From positions 4,382 through 68,381 of the forward strand of contig JAWLBL010000005.1 in NCBI GenBank assembly GCA_041687695.1: 64,000 bases of DNA, given 5' to 3'. Below the pieces are notes generated by a model that was given only the letters and a program-made list of their open reading frames with translations, was not told where the DNA came from and did no database searches. Source of the stretch: Myxococcota bacterium. Lineage in GTDB: Bacteria > Myxococcota_A > UBA9042 > PHBI01 > JAWLBL01. The position numbers and the translations under genes are program-made. Below, one piece after another: positions 1 through 64,000 of this stretch (positions are counted from its first letter, which is position 1; the number at the start of each line of letters is the position of its first letter).

Positions 1-466
1 CAGCCGGCGCGCCCGGTGGCGAGCAGGCTCCCTACTGAGCCCAAGGCGACCCCGGCAACGCGGACCGCTGCCCCACTCCGCAATCCACCGCTCACGCCGC
101 CGAAGGCGGCTCTCGGAGTGCTCCGCCCATGGCGGAGCTTTGCGCCGGCGCAGCCGGCGCGCCCGGTGGCGAGCAGGCTCCCTACTGAGCCCAAGGCGAC
201 CCCGGCAACGCGGACCGCTGCCCCACTCCGCAATCCACCGCTCACGCCGCCGAAGGCGGCTCTCGGAGTGCTCCGCCCATGGCGGAGCTTTGCGCCGGCT
301 CAGCCGGCGCGCCCGGTGGCGAGCAGGCTCCCTACTGAGCCCAAGGCGACCCCGGCAACGCGGACCGCTGCCCCACTCCGCAATCCACCGCTCACGCCGC
401 CGAAGGCGGCTCTCGGAGTGCTCCGCCCATGGCGGAGCTTTGCGCCGGCGCAGCCGGCGCGCCCGG
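1..466. repeat. Tandem repeat, 150-bp unit, 3 copies plus a partial, REP-like
   Basis: Units at 1, 151 and 301 are near-identical. Each contains CGGAGT-GCTCCGCC-CAT-GGCGGAGC (hairpin) and CCCTAC (GTAG on the minus strand). May continue left of the window. Confidence 0.9.
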
Positions 467-535
467 TAGGGGCCGCCCCCCGACCGCTGACCACGCCGAC
501 GACTTAGCGACCGCGCTTCAGGGTCGCCTCAGAGC

Positions 536-2239
536 TCAGAACAGCACGGACTGCTGAATGCCCCGCACGACCCCGGCGAAGCGGTCGGGGTGGTAGCGCA
601 TGATGTCCAGCAGCTCGATGATGAGCTTCATCGCCTGCCGCGGCGTCGCGACCAGACCGGCCGCCACCAGGGCGCCGACCACCTTGGTCAGCGGGGCGAC
701 CAGCTTGTCGGGCAGCGGCCAATCGGGGTTGGCCGAGGCGTAGAACTCCAGCACGCGCCGCGTCAGCTCGCCATAGTGCGCCGCGTCGAAGCTGGACAGC
801 GTGGTGATGCGCCCCTCGGGCACTGCCCCGGCCAACGCGCTCAGGCCGTCCGGGCTGGGTGTCATGGCGAAGACCGTATACAGCCCCGGCGCCTGGCCAT
901 AGCGCCCCGGCAGCCGCTGCTGGACGCCCGCCCCGCCGATGCCCAGCTCGGCCGAGTCGAAGGGCAGCGGCTCGGAGTCCCCGGCGCCCCCCGGCCCACC
1001 GACCGCGGCATACGTCCACGCCTTGAACAGATGCCGCGCGTAGGCCGCGCTGTCGGCGGCCAGCAGCGCGTACAGCTCGGCCTCGTCCAGCAGGACCACC
1101 AGCCCCTTGTAGCCGACCGCCCGCGCCAGGGCCGCCAGCCCGCTCAGCAAATACCCGTAGATGCGCGCCCAGGGCCGGTAGTCGCACAGGCTGTAGATGC
1201 GCGGATGTCGGCCGGACAGGCGCGACAGGTGCGCGTCGATGTCCAGGTTGGACACGGTGGGGTGCCCCTCGAGCCAGTCGAGCAGCAGCGCCCGGCCCCG
1301 CGCCAGGTACTCGGGAGCGGCCGAGGGAGCGACCCGCCGCAGGCGCGCGGCCGCGTCCGGCGCCGCGAGCGAGCGGGCGTACGCGATGGCCGGCGACAGA
1401 TACAGGTGCAACCCCGCCGCGAGCTGGTCGTCGATCTCGCCCCGCGGCGCTGGTGGATCGATCCCGAAGGCGGCCAGCGCCTCGGGCGTTTCGGCGGCCC
1501 GGTCGAGCAGCGGCCCCAGCCCACCGGCCTCGTCTGAAGGCCGGTCGGGGTAACGCAGGGCCCGCACCAGCGCGCGATAGACCCGCTTGGGGTGGCTGGG
1601 CGTGGTCTCGCTGGGGTCCAGCATGACCATCGCGGTCAGGTACCCGTCGGCCAGCGCGGTCTGCTGAATCGTCTCGAGCAGATGCGTCTTGCCGCTGCCG
1701 TAGTCGCCCAGGATGGCCCGAACCGACCCGCCCGACGCCGCCACCTGGGCCAGATCACCACGCACGGTCGCCAGCTCGGCGTCGCGCCCCACCGTCCAGG
1801 CCGAGAGATCCCGCGCCGGCACCACCCCCAGCCGCATCGCCTCCAGCGTCAGCGCCGCCGCCGCCCGCGCCGAAGCCTCCACGCCGGCTCGCGCCGAAGC
1901 CTCCGCGCCCACCCGCGCCAGCCCCGCTCGCGCTGCTTGCGCTCGCGGCTCCCCGACGGTCTCCGCGCCCGCCCGCGCCGCCCCCTCCGCGTCTGCGCCC
2001 TTACGAGACTCCGGCGCTCCCTTGGCCACCGACTCCGCGCGCTCCGACCTCTGCGGCGCCTCGGCCGCGACCTCCTCCACCCGGCTCAGCTCGCCCGCCG
2101 GCACCTCGACCGCCAGCGCCTGCCCCTCGAAGCGCACCACCGCGACCCGCCCGCCGCGCCGCCACGCCTCGACCCGTCCCTGCCCGTGCCGCGCGTGCCG
2201 CACCCGCTCCGTCGCGCCCGCTCTGTCGTTGGCGCCCAT
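536..2239 (-). CDS. BrxD/DUF2791-like P-loop ATPase (567 aa) with low-complexity N-terminal extension
   Basis: Walker A GDYGSGKT, Walker B VVLLDEAE, and an N-terminal 'LEAMRLGVVP' motif typical of BrxD. ATG at 2239 overlaps the upstream stop (TGATG). Confidence 0.8.
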   Translation of the reverse strand: MGANDRAGATERVRHARHGQGRVEAWRRGGRVAVVRFEGQALAVEVPAGELSRVEEVAAEAPQRSERAESVAKGAPESRKGADAEGAARAGAETVGEPRAQAARAGLARVGAEASARAGVEASARAAAALTLEAMRLGVVPARDLSAWTVGRDAELATVRGDLAQVAASGGSVRAILGDYGSGKTHLLETIQQTALADGYLTAMVMLDPSETTPSHPKRVYRALVRALRYPDRPSDEAGGLGPLLDRAAETPEALAAFGIDPPAPRGEIDDQLAAGLHLYLSPAIAYARSLAAPDAAARLRRVAPSAAPEYLARGRALLLDWLEGHPTVSNLDIDAHLSRLSGRHPRIYSLCDYRPWARIYGYLLSGLAALARAVGYKGLVVLLDEAELYALLAADSAAYARHLFKAWTYAAVGGPGGAGDSEPLPFDSAELGIGGAGVQQRLPGRYGQAPGLYTVFAMTPSPDGLSALAGAVPEGRITTLSSFDAAHYGELTRRVLEFYASANPDWPLPDKLVAPLTKVVGALVAAGLVATPRQAMKLIIELLDIMRYHPDRFAGVVRGIQQSVLF

Positions 2240-3534
2240 CAGAAGTCCCGATATCCGCCGTCCGAGTCGTCCCCGCCCAGCTTGGTCTGTCCGGTCAGGA
2301 CCAGCTCCGCCGCCGCCTCGGCGCTCAGCGGCGCCTCGCCGTCGACCAGCTGCCGAAACAGCAGATCGACCCAGGTCTTCACGAACAGCCGCCGGTGGTT
2401 GACCTCGAACGATGCGTCCACGCACGCCTGCGCCAGCGCCCGGGCGTTGTCCGCCTGCATCGCCCGGTCCAGCGTCACCTCGCGCGCCTCCTCGAACTGC
2501 CCCGCGATGCGCTCGCCCAGCTCGGCCAGCAGCTCCACCGGCGCCATCTCGAGCTGCTCAAGATCGATGAGCACCGCCTGCGGGCTGCGCACGCTCAGCG
2601 GCACCGGGCTCTTGAGCCGCTGATACAGCGCCGGATAGTCCGGCACGATGTTGCGCATGAACTCGGGCGGCACGGCGTAGACGAACAGCGTGCTGGGCAG
2701 CTGATGCCGCCCGCAAAGGTCGATGACCTGCCGCAGGTTGTCGCCGATGGCGTGGCTGCGGCGCGCGCTGACCGACAGGTTGCGGTCGACCTCGTCGAAC
2801 AGCAGCGCCGTCCCCGGCAGCCCCATCGCCGCCACCATCTGGGTCAGGCAGCGCAGCATCGTGAAGCCGTTCGCGCGCCCCAGCTGCTCGTAGACCCCGG
2901 CCTCGCGCAGCTCGCCCGGCGGCACCGGCTCGCCCAGCAGCCACGCCTCCAGCCGAGGCGCCTTGTGCACGTCGTCCCACAGATGCGCCAGCCCCAGCGC
3001 CACCACCGCCTGCCGGAACGAGTGGCTCTCGCACGGCGCGCGCCCGACCACGCTCCGCAGCCACTGCTCGACCTCGCGCGCGCTGCCCGCCTCGGCCACC
3101 TTGTCGTCGACCACGTCCCGGATCAGCTCGCCCACCCCGTAGCTGGGCGTCGCGAACAGCTGCCTGGGCGGCAAGGCCACCCGCCGCGCCACGGCCTGGT
3201 ACACCTTCAGGCTGTCGTCGTAGGGGCACTCGGCGGGCGACAGCTCGACCACCGCGCTGACGAACCCGTGACGCCACGCCAGCTCACGCACGCAGTTCAG
3301 AAAGTGCGTCTTGCCCCCGCCGAAGTAGCCCTGCACCAGCTTGAAGGTCGCGCCGTACTGCAAGAGGTTCTTGAAGTACTCGTGCTCCAACACCTTCAGC
3401 AGGGTCCCGGTGCCGACGTTGACGCGCCCCAGCCCCACCTCGGGCGGCTGCCCGCCCTCGCCCAGGCGCTGCAGGATGTGCGCGGCCAGTCGCCGCGACG
3501 CGGGCGAGCCCGGCGCCGGATTGAGATCGATCAC
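2239..3534 (-). CDS. BrxD/DUF2791-like P-loop ATPase (431 aa)
   Basis: GYFGGGKT Walker A, LLFDEVD Walker B, 'YPALYQRL'. GTG start preceded by GAAGGAGG. Confidence 0.8.
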   Translation of the reverse strand: MIDLNPAPGSPASRRLAAHILQRLGEGGQPPEVGLGRVNVGTGTLLKVLEHEYFKNLLQYGATFKLVQGYFGGGKTHFLNCVRELAWRHGFVSAVVELSPAECPYDDSLKVYQAVARRVALPPRQLFATPSYGVGELIRDVVDDKVAEAGSAREVEQWLRSVVGRAPCESHSFRQAVVALGLAHLWDDVHKAPRLEAWLLGEPVPPGELREAGVYEQLGRANGFTMLRCLTQMVAAMGLPGTALLFDEVDRNLSVSARRSHAIGDNLRQVIDLCGRHQLPSTLFVYAVPPEFMRNIVPDYPALYQRLKSPVPLSVRSPQAVLIDLEQLEMAPVELLAELGERIAGQFEEAREVTLDRAMQADNARALAQACVDASFEVNHRRLFVKTWVDLLFRQLVDGEAPLSAEAAAELVLTGQTKLGGDDSDGGYRDF

Positions 3535-3545
3535 GCCGCCCTCCT

Positions 3546-4403
3546 TCACGCGCCCGTGAACCGGACGCTCAGGTAGTACTGTCCCTCGCTGGGGGTCGTC
3601 GGCACGAACAGCACGTCGCGCTTGTTGCGGGTCGTCCCGCCGGTCGCCGTCCCCAGCTCCAGCCGCAACCCGCCGCGCTCCAGCACCCCTTCCCGCCGCA
3701 TCCGCTGTAGTTGATAGGCCAGCAGATGCCGCGGGAAGGGCTCCAGCTTGCTGAGGTCCGCCTTGCGCCACGCCTCTCGCGGCGTCTGCAGCAGCGCCAG
3801 TGGCGCCAACAGGTCGACCAGGTCCACCCGGTCGCCCGCCTGTCCGCCGCCCGCCGCCAGCGCCAGCCGATACGCGCCGACCAGCCGCTCGAAGAAGACC
3901 TCGGACGGCGCCGCCGCCTCGAGGATGGCCGCCATCACCTCGCCCCGCGCCTTCAGGATGGCCGCCGCGTCCAGCGGCACCTCGGCGACCGGCTCGCGCG
4001 CATAGGTCAGCACCGCCAGCCCCCGGTCGAAGTCCAGCTCGACCACCAGCGGCGCCACCAACATCGCGGGCGGCGCGTCGCCCACCCGCTGGGCGCTCAG
4101 TCCCTCGGCCTCGGCCAGCCGCGTCAGCTCGCCCAGCACCTTCATCCGCGCCCGCGCCTCGAGCTGCCCCCGCACATCGACCAGCGCCCCCACCAGCGCT
4201 CCCGCCGGGTCGCCCAGCCCCAGCGCCGCCAGGTCCGCCTCGCGCAGGGCGGCCAGCGCCGGCCCGACCACGTCCAGCTTCTCGAGCGCCCCCGGCTTGC
4301 CCAGCTCCTCCAGCGCCTTGCGGGCCTTGTCGCCATCCCGCAGCCGCGCCTTCAGCGCCTTCTTCAGCTCCTCGACCCGCTCTCTGGTCCCCGCCTCGCC
4401 CAC
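3546..4403 (-). CDS. Hypothetical protein (285 aa), first gene of the ATPase operon
   Basis: GGAGGAG RBS before GTG at 4403, coding-like composition, 11 bp gap to the next gene. Confidence 0.7.
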   Translation of the reverse strand: MGEAGTRERVEELKKALKARLRDGDKARKALEELGKPGALEKLDVVGPALAALREADLAALGLGDPAGALVGALVDVRGQLEARARMKVLGELTRLAEAEGLSAQRVGDAPPAMLVAPLVVELDFDRGLAVLTYAREPVAEVPLDAAAILKARGEVMAAILEAAAPSEVFFERLVGAYRLALAAGGGQAGDRVDLVDLLAPLALLQTPREAWRKADLSKLEPFPRHLLAYQLQRMRREGVLERGGLRLELGTATGGTTRNKRDVLFVPTTPSEGQYYLSVRFTGA

Positions 4404-4560
4404 GCTCGTCTCCTCCGGTCCCCTCGGCGCCCTTCCGGCCCCGCATCCCGCTCCGACGCCCGAAACCTGCCACCAACGCGACCCGCCCACAACCGGGTTC
4501 CTCGCCCCGCGGCGAGTCCGTCCCACCAGTGTCGACCTTCCTCTATGATGGGCTCACCTC

Positions 4561-5325
4561 ATGAAACGCCCCGCACCGCGTCCGCCCCTGTCCACGCGCG
4601 CCCTGCGCCTCCCCGAGGCGGGCGCCTCCGTCTGGGCGCTGGTCGCCCGCATGCGCCAGGGCCTGCCCATGAGCCTCGCCGAGTACCTCACCATCGCCGA
4701 AGGCCTGACCTTCCCCGAGTCCCCCGGTTTGCTGCGCGCCGTCGCCGAGGCGCTGCGAGCCGCGAACGCCCAACACCTCCTCGTCGGCGCCTTCGCCGCC
4801 GGCGCCCTGACCGGCCGCCCCCGAGCCACGACGGCCCTGGACTTCATCGTCGCCAGCGCCGACATCAAGCCCTTCCTCGCGGCCCTCGACGACCGCTTCG
4901 GCCCGCTCGAGATCGAGCACCATCGCTCGCTCGAGCGCGTCCGGCAGCCCGCCATCGACATCATCGTCGCCGACGCGACCAAGCTGCGCCGCGCCGCCCT
5001 CGACCCGGCCCTGGCCCAGACCGCCGACCTCGACGGCGTCCCAGTCCGGCTGCCCGTCCCCGAGCTCGAGACCGTGCTGAAGTACGCCGCGGCCGTGTCC
5101 CTGACCCGCTCGGCCGAGGACACCGCTCAGGACCTGGTCGATCTGCGCCGCATCGTCGCTCGGCATCCCGATCTCGATCTCCCCTTGCTCCAGCGCCTCG
5201 CCGCCCACCTGCGCTTCCGCAGCCCCAAGGAGATCGTCCAGATCATCGACACGATGCGCGCCGGCGGCGGCATCGTCGTGACCAAGCGCGGCTCGCTGGC
5301 CAAGGTCGTCTTCGTCGCGCCCTGA
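4561..5325 (+). CDS. Nucleotidyltransferase-like protein (AbiEii/MNT-type), possibly catalytically degenerate
   Basis: 'HLLVGAFAAGALTGRPRATTALDF' resembles the GG.A....pRaT.DlD motif; C-terminal 'D..DL' helix. Start may be at 4669. Confidence 0.55.
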   Translation: MKRPAPRPPLSTRALRLPEAGASVWALVARMRQGLPMSLAEYLTIAEGLTFPESPGLLRAVAEALRAANAQHLLVGAFAAGALTGRPRATTALDFIVASADIKPFLAALDDRFGPLEIEHHRSLERVRQPAIDIIVADATKLRRAALDPALAQTADLDGVPVRLPVPELETVLKYAAAVSLTRSAEDTAQDLVDLRRIVARHPDLDLPLLQRLAAHLRFRSPKEIVQIIDTMRAGGGIVVTKRGSLAKVVFVAP

Positions 5326-5668
5326 CCCCCGCCTGCTCGCATCACCGGCCCGGCTCCCGTCGGCGCGCTGCCACCTCGCGCTCTCGTCCTGTCCGTCCAA
5401 ACCGTCCTCCCGCTCCTCGCCCACTTCCAGGCGGACCCCTCGGCCAAAGCACTTCCCGTGCCAGTCGCGCCCCGCACCAACCTGTCCATGCGTTCAGGCC
5501 CGGGCGCCTCTCCCGGAGGTCCCGCTGGGGTCATCGGACCCCATGTCCTGCGGCCTCCCAACCCCTCCAGAACGCGGCCCCGCTCGCCGTACGGCCGTGA
5601 AGTCCGAAGTCCCCACCTCCTGGGGTCCAAGCTCCCCGGCGCGGCCCCGCGCCGGCCAGGCCGACGCT

Positions 5669-6358
5669 GTGGACCGCGCGAATTCAGAGCAACCGCCGCG
5701 ATCGCAGAGCGCAGGCAAGGCCAGCGCGGTCCACAGCCGCCTGCGGCGGCGGAACGACACCCAGGAGCTGCGACCCGTGTCCTGGGCCGTTCGCGCCGGC
5801 CACGCCACCGCCTTGGACGGCGCCCGCCATGCCGGCGATGTGGACCGCGCGAATTCAGAGCAACCGCCGCGATCGCAGAGCGCAGGCAAGGCCTGCGCGG
5901 TCCACAGCCGCCTGCGGCGGCGGAACGACACCCAGGAGCTGCGACCCGTGTCTTGGGCCGTTCGCGCCGGCCACGCCACCGCCTTGGACGGCGCCTGCCA
6001 TGCTGGCGATGTGGACCGCGCGAGCTCAGAGGAACCGCTGCGATCGCATAGCGCAGGCAAGGCCTGCGCGGTCCACAGCCGCCTGCGGCGGCGGAACGAC
6101 ACCCAGGAGCTGCGACCCGTGTCTTGGGCCGTTCGCGCCGGCCACGCCACCGCCTTGGACGGCGCCTGCCATGCTGGCGATGTGGACCGCGCGAGCTCAG
6201 AGGAACCGCTGCGATCGCATAGCGCAGGCAAGGCCTGCGCGGTCCACAGCCGCCTGCGGCGGCGGAACGACACCCAGGAGCTGCGACCCGTGTCTTGGGC
6301 CGTTAGCGCCGGCCACGCCACCGCCTTGGACGGCGCCCGCCATGCCGGCGCCTTGGAC
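5669..6358. repeat. Tandem repeat, 171-bp unit x4, built from REP-like TGGACCGCGC motifs
   Basis: GTGGACCGCG recurs at 5669, 5840, 6011 and 6182. Each unit also holds the inverted GCGCGGTCCAC. Lies between convergent genes. Confidence 0.9.
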
Positions 6359-6392
6359 TTTGCGATGGCCCTGCCCGCCAGCAACGGCCTCC

Positions 6393-8189
6393 TCAGGACC
6401 GCTTGCGCTTGGGCTTGCGCGGCTTTCGGGGCGCGGGCCTTGCAGGCTTTCGCGGGGGCGCGCCTGGTCGCTGGTCGAGGGTCGTCTCCGTCCACGACGC
6501 TCGACCGGCTGGCATCGCGTCGTCCTCCTCCTCGTCGGGGAGGGGCGGTCCCAGCGCTCGATGGGCCGCGAACAAGACCATCAGCTCGGTCGACACGATG
6601 ACGAAGGGCATGTGGCCGTGTGCATGTTCGGCCAGGATCCACAACGTATGCAGAACGCCCTTGAAGACCAACGCCAACAGCAACGAGACGATGACGAGGG
6701 TGCCCTTGCGCCGCCAGAGCTCGCCCCAGAGGCTCTGCCGCCTCGCGCGGACCTCTGGGGCCTGGACGTAGAGGGCCACGAACGCCAGCGCGCAACACAC
6801 CACGAAGGTGACGCCGAAGGCGTTCAGCTCCCACGGGACGTTGCTCACGGTTTCGACCTTCCTGTCTTCGCCTTCGCCGACAAACTCGAAGCTCGGGACC
6901 CGCCCCGCCGCGCTCAGCACCTCGAACCAGTAGGCCGCGAGCGTCACTTGATAGCCGGCCGCCGCGAGCCAGAACGCCGGCGACCCGAACAAGCGCGTGG
7001 CCGCCCCGGCCCTCTGCAGGGTCACCAACATGGCCACCCCCAGCACGTCCAGGCCCACATGCCCCAGCGGCGACCACGTCCCCGCGAGCTGCAGCGCACA
7101 AGCAGGGACCAACAGCACCGCACACCACAGGGTCACGCGCCTCGTCTCGAACGCCGGGAAGCGCTGCCTCCACCCCGAGCCCTGCGGAGCCTCGGCCGCC
7201 GGCTCACCATCATCTTCGACCACCACCAGACCGCCGGCTTCCGCCAGCGACAAGGCGCCAGCCTCGGCCTGCGCGGGATCGTCGGCCGCGACGAGCGACA
7301 GCGCCCCAGGCTCGGCGATCGGACCCGGGATTTCGCCTTCGGAGCCGTCCTCGGGCCGGACGGTCCCGGCTGGTCTCACGGTCGGGGTGACGGCCACCCA
7401 GGCCGCCAGGACGGCCAGGACATCGGTCACCAACACCAGCAACGGGGGCTCGCTCGCGGCGACCGCGCCCAGCGTCAAGAGCCCGATCGCCTGCAGCTGG
7501 TAGGTCGCGACCGCCAAACAGGACGCCAGCAGGATCTGCGCGAAGCTCCGGCTCAGTCGATGTTCGCCGGGCGGATTGCGCGTTCCTCCTTCGTCCACTA
7601 CCCCCCAGTGCCAGAACCCGGCCACGATCCACGCCGTGAAACCCAGCTGGATCAGCAGGACGTCCACCGGCCACTTCGCCAGGTCTCCGGCCAAGACATG
7701 TTCCAGGACGGCCACGGCGCCGTTCGTCGAGCGCTCCCCCAGCCCCACCTCCCGATAGGCCATCAACACAACGAAGTAGCCCAACCCGAACAGCCAGGTA
7801 ACCCGAGACCGCAGCACCCGCGCTCGAATGAACGGCTGCCGCGTCGCCAGCCACGGCCCCCACCCCATCACGTCCAGCGCGAGGTGCCCCCACAGCGGAT
7901 ACTCGCCCACGACCTGAAACACCGTCGCGCCCAGCAAGCAGACCACCGGCCCAAAGCGCAGCACCGCACTCCGTCTCTCGCCTCCCGAGCCCTGCCCATC
8001 CTCTCCCGAGCGTTCGCGAGGCCGCACCGCCAAAGCCTGCGGCGTATCGAACACCCCGCGCACGAGCCGCTTCGCCAGCCCGCCCCGCTCGGCCTCAGCG
8101 AGCCCAGGCGTATCGGACCGCTCCTCGACGCTCGAGCCGTCGGACGGGCCAATCGGCCCCTCCGAGGACGCTTTGTGCCGCTTGCGCAT
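6393..8189 (-). CDS. Multi-pass membrane protein with two homologous membrane halves
   Basis: Two hydrophobic blocks start with similar text (FQVVGEYPLWGHLALDVMG / LQLAGTWSPLGHVGLDVLG) and are separated by an acidic Pro/Ala linker. Confidence 0.65.
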   Translation of the reverse strand: MRKRHKASSEGPIGPSDGSSVEERSDTPGLAEAERGGLAKRLVRGVFDTPQALAVRPRERSGEDGQGSGGERRSAVLRFGPVVCLLGATVFQVVGEYPLWGHLALDVMGWGPWLATRQPFIRARVLRSRVTWLFGLGYFVVLMAYREVGLGERSTNGAVAVLEHVLAGDLAKWPVDVLLIQLGFTAWIVAGFWHWGVVDEGGTRNPPGEHRLSRSFAQILLASCLAVATYQLQAIGLLTLGAVAASEPPLLVLVTDVLAVLAAWVAVTPTVRPAGTVRPEDGSEGEIPGPIAEPGALSLVAADDPAQAEAGALSLAEAGGLVVVEDDGEPAAEAPQGSGWRQRFPAFETRRVTLWCAVLLVPACALQLAGTWSPLGHVGLDVLGVAMLVTLQRAGAATRLFGSPAFWLAAAGYQVTLAAYWFEVLSAAGRVPSFEFVGEGEDRKVETVSNVPWELNAFGVTFVVCCALAFVALYVQAPEVRARRQSLWGELWRRKGTLVIVSLLLALVFKGVLHTLWILAEHAHGHMPFVIVSTELMVLFAAHRALGPPLPDEEEDDAMPAGRASWTETTLDQRPGAPPRKPARPAPRKPRKPKRKRS

Positions 8190-8215
8190 CGAACTTCGGC
8201 GCCTTTGCCACCGGC

Positions 8216-9349
8216 TTACGACACCGGCGTCGTGGTTGGGATGATGGGCGCCCTCGCCATCGGGCCCGAGTGAGGCCCTTCCAGCAAAGCGTCGTTCTCA
8301 GTGACGCCCGGCTCTGGCCGCGGCACCAACTGCCGGGCCAACCCGAGCACATCGGCCTCGACACGCGCCCACGGCTGGTTCAGGTCGACCGAACGCACCC
8401 GCAAGGCATGGCCGTCGATCTCAAAATCCAGCTGCAGAGGCTCGCCGACCTGCGCGTAGACCAGGGTCCCGCTGGCGTAGGCGCGTCCGTGGGCCCGCGC
8501 CGTATAGAGGTAGGCCAGCAGTTGGTACAGGTGGGCGCTGCGCAGCCGCTCGTCGTCGAAGCGGGCCAGCAGGGGCCGCGCCGTGTACTTGACCTCCCAC
8601 AGGTGGCGGCGCCCAGCGCCCCCCTCGCGCAGCACGATGTCGGTCCTCATCAGCGGCAGCGCCTGCACGCCCATCCCCTGGGCCGCAAAGCGCAGGTGCT
8701 CGCGCGTCGGAGTCACCCCCGCCTGTGAGGCCGCCAGGAAGTTGAACAGGAAGTCCTCGAACAGCGCGCCCATTTGCTGCTCGCTCAGTCGCACGTCCAG
8801 CCACTGCAACGCCTGCCCATCCTGGCCCGGCACCAGGCCGTCACGCATCATGCGCAGGATGCGAATCGGACGCTCGTAGCCGCGCACCCGGTGGTCGTCC
8901 GGAACGCGCCGCAAGGCCTCGAGGCCCACCGGCGGGATGGCGCTCATGTCGCGCCACAGCCGCGCGGCGCGCTCGCGGGTCGGCACGGGCAGCCCGCGCA
9001 GCTGCAGGCACAGCTCCAGCCCGCGCCGCAGCAGCCCGTTGAGCAGCGTCGTCTCTTCCAGCTCACTCAGCTCGCAGCTCACGCGCTGGACCACCAGCTG
9101 CCCGCGGGCCACGCTCAGCCCCAGCTGCAGCCGCCCCCGCGGCAAGCGCAACACCTCCTCGTGCTCGCGATACTGCCTCTGCAGCCCTCGTCGCTTGAGT
9201 CGCGCGACGTCTTCGACGAACAGCGCCGCCAGCAGGTGCTCGGGCAGCTCGGCCGCCTCCAGCGCCATCGCCCGCTCGCCCGCGTTGGCCTCGAAGCGCC
9301 AGGCCCAGGCCAGCAGGTAGTACAGGTTATGAAGCGGGACGCCGCTCAT
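8216..9349 (-). CDS. mcrC: McrC family 5-methylcytosine-dependent restriction nuclease
   Basis: N-terminal 'NLYYLLAWAW', 'MGALFEDFL', 'MRTDI..EVKY' PD-(D/E)XK motif and 'HLYQLLAY'. Directly downstream of mcrB. Confidence 0.9.
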   Translation of the reverse strand: MSGVPLHNLYYLLAWAWRFEANAGERAMALEAAELPEHLLAALFVEDVARLKRRGLQRQYREHEEVLRLPRGRLQLGLSVARGQLVVQRVSCELSELEETTLLNGLLRRGLELCLQLRGLPVPTRERAARLWRDMSAIPPVGLEALRRVPDDHRVRGYERPIRILRMMRDGLVPGQDGQALQWLDVRLSEQQMGALFEDFLFNFLAASQAGVTPTREHLRFAAQGMGVQALPLMRTDIVLREGGAGRRHLWEVKYTARPLLARFDDERLRSAHLYQLLAYLYTARAHGRAYASGTLVYAQVGEPLQLDFEIDGHALRVRSVDLNQPWARVEADVLGLARQLVPRPEPGVTENDALLEGPHSGPMARAPIIPTTTPVS

Positions 9350-11884
9350 CTACGCGCAGCCCAGCTTGTCGCGCAGCTCGCGCGCCCGCTGCGGACGGTC
9401 CGCGAAGTACTCGTCCAGCAGGGGCCCGATCTCGGCGTCCAGCACGCTGCCGATCCACTCCTGCGCGCTCTGCCCGCCCGGGCCGCCGCAAAAGAAGCTG
9501 TGCCCGATGGCGAACCCGGCGCCCAGCAGCGGATCGGCGACGATCTCGCGGTTGACCTCGCGCATGCGCTCGCAGACGTCCTCGGCCTCCTCCAGCGGCA
9601 TGCCCCGCTGCGTCAGGAACTTCACGAAGCCTTCCTCGCCGTACCCGGGCTCTAGCGTCACGAACGCGAACCGCCGCCGCAGCGCGTAGTCGACCAGCGC
9701 CAGCGATCGGTCCGCCGTGTTCATCGTGCCGATGATGTGCACGTTCGGGGGGACGAAGAAGCGCTCCCCCGGGTCGCCGGGCTTGCGATAGGCCAACGTC
9801 GTCGACCACTTGGACGAGCGTTTGTCGTGCTCGACGAGCATCATCAGCTCGCCGAAGATGCGCGCTAGATTGCCACGGTTGATCTCGTCGATGAGCACCA
9901 CGTAAGGCACATCCGAGTCGTCCTGACGGGCCGCCTCGCAGAGCCTGACGAAGGGACCGTCGACGACCTCGAAGCCTCCGTCGACCCGAGGCCGGATGCC
10001 GCGCACGAAGTCCTCGTAACCATAGGCCTGGTGGAACTGAACCCGGACGACGTTGTCGCGGGTCGTCCCGCTGGTCAGCAGCTCGGCCAGCCGGTCGGCC
10101 AGCCAGGTCTTGCCGGTGCCCGGCGCGCCCTGCAGCACGACGTTCTTGCGGGTCTTGAGCATCCCGAAGATCTTCCGAAGCAGGTCCCCGGACAGGAAGG
10201 TCTCGTCCTGAATCTGCTCGAGGGTCAGGGTCGGCGTGACCTCCTCCTCGGAGCCGCCGTCGGAGACCGCACTCGGACCTTCCTGTGCTCCCGTCGCCGC
10301 CTCCAGTCGCGCCACCAGCTCGGGGTACCGCCCGATCTCGGTCAGCGTCTTCAAGACCAGGTCCTTGTCGGTCAGCTCGACCTTTCCGGTCCAGAGCCAC
10401 TCGACCGGTCGGCGGTGTGCGTAGGCCTGGCGCGCTGAGTCGTAGTGGTAGGCACCCCGGATGACACCTCGCGCCAGGAGCTCGCGGCGGCCGCGCTTGA
10501 CGAAAACCTCGTCTCCCTCGCTCATCTCGGCCAGGAACTGCCAGGCACAGAGCGTCAGGTTCACCCCCGGCTCGGCGCCGTCGGTCACAGCTCGCATCGC
10601 CTCGCCTATGGCCTCGCGACTGGCGTAGCGCCTCATGTCGCCCACGGGATGCTGATGCATGCGGATCGCGATTTCGCCCGTGCTGACAAAATCGCTCCAC
10701 GCTTCGCCGCCCTCTCCCGCCGCGATCAGCCAAACGCGGCGCCCGGTGACCGTCCTGTCGGACTCGATGGGAGTGTCGGTCGCGTCGGCGCCCATGATGC
10801 GCTCGAGCTCCCACAGATCCATCCGAAGCTCACGCGCCAGCCCGTGCATCTCGGCCGCGAACCGCAAGTAGTTGTCGGCGCCGGACGCCCCGCTCCATTC
10901 CCCGATACCGAGCGCGTTGCGGCCCGAGGAGTAGAAGGCCGGCCACAGAGCCGGCTGTTGCAGCGCCCAGACACCCGACAGGAACACGACGCATCGCCCG
11001 GGATGCACTCCGGTCGCGCCACCGGCGCGCAAGGCGGCCGCCAGGTCGAAGAACTCGTCGATGCCGCGCCGCGCCGCTTCGACGCTGGCTGGAACGGCCA
11101 GGACGCGCCGCAGGGTGACGGCCAGCGTCTCGGGGCTGGTCGCGCCCTTGACCAGGGCGTTGAGGAACATCCCTCCCGAAAAGCTCTTGAGCCCGAACAC
11201 GCTGCCCGGACCGCGGGTCAGCTTGTCGAAGGCGGCCCGAAACTCCTCGAGGCTCATCGAACCGGCCAGAAAGCCGGCGATGGCTTGCTGTAGCCCCGGC
11301 AGGACGCGGTGACGCTGATGAAACCGCGCCCAGGCCTCCTCGAGCGCCGGCAGGTCTTCGTACATCGCCGCCTTGCGCTGTCCCCACTCGCCCTCGGGCA
11401 CGCGGGGCACCAGCCCCTGCGGCATCTGCGGCGCCCGCAGCCTCGCCGCCTCGCCCTCCGCCTCGCGCCAGCGCTCTTCGAGCACCTCGGCCTCGGCCTC
11501 GCTGACCACGAACTGCGTGCCTTGCGTGAAACGCAGGATGGACAGGTCCTTGAGGCGCTCGTCCCCCTTGAGGGTCTCACGCGCGACGACCACCCCCATC
11601 GGCAGCGGCTCGACCTCCTCGAGGCGCCGCTGCACCTTGCCCTCGGCGCTGGCCTCGATCTCGGCGCCCACGACCGCCCGCGCCACGACCCCGGCCGCAT
11701 AGCGGGTCCCCGACGTCGACTGCCACAGGAAGACCCGGTCGCCCTCGCGGATGCGATCGCGGTGCTGGTTGAGGGTCCAGGTCACCTCGCCCGACCGGAA
11801 GTACGGGTGCATCGGGAAGGTCCCCGGATTGCCTTGAAAGATCCACGTCGCCACGGCCGCCTCCGTCCACTTGGGGGCCGCCAT
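9350..11884 (-). CDS. mcrB: McrB family AAA+ GTPase with N-terminal EVE-like reader domain(s)
   Basis: GAPGTGKT, VQFHQAYGYEDF, IDEINRGN, MNTADRS and ALRRRF motifs. N-terminal 'TWIFQGNP...GDRVFLW' is EVE-like. Confidence 0.92.
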   Translation of the reverse strand: MAAPKWTEAAVATWIFQGNPGTFPMHPYFRSGEVTWTLNQHRDRIREGDRVFLWQSTSGTRYAAGVVARAVVGAEIEASAEGKVQRRLEEVEPLPMGVVVARETLKGDERLKDLSILRFTQGTQFVVSEAEAEVLEERWREAEGEAARLRAPQMPQGLVPRVPEGEWGQRKAAMYEDLPALEEAWARFHQRHRVLPGLQQAIAGFLAGSMSLEEFRAAFDKLTRGPGSVFGLKSFSGGMFLNALVKGATSPETLAVTLRRVLAVPASVEAARRGIDEFFDLAAALRAGGATGVHPGRCVVFLSGVWALQQPALWPAFYSSGRNALGIGEWSGASGADNYLRFAAEMHGLARELRMDLWELERIMGADATDTPIESDRTVTGRRVWLIAAGEGGEAWSDFVSTGEIAIRMHQHPVGDMRRYASREAIGEAMRAVTDGAEPGVNLTLCAWQFLAEMSEGDEVFVKRGRRELLARGVIRGAYHYDSARQAYAHRRPVEWLWTGKVELTDKDLVLKTLTEIGRYPELVARLEAATGAQEGPSAVSDGGSEEEVTPTLTLEQIQDETFLSGDLLRKIFGMLKTRKNVVLQGAPGTGKTWLADRLAELLTSGTTRDNVVRVQFHQAYGYEDFVRGIRPRVDGGFEVVDGPFVRLCEAARQDDSDVPYVVLIDEINRGNLARIFGELMMLVEHDKRSSKWSTTLAYRKPGDPGERFFVPPNVHIIGTMNTADRSLALVDYALRRRFAFVTLEPGYGEEGFVKFLTQRGMPLEEAEDVCERMREVNREIVADPLLGAGFAIGHSFFCGGPGGQSAQEWIGSVLDAEIGPLLDEYFADRPQRARELRDKLGCA

Positions 11885-12111
11885 CGAACCCCATGAGCGC
11901 GGCCTTTGTCAATCGCTTCGAACCGGTCCCATCGCGCCCTCGAGGCGAACGCCGCAGCGCCGCTGTCAGCCGCTGTAATGTGACGTGATTCCGGCCGACT
12001 CGGCGGCCGACCGGCCCAAGAGTGCCCCCATCGAACCCTCGGTGCGCTTGACGGGCCATTCCGCATGGCCGGATGCTGTGCTCCGAACCCTCCCGACAAG
12101 GAGACGAGCCC

Positions 12112-12888
12112 ATGGCACTCAAGCACTTGAAGGCGGAGGAGATGGTCCGCCTGTCGCAGCCCATCGTCGACCCCAACCACCCCGAGTACGTGGCCCTGAT
12201 GCAGATCGCGGAGACCGCGGTCATCGTCCCGCATGTGGCGAACGCTCACCACAGCATCATCGCCATCGAGGCCGCGACCCCCGATCCGAAGCGCGTGAGC
12301 GAGATCTCGGCCCAGCAGGCGGAGCTCGACGCGACCCACGACGACCTGCGTCGCGGCTGCTACGCCTGCCTGTCCGGCCTTGCCTTCCTCAGCCGAGACG
12401 CACGCCGCGGCGACGGGTACCGGCTGCTCCGGGATCGGCTGTTCCCCGGTGGCCTCTCGATGACGCGCCTGTCGTACAAGCAGCAGGCCGGCGCGGCCAT
12501 CCTGCTCGAGGGCAAGCTGGACGCGGCCACGCGGGCCAGCCTGGAGGGCATCGCCACCCCGGACGGAACCATGCTCGACGATGTGCGGGAGATCGTGTCG
12601 ACCGGCCGCCGCATTGGAGAACTCGAAGACGAGAAGGTCCCCGCCGGGTCGACGGAGCCGAGCAAGGACAAGCGCGCGGCCGACGCACGCAACGCATGGA
12701 TCAAGGCCATCAACTCGCTGCTGGCGCAGATCGACCTGGCGGCCACGCAAGACGAGGATGTCCTTCGTCTGCGCACCCGGATCGAGGACGATGCCGCGAA
12801 GGCCGGACGCGAGAAGGCGTCGAGCACGACCGAGCAGCCGGCACCGACCGACTCGCAGCCGGCCGAGCCCGTCCCTGAGCCCGCCTGA
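12112..12888 (+). CDS. Hypothetical, probably alpha-helical protein (258 aa), divergent from mcrB and followed by a repeat array
   Basis: AAGGAG RBS, ATG at 12112, strong GC3 bias. Confidence 0.8.
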   Translation: MALKHLKAEEMVRLSQPIVDPNHPEYVALMQIAETAVIVPHVANAHHSIIAIEAATPDPKRVSEISAQQAELDATHDDLRRGCYACLSGLAFLSRDARRGDGYRLLRDRLFPGGLSMTRLSYKQQAGAAILLEGKLDAATRASLEGIATPDGTMLDDVREIVSTGRRIGELEDEKVPAGSTEPSKDKRAADARNAWIKAINSLLAQIDLAATQDEDVLRLRTRIEDDAAKAGREKASSTTEQPAPTDSQPAEPVPEPA

Positions 12889-12933
12889 AGGTTGAGCGGT
12901 GGGCCGATGCGTCGCTGTCGCGATGGTCGAAGG

Positions 12934-13480
12934 GGTTCGAACCACTTGGGGCGCTGTCGCGATGGCCTGAAGTGGTTCGAACCACTTGGGGCGCTGCCGC
13001 GATGGCCTGAAGTGGTTCGAACCACTTGGGGCGCTGTCGCGACGGCCTGAAGTGGTTCGAACCGGTTCCCATGCCTCGTGCGAAGGGGCCGCAACGGGTT
13101 CGAACCACTCGGGGCGCTGTCGCGACGGCCTCGAGTGGTTCGAACCGGTTCCCATGCCTCGTGCGAAGGGGCCGCAACGGGTTCGAACCACTCGGGACGC
13201 TGTCGCGATGGCCCGAGGTGGGTTCGAACCGGTCCGAAGGCTTTGCGACGAGGGTCTCGACGGGTTCGAACCTCTGTCGCCCCGTCGGGCGATGCGCTCG
13301 GAGCGGTTCGAACCTCAGTCATGGTGTGCCGTCACGGCACCAGAGTGGTTCGAACCGCGCCGCGGGGCTGCCGTGAAGCCCCCCGAGTGGTTCGAAACCA
13401 CGGAACACACTCCTGAGCCGGCCGCGAGCCGGTTTCGACCAGCCAGCGCTCGAGGAGGCACTCGCCTTCGCTGCTTCGAA
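12934..13480. repeat. Periodic array: palindromic GGTTCGAACC core every 40-43 bp with variable spacers (about 14 units)
   Basis: TTCGAA at 12936, 12976, 13016, 13056, 13099, 13139, 13182, 13223, 13265, 13307, 13349 and 13391; degenerate cores at 13434 and 13475. Confidence 0.9.
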
Positions 13481-13627
13481 GCCGCTCGTCGGGTGGGTGA
13501 TCGGCACCGGGGGGGGGCCGGCGACTCCCGTTCCCGCTTGCCCGCCTTCGTGGGACGGCGCTAGGTTGCCGTGTCCCCGGCTGTCTCCGGCATTGGGTGC
13601 GGGAGGCGGGCTCGTCAGGAGGTTTTG

Positions 13628-14308
13628 ATGGTGGCGTCCGTGCGTGGCGTCGGTCGATGCGTGTGCTGTGGGCGCGAGCTGTCGGCGGCGGGGATGAGCC
13701 GGCATCTGGCGACGTGCAAGGGGCGGCCGGTCGGCAAGGGCAGGTCGTTCCACCTACTGTTCGAGTCCGAGGAGCGGCCCGAGTTCTGGATGCACCTCGA
13801 GGCGAACGTCACGACGACGTTTCAGGCGGTCGACGGCACGCTGCGGGCGCTGTGGCTCGAGTGCTGCGGGCACCTGAGCGCGTTCGAGATTCGCGGCGAG
13901 CGCGTCGTGACGGTCCCCGACGACGAGTACGGGCTGGGCGGACTGCCGATGCGCACGCGCCTCGATCGTCTGATGGCGCCGGGCGTGCGGTTCACCTACG
14001 AGTACGACTACGGCTCGACGACCTCGCTGGTCGGCCGCTGCGTGAGCGTCGTCGAGGGCACGAAGAGGGCCCCGACCGTGCGGGTCATCGCGCGTAACCT
14101 GCCGCCCCTGTACCCCTGCGCGCGGTGCCAGTCCGAGGCGACGATGGCCCTGTGGGAGGAGCCGCTCTGCGACGGCTGCACCGAGGCCTCGGGCGAGGCC
14201 GAGTGCGCGCTGCCCCTCGTCGACTCGCCCCGGTGGGGGGGGGGTGCGGCTACGACGGGAACGCCTGACCTCGGGCAGTTTCGCGCCCGACGCGACGGCG
14301 ACCGGTGA
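13628..14308 (+). CDS. Plasmid pRiA4b ORF-3-like protein; C-terminus apparently frameshifted at a G10 tract
   Basis: 'WLECCGHLSAF', 'FTYEYDYGSTT' and CxxC motifs. CAGGAGG RBS. Confidence 0.75.
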   Translation: MVASVRGVGRCVCCGRELSAAGMSRHLATCKGRPVGKGRSFHLLFESEERPEFWMHLEANVTTTFQAVDGTLRALWLECCGHLSAFEIRGERVVTVPDDEYGLGGLPMRTRLDRLMAPGVRFTYEYDYGSTTSLVGRCVSVVEGTKRAPTVRVIARNLPPLYPCARCQSEATMALWEEPLCDGCTEASGEAECALPLVDSPRWGGGAATTGTPDLGQFRARRDGDR

Positions 14309-14337
14309 GGCTGTCGTAGTGACGCCGTCGAGAGCGA

Positions 14338-14456
14338 CCTCGGAGTGCCCAGCGGGCTGGAGCTTCGGCTCCGGTGGCTTGCCTCCGGGATCTCGTCGCC
14401 AAGCCGGCGCAGCAAGCTGCGCCTGATGGGGGCTCCACCAAGGTGGAGCACTCCGC
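14338..14456. repeat. REPIN-like inverted REP doublet
   Basis: CGGAGTGC...GCACTCCG ends; internal hairpins GGCGCAGC-AA-GCTGCGCC and GCTCCACC-AA-GGTGGAGC. The right half recurs at 43205-43255. Confidence 0.7.
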
Positions 14457-14641
14457 GGGGCCTCTGCGGCAGCCTTGGCGGCAGCGGCGCGGCGCGCGGA
14501 GAGGCCGGGGCCAGACGGGCGTAAGCTCGCGCACAGGTCCGGGCGGGCGAGAATGCTTTGCGCGGGTCGTGGTTGATCGGGGATGCTCACGCGCGGCCGA
14601 CCCCTGGCGCGGCCGCACCGACCGACCCCGGAGACCGCCCG

Positions 14642-14992
14642 ATGACCGAGATCGAGATGACGATGCTGCTCGAAGGCGCCCTGCCCTCGCTCAAGCAGGT
14701 GCAGCGCACGCTGGCCCGCGAGGGGATCGCGGCCCAGCTCCTCCAGCCGCCCGGCGGGTGCAGTTCGAACAGTTGAGGCACCAAGCTCTGGCTCGCGGTC
14801 GCGAGCCATCAGCTTGACGACGCCCGCGCGGTCCTCGAGGCCGAGTGGCGCTCGCAGCTCGACGCCGAGGCTCAGGCGGCGAGCGACGTCGTCCTGGACT
14901 TCAGCGCTCCCGAGATGACCTGCCCGGCCTGCTTGACCACCTTCGCGACGGGCCCCGACGAGTGCCCCGAGTGCGGCCTCAACCTGGGCTGA
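14642..14992 (+). CDS. Putative selenoprotein (116 aa): DUF2007-like domain with CSSNSU motif plus C-terminal CPAC/CPEC zinc ribbon
   Basis: In-frame TGA at 14774-14776 (codon 45). The frame continues GTKLWLAV...CPAC...CPECGLNLG to TGA at 14990. A hairpin follows the internal TGA. Confidence 0.75.
14782..14816 (+). promoter_or_regulatory. Bacterial SECIS-like stem-loop
   Basis: CAAGCT/AGCTTG lower stem, TGGCTCGC/GCGAGCCA upper stem, GGTC loop starting 20 nt after the TGA. Confidence 0.7.
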
Positions 14993-15193
14993 CCCGCTCG
15001 CCGTGACCCGGCGCCCGCGCCCCGCGCGCCCGCTCGGCCCTCCAAGCCGGCGCGGGCCGCGAGCCGTGACCCGCCAGCCATGGCGATGGGGTTGTCCGAA
15101 TCGCTCCATCGTGGTCAGCTGACGGACACGGCATCGCGGGACGGCTGGTTGGTCGCTCGTGAAGGGGATTGCACCAGCAGGCAGGAGGGCGCC

Positions 15194-15967
15194 ATGGGCT
15201 CGGGAAGCGAGCTGCAGCCGACGAAGCGTGGAGCAGAGCAGGGCGCGGCGACGGCTCCGGAGGTACCAGCGGGCGTCCGGTCTCGGGACGTTCGCGAGCA
15301 GCTCCGCGGCCTGCCCTACGACGCTCAGGTCGCCCTGCTCACACCCCGGAGAGGCCCGGAGCCCGTGGAACCCGGCCGGCCTCGGCGTGGCACGGAGCGC
15401 GAACCGGATGCCGGTGAGCAATGGGTCGATGACGTTCGCGCCATGAAGCGGGAGTACGATCCCGAACGCGCGGCCAAGCTGGTCGGCGAGGGCGAGAAGC
15501 TGGTGGGAAAGCTTCAATGGAAGGCGACCGAGCCCGAGACGGGGGAATTCCTCGGCTGCGGCTCGGGTCCGTTCTTCTTCGCGTACAAGGCCGGGTTCAT
15601 CACGCTCGAGCAGTTCAAGCACATCCATCAGGGGCCTGACGCAGGCGCGGACGGTCCAGATCTCACGACGCTTCTCTTGCGAGCGTTGGACGTGAAGCCG
15701 TGGGCGGACTGCACGCCAGCCGAGCGCTATCCGACGGCCACGATGCGTGCAGGTGACATCGCCATCTTCACGACCAGGGACTCACCAGGCACCTTCTACG
15801 AGCACATGGCGCTGTGCACCGGGAGCGGTGACGAGATCCTCAGCCTGCAAGCCAACTACGATCCAGAGGCCGAGTCCGATCCGCTGGTCAAGACCACGGT
15901 TCAGGCGTACCTCAGCGGCATGGCAGGCGAGCAGGCCTGCGTCGTCATCCGCCCTTTCCCCTTCTGA
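15194..15967 (+). CDS. Putative papain-fold (NlpC/P60-like) Cys hydrolase effector, copy 1
   Basis: 'GCGSGPF' Cys and 'AGDIAIF...HMALCTG' His motif. No signal peptide. AGGAGG RBS. Confidence 0.55.
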   Translation: MGSGSELQPTKRGAEQGAATAPEVPAGVRSRDVREQLRGLPYDAQVALLTPRRGPEPVEPGRPRRGTEREPDAGEQWVDDVRAMKREYDPERAAKLVGEGEKLVGKLQWKATEPETGEFLGCGSGPFFFAYKAGFITLEQFKHIHQGPDAGADGPDLTTLLLRALDVKPWADCTPAERYPTATMRAGDIAIFTTRDSPGTFYEHMALCTGSGDEILSLQANYDPEAESDPLVKTTVQAYLSGMAGEQACVVIRPFPF

Positions 15968-15979
15968 CGGAATGCCCTC

Positions 15980-16348
15980 ATGACCCGCTGGCTTGCCCTG
16001 ATGCTCCTGGCTGTCGGGGCCTGTGCCCGAGGCCCGCAGCAGGCCGCTGGACCATCAGCCCCTGCTTCGATGTCGCCGGGCTTCATCGAGGCTCGCATGG
16101 TGAACTTCATCATCGCCTCCCGAAGCGAGGGCTACTTCATCCTGGACAAGGGCCAGCGCGCCGGGTTGAGCGTCGGACAACGTGGTCACTTCGAGTGCTA
16201 CCCACACCCCTTCACCGTTCGCGAGGTCACCGCCGACCGGGCGAAGGTCGTCCTGAGCCCCTTCGACCGCAGCCGGGTTCGCGCGCGCGCCCGCGTCGCC
16301 GTCGGCGACCAGCCCTCCGAGCCCTACTGCCCGTCCGAAGCGCCGTAG
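15980..16348 (+). CDS. Small lipoprotein (candidate immunity protein), copy 1
   Basis: Signal peptide with LAVGAC lipobox; 12 bp downstream of the effector. Confidence 0.7.
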   Translation: MTRWLALMLLAVGACARGPQQAAGPSAPASMSPGFIEARMVNFIIASRSEGYFILDKGQRAGLSVGQRGHFECYPHPFTVREVTADRAKVVLSPFDRSRVRARARVAVGDQPSEPYCPSEAP

Positions 16349-16753
16349 CGCCGAGGACGAGGCCGAGGAGCCGTCGAGGTCAGCCCTGTCCATCGCACCT
16401 ACGTGTGTGCGCGCCCAGCTCGACGCCGAGGCTCAGGCGGCGAGCGACGTCGTCCTGGACTTCAGCGCCCCCGAGATGACCTGCCCGGCCTGCCTGACCA
16501 CCGTCCCCACCGGCCCCGACGAGTGCCCCGAGTGCGGCCTCAACCTGGGCTGACCCGCTCGCCCTGACCCGGCGCCCACGCTCGCGCGCCCGCTCGGCAC
16601 TGCAAGCCGGCGCGGGCCGCGAGCCGTGACCCGCCGGCCATGGCGATAGGGTTGTCCGAATCGCCCCATCGTGGTCAGCTAGCGGGCACGGCATCGCGGG
16701 ATGGCTGGTTGGTCGCTCACGAATGGGATTGCACCAGCAGGCAGGAGGGCGCC

Positions 16754-17521
16754 ATGGGCTCGGGAAGCGAGCTGCAGCCGGCGAAGCGTGGAGCAGAGCA
16801 GGGCGCGGCGACGGCTCCGGAGGTACCAGCGGGCGTCCGGTCTCGGGACGTTCGCGAGCAGCTCCGCGGCCTGCCCTACGACGCTCAGGTCGCCCTGCTC
16901 ACACCCCGGAGAGGCCCGGAGCCCGTGGAACCCGGCCGGCCTCGGCGTGGCACGGAGCGCGAACCCGATGCCGGTGCGCAATGGGTCGATGACGTTCGCG
17001 CCATGAAGCGGGAGTACGATCCCGAACGCGCGGCCAAGCTGGTCGGCGAGGGCGAAAAGCTGGTGGGAAAGCTTCAATGGAAGGCGACCGAGCCCGAGAC
17101 GGGGGAATTCCGCGGCTGCGGCTCGGGTCCGTTCTTCTTCGCGTACAAAGCCGGGTTCATCACGCTCGAGCAGCTCAGGCTGATCCATCGCGCTCCCCAG
17201 ACCGGCGGATTGGATGGGACGGCGCTGCTGCTGAAGGCGCTGGATGTGAAGCCATGGTCGGCCTGTTCGGCGGCCGAGCGCTACCCGACCGCCCAGATGC
17301 GAGCGGGTGACATCGCCATTTTCACGACGCCTGACTCGCCCGGAACGTTCTACGAGCACATCGCGCTGTGCACGGGCCAGGGTGACGAAATCCTGAGCTT
17401 GCAACTCAACTCGGCTCCGGAGGCGTCGGACCACCCGTTGGTCAAGACGTCCATTCGGGACTACCTGAAGTCCGAGGCGGCGCCCGACGCGTGCGTCATC
17501 ATCCGTCCGTTTCCTCTATAG
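16754..17521 (+). CDS. Putative papain-fold (NlpC/P60-like) Cys hydrolase effector, copy 2
   Basis: Paralog of 15194-15967: N-half nearly identical, C-half diverged, HIALCTG retained. Confidence 0.55.
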   Translation: MGSGSELQPAKRGAEQGAATAPEVPAGVRSRDVREQLRGLPYDAQVALLTPRRGPEPVEPGRPRRGTEREPDAGAQWVDDVRAMKREYDPERAAKLVGEGEKLVGKLQWKATEPETGEFRGCGSGPFFFAYKAGFITLEQLRLIHRAPQTGGLDGTALLLKALDVKPWSACSAAERYPTAQMRAGDIAIFTTPDSPGTFYEHIALCTGQGDEILSLQLNSAPEASDHPLVKTSIRDYLKSEAAPDACVIIRPFPL

Positions 17522-17530
17522 AGAAGTCCC

Positions 17531-17899
17531 GTGCTTCGCATTGCTCCGCTTCTGCTCGTCGCGCTCGGCGCGTGCAACTCGGCGAGTCACCCGGGCGGAG
17601 GCCCGGGCGCTTCGAGCCCGCCGTCGGCGCAGCACCTCCCCGCCCGGGTCATCAACCTGCTGACGGTCACGCAGACGACGTACTACTACCTGCTCGACCG
17701 GGGCAGCCTGGCCGGCCTGAGCGTCGGCCAGCGCGGCCACTTCGAGTGCTTCCCGCACCCGTTCGTCGTCTCCCAGGTCACCGAGCACCGCGCCTCGGTC
17801 GCCGTGACCGCCCGGGACGGCCGAATCCCTCGCCTTCGCGCCCGCGTCGCCGTCGGCGACCAGCCCTCCGAGCCCTACTGCCCGTCCGAAGCGCAATAG
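17531..17899 (+). CDS. Small lipoprotein (candidate immunity protein), copy 2
   Basis: ALGAC lipobox; shares LDxG..AGLSVGQRGHFEC and ARVAVGDQPSEPYCPSEA with copy 1. Confidence 0.7.
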   Translation: MLRIAPLLLVALGACNSASHPGGGPGASSPPSAQHLPARVINLLTVTQTTYYYLLDRGSLAGLSVGQRGHFECFPHPFVVSQVTEHRASVAVTARDGRIPRLRARVAVGDQPSEPYCPSEAQ

Positions 17900-18105
17900 C
17901 GCCGAGGACGAGGCCGAGGAACCGGCGCGGGCCGCGAGTCGTGACCCGCCGGCCATGGCTCCGTGGCCCGGCTGCGACTCATTCAGGGACACCATGCGGG
18001 CGACTCCGCTGGTCTTCCGCAGAGCGTCGCGACCTCGAGAGCGCCGGAACCGTCGCGTCGGCGCAGCCGACGCCTCATCGCGGGGCTCGGGGGCGCAGCT
18101 CCCGT

Positions 18106-18678
18106 GGCGCGGTCCATAGCGCCGGCGTGGCCGGCGCGGTCCATAGCGCCGGCGTGGCCGGCGCGGTCCACAGCGCCGGCGCGGCCCGCGCGGTCCAGAG
18201 GCCCGACATGGCCGGCGCGGTCCACAGCGCCGGCATGGCCGGCGCGGTCCACAGCGCCGGCGTGGCCGGCGCGGTCCATAGCGCCGGCGTGGCCGGCGCG
18301 GTCCAAAGCGCCGGCATGGCCGGCGCGGTCCACAGCGCCGGCATGGCCGGCGCGGTCCATAGCGCCGGCATGGCCGGCGCGGTCCAGAGCGCCGGCATGG
18401 CCGGCGCGGTCCATAGCGCCGGCATGGCCGGCGCGGTCCAGAGCGCCGACATGGCCGGCGCGGTCCATAGCGCCGGCATGGCCGGCGCGGTCCATAGCGC
18501 CGGCATGGCCGGCGCGGTCCATAGCGCCGACATGGCCGGCGCGGTCCAAAGCGCCGGCGCGGCCCGCGCGGTCCATAGCGCCGGCGTGGCCGGCGCGGTC
18601 CACAGCGCCGGCATGGCCGGCGCGGTCCACAGCGCCGGCGTGGCCGGCGCGGTCCACAGCGCCGACATGGCCGGCGCG
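18106..18678. repeat. Tandem array of 27-bp REP-like hairpins (~21 copies)
   Basis: Unit GCCGGCGC-GGTCCANA-GCGCCGGC-RTG. The same unit occurs at 21768-21820 and inside the 171-bp repeat. Confidence 0.92.
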
Positions 18679-18685
18679 AGGACGC

Positions 18686-18889
18686 CTACAGCGAAGTAGG
18701 ATGGAGCCTTGCCATGGACCAGGGACTGCCCGCGGCGCGGCTTGCCTGACTGTACGATGCCGGCTCGTGTCGTCGGACGGCCGCTGTCGTCACGGCGCGG
18801 TAACCGACGACGACTCGCCCCAGCAGCTCGAGTTGGCCTGAGCGCGCGAACCCGACCAAGGGCGAGCTGTCGAACACCAGAGTGGGCAT
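18686..18889 (-). pseudogene. Truncated PIN-domain (DUF3368-like) gene
   Basis: MPTLVFDSSPLVGFARSGQLELL is a PIN N-terminus, coupled to the upstream gene (TAATG). Similarity is lost after ~40 aa, next to the REP array. Confidence 0.65.
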
Positions 18890-20001
18890 TACATCGGATC
18901 CAGGTCGGCCCCGAAGGCGTCGAGGGGAGGCGGACCGGCGGCGGCGGGTAGGTCGTAGGCCGCAAGGGTTCCCCTGAGCATCTCGAGGGCACGGCTCTTG
19001 CTGATGTCGTTTCGGCGAAGCGCGCGCAGGACCGCCGAGGAGAAGGACGGGGAGAGAACGTGCTGGCCCGGGTAGGGTGGAGGCGCAGCAGCAAGCTCCA
19101 GGTAATCGCCTTGGCGCGGTGGAGCGGCGAGCAAGGCGTCGCGTTGTGCCTTGTCGATGACTCCGAGGCGCATGAGCTGCGGGCACGCGGCCGTCCAGCT
19201 TGCGCCGTACTCGGCCGCGATGATGATGGCGGCTTCGCGCGCGTTCCTGCCCTGCTTCGCAAGCTGCTCGAAGCGGGGGCGAACGCCAACGCCCGGCATC
19301 AACAGGTGAATGGCGAACGCGTTGACCAGTTTTTCGCTCTCGTCCTCGCCGAAGCCTCCCCAGTCGATGTGGTACTCGTCGGCCAGGACGTGATGGCCGA
19401 CCTCATGGGCCAGCGTGAATCGGCGCCGTCCCAGGTCCATCGCTCCGTTGATGACTGCGACGCCGAGTCCGTCCTCGAGGGCGCCATAACCTCCCTCTGG
19501 TCCTTCGGCGCCGCAGTCCGCAACGTACGCGAGCAGACCCAACGGCTCGACCGCGCGCTCCAGCTCGACGATGGGTGCGGCCTCGTTTCCGAGGGCGCGC
19601 CTGACTACGACTGCGGCTTGCTCTGCGTCGCGAACGTCCTTCACGGCGTCGATGTCGAGGCGCACAGAGGCGGGAGCGATCAGCCCCAGGGCACGGAGCT
19701 GGGCCACGTCGCTTCGAAGCTCGTCGAGGAGCACGGCCGCGCGGCTCGAGTCGGGCTCGTCGCCACCTTCTCTCCAGCTGGCAACGCGAGGGTCGGCCGT
19801 CGTGAACCAGGCGATGGAGCGGCCCAACGCTTCGCCCAGGGCGACCAGCTCGAGCGCGTCGACCTTCCTCTCGCCGGTCTCGATTCTGGACAGGGACGAG
19901 CGGTCGAGCCCGACCTGACTGGCCAGCGCCGCCTGCGAGAGCCCGGCCACCTTCCTGGCCCAGGCCACCCGCGCACCCAGGTCCTTCCACGTCTCAGCCA
20001 T
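18889..20001 (-). CDS. XRE-family HTH + ImmA/IrrE metallopeptidase
   Basis: N-terminal HTH (LSQAALASQVGLDRSSLSRIETGER) and RRRFTLAHEVGH zincin motif. Confidence 0.9.
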   Translation of the reverse strand: MAETWKDLGARVAWARKVAGLSQAALASQVGLDRSSLSRIETGERKVDALELVALGEALGRSIAWFTTADPRVASWREGGDEPDSSRAAVLLDELRSDVAQLRALGLIAPASVRLDIDAVKDVRDAEQAAVVVRRALGNEAAPIVELERAVEPLGLLAYVADCGAEGPEGGYGALEDGLGVAVINGAMDLGRRRFTLAHEVGHHVLADEYHIDWGGFGEDESEKLVNAFAIHLLMPGVGVRPRFEQLAKQGRNAREAAIIIAAEYGASWTAACPQLMRLGVIDKAQRDALLAAPPRQGDYLELAAAPPPYPGQHVLSPSFSSAVLRALRRNDISKSRALEMLRGTLAAYDLPAAAGPPPLDAFGADLDPM

Positions 20002-20011
20002 GCGCGACCTC

Positions 20012-20032
20012 CGTGTGCAGTATTAGCACACG
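20012..20032. promoter_or_regulatory. Inverted repeat, candidate XRE operator
   Basis: CGTGTGC-AGTATTA-GCACACG about 10 bp upstream of the XRE start. Confidence 0.45.
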
Positions 20033-20164
20033 AGTCCGCGCCCGCAAGCCGCGCGTCACAGCACGCGCCCGACCGAGCAGCACTCGGAACCCTCGAGCCA
20101 ACTTGCCGGAGATGCGGGGGCCGACCGGAAGACGCTCGAGCTTCACGGCCGGGAAGTCGGGCTT

Positions 20165-21199
20165 TCAGCGGCGATAGGGCGGTGCGCCGCAGTTGGGGTT
20201 GGGGTGCTCGCCGCCCAAGGTGATCATCGGGGTGTGGCCGCCGGGGCCGGGGAGGCCTTCGGGGGTCAGGGTGACCCACTGCCGTTCTGCTTCGTCCCAA
20301 CGCGCGACGACCTGGCCGTGCTGGTCGACGAAGGCGCGGCGTTCGTCGTCGTGGGCGAGCCACTCGAATGGGCCGAAGCGGCGCCAGCCCTCGGCGCAGA
20401 GCCAGAGGTAGGTGGCGCGCGGACGGGGCCAGGGGCGGTCGGGGCGGTCATGAGGCTCGCCGGGAGGCCACTGGACGCCAGCCCGAAGTAGACGCTGTTG
20501 GAGGCGGCGGGCCTCGCGCCGGAGCTCGTGGACCTTGGCTTCGGCCGCGTCGACGACGAGGCGTTGCAGCTCGAGCAGGCCGGCGTCGGCGTTGGCGGCC
20601 AGGGCCGCGCGCAGGGTCTGGATGAGACCCTCGTAGAACGCGTACCGATGCGGCGCCGGGCCCAGCAGGCCCACGTCGCGGACCGCCGTGAAGACGGCGG
20701 CGAGGCCTTGGGCGTGCGGGGTCACCAGCACCTCGCGGTTGCGCCAGCCCGTGTCCACGGGCGCGACGGCCAGGATGACCCGGGCGCCCGACCAGCGGAC
20801 GGGGTCGTCGGGGTCCTGGCGGGTCGCGGCGGGCCGGGGGGAGGCCGAGAGCGTGGCTCGTTCGAGCCGTTCGCGGGTGCGCGCGACCCTGCCGGCCGCG
20901 CGCTCGATGGCCAGGATGCGAGCGTGGAGCTGGGCCGCGTCTTCCTCGGCCTCGTGCGTCGCGCGCGGCCGTGGCCGTTGCGGTCCCATCCCCGGAGGTG
21001 GCTGGAACGCCAACGCGAACTGTCGTTCCTCGGCGTCGTCGGGCTCGCTGCTGGGGGCCAGGTCGGCGGCCCGGTCCTGCAGGGCGCCGAGGAGCGCGTC
21101 GAGCGCCGCCTGCACGCCCTCGTCCGGGTCGGGCCGCGGCTCGCCTGCCCCGTCCGTCTCGTCGACCTGGGGCCGGTCGTCGTCGTCGCGCCGGGGCAT
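20165..21199 (-). CDS. Hypothetical protein (344 aa)
   Basis: ATG at 21199 coupled to the upstream stop; coding-like sequence. Confidence 0.55.
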   Translation of the reverse strand: MPRRDDDDRPQVDETDGAGEPRPDPDEGVQAALDALLGALQDRAADLAPSSEPDDAEERQFALAFQPPPGMGPQRPRPRATHEAEEDAAQLHARILAIERAAGRVARTRERLERATLSASPRPAATRQDPDDPVRWSGARVILAVAPVDTGWRNREVLVTPHAQGLAAVFTAVRDVGLLGPAPHRYAFYEGLIQTLRAALAANADAGLLELQRLVVDAAEAKVHELRREARRLQQRLLRAGVQWPPGEPHDRPDRPWPRPRATYLWLCAEGWRRFGPFEWLAHDDERRAFVDQHGQVVARWDEAERQWVTLTPEGLPGPGGHTPMITLGGEHPNPNCGAPPYRR

Positions 21200-21672
21200 C
21201 AGACGGCCTCGCGCACGGCGATGCGGTCGATGACCTGTAGCACGTGCTGCGAGGCCGCCTCCCACTGGCCGCTGCGAAAGCGGACCCCGCCGGGGGTGAA
21301 GAGGTCGACGCCGCCCTCGTAGTAGCCGAGCACGCCCAGGAACGTCGCGCCGGCGACGGTCGGCATGCGGTCGGCCGCGGCCTCCGCCGTTCGGACCTGC
21401 GCCTCGGCCAGCCACAGGATGGGGGCTCCCTCGCCCATCCCGGCGACCGTCTCGTCCACCGTCGCCGCGTAGGCCTCGAGCTGCTGGCTCAACCCCGCCT
21501 CGTCGCGCTGGGCCGCGCGTCCGCCCCCCTCCCCCTCGATCGCGCCGACCACGAGCCGCACCCGCCCCTCGTCCAGCGCCCGCTTCACCTCGGGCGCGGC
21601 GCCGGGCAAGTAGTGCCACACGGTCTCGAACGCCCTCAGCCGCCCCCCCGTCCGATACACCCCATCCGCCAT
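21199..21672 (-). CDS. Hypothetical protein (157 aa)
   Basis: GGAGGG RBS before ATG at 21672; coding-like sequence. Confidence 0.65.
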   Translation of the reverse strand: MADGVYRTGGRLRAFETVWHYLPGAAPEVKRALDEGRVRLVVGAIEGEGGGRAAQRDEAGLSQQLEAYAATVDETVAGMGEGAPILWLAEAQVRTAEAAADRMPTVAGATFLGVLGYYEGGVDLFTPGGVRFRSGQWEAASQHVLQVIDRIAVREAV

Positions 21673-21888
21673 GCGTCCCTCCGTCGAGTTACGTGATCCC
21701 TGCAGGCGTACCCCAGGCCCCCACAATCCGCAAGCGACCGCGCGGCGCGGCGCAGGGCGGTCGCCAAGTCCAAAGCGCCGGCATGGCCGGCGCGGTCCAA
21801 AGCGCCGGCGTGGCCGGCGCGGGGCCGCCTTCGGCTGCCGACGACGAAGGCTCACCATTGCGACGGGCCTGCGGCGGCGCGTCAGGGA

Positions 21889-22653
21889 TCAGGCCGGCGG
21901 CGTCTTCCGGCCGCGCAGGGCGATGGCGGCGTCCAGGCTGACGCTGTGCGGATCGGCGTCGTCGCCGAAGTACTCGTACGGCCAAGTCCCGCGACGGCCG
22001 ACGTTGCGGATGAAGGCGTTGAACACCGCCCTGCATGGGCGCTCGGCGCTGGAGTCAAGCAGCAACAACGAATCCGTCTTGCCATCGGTGTCGCACTCGT
22101 AGCCGACGACGAGGGCCCAATGCGCACCGTCCGGCCAATCGAAGCCCACGATGACCGGGGCGTTGTCCTCGATCGCGGATCGAGCCCAGTCGAAAAGCTT
22201 GGCGCCCCTAACTTCGGGAAGGTCGACATGCAGGTCTCTGGGAAAGGACGTGTCGAGGGCACGACACAGGTCGGCCAGGTCGGTACCTTGTCGAAGCATT
22301 GGATCCTCGGCGTCATTGAAGCAGCGCCAGAGCTTGGCGAACTTCCTGCGGCCATCGAGCCGGTGCAAACCGGTGACCTCGTCGCGATCAACGAGACCGA
22401 GCGCCAGTAGGCCCATGATTACGGCGTAAGGCCCACAGGCGCCGTCCATGTCTCCTTGACGCAGGTGCACCTGCTGCAACTCCCTCGTGGTCCGCAACGT
22501 CGCGATAGGGCCGTGCGCAGTCGGCACCAGCAAGCCGAGCATTCCTGCGGACCGTGTCCCGGCCGACGGCCGCGCCCGCGTCCAAGCATGTTCCTGAGCA
22601 CTCGCACGTCGCTTCGCCGCCATCACGTCCTCCTCAGTGATGCCCGCTTTCAT
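21889..22653 (-). CDS. C39-like papain-fold cysteine peptidase (start uncertain)
   Basis: 'QGDMDGACGPYA' (Q..C), 'HWALVVGY' (H) and 'LLLDS' (D) form a catalytic triad pattern. Confidence 0.7.
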   Translation of the reverse strand: MKAGITEEDVMAAKRRASAQEHAWTRARPSAGTRSAGMLGLLVPTAHGPIATLRTTRELQQVHLRQGDMDGACGPYAVIMGLLALGLVDRDEVTGLHRLDGRRKFAKLWRCFNDAEDPMLRQGTDLADLCRALDTSFPRDLHVDLPEVRGAKLFDWARSAIEDNAPVIVGFDWPDGAHWALVVGYECDTDGKTDSLLLLDSSAERPCRAVFNAFIRNVGRRGTWPYEYFGDDADPHSVSLDAAIALRGRKTPPA

Positions 22654-22794
22654 GCCACCCTCCGGCTCGCCCCACAAGCCCACCTCGGCTCAGTTACCGC
22701 ACCCGGTTGCGAATTCTTTCCGGACGCCGTAGCTTCCTCGCGACGCCAACGAGCATCGCGCCCGGGGGACTGCGGCGCGGGAAGACGAGCCCGG

Positions 22795-24039
22795 ATGACG
22801 GACGACAGCCTCTTCGTCGCGCTGCGGCGGTACCGGCCTTCGGAGGGCCGGGATCCGGTCGAGGACTTCGTGACCGAGGCGTTCGCGTGGCTGCTGAGGC
22901 AGGTGCCCGGGCTGGCGGAGGCCTATCGGGCCCTCGTCGTCGAGGCGCTGGGGCTGGTCGGCCAGTTCGGGCCGGCGGAGGCGAGGTGGCTGACACAGGT
23001 GCGGACGCCGCAGGGCGTGCTGGACCTGGTGTCGACCTCGAGCGCGCTGACGCTGGTCTTCGAGCACAAGGTCTGGAGCGCCGTCGGCTCCACACAGGTC
23101 GCGCGCTATCGCAAGGCGGCCGAGGAGCGCTGGGGCCAGCACGTCGCGGTGGTCGTCGTCGCGGGCGGGCGCCGTCAGTTCGACGCCGCGGCCGACCTGA
23201 ACCTGCGCTGGGCCGAGGTGCACGCCTTCCTCGCCCGCTGGAGCGCCGCCCAGCCGGCCCCTCCGCCCCTCGTCGCCGACTTCCTCGCCCTGCTGGAGCA
23301 CGAGGGCCTGGGCCCCGACGCCCCCATCGCCGAGGAGGCCCTGCGCAGCTACTACCCCGCCCGCCCCCTGAAGGACCGCCTCATGCAGGCCACGCGCCTG
23401 CTGGCCAAGCGCGACTGGTCCTTCGTCTACGACCGCCTCACCGACGCCGGCAGCTCGCTGACCGCCCCCTACCTGCGCTGGGGCAAGAAGGTCAACGCCC
23501 CCCGCGACGGCCGCGTCGGCCTGGACTTCTTCCGCCACTGGCGCCCCGGCCTCTTCGTCGGCGTCATCCTGGACTGGGAGCCCTACGGCGTCCCCCCCTC
23601 GGACCTGTCCCTTGGCCCCGACCTCTCGATCGTCCTCGACTACTCGGTCAAGCCGTCCGCCCAGCCCACGGTCCACCAGTACGTCCGCGCCGACGCCTAC
23701 ACCGCCCTCCGCAGCCGCCTCGCCTCCGAGCACGGCGAGTGGGACTTCGTCGACCACTACTTCACGGGCTCGAAGCCCAACTTGGCCCACATCCTCCACC
23801 TCCGGCGGCCGCTCGCTCCAATTCTGCGCGGGACCACCTCGATCGAGGACCAGGCCGAGCGGCTATACGCCGCGGCTCTCGACGGCCTTGGTCTTCTAAT
23901 CCGAGGCGGCGAGTTGCAATTGCTCGAGGGACTTCGCGAGTCATCTTCGGCGCCGGCCCGTAACGCTTCGGTGCCGGTTGCTACACCTGGCACTTCCTTG
24001 AACTCTCACACTACGTCGTCCGATTCAGACCCGAACTGA
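22795..24039 (+). CDS. PD-(D/E)XK nuclease family protein
   Basis: 'EDFVTEAFAWLL', 'LDLV...VFEHKV...QVARY' motifs. Confidence 0.75.
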   Translation: MTDDSLFVALRRYRPSEGRDPVEDFVTEAFAWLLRQVPGLAEAYRALVVEALGLVGQFGPAEARWLTQVRTPQGVLDLVSTSSALTLVFEHKVWSAVGSTQVARYRKAAEERWGQHVAVVVVAGGRRQFDAAADLNLRWAEVHAFLARWSAAQPAPPPLVADFLALLEHEGLGPDAPIAEEALRSYYPARPLKDRLMQATRLLAKRDWSFVYDRLTDAGSSLTAPYLRWGKKVNAPRDGRVGLDFFRHWRPGLFVGVILDWEPYGVPPSDLSLGPDLSIVLDYSVKPSAQPTVHQYVRADAYTALRSRLASEHGEWDFVDHYFTGSKPNLAHILHLRRPLAPILRGTTSIEDQAERLYAAALDGLGLLIRGGELQLLEGLRESSSAPARNASVPVATPGTSLNSHTTSSDSDPN

Positions 24040-24085
24040 ACCCTGCTCATACCTCGCCGCGTCCTCTCCGGAGCCGAAGAGAAGC

Positions 24086-24185
24086 ATGAACGCCTCGACC
24101 CTGCTCGACAACATCGACAACGGCCATATGGCGCTGCCGGAGTTCCAGCGCGGCTACGTCTGGAATCGGGTTCAGGTCCGGGCAC
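24086..24185 (+). pseudogene. 5' remnant of DUF262 (GmrSD-like) gene
   Basis: Translates MNASTLLDNIDNGHMALPEFQRGYVWNRVQVR, the DUF262 (L)P.FQR.YVW motif. Confidence 0.75.
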
Positions 24186-24237
24186 GCGTGATCTCGGCCT
24201 TCTCCAGAGATGCACATGACAACGGGGCGGCCACGAC

Positions 24238-25296
24238 ATGCTAGGTCGAAAATTCAACCCGCTGCGCGCCATCATGAAGATGACATCCTCGCATGAGGAC
24301 GTGTTGACGGAGTTCGTCGTGGCCGCGCTCGAGGCGGACGCCAGCTTCCGGGCGCGTTATGCGGGCCTCGTCTTAGGTGACTACGCCACCGCGCGGGGGT
24401 GGGCGCCTCCTGTGATCGTGGACTGGTGCACCCAGGGCGCGGTCGACGGCTGCGTGGGAACCCCTGACGTGGTCCTCGGACTCGCCGACGGACATCGAAT
24501 CATCGTCGAGCACAAGATCGAAGCAGACGAGACGAGCGCCTTCGTCGACGGCGCCGAGACGCCCAGCGGCCAACTCGACCGCTACCTGCGCTCGAACATC
24601 GACGGCGTCGCCTTCTTCCGGCGCTCGTGGAAGAGCCCTTCGGACGAGGTTCTGGCGCACCCGCTCTATATCCGGCCAGGAGCTCAGCCACACTTTCTCT
24701 GGCGTGACCTCTACCCCTTCCTCGTCCCGGACAACAAGCCGGCGACCCGATGGCTCCGTGAGTACTTCGAGGATGAGGGCGACACGCCACCACACCCCGT
24801 CATCGGGGACCTCATGGACGCCGATCCGGAACGCCAGAAATCGGCACGACAGAACTTCGCCAAGCTCTGGGACGGAACGCGCGGACTGGCCTCGAGCCTC
24901 GGTTGGAAGGTCACGACCGGCTCGATCTGCGAGCTCTACCTATCGGAGAGCAGCCGTGGGAGCGCGACGGTCTATCTGTCGCCGCTCCATCGTAAGGGCG
25001 CGTCGCTGATTATCCGTGTGACTCCGCGCGACCCGCGTCAGGTGGTCGACCTGGCGAAGTCGCTCAAAGGGGTCTTGACCATACCGCATGGACAAGTCGA
25101 GACCACCCAAGCTCGGCGTCAGGATGGACTCGTCGAGGTGGTCGACCTGACGGTCCCGTGGCGTGAGATCCTTTCGAGTCGCTCGGACGCGTTCGAGATG
25201 GACGAGAGTCTGTGCGACTTCGTCCTGCCGCTTCTCCACGAGATCACCTACATCTGCGCTTCCGCACCGGGGAAGGCAGTCACCGAAACGGGATAA
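24238..25296 (+). CDS. PD-(D/E)XK nuclease family protein
   Basis: 'EDVLTEFV', 'PDVV...IIVEHKI...QLDRY' motifs. Confidence 0.75.
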   Translation: MLGRKFNPLRAIMKMTSSHEDVLTEFVVAALEADASFRARYAGLVLGDYATARGWAPPVIVDWCTQGAVDGCVGTPDVVLGLADGHRIIVEHKIEADETSAFVDGAETPSGQLDRYLRSNIDGVAFFRRSWKSPSDEVLAHPLYIRPGAQPHFLWRDLYPFLVPDNKPATRWLREYFEDEGDTPPHPVIGDLMDADPERQKSARQNFAKLWDGTRGLASSLGWKVTTGSICELYLSESSRGSATVYLSPLHRKGASLIIRVTPRDPRQVVDLAKSLKGVLTIPHGQVETTQARRQDGLVEVVDLTVPWREILSSRSDAFEMDESLCDFVLPLLHEITYICASAPGKAVTETG

Positions 25297-25419
25297 CGGG
25301 TGGGGTGAAGAGGACCACGGCGAACAACGCGGTAGCGACTGCGATAGAACGCGACATGAGGTCCGAAGGCGGTGTCGTGTGCTTCGACTCCTGCCGCCAG
25401 GCGGAAGGTCTGCCCCACG

Positions 25420-26030
25420 GCCACAGCCGCCCGAACGTCAACGCCGTCGCCAACTACACCTTCCTGACCAAGGCCACCAACCTCGCCCTCAGCGACCGCG
25501 CCCCCGAGGACTACTTCCCCAAGGTCGAGGCCCGCCTCCCTGGCGGCCTCGCCTCCCAGTGGATTCCAACCGACCCACAACTCTGGAATACCGACAACCA
25601 CCTCGACTTCCTAGAAGCTCGCCGCCAGCTCCTCGCCGAGGCCACCAACCGCTTCCTCGGCGAGGCTGCTGCACGACCCGCTCCGGACCGAGCTGACGCC
25701 CCCCGAGCCCGAACTCGTGCTGCACCATGCCGTCCCCGTCCCGGGTAGCATCGACTCCGAGGACGAGGGGCAGCTCCTTGTCGAAACCAACGCGTGGGTC
25801 GTCCTCGCAGGGCCTGGCCGAGGGACACCTCCTCTACGAGCTGACGGAACTCGACGGCAGCCCCAAGGCCATCCTCGACCTCGCTTGGCCCGATGGCTTG
25901 CAGCCGGGCCTCACCCGCCCAGTTGCCCTCCTCCGCAACGAGGGCGCCGACACACTGAACGCCGCAGTCCAGCACGGGTTCCAGATCTTTACGGACACCG
26001 GCTCCCTCCAACGCCACATCCTTGCCCCCG
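25420..26030 (+). pseudogene. 3' remnant of DUF262/GmrSD-like gene, frameshifted
   Basis: 'NAVANYTFLTKATN..LSDRAPEDYF...FLEARRQLL', then 'GSIDSEDE' and 'AILDLAWPDGLQPGL..PVALL' in two other frames. Confidence 0.7.
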
Positions 26031-26177
26031 AGTCCGCCACCACTCGCGGCGAAGCGCGGGTGGCGTGGTTACAGGCGAGCAAGCCACGATGTGAGAAGCC
26101 TGTATTCACGCCTCGCGTGAGCTGGCGAAGTGCAAATCTCGAAGTCATGCCCCTTTGGCATCCTCAGGCTGCAACGC

Positions 26178-29075
26178 TCAGAACTCCGTTAGGCAGCTTC
26201 TACAAGCATCGATGGCTTGCACCAACTCGCGAATCTTGGAATGCGAATAAGTCTTGTTGGTCAACGAGAAAGCGATCTCTGCTCCACCACGCACTTTGGT
26301 GACCCTTGTTCCCTCAGCTACCGGCTTCAGGGCCTTAACGGCGCGGTCCACCTTCGAGTCGAGGTACTTCTCGAACGTAGATCGCTTGTCGTGCTCCAAG
26401 CGCATGCGTGTAATCGAAACGTTGACTTCAGGGTCGCCCGCGCGCGACGCGGAGAGCGCGAGGCGCAACTCTAGAGGTGGTCCTGGATGTGTCCAGATTC
26501 GACCAAAGTCTGTGTTCTGCAACTCACTGAGGCGGTCTGGAAAAAGCCTGGCCAAGAGTTCCTGCAGTAGCAACGGGTCTCCAACGTCGACGACATCATC
26601 CACAAGCAGCCGTGAGAGCGACGTCAGCGAACGTACGATATCAGGCATGGACGGCCTAGCGCCTTGCTCGCTTCGAGTGCAAGCATAAACAAGCCGGGAG
26701 ACCGCGAGCGGAATTGCACGCCAGCTCTTGTGGACAAGCTGCACGGCTGCTTTAGCAATCGCGTCCTGGAAATTCGGAAATTGCTGCTCTCCCGGATATG
26801 GGTGGCGTTCCATGAGAACAAAGAAGATGAGCATCCCCATCCCAAACGAATCGACAGCGGCGTTTCTGGTCAAGGCGGCGTCCGACCCGGACGACGATTG
26901 TTCCGGCGCAGCATAGCCCTGCATTCGGGCGGAATGAGCAACTGACCGCTCATTTGCGCCACGGTGCCACGAAAGGTCGAAATCGAGAACTACAACCTCG
27001 AAACTGTCGGCGCCGAAAATTGGGTTCCGCAACATTACGTTCGCCGGCTTGATATCGCGATGTAAGACGACATCTTCCAGTTCGTGAGCAGAAGCCACGA
27101 TAGCCGCAACCCTCGTGAGCACATGAAGTCTTTGTTCGAGAGTGCTGAGGTAACCCTTGGAGAGCGCTTCCTCCAGGGTCAGTCCGGGAACGTGCTCCAT
27201 AAATATCGTTGGCGGAACCTCGTAAGCGTCATGGAAGCGAACCATACCGTCAATATTGTGCTTCGCCAATATTTTCATGGACTTGATGCCACGCCGGAAG
27301 CTTAGCACGTATCTCGGATCGCGCCGAACCTCTTCGAGCATGACTTTGGCGGCCTGAACGCCAGAATCCGGATCAGAAACTCGATACACCTGCCCGAACG
27401 CCCCCTTGCCGATCGGAGCTTCCACGAGCCGCCCAAAGAGCCTGCCCAGAGCCGGGTGGCCAGGTTCGAATAGCCAGGCCTTGTGGGTCGAACGCGGGTA
27501 CTTGCTGAATAGGTCACGAAGAGCGTCTAGCTGTGCTCCCTCCTGTGATGGAGAGTCGCGGACCAGGAAAGCAACAGCCGCGTTCAACTGGCTTCGAATG
27601 TCCTCCTCGTGAAGAGATGCTAGCTGCTCGTCAGGCAGAAGATTTGCCGGATCCAGCAGCCCGCCCTGGAAAGCCGACGGTGGGGCGCCGCTGTCCGGAG
27701 CATACGTAGCGATGTCCTTCAGGAGATCAAGCAGCGCAGTATGATCTGATGTTGTGCGCTGATTGTACTGGACGACACGAAGCCCCCAATCGCGATATTG
27801 CTCCAGCGTCTGGCTGTCTTTCGTGTGAGTGATGATAAACAAGCGAGGCGCGGAGTGTAGCCGTCGCAGAGTCTCGATTGCATGAAATTCGAATGTGACA
27901 TCCAACGGATTAAAACCAACGAGAACTACTACCTTCGTCCGGAGAACGGACGCGATGAAGTCGCGAAGTCCCGTGGAGTTCAGGGTCTGGTCACGCTCCT
28001 CTTTCGTGAACACCCAAGAAGTCTCGTCAGCGAGATCTCCATGTGCCAACAGCAGGAACTCGTCCTGCTTCTGAAGAAAGTAGTTATACTTTGCCGGCTC
28101 CTTGTGTGTAGCGTAGTCAAGACTTCGCCGTCGGATCTGCGCATATGAATCTAGCGGCAACCGGTCGAGATTGTAGGTGATGATGCCATGGACACCGAAC
28201 CGCCAAATCAGGTCATACACCTGATTGGACGGGCAGTTTTCGGTGCTCAAAAGACGGCGAATCGCTTGAACATAGCGAATTCCACCGAGGGAAGTCCGAA
28301 TGCGAGGAAACGCCTGCCAAAGGTCGCTGTAATTCGCCACCGACTTAGCAAGTGCCTCGACTGCCGACTTCTCGTCGTCGGCAAGGGTGAGTGCATCCTG
28401 ACGCACTTGCTTCACCAGCTGGTCCCGTAGCTCGCTCCAAAGTGGAAGTCCAGAGAACTTCGAGACACCTGCACCGGTGAGGAACACAACGTCTTTGGGC
28501 GACTTGGCAATGCGCTGTCGCAAGTCGAGAAAGGCATCTGAGGTTGCGTCGAATGGAACGAAGGTGGGCGCTGGAGGGGGTGTCGGGTCTACAAGATCCA
28601 ATTGGCGGTCTGGTGGTGAAACACCCACGAGACCGCGCTTAACAAGCGTGGCACGCCAGCGGACAAGTGTATTTGCCCGGATGTCGGCTGTCTCTCCACC
28701 GAGGCCTGTCAACTTCTGAATGCGCCTCGTTAGTTCCTCTCGGGTCGGTCCGTCTTTTGCCAGGAGGTCAGGGCACAGCCGCGTAAGCACTTTGGAGTTG
28801 ACAATCGACTCCCGAATATGCAGGCCCTCGGAAACCGAGCCAGGTAGCGTCGCAAGTAGGTCGCGGCCCGCCTGAGTGGGACTATCTGAGCCTTCATCCA
28901 GCCACCCCAGGCACCGAGCGGCATTCTTCACATAATTGATATGCCGGTGCCGAATTCCGGTAAGGTTAACGAGATCATCGCGCGCCACTACTCCGAGGGA
29001 AATCTGGAGCAGTAATGCTCGGATTCTCGTGAGATCTGGAGCCTGTGGGACAAGGTTACTAGCAATGCTCGACAT
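26178..29075 (-). CDS. SIR2-like NADase domain fused to Ser/Thr protein kinase (965 aa), lower-GC insert
   Basis: SIR2 motifs FLTGAGVS, ITYNLD, LAHG and VLVGF. Kinase motifs IGKGAFGQVY, AAK, HRDIKPAN, DFD and APE. GGAGG RBS. Confidence 0.88.
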   Translation of the reverse strand: MSSIASNLVPQAPDLTRIRALLLQISLGVVARDDLVNLTGIRHRHINYVKNAARCLGWLDEGSDSPTQAGRDLLATLPGSVSEGLHIRESIVNSKVLTRLCPDLLAKDGPTREELTRRIQKLTGLGGETADIRANTLVRWRATLVKRGLVGVSPPDRQLDLVDPTPPPAPTFVPFDATSDAFLDLRQRIAKSPKDVVFLTGAGVSKFSGLPLWSELRDQLVKQVRQDALTLADDEKSAVEALAKSVANYSDLWQAFPRIRTSLGGIRYVQAIRRLLSTENCPSNQVYDLIWRFGVHGIITYNLDRLPLDSYAQIRRRSLDYATHKEPAKYNYFLQKQDEFLLLAHGDLADETSWVFTKEERDQTLNSTGLRDFIASVLRTKVVVLVGFNPLDVTFEFHAIETLRRLHSAPRLFIITHTKDSQTLEQYRDWGLRVVQYNQRTTSDHTALLDLLKDIATYAPDSGAPPSAFQGGLLDPANLLPDEQLASLHEEDIRSQLNAAVAFLVRDSPSQEGAQLDALRDLFSKYPRSTHKAWLFEPGHPALGRLFGRLVEAPIGKGAFGQVYRVSDPDSGVQAAKVMLEEVRRDPRYVLSFRRGIKSMKILAKHNIDGMVRFHDAYEVPPTIFMEHVPGLTLEEALSKGYLSTLEQRLHVLTRVAAIVASAHELEDVVLHRDIKPANVMLRNPIFGADSFEVVVLDFDLSWHRGANERSVAHSARMQGYAAPEQSSSGSDAALTRNAAVDSFGMGMLIFFVLMERHPYPGEQQFPNFQDAIAKAAVQLVHKSWRAIPLAVSRLVYACTRSEQGARPSMPDIVRSLTSLSRLLVDDVVDVGDPLLLQELLARLFPDRLSELQNTDFGRIWTHPGPPLELRLALSASRAGDPEVNVSITRMRLEHDKRSTFEKYLDSKVDRAVKALKPVAEGTRVTKVRGGAEIAFSLTNKTYSHSKIRELVQAIDACRSCLTEF

Positions 29076-29205
29076 CGGATCACCTCCAGAATTCGCTCAG
29101 GCCAGATGGCCACGACGAAGATGGCTAGAGCGCGACGACAACACAGAGAGTGATGAGAACTGCCATTGAAGCAATCGCCCACATTAGGTACACGGACCAG
29201 CGAAC

Positions 29206-30204
29206 CTATGTGATGATGTGGGCCATCCCTGCGTCGGCACCAAAGATGTTCGACTTGTGGTAATCCAGATAGCGCTTGAGCGGCGCACCTCTTGGTGGCG
29301 CGATGAGGTTGTCGGCCAGATTAGGAGCCCCAAAGTAATAGCTGACGCGGGTGTCACTGGCCATGCTGACGTTGAGGGGGCCGGCGCGGTGGATGCGATA
29401 GCCGCCGTTGACGGTGATGAGGCCCGAGTCGAAGGCGCTGTCGTGGACGGGACAGGCGGCAATGCCGTTGCGGGGATCGAGACGCTCGCGGTCGGTGGAG
29501 ACGGCCCAGGGCTTGATGTGTGACGCGATGATGAGGCCGGAGCCGGGGAGCGAGCGGGGGGCGAAGCCGCAGAAGCCGCAGGCGTGGCCGTAGTTCTGTA
29601 GGACATCGCGGGCGAAGCGATGCTGACCGAGGCGGGCCTTGTGCTCGACCAGGCGGGTGGTCTCGCGGGTCGAGAAGTCGAAGGCCTGGCTGAGGTCGCG
29701 GACGTGCTGTTCTTGCTGGTGAAGGAGCGTCTCGAGTTCCTTGGAGCCGATCTCGTCTTGGCCGAGGAGGGTCAGGTCGGAGTCGAAAGCGCCGAGGAAG
29801 TCGGGCAGGTCATCGGGGCTGATTCCGAGGCTCCAGCCGGCCTTGAGGATGCGAACGTAGAGTTCGGCGTAGAGGCGCTGGTCGACGGAGAGGCGGACGA
29901 AGACCTCGGGCTCGTGTCGGCCGGCGTTGGTGCGCGAGCCGTCGAGGTTGAGCATCTTGTTGGTGAGCGAGCCGGGGGTTCGCTTCAGCAGGCCGGCGAG
30001 TCGGTGGACCTCGGGAGGGAGGGTGTGGATGTTGGCCCCGCCGTATTTGTTGGGGCTGATGAGGAAGAAGAGGCCGTAGCATAGGAGGACCTCGATGGGG
30101 AGGAAGGTCTCCTGGCGAGGCTTGGGCGTGCGGTCGAGGATGCGGCGCCATTGGCGGGCAGCTTCGGACTCGGTGACCTCGAGGTAATCGGCGACTCGCG
30201 ACAT
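29206..30204 (-). CDS. HNH endonuclease (putative modification-dependent restriction enzyme)
   Basis: 'RLGQHRFA..V..NY...CGFCG...ASHIKPW...NGIAACPVHDSAFD'. Confidence 0.88.
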   Translation of the reverse strand: MSRVADYLEVTESEAARQWRRILDRTPKPRQETFLPIEVLLCYGLFFLISPNKYGGANIHTLPPEVHRLAGLLKRTPGSLTNKMLNLDGSRTNAGRHEPEVFVRLSVDQRLYAELYVRILKAGWSLGISPDDLPDFLGAFDSDLTLLGQDEIGSKELETLLHQQEQHVRDLSQAFDFSTRETTRLVEHKARLGQHRFARDVLQNYGHACGFCGFAPRSLPGSGLIIASHIKPWAVSTDRERLDPRNGIAACPVHDSAFDSGLITVNGGYRIHRAGPLNVSMASDTRVSYYFGAPNLADNLIAPPRGAPLKRYLDYHKSNIFGADAGMAHIIT

Positions 30205-30276
30205 GCCGTTACCCTGCCATGCGGGAGGGCGGGGCGCCAGAGGGGCCGTGATGCTTGGGTTGCAGGAGCGTGCGCA

Positions 30277-31428
30277 TCAGGCGGCTTGCAGGACGCGGCG
30301 GATGGCGTCGGGGTCGGCGGGGATGAGGTCGGGGCCGTGGTGCCAGAGGAAGGCGTCGTCGCGGAGGCGGAGGTAGAGGCCGCGGGCGACGCCGAGGGTG
30401 CGTGTGGGGGCGGTCTCCCAGTTGGTGGAGGCGGCGAGGGCCTGGAGCTCGGGGGCGAGGGTGGAGGAGGGGCCGAAGCGGGCGGACCAGCGGGTGACGT
30501 GCTCGGGGGCGGCGAGGAAGTCGCGCTTGTGGGCGTTGCAGCGGCGGTCGGCCAGGACGAGGTTCTCGATGGCGTCGTCGGGGTAGCGGGCCCAGGGGAT
30601 GAAGTGGTCGACCTCGGCCGAGTCGGGCAGGCGCTTGTCGCAGTAGAAGCAGCGGTTGTCCTGGAGGTCTCGGAGGCCGGGCTGGAGGACGGCGGTCGAG
30701 CGGCGGTCGGTGCCGAAGAGGAAGGCCTCGAGGCGGGACTCGTGGAGCTTGTTGATGTGGGCGACGAGGCGGGCCCACTCGCGGTGGATGAGGGGGCGGA
30801 GGAGGCCGTTGAGGAGGACGAGGTGCTCGGCGACGCCCGGGAGGAGGTGGATGCGGTTGTCGAAGTCGGTCGAGCCGGGCGGGACGGGGCCGTGGCGGAG
30901 GGCGCGCTGGTAGGCGGTGACGGAGGCCTTGTTGCGCTCGATGGAGAGGTCCCAGGCGATGCGGTAGACGAGCTCGCGGTGGAGGCGGCCGACGACCTGG
31001 AGGCGGGGGAGCGGCATGAGGATGAGGGTCCACTCGACCTTGTCGACCAGGGAGAGCCAGCGGGTCGGGGAGGCGAGGCGGGCGCGGTGGAGGGTGCGGG
31101 CGGCCTCGCCGGAGGAGGCGCGGAAGGAGAGGATGTCGGAGACGATCTTGGCTTGGCCGGAGGTGTTCTGCTTGAGGGGGGCGAGGCCGTCGGGGAGCTG
31201 GTAGTCGGCGGTCTGGGGCCAGTAGAGGTCGATGACCTTCTCGGCGAGCTGGCGGGTGGTGAGGACGTCGGGGGGCGCGCCGGTGCGGGTGGTGCCCTCG
31301 AGGCAGAGGTCGATGAGGCCGAGGAGGACGGCGTACTTGTAGGTCGCGACGAAGCCGCCCTGGTCGAGGAGCTGGAGGACGCTCTCGGCGAAGCGGATGG
31401 TGGCGTTGGGGTCGTGGGGGGCGGTCAC
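30277..31428 (-). CDS. HNH endonuclease with N-terminal TYK domain
   Basis: 'ATYKYAVL' and 'CFYC...VDHFIPWA...ENLVLADRRCN'. GTG start overlaps the HIT stop. Confidence 0.88.
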   Translation of the reverse strand: MTAPHDPNATIRFAESVLQLLDQGGFVATYKYAVLLGLIDLCLEGTTRTGAPPDVLTTRQLAEKVIDLYWPQTADYQLPDGLAPLKQNTSGQAKIVSDILSFRASSGEAARTLHRARLASPTRWLSLVDKVEWTLILMPLPRLQVVGRLHRELVYRIAWDLSIERNKASVTAYQRALRHGPVPPGSTDFDNRIHLLPGVAEHLVLLNGLLRPLIHREWARLVAHINKLHESRLEAFLFGTDRRSTAVLQPGLRDLQDNRCFYCDKRLPDSAEVDHFIPWARYPDDAIENLVLADRRCNAHKRDFLAAPEHVTRWSARFGPSSTLAPELQALAASTNWETAPTRTLGVARGLYLRLRDDAFLWHHGPDLIPADPDAIRRVLQAA

Positions 31429-31868
31429 GGGGTCGGGTCGGGGCGGCGGGGGATGTGGCCGGGGCGCTTGTAGTTGCCTTGGGCGGGGATGACGAAGCGG
31501 ACGCCTCCGGTGGGGTCGTCGACGTCGCCCTGGTAGCGGGGGATGACGTGGACGTGCAGGTGCATGACGGTCTGGCCGGCGGCGGGGTGGACGTTGATGC
31601 CGATGTTGTAGCCGTCGGGGGCGTGGGAGGCGTCGAGGGAGCGCTTGACGTCGCCGACGAGGGCGAAGAGGGCGCGCTGCTCGTCGGGGGTGGCGTCGAA
31701 CCAGGTGGGGACGAGGCGCTTGGGGATGACGAGGGTGTGGCCGGGGGAGACCGGGAAGCCGTCGCGGAGGGCGAAGGCGAGGTCGTTCTCGGCGACGCGG
31801 TCGGAGGCCGGGCGGTCGAGGAAGACGGAGGAGGCGGGCGGCGGGGCGGAGGGGGTCGTCGTCGTCAT
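31425..31868 (-). CDS. HIT family nucleotide hydrolase (intact copy, 147 aa)
   Basis: 'DGFPVSPGHTLVIPKR' and 'GYNIGIN...AAGQTVMHLHVHVIPRY.GD' histidine triad. Confidence 0.93.
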   Translation of the reverse strand: MTTTTPSAPPPASSVFLDRPASDRVAENDLAFALRDGFPVSPGHTLVIPKRLVPTWFDATPDEQRALFALVGDVKRSLDASHAPDGYNIGINVHPAAGQTVMHLHVHVIPRYQGDVDDPTGGVRFVIPAQGNYKRPGHIPRRPDPTP

Positions 31869-31904
31869 GGGGGCGAGGATGGACCAGGGGGGCGCGGGGG
31901 GCAA
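31869..31904 (-). promoter_or_regulatory. Candidate sigma70-type leaderless promoter of HIT
   Basis: TTGCCC-17 bp-CATCCT-7 bp-ATG with no RBS. Conserved in copies ending at 34499, 37465 and 39336; degenerate at ~42913. Confidence 0.5.
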
Positions 31905-32003
31905 CGTTGTCGGTTACCTGGTTGTGCCCCGGCGGGAGCGTCGGTCCCGAGTCGAAAGAGCAAGACCTGGGCCGCAGCTGACGTCAGGCCCAGGGGCAGG
32001 TCG

Positions 32004-33434
32004 TCATCGGTGAGCCGGCGTGCGCAAGCCCCGACACCACCTGGACACGCGGTCCCGCTCGCGCGACGAGAGGATGGCCCATGCTGGGCCGTTACGGATC
32101 TGCCAACCCAGAACCTCGTTCGAGACGCCGTAGCGGGTGCGGAGGAGGTTTGCAGCATCATCGAAGGAGCTCGCCTCGGCGATGGCGCGGAAGGCGGTCT
32201 CGCGGGGCAGCAGGAACTCGGCGGCGAAAGCGCGCGCCCGCTGCTCGAGGTGCTTGGGCGTCGAACCTCCGACGACATCGACGACTGGGAGGTGCCGAGT
32301 GCGGTCGATGAGCAGGTGTGCGATCTCGTGGCACAGGGTGGCACGCCGACCGCTGCTGGACCCGGCGTGACGCCCCTTGGGGTTGAGCAACACGGCGGGG
32401 CCGTGGCGAGCGCCCCAGACGGCGACGGCGTCCAGCTCGCGCTCCAGAGGCGGGAGTTCGTCGATACCGACAGCCCAGCCTGCCAGGAGCTCTTCCGGAG
32501 AGACCCGGTCGTCGTGGATGTCGAGGACGGTGCGGAGCCACTGCGCGAGGACGTAGCCCTGTTGGTGAGGGGGGGCCGCGCCCACCGCGTCGAGCACGGC
32601 CTGGGCCCCACGAGCCAGGTCATCGAGGATGGGCGTCGAGTAGAGGGGTTGGTCGGAAACAGCAAACACGACGGCGCGCCGAGTCGAGTCTGAGAGAGGT
32701 TGGCTGAGACGTGCAGCCGCTGATACGGGGCTCTCCATCGGGTCCGCCGGGTCTCCCCACCAGGTCTCAGGGTCCGCTCCGGCAGGCGTCCAGTCGGCGC
32801 GCCGCTCGGCGTCGAGCCCGGTCCGCCAATCCAAGATCCGCGATCGAGACGGCGCACGGCGATCCCAGCGGGCGAACGCCGCCATCGCCCTTGGTGCGGC
32901 CTCGGCGCCGAGGTGAGCGCGAAGCTGCGAGACGGCTCCTTCTAGAACGCGGAGCGTTTCCTGGTACGGCAACCACAGGGCGAGGTCCCGCGTGCGCAGG
33001 CGGAACCCGAGCCCCTCGCGGACGAGCCACACGGGAGGGAGAGTGAGGCCCTTCAAGCCGGCTGCGAGGTCGTGTCGGTGCTGGTAGGCATGGACCGCGT
33101 CTTCGACGACCAGCGGGTCTGCGCCCTGTGCGGTAGCAAGGACCGAAGGAGACCTCAGCTCGTCGAACTCCACGTTAGGCAACCCGAAGGGTGGCTGGTC
33201 TTCGTGCAGCAGATGGCCCCAGGCGCGCGCAAGGTGCTCGACGAGGTCGATCCAGGTCCATGCGACCGGCCGCTCTGGATCGTCGCCGCTCCAATGACGC
33301 AGCCCTCCGACCCATAGCACGAGGCCTCCCCAAGCGAGGCCCTGGACATCCTTCGGGATGTCGCGGCTCCAAGAGAAGTCGAACGCCAGGTGAGCGCGGT
33401 CTCCGATCACGGCTCGCTGTGCTTCTTCAGCCAT
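32004..33434 (-). CDS. Protein with C-terminal ImmA/IrrE metallopeptidase domain
   Basis: 'RRATLCHEIAH...EQRARAFAAEFLLP'; overlaps the upstream small gene. Confidence 0.82.
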   Translation of the reverse strand: MAEEAQRAVIGDRAHLAFDFSWSRDIPKDVQGLAWGGLVLWVGGLRHWSGDDPERPVAWTWIDLVEHLARAWGHLLHEDQPPFGLPNVEFDELRSPSVLATAQGADPLVVEDAVHAYQHRHDLAAGLKGLTLPPVWLVREGLGFRLRTRDLALWLPYQETLRVLEGAVSQLRAHLGAEAAPRAMAAFARWDRRAPSRSRILDWRTGLDAERRADWTPAGADPETWWGDPADPMESPVSAAARLSQPLSDSTRRAVVFAVSDQPLYSTPILDDLARGAQAVLDAVGAAPPHQQGYVLAQWLRTVLDIHDDRVSPEELLAGWAVGIDELPPLERELDAVAVWGARHGPAVLLNPKGRHAGSSSGRRATLCHEIAHLLIDRTRHLPVVDVVGGSTPKHLEQRARAFAAEFLLPRETAFRAIAEASSFDDAANLLRTRYGVSNEVLGWQIRNGPAWAILSSRERDRVSRWCRGLRTPAHR

Positions 33435-33820
33435 CGCTCGAAGATCTCCTGGGTCCCTTCCTTGGCCGCGCGCTTTCGGAGCTCCTCGCGGATGCTTCCC
33501 GGCATGCGTCCGCGCCAAGGATAGCCGTGGTAGCTCCGACCTGCCAGCGTGGTCACAGCCTTATAGGGAACACCGCGGTAGACGTTGTAAATCGCGTCGG
33601 GGCCATCCACGAGGTCGTCTTCATAGAGCGAGGGCTCGGGGATGCCGGTCCGGAGCAGCGTTTGCGCCAGGTCATCCGTGATCGAGTTGTGGCACTTGCC
33701 GACCTGGCCGCGTTTGGATGGGAGGAAGCCGGCTTCATCGCGGTTCCAGCAATGCTTGGTGCGGCCTTCGCCCCGTTCATAGGTGAAATGCTTCAGGTCG
33801 TGGTGTTCAGGCCACTCCAT
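33407..33820 (-). CDS. Small hypothetical protein, candidate toxin (KH...GKC...YHGYP motifs)
   Basis: Coding-like ORF coupled to the ImmA gene; toxin role is an inference. Confidence 0.6.
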   Translation of the reverse strand: MEWPEHHDLKHFTYERGEGRTKHCWNRDEAGFLPSKRGQVGKCHNSITDDLAQTLLRTGIPEPSLYEDDLVDGPDAIYNVYRGVPYKAVTTLAGRSYHGYPWRGRMPGSIREELRKRAAKEGTQEIFERWLKKHSEP

Positions 33821-33897
33821 GACGAGTCCCTCGGCCAAGTGGGAGGCCGTCTCGGGTTAGCATGCGGGACTCCGTCGCGCAACAGCCTGCTGAAGGG

Positions 33898-34499
33898 CGG
33901 GGCGGCGGGGGATGTGGCCGGGGCGCTCGTAGTTGCCAAGCGGGACTCGAGCCTCCGAACCAAGGCCGAGCTCGTCTCCCCGCTTGGCGACCCGCAAGGT
34001 GCGCGCGCTAAGCGCGCGCGGACGCTTTCGAATGCCGCCCGCCGCGGTTCGCGGACGGGCGGATCGGATTGCCCTGGGCGGGGATGACGAAGCGGACGCC
34101 TCCGGTGGGGTCGTCGACGTCGCCCTGGTAGCGGGGGATGACGTGGACGTGCAGGTGCATGACGGTCTGGCCGGCGGCGGGGTGGACGTTGATGCCGATG
34201 TTGTAGCCGTCGGGGGCGTGGGAGGCGTCGAGGGAGCGCTTGACGTCGCCGACGAGGGCGAAGAGGGCGCGCTGCTCGTCGGGGGTGGCGTCGAACCAGG
34301 TGGGGACGAGGCGCTTGGGGATGACGAGGGTGTGGCCGGGGGAGACCGGGAAGCCGTCGCGGAGGGCGAAGGCGAGGTCGTTCTCGGCGACGCGGTCGGA
34401 GGCCGGGCGGTCGAGGAAGACGGAGGAGGTGGGCGGCGGGGTGGAGGGGGTCGGCGTCGTCATGGGGGCGAGGATGGACCAGGGGGGCGCGGGGGGCAA
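33898..34499 (-). pseudogene. HIT copy 2, near-identical, disrupted near its 3' end by a 131-bp insertion
   Basis: 34069-34499 matches 31474-31904; 33898-33937 matches the HIT 3' end (~31440-31478). Confidence 0.9.
33938..34068. mobile_element. 131-bp structured insertion flanked by TTGCC direct repeats
   Basis: TTGCC at 33933-33937 and 34069-34073, but only once at the matching site in the intact gene. Three internal hairpins. Confidence 0.55.
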
Positions 34500-34510
34500 G
34501 GTGGGCCGTG

Positions 34511-35602
34511 TCAGGTGTAGGTCCTTGCAGCCCCGGTGGCTTCGACGTGACTGGTTCCGTCCGCGCGGAGGCGAATCGTCACGCGGCTGGGGCCTGCGCT
34601 CGTGGGCGCGGGGGTCCAGCCGGCCTGGAGGCATTTGGCGTGGGCGTGGCCGGCGGTGAGAGCGAGTGTTTCGGCGCGGGGGCGGAGCCGGTCGAGGACG
34701 ACCTGGTGCGGTAGCTGGGACCTGGCGAAGGGCGTGATGACCGCGATGCGGGTCTTGTCCGGGCTCGCGTGGAGGTCCCAGGCTTCGTCCAGCCAGGCGT
34801 GCCTGGAGCCGTGGTGGGGCACGCTCACGACGTGGACGTTGGTGAGGGTGTCGGCCTCGCCGCCGCGGGTCAGCTCGCGTAGGACGCCCCGCCAGCCGCG
34901 GGTCGGATTGGTTGGTGCCTCCACGTCGCCGCCGAGGAGGATCTTCCAGCCGCTCCAGCGCAGGACCAGGCCGAGGGAGACGAGATTGGGGTGGTCGCCC
35001 GGGCTCCGTTCACCCGTGAGGCGCTTCAGGGTGTTGTCGGCGATGGCGGGACGCTCGCCTCGCCACTCGACGATGTTCTGGAGCTGTCTGCGAGAGGCGT
35101 TCAGGTCGGCCGGAAGCGGGGCGATGACCGCGACGGAGGCGCCATCCGGCTGCCAGGCACGCTCCTTGGAGTTGAAGGCGACGTCGAGGCAGCGGTTGTC
35201 TCGAGCGAGCTGGTCCAGCCTCTCGAGTGCTGCGGCGAGGCGGCGCTGGCTGGGCGAGCGGCCGCCCCAACGGGTGAGGAGGTCTCGGACGAGCGATAGC
35301 GTGGGCCAGGTCCACGCGAGACGGACATCGAAGCGGCGAAGTAGAACGTCGAGGCCGTCGACGTGGTCGAGGTCCGGGTGCGTGACGATGAGGTGGTCGA
35401 TGGTCGTGACCCCGAGGTCATCGAGGAGGTCTCCCGTGAGAGAGCGGCCCTCGTGCTCGCAGCAATCGACGACGAGTGTGAGGCCGGACGGCAGACGAAT
35501 CACGGTGGATTCGCCGAAGCCCGGACCGAGGAAGTGGAGGGTCAGCTCCGGGGCAGGCGGTGACGCGGGGGCGCTGGGCGGGGGATCAGACCTCGAGGCC
35601 AT
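34511..35602 (-). CDS. MBL-fold metallo-hydrolase (ComEC/Rec2-like)
   Basis: 'G.GES', 'THPDLDHVDG', 'LLGGD' and 'VPHHGS' motifs. Confidence 0.88.
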   Translation of the reverse strand: MASRSDPPPSAPASPPAPELTLHFLGPGFGESTVIRLPSGLTLVVDCCEHEGRSLTGDLLDDLGVTTIDHLIVTHPDLDHVDGLDVLLRRFDVRLAWTWPTLSLVRDLLTRWGGRSPSQRRLAAALERLDQLARDNRCLDVAFNSKERAWQPDGASVAVIAPLPADLNASRRQLQNIVEWRGERPAIADNTLKRLTGERSPGDHPNLVSLGLVLRWSGWKILLGGDVEAPTNPTRGWRGVLRELTRGGEADTLTNVHVVSVPHHGSRHAWLDEAWDLHASPDKTRIAVITPFARSQLPHQVVLDRLRPRAETLALTAGHAHAKCLQAGWTPAPTSAGPSRVTIRLRADGTSHVEATGAARTYT

Positions 35603-37061
35603 CGCCTTGACTCCGCGCCGGTAGCCGCTTGTGCTCGAGGCCGGCGAGCCAGGGGTAGTCCGCCAGGAGGTCTGCCCAGATCTCCGCGGCCAGGGCCTTG
35701 CGGGCCGGGAGGATGAGCCATCGGGCGTGGTCGCGGCCGTGAAGCGCAACGGTCCGCGCCAGGTGCTCGCGGAGCTCGGAGCGGACGTCACGCCCCAGGC
35801 GGGCGTCGAAGCCGAGGCGTCGGCCGTGATAGAGCGGATTGTACGAGTCGGCGTCGGCGAGGCGGCAGGAGCTCAGGTAGGCGTCGGCGATCTGCCGGTC
35901 GAGGGTTTCGTCCGGGGCCGTCCGCGAGCGCTCGAGATTGAACCCGAGGTACTGCCATGCGTAGGCGTCCTCGGCATCGAACCTGGAGACGATCGTCGCG
36001 TACACCGCGGCGGCCTCACGGTAGAGCGCCGGCCGCCGGGCAGCGTGCGCGCGGTGACTGAGTTGGGCGGCGATGACGCGGAGGTCACTTGCGTAAAAGC
36101 GTGCAGTATCGAGCGCTAGCTGGAGGCTCCCGCCGAGGATGGCCTGTCGGTGGGCTTCGAGCGCGGCCTCGGGATCGCGGTTGGATTGTAGAGTGCGCGC
36201 CAGCTCGGAGCGCAGGAGTTGCGTCTCATCGCGGGCGACCAGGGCCTGCCTTCGTGCCAGCCGGTCGCGGAGGGGAGCGGCGATGGCCACGGTGCCGTTG
36301 CCGAGCTGCGTGAGTGCTCCCGACCTTCGGAGCAGGTTGATGGCGGCGCTGGAGAGTCGCCGGAGGCCGTCCTCGCCGGGTCCGAAAGGGCCGATGACGC
36401 CATTGATGGGATGTGCCTCGCGCAGGAGGGCCAAGCGGCGTAGCGAGGTGCGGGTCTCGGGATCCAGGAGATCCTCGTAGGCCGCGACGAGGGCGTCGTC
36501 GGGATCGTCTGCGCTACTGAGGAGCCTATGGAGGTGGTTGGCCTCGGCTCGTCCTTCGGCGACCATCCAACGCGCGAGGGGCCACAGTGCTGGGGCGACG
36601 TCGGGGAGCTCGGCAGAGGCGACGTGTTCGGTCGCGGTCGCGATGCGCCGGGCGTCCATGGCCTCGGTCACTTCAGGGCGGGGAGCGGACCTGACGAAGG
36701 TCCAGCCGTGCTCGGCGCCGAAGTCGAGAACGCTGGAGAAGAACTGGGCGCGTTCGCGCTGATTGGTCGCGTCGTCGAAGACGGCCTGTCCGGTGGGCGG
36801 AGACAGGTAAGCGGCGTCGGGATCGATGAGCGCAAGCGGAGCGTTGCCGCGCGTGCGAAGGGACTCGAAGGCGGCGGCGGCGCGCGCACGCCAGGGGGTG
36901 GCAGGATCGACAGCCTCGTCGCGCGCTTCGCCTGGGGCTCCCGCGTGGAGGGCCAGCAGAACGGAGAGGCGCAGGTGCGCGTCGTTCCCGTCACGGACCA
37001 GGACGGCGGGGACATCGGGGGGGACATCGACGCGGTCGGTGATTTGGGCGCGGCCGGTCAT
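35586..37061 (-). CDS. Hypothetical protein (491 aa) with C-terminal TPR-like helices
   Basis: ATG at 37061; 'DAYAWQYLGFNL' TPR-like segment; overlaps the MBL gene. Confidence 0.65.
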   Translation of the reverse strand: MTGRAQITDRVDVPPDVPAVLVRDGNDAHLRLSVLLALHAGAPGEARDEAVDPATPWRARAAAAFESLRTRGNAPLALIDPDAAYLSPPTGQAVFDDATNQRERAQFFSSVLDFGAEHGWTFVRSAPRPEVTEAMDARRIATATEHVASAELPDVAPALWPLARWMVAEGRAEANHLHRLLSSADDPDDALVAAYEDLLDPETRTSLRRLALLREAHPINGVIGPFGPGEDGLRRLSSAAINLLRRSGALTQLGNGTVAIAAPLRDRLARRQALVARDETQLLRSELARTLQSNRDPEAALEAHRQAILGGSLQLALDTARFYASDLRVIAAQLSHRAHAARRPALYREAAAVYATIVSRFDAEDAYAWQYLGFNLERSRTAPDETLDRQIADAYLSSCRLADADSYNPLYHGRRLGFDARLGRDVRSELREHLARTVALHGRDHARWLILPARKALAAEIWADLLADYPWLAGLEHKRLPARSQGDGLEV

Positions 37062-37117
37062 GGCCGGACCATAGCGCCATGGGAGGTGGGGCTCAATGGG
37101 TAGCGACGGTGGGCTGG

Positions 37118-37465
37118 GGGCGCGGGGGGGATGCGGCCGGCGGCGGGGTGGACGTTGATGCCGATGTTGTAGCCGTCGGGGGCGTGGGAGGCGTCGAGGG
37201 AGCGCTTGACGTCGCCAATGAGGGCGAAGAGGGCGCGCTGCTCGTCGGGGGTGGCGTCGAACCAGGTGGGGACGAGGCGCTGGGGGATGACCAGGGTGTG
37301 GCCGGGGGAGACCGGGAAGCCGTCGCGGAGGGCGAAGGCGAGGTCGTTCTCGGCGACGCGGCCTTCGGCCGGGCGGTCGAGGAAGACGGAGGAGGTGGGC
37401 GGCGGGGTGGAGGGGGTCGGCGTCGTCATGGGGGCGAGGATGGACCAGCGGGGGGCGGGGGGCAA
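37118..37465 (-). pseudogene. HIT copy 3 with internal deletion removing the histidine triad
   Basis: 37136-37465 matches 31575-31904; 37118-37140 resembles the HIT 3' end, joined at GGCCGG. Confidence 0.88.
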
Positions 37466-37495
37466 TGGGGCGAGGGCTGGTCCTTTCGGACGCGC

Positions 37496-38476
37496 TCAAG
37501 CTGCGAAGGGGAGACTGTTCGCGACGTCGCACTCTGCCGAGTCCAGAGAGGTGGGGGCCTGGGTTGGCGTCCCTCCGAGCCACGCGAATGGAAGAGGATG
37601 CGTGGCGCCGCTTCGGATGGCTTCACGGAACTCCAGAGCGGCCCGAGGCGGCTGGCCAAGGGCGACGTAGGCGATGCCCCTGAGGAGATGAGGCTCGAAG
37701 CGCTCCGGAGCCATGCGTTGGGCTCGCTCGAGCCACTCGAGCGCACAGTCCAGGTTCCCCATCCGCCGGTAGATGATCGCCAACTCGAGCGAGGCACCAA
37801 AGCTGATGGCCGCGACTGGGCTGTCGTCGTGCGATGCCAGAGCTCGCTCCAGGACGGCTGCTGCCTGCTCGAAGAGGTCGGTCTGTTCGCGGCCAGGCGG
37901 CAGCTCGATGGCCCGTCGGAAGAGCACGTCAGCAGCGCGCATCGTCAGGCGCGGATTCGCGTGCGGGTTGGCAAGGATTCCCTGGGCGCGCTGGACGGCT
38001 TCTTCGGTTCGGTTGGCGCGAACCAGGTAGTCCAGACCAACGATGACGTAAGTGGGTCGAGCGGTGGTCATGCGCGCCGCATGATCGATGAACTCGATCG
38101 CCGCGTCGTACAGCCCCAACCCGGCCCATGCGCGCGCACGGCAGTAGGCTCGAATGTCTTCGTCGACGACATGCTGCAGGCGGCGAGCAATCTCGAGGAC
38201 CTGGCGCCAATCCCCCTGCCGCAGCGCCTCCGCCAGCATTGGAGGGTTGGCAGGCTCCGCATGTTCTGGGTTGTTCGTCTCATCGCCAGTCAGCGAGTAC
38301 AAGTCCGCGGAGAGGCCATGGACGATTGGGAGGTCGTCGGGTGACAGTTGATCCCAGGTCTCGTGCATGGCATCGCGCAAGGCATCCGCCTCATCCGTAT
38401 CGCCAAGCCCCTCACGGATGAGTCGATGCAGTTCGAGAGTCTGCTTGATGTGTTGGAAGAGTGGGCTCACTTCCAT
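37496..38476 (-). CDS. TPR-repeat protein
   Basis: Several TPR-like helical pairs (e.g. 'ELAIIYRRMGNLDCALEWLERAQRMAP'). Confidence 0.8.
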   Translation of the reverse strand: MEVSPLFQHIKQTLELHRLIREGLGDTDEADALRDAMHETWDQLSPDDLPIVHGLSADLYSLTGDETNNPEHAEPANPPMLAEALRQGDWRQVLEIARRLQHVVDEDIRAYCRARAWAGLGLYDAAIEFIDHAARMTTARPTYVIVGLDYLVRANRTEEAVQRAQGILANPHANPRLTMRAADVLFRRAIELPPGREQTDLFEQAAAVLERALASHDDSPVAAISFGASLELAIIYRRMGNLDCALEWLERAQRMAPERFEPHLLRGIAYVALGQPPRAALEFREAIRSGATHPLPFAWLGGTPTQAPTSLDSAECDVANSLPFAA

Positions 38477-38482
38477 CCCTCC

Positions 38483-38905
38483 TCATGGTCCTTGCTCATC
38501 GATGAACCAGTCGGCACGCGTTCCCGCGAGCGCACGTTCATAGTCGCTGAGTTGCATTGGCACGACGGGCCCGACAACGCCATGACCTGGTCTGTCGACA
38601 CAAAGCAACAAGCTTGAAGTGAGTGGTCCTGATTCCCACACGCTGTCCCTGAGACGCCATACGTGTGTGCGGTCGTTGCCCGTGGCGCCCGGAACCAAGT
38701 GACGCAGTCGTCGCGGGACGGCAAACGGTGGAAGGTCGCGAAGCGTAGGAGCTACCGACATTCCACGACAGGGCTCCGTGGGCTGAACCGCGCCGGTGGC
38801 GTCGGGGCTGATGTCCTTCGGGACGCGAACGCCCAACTTGTCGGCTCCGCGTCCCACGAGAGGGCCGCCTCCGTCACGCCGCATCCCACGCAGGACCCGC
38901 GACAT
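38483..38905 (-). CDS. Tse2-like ADP-ribosyltransferase-fold toxin
   Basis: 'LRGM...LGVRVPKDI...GMSVAP...HGVVGP..PM.LSDYERAL..TR..W' shows the R/S/H pattern of Tse2-family ARTs. Confidence 0.65.
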   Translation of the reverse strand: MSRVLRGMRRDGGGPLVGRGADKLGVRVPKDISPDATGAVQPTEPCRGMSVAPTLRDLPPFAVPRRLRHLVPGATGNDRTHVWRLRDSVWESGPLTSSLLLCVDRPGHGVVGPVVPMQLSDYERALAGTRADWFIDEQGP

Positions 38906-39004
38906 ACGATACCTCCTCGCGGCTTACGCCCGGAGCCTAACACCTGCGGCCGCCCGAGGCGACAACCTTGCGGTCATGAGCCACGGGACGGTCGTGAGGG
39001 GGCT

Positions 39005-39336
39005 TCGATGACCTTCTCGGCGAGCTGGCGGGTGGTGAGGACGTCGGGGGGCGCGCCGGTGCGGGTGGTGCCCTCGAGGCCGAGGTCGATGAGGGCGAAG
39101 AGGCCGCGCTGCTCGTCGGGGGTGGCGTCGAACCAGGTGGGGACGAGGCGCTTGGGGATGACGAGGGTGTGGCCGGGGCTGACCGGGAAGCCGTCGCGGA
39201 GGGCGAAGGCGAGGTCGTTCTCGGCGACGCGGTCGGAGGCCGGGCGGTCGAGGAAGACGGAGGTCGCGGGCGGCGGGGTGGAGGAGGTCGGCGTCGTCAT
39301 GGGGGCGAGGATGGACCAGCGGGGGGCGGGGGGCAA
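39005..39336 (-). pseudogene. HIT copy 4 (5' half) fused to a fragment of the neighbouring HNH gene
   Basis: 39090-39336 matches HIT; 39005-39094 matches 31229-31318 (HNH N-terminus). Confidence 0.9.
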
Positions 39337-39364
39337 TGGGGTGGTGAGCCGGCGAGAGCCGGTG

Positions 39365-40126
39365 CTACGCCGGACGACGGCGCGGTGGCGGGGCCGTCAC
39401 GGACCTGAGGTCCGCGGTGAGGTCACGAAGGTCCTGAGGCAGGTAACCTTGCTGGTCGATGTTGGCGCGCTCGTCGGCATTCAACGCTGGGGCGAGGGCG
39501 GCTTTCTCGACGCGCCAAGAGGCGTAGCGTGGATGGGCTGTCAGGAACCGAGCGATGTGCGAGTCGAAGTGAGCCAGGTGCGAGAGCAAGCGGCCGGATG
39601 AACGCTTGCACGTACCGAAACGGATGATCTGCGAGTCCTCGTCGAGCGCCACCAGATCGATCTCGGTATCGCTGCGGTCCCAGTAGCCCTGGATGCGGTG
39701 CGTCAGGGAGAAGTCACCTATGCCTTTGCGGGCGCGCTCCTCGTAGAGCTGGGCCACAAGACGTTCAAATCCGTATCCTTCGGAGCTCGCGAGTCGTTCG
39801 TCGGCCATGTCGACGAGGATCTCCTCGGGGCGGAAGTTGAGCGCCGACACCGGGCTGGAGAGTGCGTCGAGCCATGCTCGGAGAAAGTTGTCCCTGATGT
39901 AGTAGCGGCTGCGGCGGGCGCGCGGCGCGGCAAAGATGGGGAGGCGCTTTTCCACCATCCGGTACTTCTCGAGGAGGATCTTGAGGTAGCCCCCTACCTG
40001 CTCGGCGGTCTCGGGGCTGACTGCGCGAACGTGGGCCTCGACGTCGCCGTGGGTGCATCCTGGATGGCGGGCCACGAACTTCAGGACGACGTCATAGTCA
40101 TCGTTCGCTCCGCGATGCCGACCCAA
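39365..40126 (-). pseudogene. C-terminal fragment of archaeal-type ATPase/DUF234 protein (N-terminal ATPase missing)
   Basis: 'YYIRDNFLRAW' and 'GYWDRSDTEIDLVALD...FGTCKR'. No Walker A and no good start. Confidence 0.7.
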
Positions 40127-40206
40127 CTTAAGAAGTTTTCAGTTAGCGGGCGGACGGGCGCAAGAGCTTGATTCGATGCGGGGAATCGTGCTGACGGAGT
40201 GGCGGC

Positions 40207-40325
40207 CCGGGGGAGATGGGGAAGCCGTCGCGGAGGGCGAAGGCGAGGTCGTTCTCGGCGACGCGGCCTTTGGCCGGGCGGTCGAGGAAGACGGAGGACG
40301 GGGGCGGCGGGGTGGAGGGGGGCAT
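40207..40325 (-). pseudogene. HIT copy 5 (short 5' fragment)
   Basis: Encodes SVFLDRPAKGRVAENDLAFALRDGFPISPG. Confidence 0.85.
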
Positions 40326-40331
40326 GGCGGC

Positions 40332-40943
40332 TCAGCGGGCGGTGGAGGAGGACCGGCCGCGGGAGAGGAGGTCGTCGTTCACCTGGGGCCAGGGCGCGGG
40401 GTCCCAGTTCTCGATGACCTGGGAGAGGACCCAGTCGAGGGCCTCGGCTGGGGTGAGGGCCGGGAGAGGGACGCGAACCTTGGGAGGCGTGTCGAGGTCG
40501 GGTCCGACGTGGCCGTGGAGGGCGGCGTGTCCGCAGGCGCCGCTGCCCTGCTGGTCGGCCGTGTTCGTGTCCGGGTCGCGGCCCGCGTCGGGGAGGTGAA
40601 CGGCCACGGTCCAGGGAGAGTCGTCGTGGCGGCGGCCCTCGAGCATGATGTTCAGCTGGTAGAGGTGGCCGCGGCGGAGATCGAGCTGGACGAGGACGCT
40701 GAGTCTGGCTTGCGGGAGGTGCGGGAGGCCGCGAAGGGGCTCGGTGCGATCCGGACGTCCGGCGATGTAGTACGAGTGACGATTGCCCGTACCGCGCTCG
40801 TGCGTGAAGCGGCCGCGGATGTTCGTGTCGCAATGCCCGCGCTCGGCAAGGTTCATGAGGCGCTGTCGGATTTGTCCGGTCACTTCGCGCGAAACGGAGC
40901 GGATGGAGCGATGCTCCAGGTAGAGGTCGACCCAGCGCTTCAT
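40332..40943 (-). CDS. Hypothetical protein (203 aa)
   Basis: ATGA overlap with the upstream gene; 'CGHAALHGHVG' His cluster. Confidence 0.65.
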   Translation of the reverse strand: MKRWVDLYLEHRSIRSVSREVTGQIRQRLMNLAERGHCDTNIRGRFTHERGTGNRHSYYIAGRPDRTEPLRGLPHLPQARLSVLVQLDLRRGHLYQLNIMLEGRRHDDSPWTVAVHLPDAGRDPDTNTADQQGSGACGHAALHGHVGPDLDTPPKVRVPLPALTPAEALDWVLSQVIENWDPAPWPQVNDDLLSRGRSSSTAR

Positions 40944-41482
40944 GAGCGCTCCAGGAGGATGGCCCTGTAGGCGATGGCAAAGTTCTCGGCCGTGTGTGGG
41001 ACCTGGTCGGCTCTCCACGAGGCGAGCCACTGTTCGGGGGACAGATGATAGCGGGCCTCGAACTCGGCGCGCTCGTGCTCGACGTCCAGGGTCGCCTGGT
41101 GCTCGGGGTCGGACTCGCTGCCGGCGAGCCAGCTCGAGAGGCTCGGGGCCTCTTCATTGAGCGCACGCCAGCCGTCGCCCTTGCGGAGGAGGAAGAGGAC
41201 GAGGGGGCCTGCTCGGTCGACCTGCAGGAGCTGGTCTCGGCGGCCGTCGAGCTCGAGGACGGCCGCTCTCTCGTCCGTTGGAACGAGGAGCGCCGTGGAC
41301 TCGTGAGCGGCGATGGCGTCCGAGACGGTGCTGACGACGCAGGGAGGCGCGTCGGGGGACGCGAGGCTGGCGACCTCGTCGACCAGCCAGTCTCGGAGCG
41401 CGAAGTCGGGGAACCAGACGAGCGCCACGCCGCCTGCGTCACGCTCGAGGGCGTTGACCAGGTTGGCGACGGGATCGGTCAT
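40940..41482 (-). CDS. Hypothetical protein (180 aa), ATPase partner
   Basis: Coupled by ATGA overlaps on both sides. Confidence 0.7.
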   Translation of the reverse strand: MTDPVANLVNALERDAGGVALVWFPDFALRDWLVDEVASLASPDAPPCVVSTVSDAIAAHESTALLVPTDERAAVLELDGRRDQLLQVDRAGPLVLFLLRKGDGWRALNEEAPSLSSWLAGSESDPEHQATLDVEHERAEFEARYHLSPEQWLASWRADQVPHTAENFAIAYRAILLERS

Positions 41483-42720
41483 GGCGCGGCCTGCGGCTCG
41501 GGCGTGAGGAGCGGGCGCACGAGGGGGTGGGGTCGCATCACCGTGCGGCCCTTCTCCGTGCGTTCGAGCAGGATGGCGTGGGCGAGTAGGCGGACCTTGC
41601 GGGCGAGGTCCATCTCGCGGCCATCGGTGCCGTCGACCAGGCGGAGGGCTTCGGTGTCGCCTGGGAGGAGCGCGCGGAGGAAGCTGGCCTCCATGTCGCG
41701 CCCGGCTTCTTGGAGGTGGGGTTGAACGACCGGCCAGTCGGTGCCCCAGGTCTGGCGCGCATAGGTGCCGGCGTCGGCGACGAGCTGGAGGAACATGCGG
41801 GGGAGGCCGCCGCTGAGCTCGGCGGCGTGGCGGAGCAGGGCATGAAACTCGGCAGGAATGGAATGGTCAGCTGCCAGGAACGACAATATGTTGTCGTCGA
41901 GGCCGTCGGCGGCAAGAGAATGCGCCCTCAGTCCGAGCCGAGCTTCGAGGATCCTGACCAAAAACCCTCGCCCCTCGAAGTCGCCTTCGGCCTCGACCGG
42001 CACGGCCTGCATGACAACGAGCTTCTCTCCGGGCCGCATGACGTCTTCGGCAAGGGGACCGTAGACGGCTTGCCAGGGGACGACGGCGACCAGGTCCACG
42101 CTCTCGGAGAGCGCGCCGAAGGCCTGGAGGACGGCCTTTGCGCCCTCGCCTGCCTTCTCCAGACCGTCGATGAGCAGTGTCACTCGGCGCTGGCGTGAAG
42201 CGTTCGCGACCTCGTCCACGATGGAGCGCAGGAGGACGGCTTCGGAGGCGCGTACGGCTTCGGCTTCCGCCGTCTCCGAGTGGGTCTGCGGCAAGACGCC
42301 GCTTTGCACCAATGCGGCTCGAAGGGGCGCGGAGATGGGGAGATGGAGTGCGTCGCGTGCGAGCTCTGCGAGGCGTCCTGCGGCACGCAGCTGGGCCCGC
42401 TCGGGCGTGAGCTCGCGCATGTTCTCGAAGCGGTCGAGTTGAACCAGGCAGGCGACTCGCTCGCGCTGGAGGAGCTTGGCCGCGTGCGCCAGCTCGGTGC
42501 TCTTTCCGACACCGACGGGGCCCCCGACCAACACCGTAGCCACACCGGAGACGACCGTATCGGCGAGCCGCCGCGCGACCTCGTTGGGAGGTGGCGCATA
42601 GCGAGCGTCGTCGACCCCGAGCGGTCGGTGGGGCGTCAGGCTTCGCCAGTCCGGCTGCATGGAGACCTCTTGCACGTCCGACTCGCCGGGAACCTTAGCG
42701 CCGAGCGGGCGCGGTGTCAT
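41479..42720 (-). CDS. P-loop ATPase (STAND/AAA-like; start may be 42660)
   Basis: GPVGVGKST Walker A, LLIDGLEK Walker B, 'SGGLPR' and C-terminal 'HPLV'. Confidence 0.8.
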   Translation of the reverse strand: MTPRPLGAKVPGESDVQEVSMQPDWRSLTPHRPLGVDDARYAPPPNEVARRLADTVVSGVATVLVGGPVGVGKSTELAHAAKLLQRERVACLVQLDRFENMRELTPERAQLRAAGRLAELARDALHLPISAPLRAALVQSGVLPQTHSETAEAEAVRASEAVLLRSIVDEVANASRQRRVTLLIDGLEKAGEGAKAVLQAFGALSESVDLVAVVPWQAVYGPLAEDVMRPGEKLVVMQAVPVEAEGDFEGRGFLVRILEARLGLRAHSLAADGLDDNILSFLAADHSIPAEFHALLRHAAELSGGLPRMFLQLVADAGTYARQTWGTDWPVVQPHLQEAGRDMEASFLRALLPGDTEALRLVDGTDGREMDLARKVRLLAHAILLERTEKGRTVMRPHPLVRPLLTPEPQAAP

Positions 42721-42800
42721 GTCGGATGCGGCCCAAGGTAGGGGGAGACGGAGCCGGCTCGGGGCTCATGGCGTGCGGTGGACTCGCTCGTCTGCTTGGG

Positions 42801-42918
42801 CTCGGCGACGCGGCCGGAGGTCGGGCGGTCGAGGAAGACGGCAGGACGCGGGCGGCGGGGTGGAGAAGGTCGTCGGCAAGGGGGGAGGATGGATCAGGGG
42901 GGCGCGGGGGCGATGGGG
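42801..42918 (-). pseudogene. HIT copy 6 (most degenerate 5' fragment plus promoter region)
   Basis: CTCGGCGACGCGG..GGCGGTCGAGGAAGACG..GAGGATGGA.CAGGGGGGCGCGGGGG matches 31788-31904 with many substitutions. Confidence 0.8.
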
Positions 42919-43331
42919 TGAGGGGGCGATGCAGGGCAAGCGCAAAGTCTCAGGTGGCTCGCCACGCCTTGCATTGGGCGCGGCTAGCCGCGCTCGGCCG
43001 GAGCACGAGCGAGCTCGCGCAGTCCGATCGACGGCCTCCGGGGTGGATTCGGGGCGGCGAGCCTCGACGGCCCGGCGTAGCTCGCCGAGGCTCGTGGGGC
43101 GCGGAGTTCGCTGCGCACGACGCTGGAGGGACTTTGCGATGAGCTGGAGGGCGATGAGGGCCAGCGCGTGGCCATGGCGGACAACCTGGAGTCAGTGGCG
43201 GATTCGGCGCAGCAAGCTGCGCCGCGCCGGGGCTCCACCAAGGTGGAGCACTCCGGGGGGCGCTTGCGCGGGGCTCGGTGGCCGAAGCGGCTCGTGCGTC
43301 GCGGGAGACGCGCTCATCGGACGGGGCCGGG

Positions 43332-46300
43332 TCAGCCGGCGACGACCTTGGCGGCCTCGAAGGCTGGGAGGGGCATGGGGGTGCGCAGGCGCCAGGTGAT
43401 GGAGATGGGGCGGCTGCCCTGGTGGTCGACGAGGTCGGCGGGGCCGAGGAAGAGATAGGGGGCCGTGAGCTTGCGGGGGTCTTTCTTGGCGTCGCGGACG
43501 AAGAGCAGGATGTGGGAGCCGGTGTCGCGGTGGGTGAGGTAGCGGCGGCCGGTCGGGGAGTCGGGGGTGGTGGTCGACTGGGACTGCCAGTGGAAGAGCT
43601 CGGGCGTGAGGGGGTAGTCCTCGTAGCGGGTGGTGGGCGAGAAGTGGCGCTCGGTCTTGTGGAGCGTGATGAAGAAGAGGTCGGTGCGGGTGCCCGGGTC
43701 GTAGAAGACGCCCTCGCGCGGGGGCGTGGGGCGGGTCGGGTCGAGGCGGGCGAAGGCGGCGATGATCTCGTCGCGGGTGTAGCGGCCGTGGACGTGCAGG
43801 GGCGCCGGCGACAGGGGCAGCGGCTGGTGGGGCGCCTGGGAGCGGGCGTCGAGGACGTCGAGGAGCTGGGTCAGCTCGGCGAGGACCGCCGGGTGGCGCC
43901 AGAGGTCGTCGAGGGAGGCCTGGAGGGAGGGCCAGGCGTCGCGGGAGCCGCGCAGGCCGAAGTGGAGCATGGCGAGGAGGCGGCGGTCGCGCTCGGACAG
44001 GGCGGACAGGTCGGGCGGCGCGGGGGCGGCCAGGACGCGGCGGTAGGTCTGGCAGCGCTCGGGGTCGTCGACGTGCAGGAGGGTGGCGAGGGAGCGCAGG
44101 AGCGGGGCTTCGTCGGGGCCGGGCGGCGGTGTCGGCAGGCCGGCCTCTCGGCGGACGGTGGTCCAGGACCAGCCGCGGCTGCGGTAGAGGTCCTCGGGCT
44201 CGAGCAGGGTCTCGCGGAGGAAGTCGGCGAGGGTGACCGTGGGGCCGAGGCGCTGGGCGACGGCGCGCAGCTCGTCGGCGAAGCGGCGGGTGGTGGTCGG
44301 GAGCGAGGCCTTGATGTGGGCGAGGATGGTCTCGCGGGCGACCGGGTCGAGCTCGAAGTGGCAGCCGGCGGGGAGGTAGGGGAAGCCGTGCTCGATGACC
44401 TCGGTCAGCGCGCGGCGGGAGGCGCCGGACAGGGCCGCGTAGCGGAGATCGAAGCGGAACTCCTTGCGCTGGCGGCCGATGAAGTCGAGCACGGTGCAGC
44501 AGGTCTTGCCGTCGGAGAAGCGCAGGCCGCGGCCGAGCTGTTGGAGGAAGACGGTGGCGCTCTCGGTGGGGCGCAGGAACAGGAGCGTGTCGACCTGGGG
44601 GACGTCGACGCCCTCGTTGTAGAGGTCGACGGCGAACAGGGCGTTGAGGTCGCGGCGGGCGAGGCGGGTCAGGGCGGCGTCGCGCTCGGCGGCCGGGGTG
44701 TCGGCCGAGACGGCGAGGGAGGGCAGGCCGGCGGCGGTGAACTGGGCGGCCATGAAGCGGGCGTGGTCGACCGAGACGCAGAAGCCGATGGCGCGCATCT
44801 GGTGGACGTCGGGGAGCTTGGCGCGCAGGGCGGCGAGGACCAGGGCGACGCGGGCGTGGTCGCCCGTGTAGAGGTTGGTGAGGTCCTCGGCGGCGTAACC
44901 GCCGCGGCGCCAGGAGACGTGGCGGAGGTCGGTGTTGTCGGACAGGCCGAAGTACTGGAAGGGACAGAGGAGCTGGCGGTCGAGGGCCTCCCACAGGCGC
45001 AGCTCGGCCGCGATGCGGTCGCCGAAGAAGGGCAGGACCGACTGGCCGTCGGCGCGCTCGGGGGTGGCGGTGAGACCGAGCAGGTAGCGCGGCTGGAGGC
45101 GGTCGAGGAGGCGCCGGTAGGTCGGCGCGGCGGCGTGGTGGAACTCGTCGACGATGACCATGTCGAAGTGGGCGGGCGGCAGATCGTCGGGGCCGAGGGC
45201 GTCGAGGGACTGGACGGAGGCGAAGACGTGGCGCCAGGCGTCGGGGCGGGCGCCGGCGACGAAGAGCTCTCCGAAGGCGCCGTCGCGGAGGACGGCGCGG
45301 AAGGTGTGGAGGGTCTGGAGGAGGAGCTCCTTGCGGTGGGCGACGAAGAGGAGCTTCAGGTCGCCGTGGGCCTGGACGAGGCGGCGGTAGTCGAGGGCGG
45401 CGACGACGGTCTTGCCGGTGCCGGTGGCGGCGACGACCAGGTTGCGAGTGCGGCCGTGGCGCTCGCGCTCGAGACGCAGGGCGTCGAGGATCTCGCGCTG
45501 GTGGGGGCGGGGCTCGACGTCGAGGTGGACGAAGCTGAGGGTCGGCGCGGGCTGGTGGCGCGCGAGGGCGCGGTCGAGGCGGGGGGCGTCGCGGGCGGGG
45601 TCGTAGGGCTGGAAGGCCTCGCTGAGCCAGTAGCTGTCGAAGGTGGCGCGGAACTTGTCGAGCAGGTGCGGGGCCTCGGTGTTCGACAGGCGGACGTTCC
45701 ACTCGAGGCCGTCGAGGAGGGCCGAGCGGGACATGTTCGAGGAGCCGACGTAGGCGGTCGAGTAGCCCGAGGCGCGATGGAAGAGCCAGGCCTTGGCGTG
45801 CAGGCGCGTCGTGTCGCGCTCGTCCATGGCGACGCGGATCTCGGCGCCGAGCTCGTGCAGGCGGTCCAAGGCGCGGCGCTCGGTGACGCCCATGTAGGTG
45901 GTGGTCAGCAGGCGCAGGGGGCGGCCGCGGTCACGGAGGTGGGCGACGAGGGCGGACTCGAGGGTGCGCAGGCCGTACCAGCGGACGAAGGCGAGGATGA
46001 CGTCGACGCGGTCGGCGGAGGCCAGCTCGCGGCGGAGCTCGGCGCCGATGGAGGGCTCGCCGTGGGCGTTGGTGAGGAGGGCGCTGCCGGACAGGACGGT
46101 GGTCGGGCGGTCGGGGGGCGCGGAGGGGGCGAGCGGGCGGGCTTCGGTGATGGCGAGGAGCTGGCGGGCCGGCAGGGCGAGGGCGTCGCCGTCGTCGGGG
46201 GCGCGGCGGGCGTCGCGCAGGACGGCGAGGACGCGCTGGTGCAGGGCGGCCTGCTCGTCGGGGCGGCCGCGGAGGGCGCGGGTCAGCAGGTGGTGGAGGT

Positions 46301-46466
46301 GGCGCGCGAGGGCGACGTGGGCGTCGCCGGGGTCGAGGGGCTCGGTGTGGGCGGTGGCCGAGGCGGGGAGCGCGCGGAGGCGGCGGTCGAGGGCCTCGGT
46401 GACCAGGGCCTCGTACAGCCCGGGAGGGAGCGCGTCGGGGGCGAGGTCGTCGGAGCCTTGCGTCAC
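43332..46466 (-). CDS. SauUSI-like type IV restriction enzyme: PLD nuclease + SF2 helicase + DUF3427
   Basis: PLD 'LHAKAW...GSSN', helicase 'ATGTGKT', 'DEFHH', 'LTATPER', 'QQLGRGLR', and DUF3427 'REGV...LFFITL.K...Y.DY...FHWQSQS'. Confidence 0.92.
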   Translation of the reverse strand: MTQGSDDLAPDALPPGLYEALVTEALDRRLRALPASATAHTEPLDPGDAHVALARHLHHLLTRALRGRPDEQAALHQRVLAVLRDARRAPDDGDALALPARQLLAITEARPLAPSAPPDRPTTVLSGSALLTNAHGEPSIGAELRRELASADRVDVILAFVRWYGLRTLESALVAHLRDRGRPLRLLTTTYMGVTERRALDRLHELGAEIRVAMDERDTTRLHAKAWLFHRASGYSTAYVGSSNMSRSALLDGLEWNVRLSNTEAPHLLDKFRATFDSYWLSEAFQPYDPARDAPRLDRALARHQPAPTLSFVHLDVEPRPHQREILDALRLERERHGRTRNLVVAATGTGKTVVAALDYRRLVQAHGDLKLLFVAHRKELLLQTLHTFRAVLRDGAFGELFVAGARPDAWRHVFASVQSLDALGPDDLPPAHFDMVIVDEFHHAAAPTYRRLLDRLQPRYLLGLTATPERADGQSVLPFFGDRIAAELRLWEALDRQLLCPFQYFGLSDNTDLRHVSWRRGGYAAEDLTNLYTGDHARVALVLAALRAKLPDVHQMRAIGFCVSVDHARFMAAQFTAAGLPSLAVSADTPAAERDAALTRLARRDLNALFAVDLYNEGVDVPQVDTLLFLRPTESATVFLQQLGRGLRFSDGKTCCTVLDFIGRQRKEFRFDLRYAALSGASRRALTEVIEHGFPYLPAGCHFELDPVARETILAHIKASLPTTTRRFADELRAVAQRLGPTVTLADFLRETLLEPEDLYRSRGWSWTTVRREAGLPTPPPGPDEAPLLRSLATLLHVDDPERCQTYRRVLAAPAPPDLSALSERDRRLLAMLHFGLRGSRDAWPSLQASLDDLWRHPAVLAELTQLLDVLDARSQAPHQPLPLSPAPLHVHGRYTRDEIIAAFARLDPTRPTPPREGVFYDPGTRTDLFFITLHKTERHFSPTTRYEDYPLTPELFHWQSQSTTTPDSPTGRRYLTHRDTGSHILLFVRDAKKDPRKLTAPYLFLGPADLVDHQGSRPISITWRLRTPMPLPAFEAAKVVAG

Positions 46467-46564
46467 GGAGGGCCTCCTGCGGGGGCGAAGGGAGGCGGCG
46501 ACCGTACTGCGCGGGCGGGAGGTCTGGCAACGGGGTGTTGGGGGGGGGCGAGCGCGCGGCGGAT

Positions 46565-46599
46565 TGCACGAAACTTAACTGAGAGTTGAGTTTCGTGCA
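46565..46599 (+). promoter_or_regulatory. Inverted-repeat operator overlapping promoter and start of AbiEi gene 1
   Basis: TGCACGAAACTTAACT-GAG-AGTTGAGTTTCGTGCA (16-bp arms, 1 mismatch). Confidence 0.7.
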
Positions 46600-47189
46600 T
46601 GAATCGAAACGAGACATCGAGACGGGGAGGGGATTGGGACGCGCTGTATGGGGTGGCCGAGGCGCAGGCCGGGTACGTCACGGCGGCGCAAGCGCGTGAG
46701 GCCGGGTACTATCCGGAGCTACTGCATCGGTACGTCGCCAACGGCACCCTCGCGCGGGTGCGGCGTGGGGTGTACCGGCTGGTGCACTTCCCTGCGAGCG
46801 AGCACGAGGAGCTCGTCGTGGTGTGGCTGTGGGCCGACCGGGCGGGGGTGTTCTCGCACGAGACGGCGCTCTGGCTGCATGGGCTCTCTGACGTGCTGCC
46901 GGCGCGGGTCCATCTGACGGTGCCTTCGAGTTGGCGCAGGAGGCGGCTGCGAGTGCCCCACGGGGTCGTGATGCATCATGCGGAGGTGGCCGAGGGGGAC
47001 CGGTCCTGGATGGGGCCGGTGCCGGTCACGTCGGTGACGCGTACGCTGCGGGACAGTGTGGCGGCGCATGTGTCGCCCGAGCTGAACGAGGCGGCGCTGG
47101 CGGAGGCGCGGGCGCGTGGGCTGATGGGGGCGGCTGAAGCGGCCGAGGTGGATGAGGCGCTGCGAGCAGCGGGGGAGATTGGCTCGTGA
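46599..47189 (+). CDS. abiEi: Type IV TA antitoxin, AbiEi family
   Basis: 'AQAGYVTAAQA...RVRRGVYRL...FSHETALWLHGL...VPVTSVTRTLRD'. Confidence 0.88.
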   Translation: MNRNETSRRGGDWDALYGVAEAQAGYVTAAQAREAGYYPELLHRYVANGTLARVRRGVYRLVHFPASEHEELVVVWLWADRAGVFSHETALWLHGLSDVLPARVHLTVPSSWRRRRLRVPHGVVMHHAEVAEGDRSWMGPVPVTSVTRTLRDSVAAHVSPELNEAALAEARARGLMGAAEAAEVDEALRAAGEIGS

Positions 47190-47323
47190 GTACGACGCGG
47201 TACGCGACTCCGCAGGCCTTCAAGCAGGGGTTGGAGCAGCTTGTTGAAGGCTCAGCCTTCGGCCTTGGCGCGGCTGAGCAGGCGGGCGTGGACGGAGGCC
47301 GCGAGGTTCGCGGGGGTGGTCAT
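47186..47323. pseudogene. Two fused, convergent 5' stubs of AbiEii toxin genes
   Basis: + strand from 47186: MSTTRYATPQAFKQGLEQ. - strand from 47323: MTTPANLAASVHARLLSRAKAEG*. Both are AbiEii-like N-termini coupled to the antitoxin stops. Confidence 0.75.
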
Positions 47324-47925
47324 TGCAGGGCCTCGAGGTAGGGCCGGAGCGGGCCCTCGACGCGGCAGAGGCGGGCGTAGTGCAGGAGTTCGGAGGGCTG
47401 GACGTGCTTGCGGGTGAGGGCCTGCTGCAGGGCATCGAGGGCGACGTCGAGGCCGAGCTTGTGGCGGAAGCGGAAGCAGTCGACGACGGTCTTGGCGAGG
47501 CCGTAGACGGGCACCTGGACGCCGTCGAGGGGGAGGTGCTCGATGCCCTCGGAGAACGCAGGGCCGGAGAAGTGGAAGACGCGGATGGGCGGGTGGTCGA
47601 GCGCGGGGGGAGTAACGCCTCTGGGGAGGGCGATGTGGACCTCGTGGGGCACCTCGGAGGTGGCGTCGTGGAGGGCCAGGGCCGAGATGAGGCACACGAC
47701 GGCGCGAGGGACGCGGAGGGCGACGGTGACGAGGTCCGGGTGCTCGAGCGGCGGAGCGTCGGTGAGGCGGTAGACGCCGCGGGTGAGCGGCTCGACCAGG
47801 CCGGCGTCGCGGAGGGCGTAGAGCGTGCGGGGGTGGATGCCGAGGGCCAGGGCCTGGCTGGTCTCGAGCATCCCGGCGTGCTCTCGAAAGACCTGGAGGG
47901 CGTGCTGCGTGGAGTGGAGCGTCAT
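47320..47925 (-). CDS. abiEi: Type IV TA antitoxin, AbiEi family
   Basis: 'GIHPRTLYAL...RGVYRL...VVCLISALALH...YGLAKTVVDCFRFRHKLGLDVA'. Confidence 0.9.
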   Translation of the reverse strand: MTLHSTQHALQVFREHAGMLETSQALALGIHPRTLYALRDAGLVEPLTRGVYRLTDAPPLEHPDLVTVALRVPRAVVCLISALALHDATSEVPHEVHIALPRGVTPPALDHPPIRVFHFSGPAFSEGIEHLPLDGVQVPVYGLAKTVVDCFRFRHKLGLDVALDALQQALTRKHVQPSELLHYARLCRVEGPLRPYLEALQ

Positions 47926-47927
47926 GT

Positions 47928-47975
47928 TGGATAGAATCTACACCACTTCGCTATGGGTGTAGTGGATTTTATCCA
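47928..47975 (-). promoter_or_regulatory. Imperfect inverted-repeat operator of AbiEi gene 2
   Basis: TGGATAGAATCTACACC ... GGTGTAGTGGATTTTATCCA immediately upstream of the ATG. Confidence 0.6.
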
Positions 47976-48149
47976 GGCGGGTGCCTGCGGTGGTGGGCGC
48001 AGGGGGCGGGGCGCAGCGAGCTGGGCCAGGCCGGAGCACGATCGACCTCGTGCAGTTCGGGGGGCGGGCGTCGATTGCGAAGCAGCGGCGCGGTTGGATG
48101 GGGGCGGCGCGGCCTTGGGGGGCCGCGCCGCGGGGGGACGAGGGGGGGA

Positions 48150-49265
48150 TTAGAAGGTGGGGTTGAGGGAGTCGAGCCAGGTGTAGGCGTCGAAGGGGGC
48201 GGCGAAGGGCTGGGCGGCGGTGGCCGGGAGGGGGGCGTAGGCGGTGGGGGTCAGGGCCTGGGTGGCGTCCTCGGTGAAGGGCTCGGGGGTGCCGAGGGTG
48301 ACCCACTGGTGGAAGCGGGCGCCGCCGTTGGCCTCGTAGGTGATGACCCAGGCGAGGTGGAGCTTGGGGGCCGAGGCGAGGTCGACGCCGACCAGTTCGA
48401 AGTCGGTGACGGTGCCCTCGACGGCCGGGGAGGTGACGACGACGTTGGTGCTCTCGAGGGGCTCGCTGCCGTCGCAGCTCTGGGCGTAGACGCTGACGGA
48501 GGCGGCGATGAGGCGGCGGCTGACGAGGGAGACGTCGGTGAGGGGGGTGGTGACGGGCTCGCCCTGGGCGTCGGTGTGGACGGCCTCGGTGGGCAGGGGG
48601 AAGGTCGCGTCGACCTGGACGGCGAGGGTGTCCTCGTCGAAGACCAGGCTGGCGGCGGCTTCGATGGCGCCGGGGGCGGTGGAGAGGGCGACGCCACGCT
48701 GGGGCTCGGTCCAGCCGGTGACCAGGGTGAGCATCGGGGTCGGGGCGGGGGTGTCGTCGCAGGTGGTCTCGACGCAGGACTCGCCGTCGCAGCGGGTGCA
48801 GGCGCACTGGGAGGTCACGCAGGACAGGACCATGCAGCCGTCGTTGCCGATGCAGGCGGGGTCGGGCTTGGGGGCGTGGGCGGGCGGCTCGTCGCAGGTG
48901 GGGGTCCAGGGGTCGGTGACGTCCGGGTCGGTCGCGTCCGGGTCGGTCGCGTCCGGGTCGGTCGCGTCCGGGTCGGTCGCGTCCGGGTCGGTCGCATCGG
49001 GGTCGGTGACGTCGGGGTCGGTCGCGTCGGGGTCGGTGACGTCGGGGTCGGTGGTGTCGGGCTCGGTGGTGTCGGGCTCGGTGGTGTCGGGCTCGGTGGT
49101 GTCGGGCTCGGTGGTGTCGGGCTCGAGGACGTCGGATTGGTCGGTGTCGGGGGTCGGCGAGGGGCTCGGGCCGTCGGAGCCGCAGGCGGACGCGAGGAGG
49201 GCCAGCAGGGCCAAGGTGGTCAGGCCGCGGGCCGGAAGTCGAACGCGAGAGCGGGTGCGGGTCAT
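48150..49265 (-). CDS. Lipoprotein with PD(T/A/V)T(E/D) 5-aa repeats and a Cys-rich segment
   Basis: LASAC lipobox; 15-bp tandem repeats at ~48910-49125. Confidence 0.8.
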   Translation of the reverse strand: MTRTRSRVRLPARGLTTLALLALLASACGSDGPSPSPTPDTDQSDVLEPDTTEPDTTEPDTTEPDTTEPDTTDPDVTDPDATDPDVTDPDATDPDATDPDATDPDATDPDATDPDVTDPWTPTCDEPPAHAPKPDPACIGNDGCMVLSCVTSQCACTRCDGESCVETTCDDTPAPTPMLTLVTGWTEPQRGVALSTAPGAIEAAASLVFDEDTLAVQVDATFPLPTEAVHTDAQGEPVTTPLTDVSLVSRRLIAASVSVYAQSCDGSEPLESTNVVVTSPAVEGTVTDFELVGVDLASAPKLHLAWVITYEANGGARFHQWVTLGTPEPFTEDATQALTPTAYAPLPATAAQPFAAPFDAYTWLDSLNPTF

Positions 49266-49581
49266 GGTGCGGCTCACTTCGGGAGGTTGCGGTGGGGTCG
49301 CTCGCGCTGGGCTCCGTGCCTGCGGAGCGAGGTACGTCAGATGTGGCAGGCCGCCAAAGCAGGAACCGGGCCAAGTGGGGCGGGGCCGCGTGGCCTCTAC
49401 GGACATGGCGAGATGGGCCGCTGGACATGTGGCGAATAGTTACACACTCCCCCTCCCCTCCCCCGGGGCAGCGGTGTCGCGGGGGGGAGAACAAGGGCGG
49501 CCGGGGGCGGCGCTTGTCTTGGGGCGAGCGAGAGGCCTAAGCTGCGCGCGCCTTGATTTCAAGGATGGGAGGGACAGGGCG

Positions 49582-50634
49582 ATGCGGATCTGGAAGGGCC
49601 TGGTGGGCCGGTGCGTGGGGTTGGGGCTGGTGGCCAGCGTGGCGCTGGTCGGGTGCGACGACGGGTCGCAGGCCGGCGTGGGCGGGACCGCGGACGTGAT
49701 CGCGGACGTGGACGCGGCGGGCGGCGGCGACGGTGCCGGCTCGGAGGACGCCGAGGGCGACGCCGCGGCCGAGCAGGACGTGCCGGCCGAGGACGACGTC
49801 GCGGTCGAGCAGGACGTGCCGGCCGAGGAAGACGTCGCGGCCGAGCAGGACGTGCCGGCCGAGCAGGACGTGCCGGGCCAGGAGGACGCGACGGTCGTGG
49901 ACGCGACGGAGGACGTCGGCCCGATCGAGGACGTGCCGGCCGAGCAGGACGTGCCGGCCGAGCAGGACGTGCCGGTCGAGCAGGACGTGCCGGCCGAGCA
50001 GGACGTCACGGCCAGCGAGGACACGATGGTCGACGCGGGGCCGGTCGTGCTGCCGAGCGCCTGCGACGGCAACCCGGCGTGTCCAGAGACCAGCGACGGC
50101 CTGCCGGACGTGGCCATCGTGAAGGCGGCGGGCGTGCCGCCGACGCTGACGGGCGGGCCCGTCCCGGCGGGTCACTACATTCTGACGGGCGTGGACCTGT
50201 ACCTGGCGCACGCGTCGTCGTTCGCGGCGTCGCTGGTCGAGGTCAGCAGCCAGGGCGACACCTACGGCTCGACGCTGTTCTGCGCGGACTCGCTGGCGCT
50301 GAGCGCCAACCTGGACATCCTGTTCAGCATCGCGGCGCTGGGACAGAACCTGGACTTCGCGCAGGGCATCTTCGGCGGCGGCACCTTCACCGTGCAGGGC
50401 GGGGCGCTGGCGACCGACATCCTGGAGTGCTACGACGGCAACAACCCGCCGGACTTCCCGCTGCCCGAGACCTACGCCTACCAGACCGGGGGCGGTGAGC
50501 TCGTGATGGAGATCATCATCCCCAGCCAGACGCTCAAGGACCTCGTCGCCGAAAACGCTCCGCTGGCCAGCAGCTTCGTTGCGGACGCCAAGGACCTACA
50601 CATTCACCTGAAGTTCTCGGCGGCGGTCGAGTAG
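49582..50634 (+). CDS. Lipoprotein with EQDVPA repeats
   Basis: LVGC lipobox, GGAGGG RBS, 18-bp repeats at ~49770-50005. Confidence 0.8.
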   Translation: MRIWKGLVGRCVGLGLVASVALVGCDDGSQAGVGGTADVIADVDAAGGGDGAGSEDAEGDAAAEQDVPAEDDVAVEQDVPAEEDVAAEQDVPAEQDVPGQEDATVVDATEDVGPIEDVPAEQDVPAEQDVPVEQDVPAEQDVTASEDTMVDAGPVVLPSACDGNPACPETSDGLPDVAIVKAAGVPPTLTGGPVPAGHYILTGVDLYLAHASSFAASLVEVSSQGDTYGSTLFCADSLALSANLDILFSIAALGQNLDFAQGIFGGGTFTVQGGALATDILECYDGNNPPDFPLPETYAYQTGGGELVMEIIIPSQTLKDLVAENAPLASSFVADAKDLHIHLKFSAAVE

Positions 50635-51045
50635 CGCCGCAGCCGAGCCTAGCAGGCTCCACATGCTTCGGTCTCGATGCGTGCTGGCTGACGTGGCCGG
50701 GGCCGAGGTCACCAGTTGCACCGAGCCCCCAGCACCAGCAAGCACGAGTCGGTGCAGGACCGGGTCGACCTCGTCCCGCGAGCGGCCCGGTCCCCTGACT
50801 CATGCCTATGCCGATCCTCCTCTGCTTCGCCTCATCGAGGGCCCGCGACTCGGCTCAGGCTCATGTCGATGCTGGTCAGTGCTTTGCCAGTTCCCCCGCA
50901 TTCGCCTGACGAGCAACGCCGGGGCGTGGCCCTGGGCGGCTGGACCTCAGCCGCCACCGCTGTGATCGGCCTATGGTCAGGGAGCCGCTTCTCCCAGCGC
51001 GCGGTTCATGATAGGTCTCTCCAACCTGCTATCGATGGAGAAGTC

Positions 51046-53823
51046 ATGAGCCATTGCTTCCGCACACGGCTTGCCTCCGCGTTCGCCGTCCTTTCGCTCG
51101 CGCCGGCCTGTGGATGGGACGATCTCTCCGTCTACGCCGAGGTTGATTCAGAACCGCTCGAGACCGATGTCGGGCCGCGTGGGGAAGTCTCGAAGGAGCA
51201 CGATGCCGCACTGGACTGCACTCACCTGGACGAGCCGTGCCGGTTGGGTGCATGGGACGAATCAGCCAACTATTGCAGGTCGGTGAGCAAGAGCGATGGC
51301 ACCGCGTGCGACGACGAGAACGCTTGCACGCTCACAGATGCTTGCTTAGCAGGCGTCTGCACCGGGTCGGATCCGTTGCCCTGCACCTCGGAGTATCCGT
51401 GCAATCAGCCTGGCGCTTGTGATCCCGCGACTGGCACGTGCACCAGCGTTCCATTAGAGGATGGTGCCGAGTGCGACGACGGTGATCCCTGTACCGACTC
51501 CGAGGAGTGCATCGCTGGAGCTTGTGTCGGCCAACCCTTGGCGTGCGATGATCAAGTAGCCTGTACGGCCGACAGCTGCGATCCGCAGGGAGGCGGATGC
51601 GTTCACGACGCGACCGGCTGCGAGTGCTCGACCGACGAGCAATGCGATGACAGCAACCCGTGTAACGGGACCGAGACCTGCGACGCTACGAGTGGGACAT
51701 GTGTCGTGGGCGCCGCAGTGAGCTGCGAGATGCTCGACGATGCGTGCAACGTGGGCGTCTGCCTCGCCGCAAGCGGCGAGTGCGTCAAAGAACCTCGTGC
51801 CGATGGTCTGGCCTGTGACGATGATGATCCCTGTACCGTGTTCGATGGCTGCGCCATGGGGGTCTGTGAAGGCGAGCCAACGAACTGCGACGACGGCGTC
51901 GCGTGTACAGCCGATAGTTGCGATGTAACCACGGGAGTGTGCATCCACGACACCGCCGGCTGCGAGTGCACCGATGACGCGCATTGCGACGACGGGAACC
52001 CCTGCAACGGTGTCGAGTCTTGTGCGACCGACGAAGGGCACTGCGCGCCTGGGGCCGCTGTGCAGTGCGAGCATCTGGATGACGACTGCAACCTAGGCTT
52101 CTGTGATAGCGCGACCGGAGGGTGCGTCCAGACGCCGCGGGAGGACGGATGGGGCTGCGACGATGGAAACGCCTGCACACAATCCGACACGTGCGTCGAC
52201 GGCATCTGCATGGGCGCCGAGCCGAAACCGTGTCCTGCAGTGAGCCAGTGCCACGGCACTGGTACCTGTGACCCGTCGGACGGACAGTGTTCGGCTCCGA
52301 AACTCGCCGATGGAGTCCCCTGTGACGATGACGACCCATGTACGACGAGCGACCAATGTCAGGCAGGTGCTTGTGTTGGCGGCGCTCCGCCGATCGATAG
52401 CACTGGGGACTGGACCATAGGGATGGGCGGGAGCGGAGATGACACTATCAGAGGCCTCGCTCTCGACCCCAATGGGAATATTTTCGCCATTGGGGACTAC
52501 AGCAGCGCGACGATGACCATGGGGGTTTTCGGATCCGGTAACAATGCGATGTTGACCAAGCTAGCCAGTCAAGCCGCGGCTGGGTTCGTCCTGCAGTATT
52601 CTCTGACAGGACATGTTGTCTCGGCCCGCCGGGTGGCGGGTAGCGCGACCAGCCTCTCCCTCTATGGCATTGACTTGCTTCCCGATGGCTCGCGAGCCAT
52701 CGTCGGCACAGCGGACGGCGCGACTACGCTGGGTTCCGGCAGTTCATCCAGTAGCATCGGTGATGGCACGAGCGTCATGTTCGCCTCTCGGCTTAGCATT
52801 GCTGACGCGCTCATCTGGGCGGGCACTGGACAGGGCGCGCTGCCGCTCACCGTCTCGGCATCGCCCACGTCCGTGTACTGGTCGGGCATCAACGCGGCCG
52901 GTTCCGATTCCGTCTTCGACGTGGGTGATGGGACGACCAGTAGCCTCCCTGTGGGAAGCAGTGGCTTCGTCGCCAGCACCAACTCCGTCGGTGGGCTGCT
53001 GGCCTGGACCGCACCGATTCAGACGAGTGGCTTCGGCGCGCTTCTGACGGACACAGCCGTGTTACCCGATGGCGGCTTGGTGGTCGCGGGCAACTTCTGC
53101 AAGACCTCCGTCTTCGGTACCGGTCTTGCAGCTGTGAGCCTCAGCCCGACTGGACAATGCGACGGGCTCGCCGCCAGGTACGCGGGCGACGGTACCCTCG
53201 TATGGGTTAGGAGCATCGGCGGGCCCACGGACGCCTTCGCTACCAGCGTCGCCGTGCTTGGCGGAGATGCCATCGCCGTCGGGGGTATGGTCACGGGAGC
53301 GGCGAGGGTGGCTGCACCGGAGGGTCAGCTTGCGGTACTACCAGACGGAGTCTCAGACGACGCCGACGCCATTGTGGTGGCGTTCGACTTGGACGGCAAC
53401 GTACTATGGTCCGACCGAGGCGTAGGAACGGGACCAAGCTGGCTCTACGACCTGGCGTCACGCGGCGGACGCGTCAGCGCAGTTGGTTCCGTGAGCGGTG
53501 TAGCGGATTTCGGATCGGGCTCGGCCAAAGGGCTCGTCACCGAGCCGGACAGTTCGGGTGAGCCTTCGCTCTTCGCCCTCCAGTACACCGACTCGGGTCA
53601 GCTGTTGTGGGCCGCCAAAGTCAGTGGGCCCGGCGAGGTCAGCGTCGCCGTGACTGAGTCTCCACGGGTCGCGACGCACGAAGGCGGAGCAGTGACGATG
53701 AGCGGAAACTTCAGAAAAACCACCACCTTAGGCTCAACAACCAAGAACTCGTTCGCGCCCAAGGGTGGGAGCGACATGTTCTTGCTACACGTCAACTCGG
53801 CTGATGGACTGCAATGCCAATAG
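51046..53823 (+). CDS. Lipoprotein with myxobacterial CDDGxxCT Cys-rich repeats and C-terminal beta-propeller (SBBP-like)
   Basis: LAPAC lipobox, many CDD.npCT repeats, 'ALDPNGNIFAIG' and 'DGTLVWVRS' blades. Visibly lower GC than its neighbours. Confidence 0.82.
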   Translation: MSHCFRTRLASAFAVLSLAPACGWDDLSVYAEVDSEPLETDVGPRGEVSKEHDAALDCTHLDEPCRLGAWDESANYCRSVSKSDGTACDDENACTLTDACLAGVCTGSDPLPCTSEYPCNQPGACDPATGTCTSVPLEDGAECDDGDPCTDSEECIAGACVGQPLACDDQVACTADSCDPQGGGCVHDATGCECSTDEQCDDSNPCNGTETCDATSGTCVVGAAVSCEMLDDACNVGVCLAASGECVKEPRADGLACDDDDPCTVFDGCAMGVCEGEPTNCDDGVACTADSCDVTTGVCIHDTAGCECTDDAHCDDGNPCNGVESCATDEGHCAPGAAVQCEHLDDDCNLGFCDSATGGCVQTPREDGWGCDDGNACTQSDTCVDGICMGAEPKPCPAVSQCHGTGTCDPSDGQCSAPKLADGVPCDDDDPCTTSDQCQAGACVGGAPPIDSTGDWTIGMGGSGDDTIRGLALDPNGNIFAIGDYSSATMTMGVFGSGNNAMLTKLASQAAAGFVLQYSLTGHVVSARRVAGSATSLSLYGIDLLPDGSRAIVGTADGATTLGSGSSSSSIGDGTSVMFASRLSIADALIWAGTGQGALPLTVSASPTSVYWSGINAAGSDSVFDVGDGTTSSLPVGSSGFVASTNSVGGLLAWTAPIQTSGFGALLTDTAVLPDGGLVVAGNFCKTSVFGTGLAAVSLSPTGQCDGLAARYAGDGTLVWVRSIGGPTDAFATSVAVLGGDAIAVGGMVTGAARVAAPEGQLAVLPDGVSDDADAIVVAFDLDGNVLWSDRGVGTGPSWLYDLASRGGRVSAVGSVSGVADFGSGSAKGLVTEPDSSGEPSLFALQYTDSGQLLWAAKVSGPGEVSVAVTESPRVATHEGGAVTMSGNFRKTTTLGSTTKNSFAPKGGSDMFLLHVNSADGLQCQ

Positions 53824-54054
53824 CGTATCGCCGCCGATCGTGGCTCGAGGGAAGCTCGTAATGTGGATCTCACGCGTCCCATGGGTGTCGCGAGGTGGCT
53901 TGAGGTGCGGAGGAATCCGGCCCGAAACCGTCGCCTCGGGACGGTGCGGATTGACACTGCTGCGGGCCGATGGGTAGCGTCCGGGCACGCGCGCGGTCGG
54001 AGGGCTATGGAGTCGTCGGCCGAGCCGTGAACGCAAGGCTGGGCAGGTGCGGCG

Positions 54055-57000
54055 ATGAAGCGGTGGACCCTCGTGCGGACGATGCGGTCGGGGCGGTTCG
54101 GGGCGGCGGTCTGGGCGCTCGGCGCGGTGGCGCTGGCGGTGGGCTGCGGGGACCTGGTGATCGCCGAAGGCACCAACGACGGGGGCGTCGTGGACGTCGT
54201 GCCCGACGCGGGGTCGGACGAAGGCAAGGAGCCGACGACCTGCGAGTTCGGCAACGACTCGGAGTGCGACGACGGGGACTCCTGCACGACCGACCGGTGC
54301 CTGTCGACCGGGGTGTGCTCGAGCACGCCGCGCGAGGGCGTGTGCAAGGTCGACGGGGTGTGCTGGGACGACGGGGCGAGCGCGCCCGGGTCCGTGTGCC
54401 AGGTGTGCGACACGAGCAAGGCCGTCAACGCCTGGACGCCCGTGGTCTGCGACGACGGCGACCCCTGCACCGACGGCAAGTGCGACGCGCAGTCGGGGTG
54501 CTTCCACGTGGCGGCGGCCGATGAGACGCCCTGCGACGACGGGGTCGCGTGCACGACCGACGACCGGTGCGTGGGCGGACAGTGCGTGGCGACGCCGTGC
54601 GGGTGCGGGGGCGACGACGGCGAGTGCGAGGGCAAGGTCGCGCTGGAGGCGTGCCAGCGGGCGGCGTGCGTCGAGGACGCGTGCGTGGCCGTGGCGGACG
54701 CGAGCAAGGACGGCAAGGCGTGCCAGGGCGGGGACCTGTGCGTGACGGGCGAGACGTGCCTGGAGGGCGTGTGCCAGGGCGGCGCGGCGGTGGCGTGCGA
54801 GCAGGAGGGGGCCGAGGTCTGCCAGGTGATGACCTGCAACCTCGAAAGCGGCGAGTGCGAGCCGGTGGACGCGCCAGACGACGAGGCCTGCGATCCGGGG
54901 GACCCGTGCATCGTGGAGGCGACGTGCCAGGAGGGCGAGTGCGTCGGGGCGGCCGTGGACTGCTCGGAGCTGAACGGGCCGTGCGCGACCGGCGTGTGCG
55001 AAGGGGGCAGCTGCGAGGTCGCGCTGACGGCCGAGGGGCAGAGCTGCGTACCGGCGGACGAGTGCGTCATCGAGGCGACGTGCACGGCGAGCGGGAGCTG
55101 CGTGGGCAAATGGGACGTCGACAACTGCGCGTGCGTCACCGCCGAGGACTGCGACGACGGGCAGGTGTGCACGATCGACGGCTGCGACGGCGGGGGGGTG
55201 TGCCAGTACGAGCCGGTGGCGGTCGAGGCCGGGAGCGTCGGCGGGGCCGAGACGGTGTGCCCGGGGGCGACGCCGGCGGGGCTGACGTCGGTGGCTGGGG
55301 CGTCGGGCGGCGTGGGCGAGTGGACCTATCAATGGCAGAGCAGCGCCGACGGTGAGGGCTGGGCGGCGCTCGAGGGCGCGACGGGTGAGGGGTACGCGCC
55401 GGGGGCGCTGACGGCGACGACGTGGTTCCGGCGGCAGGCCGTGAACCAGTGCGCGACCGTGGCGAGCGAGCCGGTGGTCGTGACGGTGGCCGAGGCGATG
55501 GAGGCGGGCAGCATCGGGGAGGACCAGACGCTGTGCCCGGGGGAGACGGCGGCGGTGCTGGCGTCGGTGGCGCCGGCGAGCGGCGGGATCGGGGCGGTGG
55601 CCTACGCGTGGGAGTCGCGGGCTCCGGGTGGGGCGTGGGCGCCCATCGCGGGGGCGACGGGCGAGACGTACGCGCCGGGGGCGCCGGCGGTGACGACCGA
55701 GTATCGGCGGCGGGCCAGCGGGGACTGCGGCAGCGTGACTTCGAACGCGGTGACGGTGACGGTGCAGCCGACGCTCGAGCCGGGGAGCATTGGCGGCGGG
55801 CAGGCGCTGTGCCAGGGGGCGACGCCGGCGGGGCTGACGTCGGCGGCCGGGGCCTCGGGCGGCGCGGGCAGCATCGGATACCAGTGGCAGCAGCGGGCGC
55901 CGGCCGGGGCGTGGCAGGACGTGGCGGGCGCGACCGGGGCGACGTACGCGCCCGAGAGCGTGGCCGCGACGACCGAGTTCCGGCGGCTGGCGGTGGACGG
56001 GTGCGGGTCGGCGCCGTCGAACGTGGTGACGGTGACGGTGGCCGAGGCGCTCGAGGCGGGGGCGGTCGGAGGCGGGCAGACCATCTGCCAGGGCGCGAAC
56101 GCGGCGGCGCTGTCGTCGGCGGAGGCGGCGAGCGGCGGCCTGGGGACGGTGCTGTACCAGTGGGAGTCGCGGGCGCCGGAGGGCGCGTGGGCGGCCATCG
56201 GCGGGGCTACTGGGGCGACGTATGCGCCGGGCGCGGTGGGGGAGACCACCGAGTATCGGCGTCGGGCCAGCAACGACTGCGGCGAGGCGGTGTCGAACGC
56301 GGTGACGGTCGCGGTGGACCCGGCCTTCGACGCGGGCAGCGTGGGCGGTGACCAGGCGGTGTGTCACGGGGCGACGCCGGCCGGGCTGACGTCCTCGGCG
56401 GGGGCGACGGGCGGCAGCGGGGCGAGCACCTATCAGTGGCAGGCGCGCCAGAGCGGGCAGACCAGCTGGGCGAACGTGGCCGGGGCGACCGGGGCGACCC
56501 ATCAGCCGGGGGCGGCGACGGTGACGACCGAGTACCGGCGCGGGGCGACGAACAGCTGCGGCAGCGGGCACTCGAACGTGGTGACGGTCTCGGTGCACGG
56601 GGCGCTGTCGGCGGGGACGCCCAGCGGGTCGCAGACGATCTGCCACGGGGCGACGCCCAGCCAGCTGACGGTGTCGGCGCCCAGCGGCGGCAGCGGGGGC
56701 TTCACCTTCCAGTGGCAGTCCAGCCCGAACGGCAGCACGTGGAGCGACATCGCGGGGGCCACGGGGGCCAGCTACCAGCCCGGAGCCCTGACGGCGAACA
56801 CGCAGTATCGGCGGGTGGCGACCAACGGCTGCGGGTCGGTCGAGTCGGCCAGCATCGCCATCGCCGTGCACGGCGCGCTAAACGCGGGCAGCGTGTCGGC
56901 CAACCAGTCGATCTGCAGCGGGGCCAAGCCGGCCGCGCTGACCGGGTCGTCGCCGTCGGGCGGCAGCGGATCGTTCAGCTATCAGTGGCAGTCCAGCACC

Positions 57001-57732
57001 AACGGGACCAGCTGGTCGAACGTGTCGGGGGCGACGAGCAGCAGCTACGCGCCCGGCGCGCTGACGACGACGACGCAGTTCCGGCGGGTGGCCAGCAACA
57101 GCTGCGGGTCGGCGACGTCGAACGCGGTGACGGTCACGGTCGCCAGCGGGCTGACGGCGGGCGGCATCGGCAACCCGCAGTCGATCTGCTACGGCGGCAA
57201 CCCCAGCGCGCTGTCCAGCACCAGCTCGGCCTCGGGGGGCCTGGGCAACATCACCTACCAGTGGCAGCAGCGCCCGTCGGGCGGCAGCTGGTCGAACATC
57301 TCGGGCGCGACGAGCACGACCTACAACCCGGGCGTGCTGACGACGACGACCGAGTACCGGCGGCAGGCCTCGAACACCTGCGGCACCGTGACCAGCAACA
57401 CGGTCACGGTGACGGTCGCGCCGAAGCTCGACGGCGGCGCCATCGGCTACGACCAGTGGGTCTGCCCCGGCGGCACGACCTCGACGTTCACCAACGTGAC
57501 GTCGGCCAGCGGCGGGTCGGGCAGCATCGCCTACCAGTGGCAGCGCCGGCAGGGCACCAACGCCTGGGAGAACATCTCGGGCGCGACCAGCGCGACCTAC
57601 AAGCCGTCGAACCTGCCCTACGAGTACCGTCGAGCCGCGTCGAACTCCTGCGGGACGGCGTACTCGAACACGGTCAAGGTCGAGCTGTTGCCGTACGATA
57701 TCTGCAACCCGTGCAACCCCATCTGCCCCTGA
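54055..57732 (+). CDS. Large adhesin-like lipoprotein: Cys-rich repeats + nine ~92-aa Ig-like repeats
   Basis: AVGC lipobox; repeated 'G.i.g.Q..C.G......YQWQ.....W..i.GAT...Y.P....TT.YRR...C'. Confidence 0.85.
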   Translation: MKRWTLVRTMRSGRFGAAVWALGAVALAVGCGDLVIAEGTNDGGVVDVVPDAGSDEGKEPTTCEFGNDSECDDGDSCTTDRCLSTGVCSSTPREGVCKVDGVCWDDGASAPGSVCQVCDTSKAVNAWTPVVCDDGDPCTDGKCDAQSGCFHVAAADETPCDDGVACTTDDRCVGGQCVATPCGCGGDDGECEGKVALEACQRAACVEDACVAVADASKDGKACQGGDLCVTGETCLEGVCQGGAAVACEQEGAEVCQVMTCNLESGECEPVDAPDDEACDPGDPCIVEATCQEGECVGAAVDCSELNGPCATGVCEGGSCEVALTAEGQSCVPADECVIEATCTASGSCVGKWDVDNCACVTAEDCDDGQVCTIDGCDGGGVCQYEPVAVEAGSVGGAETVCPGATPAGLTSVAGASGGVGEWTYQWQSSADGEGWAALEGATGEGYAPGALTATTWFRRQAVNQCATVASEPVVVTVAEAMEAGSIGEDQTLCPGETAAVLASVAPASGGIGAVAYAWESRAPGGAWAPIAGATGETYAPGAPAVTTEYRRRASGDCGSVTSNAVTVTVQPTLEPGSIGGGQALCQGATPAGLTSAAGASGGAGSIGYQWQQRAPAGAWQDVAGATGATYAPESVAATTEFRRLAVDGCGSAPSNVVTVTVAEALEAGAVGGGQTICQGANAAALSSAEAASGGLGTVLYQWESRAPEGAWAAIGGATGATYAPGAVGETTEYRRRASNDCGEAVSNAVTVAVDPAFDAGSVGGDQAVCHGATPAGLTSSAGATGGSGASTYQWQARQSGQTSWANVAGATGATHQPGAATVTTEYRRGATNSCGSGHSNVVTVSVHGALSAGTPSGSQTICHGATPSQLTVSAPSGGSGGFTFQWQSSPNGSTWSDIAGATGASYQPGALTANTQYRRVATNGCGSVESASIAIAVHGALNAGSVSANQSICSGAKPAALTGSSPSGGSGSFSYQWQSSTNGTSWSNVSGATSSSYAPGALTTTTQFRRVASNSCGSATSNAVTVTVASGLTAGGIGNPQSICYGGNPSALSSTSSASGGLGNITYQWQQRPSGGSWSNISGATSTTYNPGVLTTTTEYRRQASNTCGTVTSNTVTVTVAPKLDGGAIGYDQWVCPGGTTSTFTNVTSASGGSGSIAYQWQRRQGTNAWENISGATSATYKPSNLPYEYRRAASNSCGTAYSNTVKVELLPYDICNPCNPICP

Positions 57733-57856
57733 CGGCTTCGGCGCGGCAGGCAGGCGCCACCGCGCCGCAACACGATCGCCTGGGGTGCGGTTGACGAGGT
57801 CCGTCAGGGTCTCTTAGGGTCTGGCCTTCCAGCTTGGAGGCCGGATCCTGGACTTC

Positions 57857-58798
57857 GTGGACGCGACACTCGTGCGGCTCGCCCACCCTGCGGCGCGGGA
57901 GATGCTGGTGGGCGCGGCGGCGCTGGCGCGGGTGGCGGCGGCGGCGTACGACGCGAGCCGGCTGGCGATGGGGCCGCCCTACGAGGCGCGCTTCGACGAG
58001 GTGAGGATCGGCCAGGTGCTGCCCGCGAGCGCGCGTGGCGAGCTGCGCTGGGCGCGGGACGACGGACAGGACCGGCGCGTCGGCGGGTTCGAGGTGCACG
58101 GGCTGGGCGGCGAGGCGGACCTGGCGGTCGACTTCACGTGGCTGGGCGCGGTCGTGGCGCGGGTGGCGCCCGGCGGCGGACGGGTGGCCGCGGTCGACGT
58201 GGCGTGGCCGAGGGTCGCGGAGATCGACCAGCGCGTCGCGGAGCGGCTCGGTGCCTTGCCGAGCGGGGCGGAGGAGCGCGAGCGGGCGCGGCGCGAGGCG
58301 CTGCTGGGGCTGATGCGGGCCGAGGCGGGCGCGTCGGAGGCGGTGGACGAGGCCAGCCTCGGGCGGCTGCTGGCGCGGGCGGGGGTGGCGTCGGTGGGCG
58401 CGCTCGTCGCGTCGCGAGGGCAGGCGGCCGCGTTGCGGGTGCGCTGGGAGGCCGACGACACCGGGGCGGAGCCGGGGCCGGTGGCGCTGCCGATCGCGGC
58501 GGCCGGCCTGGTGCGTGATCCCGCGGCCGCCGGGTTCTCGCTGCGAGAGCTGCTGGCGACGAGCGCGAAGGTGCGCGCGCGCATGGGCGCGCTGGGGATC
58601 GAGCGCCCGGTCGACGAACGGCTGCCCAGACGACACGGTGCGCTGGTCCTGTGGGTCGTTCCGCGCGCGTGGTTCGACGACCCGCACTGGCCGGGCGGCG
58701 AGGAAGCCTCGGACGACGAGGCGCGCCGCCAGGCCCGCATCGAGGCCGCCAGCGCGTGGCTGAGCGCCGAAGGCATCGTCATCGTCGACGTCCCCTGA
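57857..58798 (+). CDS. Hypothetical protein (313 aa) upstream of the tail sheath gene
   Basis: Long ORF with host-like codon bias, co-oriented with the sheath gene. Confidence 0.65.
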   Translation: MDATLVRLAHPAAREMLVGAAALARVAAAAYDASRLAMGPPYEARFDEVRIGQVLPASARGELRWARDDGQDRRVGGFEVHGLGGEADLAVDFTWLGAVVARVAPGGGRVAAVDVAWPRVAEIDQRVAERLGALPSGAEERERARREALLGLMRAEAGASEAVDEASLGRLLARAGVASVGALVASRGQAAALRVRWEADDTGAEPGPVALPIAAAGLVRDPAAAGFSLRELLATSAKVRARMGALGIERPVDERLPRRHGALVLWVVPRAWFDDPHWPGGEEASDDEARRQARIEAASAWLSAEGIVIVDVP

Positions 58799-58840
58799 CC
58801 CGCGAACCCTGCCCTACCCCGAGACGCCAGGAGTGAAGCC

Positions 58841-60010
58841 GTGACATTGCCCGCCGCCTATCCCTTCGTTCAGGTCCGCGTCGACACGAGCGGACTGCAA
58901 CCGGTCGCGCAGCGCGCGCCCGGCGTCATCGCCATCGTCGGCGACACCAGCGGCGCCGGCACGGCCGCGCCCAACACCCCCTTCCGGGTCGACACCCTCG
59001 CGCAGGCCGCCGAGCTGTTCGCCACGGTGACCGCCGGGGTGGTCACCGAGACCCCGCTCTACCGATCGCTGCAGGTGGCGCTGCTGCAAAACCCCCGGCC
59101 GTCGAAGATCTACGGCGTGAGGGTGGACTCCGACGACTACGAGGCCGCTCTGGCTTCGCTCGACGCCGCGGACGACGTGACCTTCGTGGCGCTGGCCGGC
59201 GTGCCGGTCGAGGCGACCGGCGCGAGCGCGAAGCTGTCGGCGCTCAAGGCGCACTGTGAGAACAACTCGGCCGCCGGCCAGCGGCGGATCGGCGTGGCGT
59301 ACCTGGATCCCGCGATCGGCAAGTCCGCCACGCATGTGGCCGATGTGGTCACGGCGGCCTCCGGGCTCAAGAGCGACACCAGCCGCATGATCTTGGTCGC
59401 GGCCCGCGGCGCGGCCGACGGCCAGGGCGGCGCGGTCGACGTGGCCAGCGCCGCGATGGCCGCCATGGCTGGTTACGCGCCGCACATCTCGATGGTGCTC
59501 AAGCGCGTCGTGGGCTTTCGAATGCCCGTCGCGTCGCAGTATTCGCCGGCCGAGATCAACGGGCTGAGCGAGGCGAACATCATCCCCATCATCGACCCGG
59601 CGCTCGTCATGGGTGAGAGCCTGCACTTCGCCGAAGGCCGCTGCTTCACGACCGACGCCAACCTGACCTTCATCGACGTGGTCCGGACCCTGGACGACGT
59701 CGAGTTCCGGCTCAAGGCGGGGCTCATCGGGTTGGTCGGCGACGCCCGCGTCACGCGCTCGGGCCTCAACGCCGTCGTGACGACCTGCGAGGGCATCCTC
59801 GAGCCGCTCGAGCGGGCGGCGGTCATCGACGGCTTCGCGATCGACATCCCCGTGCTGCGGATCCTGAACCTGCCCGAGACGGCGCGCACCGCCGGCGAGC
59901 AGCAGACCGTCGCGGACGCGCGGGCCAACCGCCTGGTCGATCTGCTGGTATCGGTCACGCTCGGCCCCGCGGTCCACCGCCTGGTCGTCACGCTGCAACC
60001 CCGTTTCTAG
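58841..60010 (+). CDS. Contractile tail sheath protein (short form)
   Basis: N-terminal 'YPFVQVRVD...VIAIVG'; C-terminal 'EINGL....IIP...FIDVVRTLDDV...V..GPAVHRLVVTL' sheath pattern. CAGGAG RBS. Confidence 0.75.
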   Translation: MTLPAAYPFVQVRVDTSGLQPVAQRAPGVIAIVGDTSGAGTAAPNTPFRVDTLAQAAELFATVTAGVVTETPLYRSLQVALLQNPRPSKIYGVRVDSDDYEAALASLDAADDVTFVALAGVPVEATGASAKLSALKAHCENNSAAGQRRIGVAYLDPAIGKSATHVADVVTAASGLKSDTSRMILVAARGAADGQGGAVDVASAAMAAMAGYAPHISMVLKRVVGFRMPVASQYSPAEINGLSEANIIPIIDPALVMGESLHFAEGRCFTTDANLTFIDVVRTLDDVEFRLKAGLIGLVGDARVTRSGLNAVVTTCEGILEPLERAAVIDGFAIDIPVLRILNLPETARTAGEQQTVADARANRLVDLLVSVTLGPAVHRLVVTLQPRF

Positions 60011-60034
60011 CATCCCCCCTCGGAGGCCATCGCC

Positions 60035-60454
60035 ATGCCGGATTGGAAATCGCGCCTGGTGGTCAAGTACAACGCCGACGGCGTCTACAAGACCATCACC
60101 CCCATCGACTCGTTTCAGCCCTCGTTCGCCATGAACGCCGAGGTGCTGCACTCCATCGAGCAGAGTCACATCGGGGTCGTCTACTCGCCCGAGCAGATCA
60201 GCTTCACGATGACGGTCAAAGCCCTGGGGACGGCCGCCGCAGAGCTGACGACGCTCGCGCTGTCGGGCAAGCGCTTCGACGTGACGCTCGAGGAGCAGGA
60301 CGACGGCAACGACTGGTCGTTCACCAAGGTCGTGCTGCGCGACTGCGTGATCACGAGCGCCTCGCCGACCTCGGCGAGCCCCAACGGGGCACCGACGGCG
60401 TCGTTCTCAGGCTTCAGCCTGGCCGGGTCGGCGACCCCGCGGGGGGCCGCGTGA
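60035..60454 (+). CDS. Putative tail tube protein
   Basis: 139 aa, beta-strand rich, directly after the sheath gene; GGAGG RBS. Confidence 0.6.
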   Translation: MPDWKSRLVVKYNADGVYKTITPIDSFQPSFAMNAEVLHSIEQSHIGVVYSPEQISFTMTVKALGTAAAELTTLALSGKRFDVTLEEQDDGNDWSFTKVVLRDCVITSASPTSASPNGAPTASFSGFSLAGSATPRGAA

Positions 60455-60461
60455 CGCGCGC

Positions 60462-60755
60462 GTGGAGGCGCTCGTGACGAAGATCCGTGGGCTCGGGGGC
60501 GGCACGCTGGATGGGCCGGCCAAGCGCGTCACGCGGACCGGCCTCGCGCTGGTGCACGAGGGCGAGCTGGTCCTGCCGGCCGCGGGCAGCGAGGCGCAGG
60601 CCGTGGTCGTCGCCGAGGACGCGCGCCAGGTGGTGCACTACCACTTCCCCATCGAGATCGTCGTGCAGGGCCGCGGGGCCGAGCCGGTGGACGTCGAGGC
60701 GGCGATCGACCGGCGCCTCGCGGCGCTGGTCGACGAGCTGAGGAACCTCGCGTGA
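60462..60755 (+). CDS. Small protein carrying the tape-measure C-terminal 'G.ALVHEGE.V.P' motif
   Basis: 'GGG...VTRTGLALVHEGELVLP...VVHYHFPIEIVVQG'. Start may be 60474. Confidence 0.55.
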   Translation: MEALVTKIRGLGGGTLDGPAKRVTRTGLALVHEGELVLPAAGSEAQAVVVAEDARQVVHYHFPIEIVVQGRGAEPVDVEAAIDRRLAALVDELRNLA

Positions 60756-60776
60756 CGGAGGTCGGATAAGCGCCAG

Positions 60777-63913
<3,137 letters not shown>

Positions 63914-63914
<1 letters not shown>

Positions 63915-64000
63915 TGGCGCGGTTGTTCCACTTCCGTGGCGAGGCCAGCCTCATCGACGTCACCGCGCGGGTGAACAGCGACCCCAGGCTGGTGAGGTTC
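63914..64000 (+). CDS. Start of the next operon gene (partial)
   Basis: TGATG coupling; MARLFHFRGEASLIDV... is open to the window end. Confidence 0.55.

Follow-up and report, generated by a model that had tools for sequence, protein, structure and literature searches.

Organization of the locus

The window, a 64,000-nt stretch of contig C5 from a Myxococcota bacterium, carries the front end of a single HIT gene in six copies, all on the same strand, between 31.4 and 42.9 kb, a repetition far beyond chance in a blastn search with the intact gene and in agreement with the orientation and approximate positions given by a first-pass annotation. One copy is intact (H1), one is near-complete (H2) and four are stubs (H3 to H6); blastn against the bacterium's own genome found no further HIT copy exceeding 86% identity across 40 nt. 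All genes of the array are encoded on the minus strand, in the order SauUSI-like PLD–helicase–DUF3427 gene, H6, cargo A, H5, cargo B, H4, cargo C, H3, cargo D, H2, cargo E and the intact HIT-HNH-HNH_2 module (Table 1). The first-pass annotation placed a different cargo behind every copy, which is correct in the direction of transcription (minus strand, toward lower coordinates) except that the HNH and HNH_2 genes are native partners of the intact HIT gene and not cargo, because the HIT-HNH pair recurs elsewhere. HIT is followed by an HNH homolog in 13 other contigs examined, two of which (L018 and L138) contain the full HIT-HNH-HNH_2 triad.

The gene upstream of the array matched the Pfam families ResIII (1.1e-34), DUF3427 (2.4e-21), Helicase_C and PLDc_2 and the PADLOC profile mREase_IV (7.8e-284, positions 7–933 of 945), and is predicted from these profiles to encode a SauUSI-like type IV (modification-dependent) restriction enzyme. 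The spacer between its stop codon and H6 holds a repeat of about 210 bp (42916–43142) with at least 20 copies in the genome and a REP-like repeat of 52–65 bp (43205–43268) with more than 150 copies, both counted by blastn, and has a DNA fold z of −2.66. At the other end of the array, the C-terminal part of the HNH_2 protein resembles phosphorothioate-DNA-dependent restriction endonucleases (NCBIfam PT-DNA_restrict, 5.7e-13, below cut-off).

Table 1. Features of the HIT array and its flanks, in the direction of transcription. Percentages are blastn identities to H1 unless stated otherwise.
Feature	Position	Strand	Description
PLD nuclease + SF2 helicase + DUF3427 protein	43332..46466	-	1044 aa; upstream flank of array
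Spacer, helicase stop to H6	42911..43331	-	two genome-wide repeat families
H6	42801..42920	-	promoter-proximal region and first ~68 nt of HIT frame; match 42801–42910, 114 nt aligned, 87.7%
Cargo A	40332..42720	-	three genes: AAA_16/STAND-like NTPase, 180-aa protein, 232-aa protein
Cargo A NTPase	41479-42720	-	Pfam AAA_16, 1.1e-07
Cargo A 180-aa protein	40940-41482	-	
Cargo A 232-aa protein	40332-41030	-	
H5	40207..40325	-	HIT stub, codons ~5–43; match 40207–40321, 92.2% over 115 nt (95.7% to H3)
Cargo B	39365..40126	-	C-terminal half only of DUF234 ATPase; Pfam DUF234
H4	39005..39341	-	HIT −50 to +214 fused to 102 nt of HNH gene; match 39087–39336, 250 nt, 95.6%; 39005–39106, 96.1% to HNH gene
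Cargo C	37496..38905	-	two genes: ADPRTs_Tse2-like protein, TPR protein
Cargo C 140-aa protein	38483-38905	-	weak Tse2-type ADP-ribosyltransferase match
Cargo C TPR protein	37496-38476	-	TPR_16, 4.7e-11
H3	37135..37470	-	HIT −50 to +295; protein alignment ends just short of His triad; match 37135–37465, 331 nt ungapped, 96.1%
Cargo D	34511..37061	-	two genes: TPR-like and metallo-beta-lactamase-fold proteins (frame plot)
Cargo D TPR-like protein	35586-37061	-	491 aa; nearest Atlas clusters TPR
Cargo D metallo-beta-lactamase-fold protein	34511 to ~35580	-	Pfam Lactamase_B, 1.7e-06
H2	33895..34504	-	near-complete HIT; HLHVHV triad intact, C-terminal tail replaced; matches 34069–34502, 434 nt, 98.8%, and 33895–33937, 43 nt, 95%
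Cargo E	32004..33838	-	two genes: 143-aa protein, ImmA/IrrE protein
Cargo E 143-aa protein	33407-33838	-	
Cargo E 504-aa protein	32004-33518	-	C-terminal ImmA/IrrE (M78) domain; Pfam Peptidase_M78, 7.2e-10
H1	31425..31907	-	intact HIT gene; ATG 31868, 147 aa, His triad HLHVHV; Pfam HIT, 6.6e-26
HNH endonuclease	30277..31428	-	383 aa; Pfam HNH_4, 1.3e-09; start overlaps HIT stop
HNH_2 endonuclease	29206..30204	-	332 aa; Pfam HNH_2, 1.4e-09; PADLOC HNH, 2.6e-31

Limits and divergence of the HIT copies

The copies share a 5′ limit upstream of the HIT start codon. About 38 nt ahead of the H1 ATG belong to the common sequence, which begins near −38 in H1 and H2 and near −50 in H3, H4 and H6, so that all the shortened copies except H5 start 38–50 nt ahead of the ATG. 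Homology in H5 begins only at about codon 5 (+12), and its own ATG lies 6 nt past the stop codon of the 232-aa gene; in H6 the ATG was removed by a 4-nt deletion. The 3′ ends vary, from +68 in H6 through +128 in H5, +214 plus the HNH piece in H4 and +295 in H3 to the near-complete H2. Identity to H1 drops with distance from the intact gene (98.8, 96.1, 95.6, 92.2 and 87.7% from H2 to H6), as does length. The polar decay described by the first-pass annotation, with copy 6 as the most diverged, is thus found at this locus, but it is not seen in the comparable array of L015 (below).

Two copies required redescription. H2 is not a fragment and keeps the whole HIT core; its two matching pieces are parted near the 3′ end by a 131-nt insert whose sequence is unique in the genome, and its homology stops 9 nt short of the HIT stop codon. 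Internal deletions at microhomologies had been reported for copies 3 and 4. Such a deletion is present in H4, where HIT +214 is joined to the HNH gene at an approximately 10-nt microhomology, CCTCATCGAC, whereas H3 aligns as a single ungapped match. The HNH piece of H4, estimated earlier at about 90 bp, shows that at least part of HNH was once included in the repeated unit. Together with the reach of H2, this piece indicates that the duplicated block was the resident HIT(-HNH) sequence, broken at arbitrary points.

The six copies form one lineage, because a comparison with 5.8 billion proteins gave 75–76% identity for the closest foreign HIT, against 88–99% nucleotide identity among the copies. 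Within this lineage, the four-gamete criterion reveals incompatible site patterns, with columns 78 and 136 grouping H3 with H4 and H2 with H3, and a 5-nt block common to H3 and H5 is absent from H4, which lies between them, and from H1. This mosaic variation indicates recombination among the copies. Five sites distinguish H1 from H2, and all lie outside a stretch of 355 nt. Stubs H3 to H6 show 24 non-synonymous versus 5 synonymous codon differences from H1, as expected of drifting pseudogenes.

Composition and content of the cargo modules

The cargo units are modules of one to three genes with their own leaders, and every cargo gene points in the same direction as the stubs. The distance from a stub to the first cargo start is 73–99 nt in every case, and that from the last cargo stop to the next stub is only 8–30 nt in four of five cases. 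GC3 separates the frame (helicase 0.98, HIT 0.98, HNH 0.99) from the cargo, which is foreign in composition (0.74–0.87 for all cargo genes scored); the stub ORFs score 0.92–0.95.

The gene trio of cargo A occurs in the same order at all seven other loci holding it and is thus a self-contained module, and the cargo D gene pair is kept at one of three. HIT was found near neither the cargo A homologs (0/7) nor the cargo D homologs (0/3), contrary to the first-pass expectation of HIT-adjacent homologs, and the seven cargo A loci showed no synteny among cargo A to E. The link between HIT and cargo is therefore positional, not functional. Cargo B matched the PADLOC candidate PDC-S27 (1.8e-92) over profile positions 252–482 of 484 and represents a 5′-truncated gene. 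The 140-aa protein of cargo C reached 4.7e-4 and 21.2 bits against Pfam ADPRTs_Tse2, under the cut-off of 26.6, and PADLOC matches were weak for cargo D (PDC-M48B, LmuA) and cargo E (RmrA, CapP). These weak domain matches and the island context tentatively suggest a defence role for the cargo.

Similar arrays in other genomes

Three more genomes of the phylum (L015, L133 and L134) contain one or more 5′ HIT stubs with co-oriented cargo ahead of an intact HIT gene, the cargo being different from that in the window. In L015, three stubs covering 39–281 nt of the gene front precede a HIT-PLD-helicase fusion gene (1349 aa, about 4 kb), the cargo is Schlafen/AlbA_2, and the gradient is absent, the longest and most similar stub being the farthest from the intact gene. 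L133 has one stub, and L134 has two near-full HIT copies (96.6% over 408 nt). The insertion limit lies near −39 relative to the HIT start in L134 and near −46 in L015. Across the genomes of all species, none of the 80 closest HIT loci held a second HIT piece, as re-checked by blastn, and the process is therefore rare or lineage-bound. HIT-HNH itself is widespread, occurring in varied contexts across many unrelated phyla, and its left boundary is sharp and close to its promoter.

A comparable arrangement was identified at an unrelated gene of the same genome, NnrS on contig C15. Its region from −84 to +256 (340 nt) is copied with 100% identity 2.6 kb upstream of the gene, with a co-oriented cargo gene in between, and the 2.6-kb insert carries multi-copy repeat elements. 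Duplicative insertion at gene fronts therefore occurs in this genome. In all four HIT arrays and at the NnrS locus, cargo and stubs point the same way. An IS200-like Y1 ORF lies beside the NnrS insert (Pfam 7.2e-05; 23.3 bits, cut-off 23).

Search for integron and transposon features

The genome encodes three tyrosine recombinases (PF00589), all on other contigs and none on C5. The window showed no attC-like core pair, the joints showed no excess hairpin, and a Pfam scan of the 66 window ORFs identified no transposase or integrase, in line with the first-pass reading. Joints inside the HIT array lacked multi-copy elements by blastn against the own genome. With at most one mismatch allowed, the window holds 9 occurrences of a motif, CCCCCGCGCCCCC, versus 2.3 expected; it sits in the stub fronts, and the H3-cargo joint has an additional exact copy. 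The array is not an integron, and "integron-like", as it had been called, is an analogy only, since every defining integron feature tested failed.

Origin of the array

We judge the chances about even that the array arose through serial insertion beside the HIT gene, each event being anchored on homology and duplicating the HIT front. A newly arriving gene module would each time be placed between a left and a right copy of the HIT front part, the left copy starting at about −40 or −50 nt and breaking off within HIT or HNH at a point that varies, and the right copy staying, or turning into, the working HIT gene. Such a duplication would be the expected product of recombination anchored on HIT homology, either through single-crossover (Campbell-type) integration of a circularised piece carrying cargo and HIT front end or through one-ended homologous invasion with illegitimate joining of the other end, that is, homology-facilitated illegitimate recombination (HFIR). 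The occurrence of cargo A and of the cargo D pair as modules without HIT supports insertion, and the 5′ truncation of cargo B is what an arbitrary left joint would give. Further support comes from the common 5′ limit with its variable 3′ ends, the GC3 contrast between frame and cargo, the single lineage and mosaic variation of the copies, the pseudogene-like differences of the stubs, the arrays in three other genomes and the NnrS duplication. However, a donor-based version needs five donors, each with a different module directly ahead of HIT, and we know of no such donor, the cargo A and cargo D homologs at other loci lying away from HIT. The missing gradient in L015 argues against generality, and the absence of a second HIT piece from the 80 closest HIT loci also counts against this reading, as does a sigma-70 consensus scan of 29–47 kb, which returned no promoter-like site. 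Random illegitimate joints should scatter more than the neat cargo ends do, which hints at discrete cassettes or later trimming.

A true cassette platform, in which the HIT upstream region and 5′ segment form a dedicated attachment-plus-promoter site and circles of stub and cargo are excised and swapped between strains by programmed general recombination or an unrecognised recombinase, would account for these uniform leaders and trailers, the co-oriented cargo, the excess of CCCCCGCGCCCCC and a right-hand insertion limit that is near-constant in five of six copies and similar in L134 and L015. We nevertheless regard it as unlikely: recombinase, attC and hairpin searches were negative, stub 3′ ends lie hundreds of nt apart, the 5′ limit is itself inexact (−38, about −50 or, in H5, +12), cargo B is a broken gene, and the same cassette with its stub was seen nowhere else. 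Similarly improbable is target duplication in situ from no homologous donor, where a HIT front cut by staggered breaks would take up foreign DNA through end joining, or a template switch during replication would bring it in; fill-in on both sides of the interval separating the two breaks would then leave the equivalent of a very long target-site duplication. The perfect NnrS copy, with its repeat-bearing insert and adjoining Y1 ORF, the clock-like fall in identity that fits copies made on the spot, the distance of the closest foreign HIT and the H2 filler, which resembles a repair scar, favour this route; against it, the allele shared by H3 and H5 and the incompatible sites need added gene conversion, the HIT array joints lack multi-copy elements, and breaks would have to recur near −40 in separate events and separate genomes.

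It is harder still to view HIT-HNH as a selfish mobile nuclease element that entered a pre-existing island six times, five copies then losing their 3′ parts. Its wide spread and sharp left limit, its composition unlike that of the cargo and the evidence from H4 that at least one old copy contained HNH favour this reading, but the 5′ end is retained by each of the decayed copies, with no 3′ HIT, HNH or HNH_2 piece standing alone. In L015, a gene of roughly 4 kb would additionally have had to insert three times and be cut to its short front each time; the helicase equals HIT and HNH in GC3, so that these look like the resident frame, and cargo A to E show no synteny at the cargo A loci. Least credible is an assembly artefact threading strain variants of one locus serially through shared HIT sequence. 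The 355 identical nt of H1 and H2 exceed a short read; however, the sole alternative pairing across them would close cargo E on itself, variants, 3′ joint and flanking sequence are specific to each stub, the locus is embedded about 40 kb deep in a contig of 325 kb, from a genome that is 99% complete, and three independent assemblies share the architecture.

Homology-anchored insertion has a counterpart in PMC5361080, whose account of T6SS effector-immunity and Rhs orphan arrays proposes serial displacement by one-sided homologous and illegitimate recombination, with HFIR on a conserved anchor. Going by that account, serial displacement, and not cassette capture, is the closest described process. 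It has been proposed for the orphan arrays at Rhs, CDI and T6SS loci, of which the HIT array would be a mirror image. The overall interpretation of the first-pass annotation is partly supported, and its placement of the newest cassette beside the intact gene agrees with length and identity, which both fall monotonically away from that gene. Older left copies, being redundant, would have become pseudogenes, trimmed and drifted, so that the array may be read as a time series with H6 the oldest copy, H2 the newest and cargo E the last to arrive, beside the intact copy. Since the stubs retain the HIT upstream region and the cargo is co-oriented, they may act as cargo promoters. The region looks like the trace of one insertion after another beside a single HIT gene, by which the defence island would have grown at one spot, directly ahead of the HIT-HNH-HNH_2 nuclease module beside the SauUSI-like gene.

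Organization of the HIT array

The array lies in an 8-Mb genome of ~70 % GC in 63 contigs, and all of its genes are encoded on the minus strand. In the direction of transcription it runs helicase-spacer-H6-A-H5-B-H4-C-H3-D-H2-E-H1-HNH-HNH_2, where H1 is the intact HIT gene, H2 to H6 are shortened copies of its front end (stubs) and A to E are the cargo modules between them. The six copies recognized in the first-pass annotation agree approximately in coordinates and in alignment to H1, and no further HIT copy was found elsewhere in the genome. As the closest foreign HIT among 5.8 billion proteins is only 75-76 % identical, the six copies form one lineage; the best relatives of the window HIT are from Myxococcota. 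The helicase flank unites a PLD nuclease, an SF2 helicase and DUF3427 in one protein, and on these domains it is predicted to be a SauUSI-like type IV restriction enzyme. At this locus multi-copy elements are confined to the spacer between the helicase gene and H6, with none inside the array.

Features of the HIT array, its surroundings and the loci compared with it (window positions unless a contig or locus is named)
Feature	Position	Strand	Description
Other window defence genes	536-2425, 8216-11884, 18889-20001, 46599-47925		BrxC/D-like ATPase, McrBC pair, HTH + M78 peptidase protein, two AbiEi-type regulators
Tandem-repeat tracts	1-467, 5649-6358, 18106-18678, 55218-57680		Periods ~150, 171, 27/54 and 276 nt; the last tract lies within a 1225-aa Ig-like repeat protein
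Tandem duplicate	14848-16379 / 16409-17930		1.5 kb, 82.6 % identity; two-gene unit (~295 aa + 122 aa), no Pfam family found
SIR2-kinase fusion	26178-29075		Beyond HNH_2; 965 aa, SIR2_2 + Ser/Thr kinase; low GC (local 0.56-0.58 vs ~0.70); matches PADLOC PD-T4-6 and mad6 kinase models
HNH_2	29206-30204	-	
HNH	30277-31428	-	
H1	ATG at 31868	-	Intact HIT; Pfam HIT 6.6e-26
Cargo E		-	143-aa protein + M78/ImmA-domain protein
H2	34069-34502 + 33895-33937	-	vs H1: 434 nt 98.8 % + 43 nt 95 %
Insert in H2	33938-34068		131 nt, unique in genome; GC-rich hairpin GCGCGCGC-TTA-GCGCGCGC, flanks GGCAAT / GGCAAC
Cargo D		-	491-aa TPR-like protein + MBL-fold protein
H3	37135-37465	-	vs H1: 331 nt 96.1 %
Cargo C		-	Weak Tse2-like protein + TPR protein
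H4	39087-39336 + 39005-39106	-	vs H1: 250 nt 95.6 %; vs HNH: 102 nt 96.1 %
Cargo B		-	C-terminal half of DUF234/PDC-S27 ATPase
H5	40207-40321	-	vs H1: 115 nt 92.2 %
Cargo A	40332-42720	-	AAA_16 NTPase + 180-aa + 232-aa proteins
H6	42801-42910	-	vs H1: 114 nt aligned, 87.7 %
Spacer, helicase to H6			421 nt; two genome-wide interspersed repeat families
Spacer repeat 1	42916-43142		~210 bp, at least 20 genome copies
Spacer repeat 2	43205-43268		REP-like, 52-65 bp, >150 copies, frequently tandemly clustered and at contig ends
PLD-helicase-DUF3427 protein	43332-46466	-	PADLOC mREase_IV 7.8e-284, SauUSI-like; PLDc_2 164-280, ResIII 317-471, Helicase_C 555-650, DUF3427 854-1033 (Pfam)
Cargo A homologous loci	L142-L148		AAA_16 NTPase + 180-aa + 232-aa conserved three-gene module
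NnrS locus	C15: 147811-152683 (L200: 2812-7684)		

Alignment gave a common 5' limit to the copies, with H1 and H2 matching from about -38 relative to the HIT ATG (TTGCCCCCCGCGCCCCCCTGGTCCATCCTCGCCCCC-ATG) and H3, H4 and H6 having about 12 nt more upstream sequence in common. The match of H5 begins only at codon 5, its own ATG standing 6 nt past the stop of the 232-aa gene, and the ATG of H6 is gone through a 4-nt deletion. The 3' end is different in each copy, and the stub ORFs end shortly past the joint. H2 keeps the entire catalytic core (HLHVHV), followed by a new C-terminal tail, and has an insert that may be filler from a repair event. H1 and H2 carry HLHVHVI, a match to the HxHxHxx triad of the HIT superfamily, and H3 and H4 lack it. 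Internal deletions joined at microhomologies had been proposed for the third and fourth copies. In H4 such a deletion runs from HIT +214 into HNH at the microhomology CCTCATCGAC, and the proposed remnant of HNH is retained; in H3 no internal deletion was found.

Pairwise identities of the copies, suggested at the outset as a check, drop with distance from H1, and H6 is indeed the most diverged of the five. H5 is nearest to H3 (95.7 %). Site patterns among the copies are reticulate, H3 being grouped with H4 at columns 78 and 83, H2 with H3 at column 136, and H4 with H5 and H6 at column 138; a 5-nt block is common to H3 and H5 and not to H4. H1 and H2 differ only at +390, +34, +22, +10 and -36, with 355 identical nt between +34 and +390, and stubs H3-H6 carry 24 non-synonymous codons vs 5 synonymous relative to H1. 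The identity gradient, the reticulate sites and the non-synonymous excess fit copies that drifted as pseudogenes and also underwent gene conversion or exchanged alleles with one another.

Resident genes and cargo modules

The helicase, HIT and HNH genes have GC3 values of 0.98, 0.98 and 0.99, and the stub ORFs 0.92-0.95; HNH_2 has 0.85 and the cargo genes 0.74-0.87, the 491-aa and Tse2-like genes being outside the scoring. Since the helicase, HIT and HNH are alike and the cargo is lower, the three appear to be a single resident unit that received foreign modules.

In the first-pass annotation the two HNH genes had been taken as cargo of the intact copy. The 80 closest HIT loci were fetched, one genome per species, giving 65 fused frames or next-downstream ORFs, the 38 longer of which were scanned with Pfam. 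HIT was N-terminally fused to a PLD or helicase protein in 12 of these 38, some with DUF3427 or S24, and lay directly upstream of a separate PLD-helicase in four and upstream of an HNH or HNH_2 protein of ~350 aa in eight; the remaining 14 comprised one McrB-like protein, six unrelated genes and seven ORFs with no family. By tblastn, a further 13 of the fetched contigs have a homolog of the window HNH behind HIT, and at two loci (L018 and L138) HNH_2 follows as well. Because the HIT-HNH pairing recurs elsewhere, HNH and HNH_2 are native partners of the intact copy and not its cargo.

HIT of this family often forms the N-terminal domain of 1200-1400-aa PLD-helicase proteins, as at L017, L023, L026, L028, L079 and other loci, some of which end in a DUF3427 or Peptidase_S24 domain. 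We did not find a description of a HIT-SauUSI-like fusion in the literature, and the family's fusion to SauUSI-like PLD-helicases or pairing with a ~350-aa HNH nuclease, across many phyla, is an undescribed association. The only mention of HIT that was found in defence literature is ThsC of Thoeris type II (PMC8565338). The genome studied here is the sole one of its genus and family; among the 18 genomes of its order, HIT protein identity reaches at most 78 %, and the 48 HIT relatives from viral contigs do not exceed 57 % identity. Metagenome contigs scanned for exact 20-mers gave 36 chance hits, none of which matched genes or DNA of the region.

Cargo A has three genes and cargo B one, a fragment; cargos C, D and E have two each. 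The leaders measure 73-99 nt. When 401 phylum genomes were searched with the 232-aa protein of cargo A, its three genes appeared in the same order in all seven other loci, with no HIT nearby (within the 6.5-16 kb fetched) and no direct repeats flanking the module; cargo A is an autonomous module. Among 301 genomes searched, four others encode relatives of the 491-aa protein of cargo D, and the three loci fetched included the MBL partner once and HIT never. These counts contradict the expectation that cargo homologs would be adjacent to HIT elsewhere. The idea that HIT is a common first gene of many different effector operons, each stub and its cargo having formed a single operon in the past, was ruled out by them for cargos A and D. 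Flanking repeats are not a general outcome of cargo insertion either, given their lack around cargo A in the seven other loci.

Cargo B, a broken gene, matches profile positions 252-482 of 484. Weakly scoring domain types, together with surrounding BrxC/D-like, McrBC, AbiEi, ImmA-HTH and SIR2-kinase genes, suggest that the cargo has a role in defence. The remainder of the window is likewise a defence island.

Recurrence of stub arrays and a possible second anchor gene

A second HIT piece was found in none of the 80 closest loci, and in a blastn re-check of 95 loci L015, L133 and L134 alone had a duplicated HIT 5' part; all three are from the sample of 401 phylum genomes. Phylum counts thus refer to a sample, in which stubs were found via listed matches and the re-check of fetched loci rather than by exhaustive survey. 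At L015, three stubs matching over 281 nt (94.7 %), 109 nt (79 %) and 39 nt (90 %) precede a 1349-aa HIT-PLD-helicase fusion; the cargo between the stubs is co-oriented and includes a Schlafen/AlbA_2 protein, and a full DUF234 ATPase stands beside the array. At L134 a 272-aa NADase_transloc-domain gene is enclosed by two near-full copies (408 nt, 96.6 %) that start ~39 nt ahead of the ATG, and L133 has a single stub (166 nt, 90 %) 2 kb upstream of the intact gene. Polar decay had been claimed from the window, where length and identity do fall with distance from H1. In L015 the most distant stub is the longest and most similar, so the gradient is not a general rule. L138 was considered as a fifth HIT array and dropped, as its repeat covers -115 to -30 upstream without HIT itself and is probably the 3' end of a neighbouring gene.

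The genome was further scanned for local direct repeats; about 15-18 loci were left once families with distant copies had been filtered out. Setting aside internally repetitive genes on contig C22, HIT is the largest dispersed local-only repeat family in the genome. On contig C15, a 100 %-identical 340-nt copy of the -84 to +256 region of NnrS lies 2.6 kb upstream, and between the copies is a co-oriented 491-aa NADase_transloc/F5-F8-type-C gene. Multi-copy elements in the insert are a repeat of ~660 nt and a REP-like motif of 40 nt, and an ORF with a weak match to IS200-like Y1 transposases adjoins the insert. The NnrS locus is a clean analogue of the HIT array: its front has been duplicated too, so duplicative insertion at gene fronts occurs here independently of HIT.

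Comparison with known arrays

Integrons collect cassettes at attC sites, which are imperfect inverted repeats with cores RYYYAAC ... GTTRRRY, and CALIN are clusters of attC that lack an integrase. Like these, the HIT array is a one-directional array of foreign genes at one spot with the putatively newest unit nearest the fixed end, and its platform could supply a promoter. Unlike integrons, which carry mostly single promoterless ORFs, it has neither IntI nor attC, its units are of one to three genes with their own leaders, and its repeats are 110-600-nt protein-gene pieces with variable ends. A genome search with PF00589 for an IntI-type tyrosine recombinase gave three matches (on contigs C20, C18 and C9) and none on the contig of the array. 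Pfam scans of 66 window ORFs turned up neither an integrase nor a transposase family, and no attC core pair with a 30-130 nt gap was matched on either strand of the window. The gaps from cargo stop to next stub, at 8-30 nt, are too short for attC, and the five cargo-to-stub boundaries had no excess hairpin (DNA-fold z = -0.25 to +1.56 vs shuffles). Rfam returned 0 matches over 26-48 kb at E up to 0.1, and no tRNAs were found in the window. The first-pass annotation had likewise seen no integrase, attC site or transposase in the window; its integron-like designation falls with the lack of IntI, attC and single-ORF cassettes. A sigma-70 consensus scan gave 0 promoter-like sites in 29-47 kb, and no tool lent support to TTGCCC-17-CATCCT-7-ATG being a leaderless promoter.

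Campbell integration by a single crossover leaves direct repeats of the target on either side of the insert, and the accretion of tandem islands at tRNA genes involves an integrase and att repeats of fixed length. The HIT array resembles insertion-duplication, repeated events of which give arrays of partial target copies. Unlike tRNA-island accretion, it is without an integrase, and its repeats measure 110, 115, 250+102, 331 and 434+43 nt.

By analogy, the HIT array appears to work like the T6SS effector-immunity and Rhs orphan arrays, for which the available part of Kirchberger et al. 2017 (PMC5361080) describes serial displacement by homology-facilitated illegitimate recombination (HFIR). 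As in the Rhs/CDI/T6SS arrays described there, an intact gene is accompanied by partial copies of its constant part, each with a different variable module; addition at the intact gene pushes older modules away, no dedicated recombinase is involved, and a conserved stretch is thought to be the homology anchor. One intact HIT and five partial copies with its constant region were found here, with mirrored polarity: orphan arrays, as far as described there, hold 3'-proximal pieces downstream, whereas the HIT stubs are 5' promoter-proximal pieces upstream. The modules also differ, being separate defence-type units of one to three genes rather than the in-frame toxin tips and immunity genes of that account, and the anchor is, unlike in orphan arrays, the small HIT hydrolase gene of a nuclease module. 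Pfam scans gave no Rhs/YD, VgrG or CdiA features.

Core defence hotspots of Pseudomonas aeruginosa (PMC10250203) and P2/P4 hotspots (PMC9122126) swap defence cargo between conserved flanks, according to the portions of these articles available. The array is similar in having variable cargo of foreign composition between conserved flanks, the SauUSI-like gene and HIT-HNH, but differs from the hotspots as there described in that it stacks, leaving a stub of the flank gene at each step. Defining features of integrons, Rhs/CDI arrays and att islands were absent on testing, which places the array outside these families. The full-text literature covered, which excludes subscription journals, describes neither HIT-stub arrays in defence islands nor the HIT-nuclease family as a defence module.

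Possible origin and implications

The architecture, a HIT front up to a variable point, then cargo, then the HIT front onward, is as insertion-duplication would give. One route would be a single crossover of the resident HIT with a circle carrying cargo and a piece of the HIT front, although we know of no natural source of such circles. Another would be homologous invasion at one end and an illegitimate join at the other, as proposed in the part of PMC5361080 available. Three features fit poorly with a purely random illegitimate joint, namely the neat cargo flanks, the 5' limit near -40 to -50 in three genomes and the constant co-orientation of cargo with stubs; these could have come about afterwards, through trimming and selection for stub-driven expression, or could reflect a more specific cassette process. 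Competing with insertion-duplication are the readings that staggered breaks or fill-in produced the array with no donor, that the HIT-HNH module itself was inserted repeatedly, and that the assembly is in error.

We consider it unlikely that in Myxococcota the HIT promoter and 5' part constitute a homology-based capture and expression platform for defence modules, in which a stub with its cargo loops out, passes to a relative and re-enters at the HIT gene there by a single crossover. Loop-out would take place by recombination between adjacent stubs, and cargo would arrive with a ready promoter. If true, such a platform would fill the role of an integron by way of RecA, providing ordered and shuffleable defence libraries without a dedicated recombinase.

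The gain and stacking of defence systems is largely unexplained where mobile-element genes are absent. This locus holds what look like scars of five additions made in succession at one gene, and the same gene family has smaller versions in three other genomes. Together, scars and recurrence offer a concrete mechanism open to test, namely insertion anchored on the front of a resident gene that leaves promoter-bearing stubs. Should the cargo be expressed from the stubs, such insertion would also account for the expression of foreign modules on arrival.
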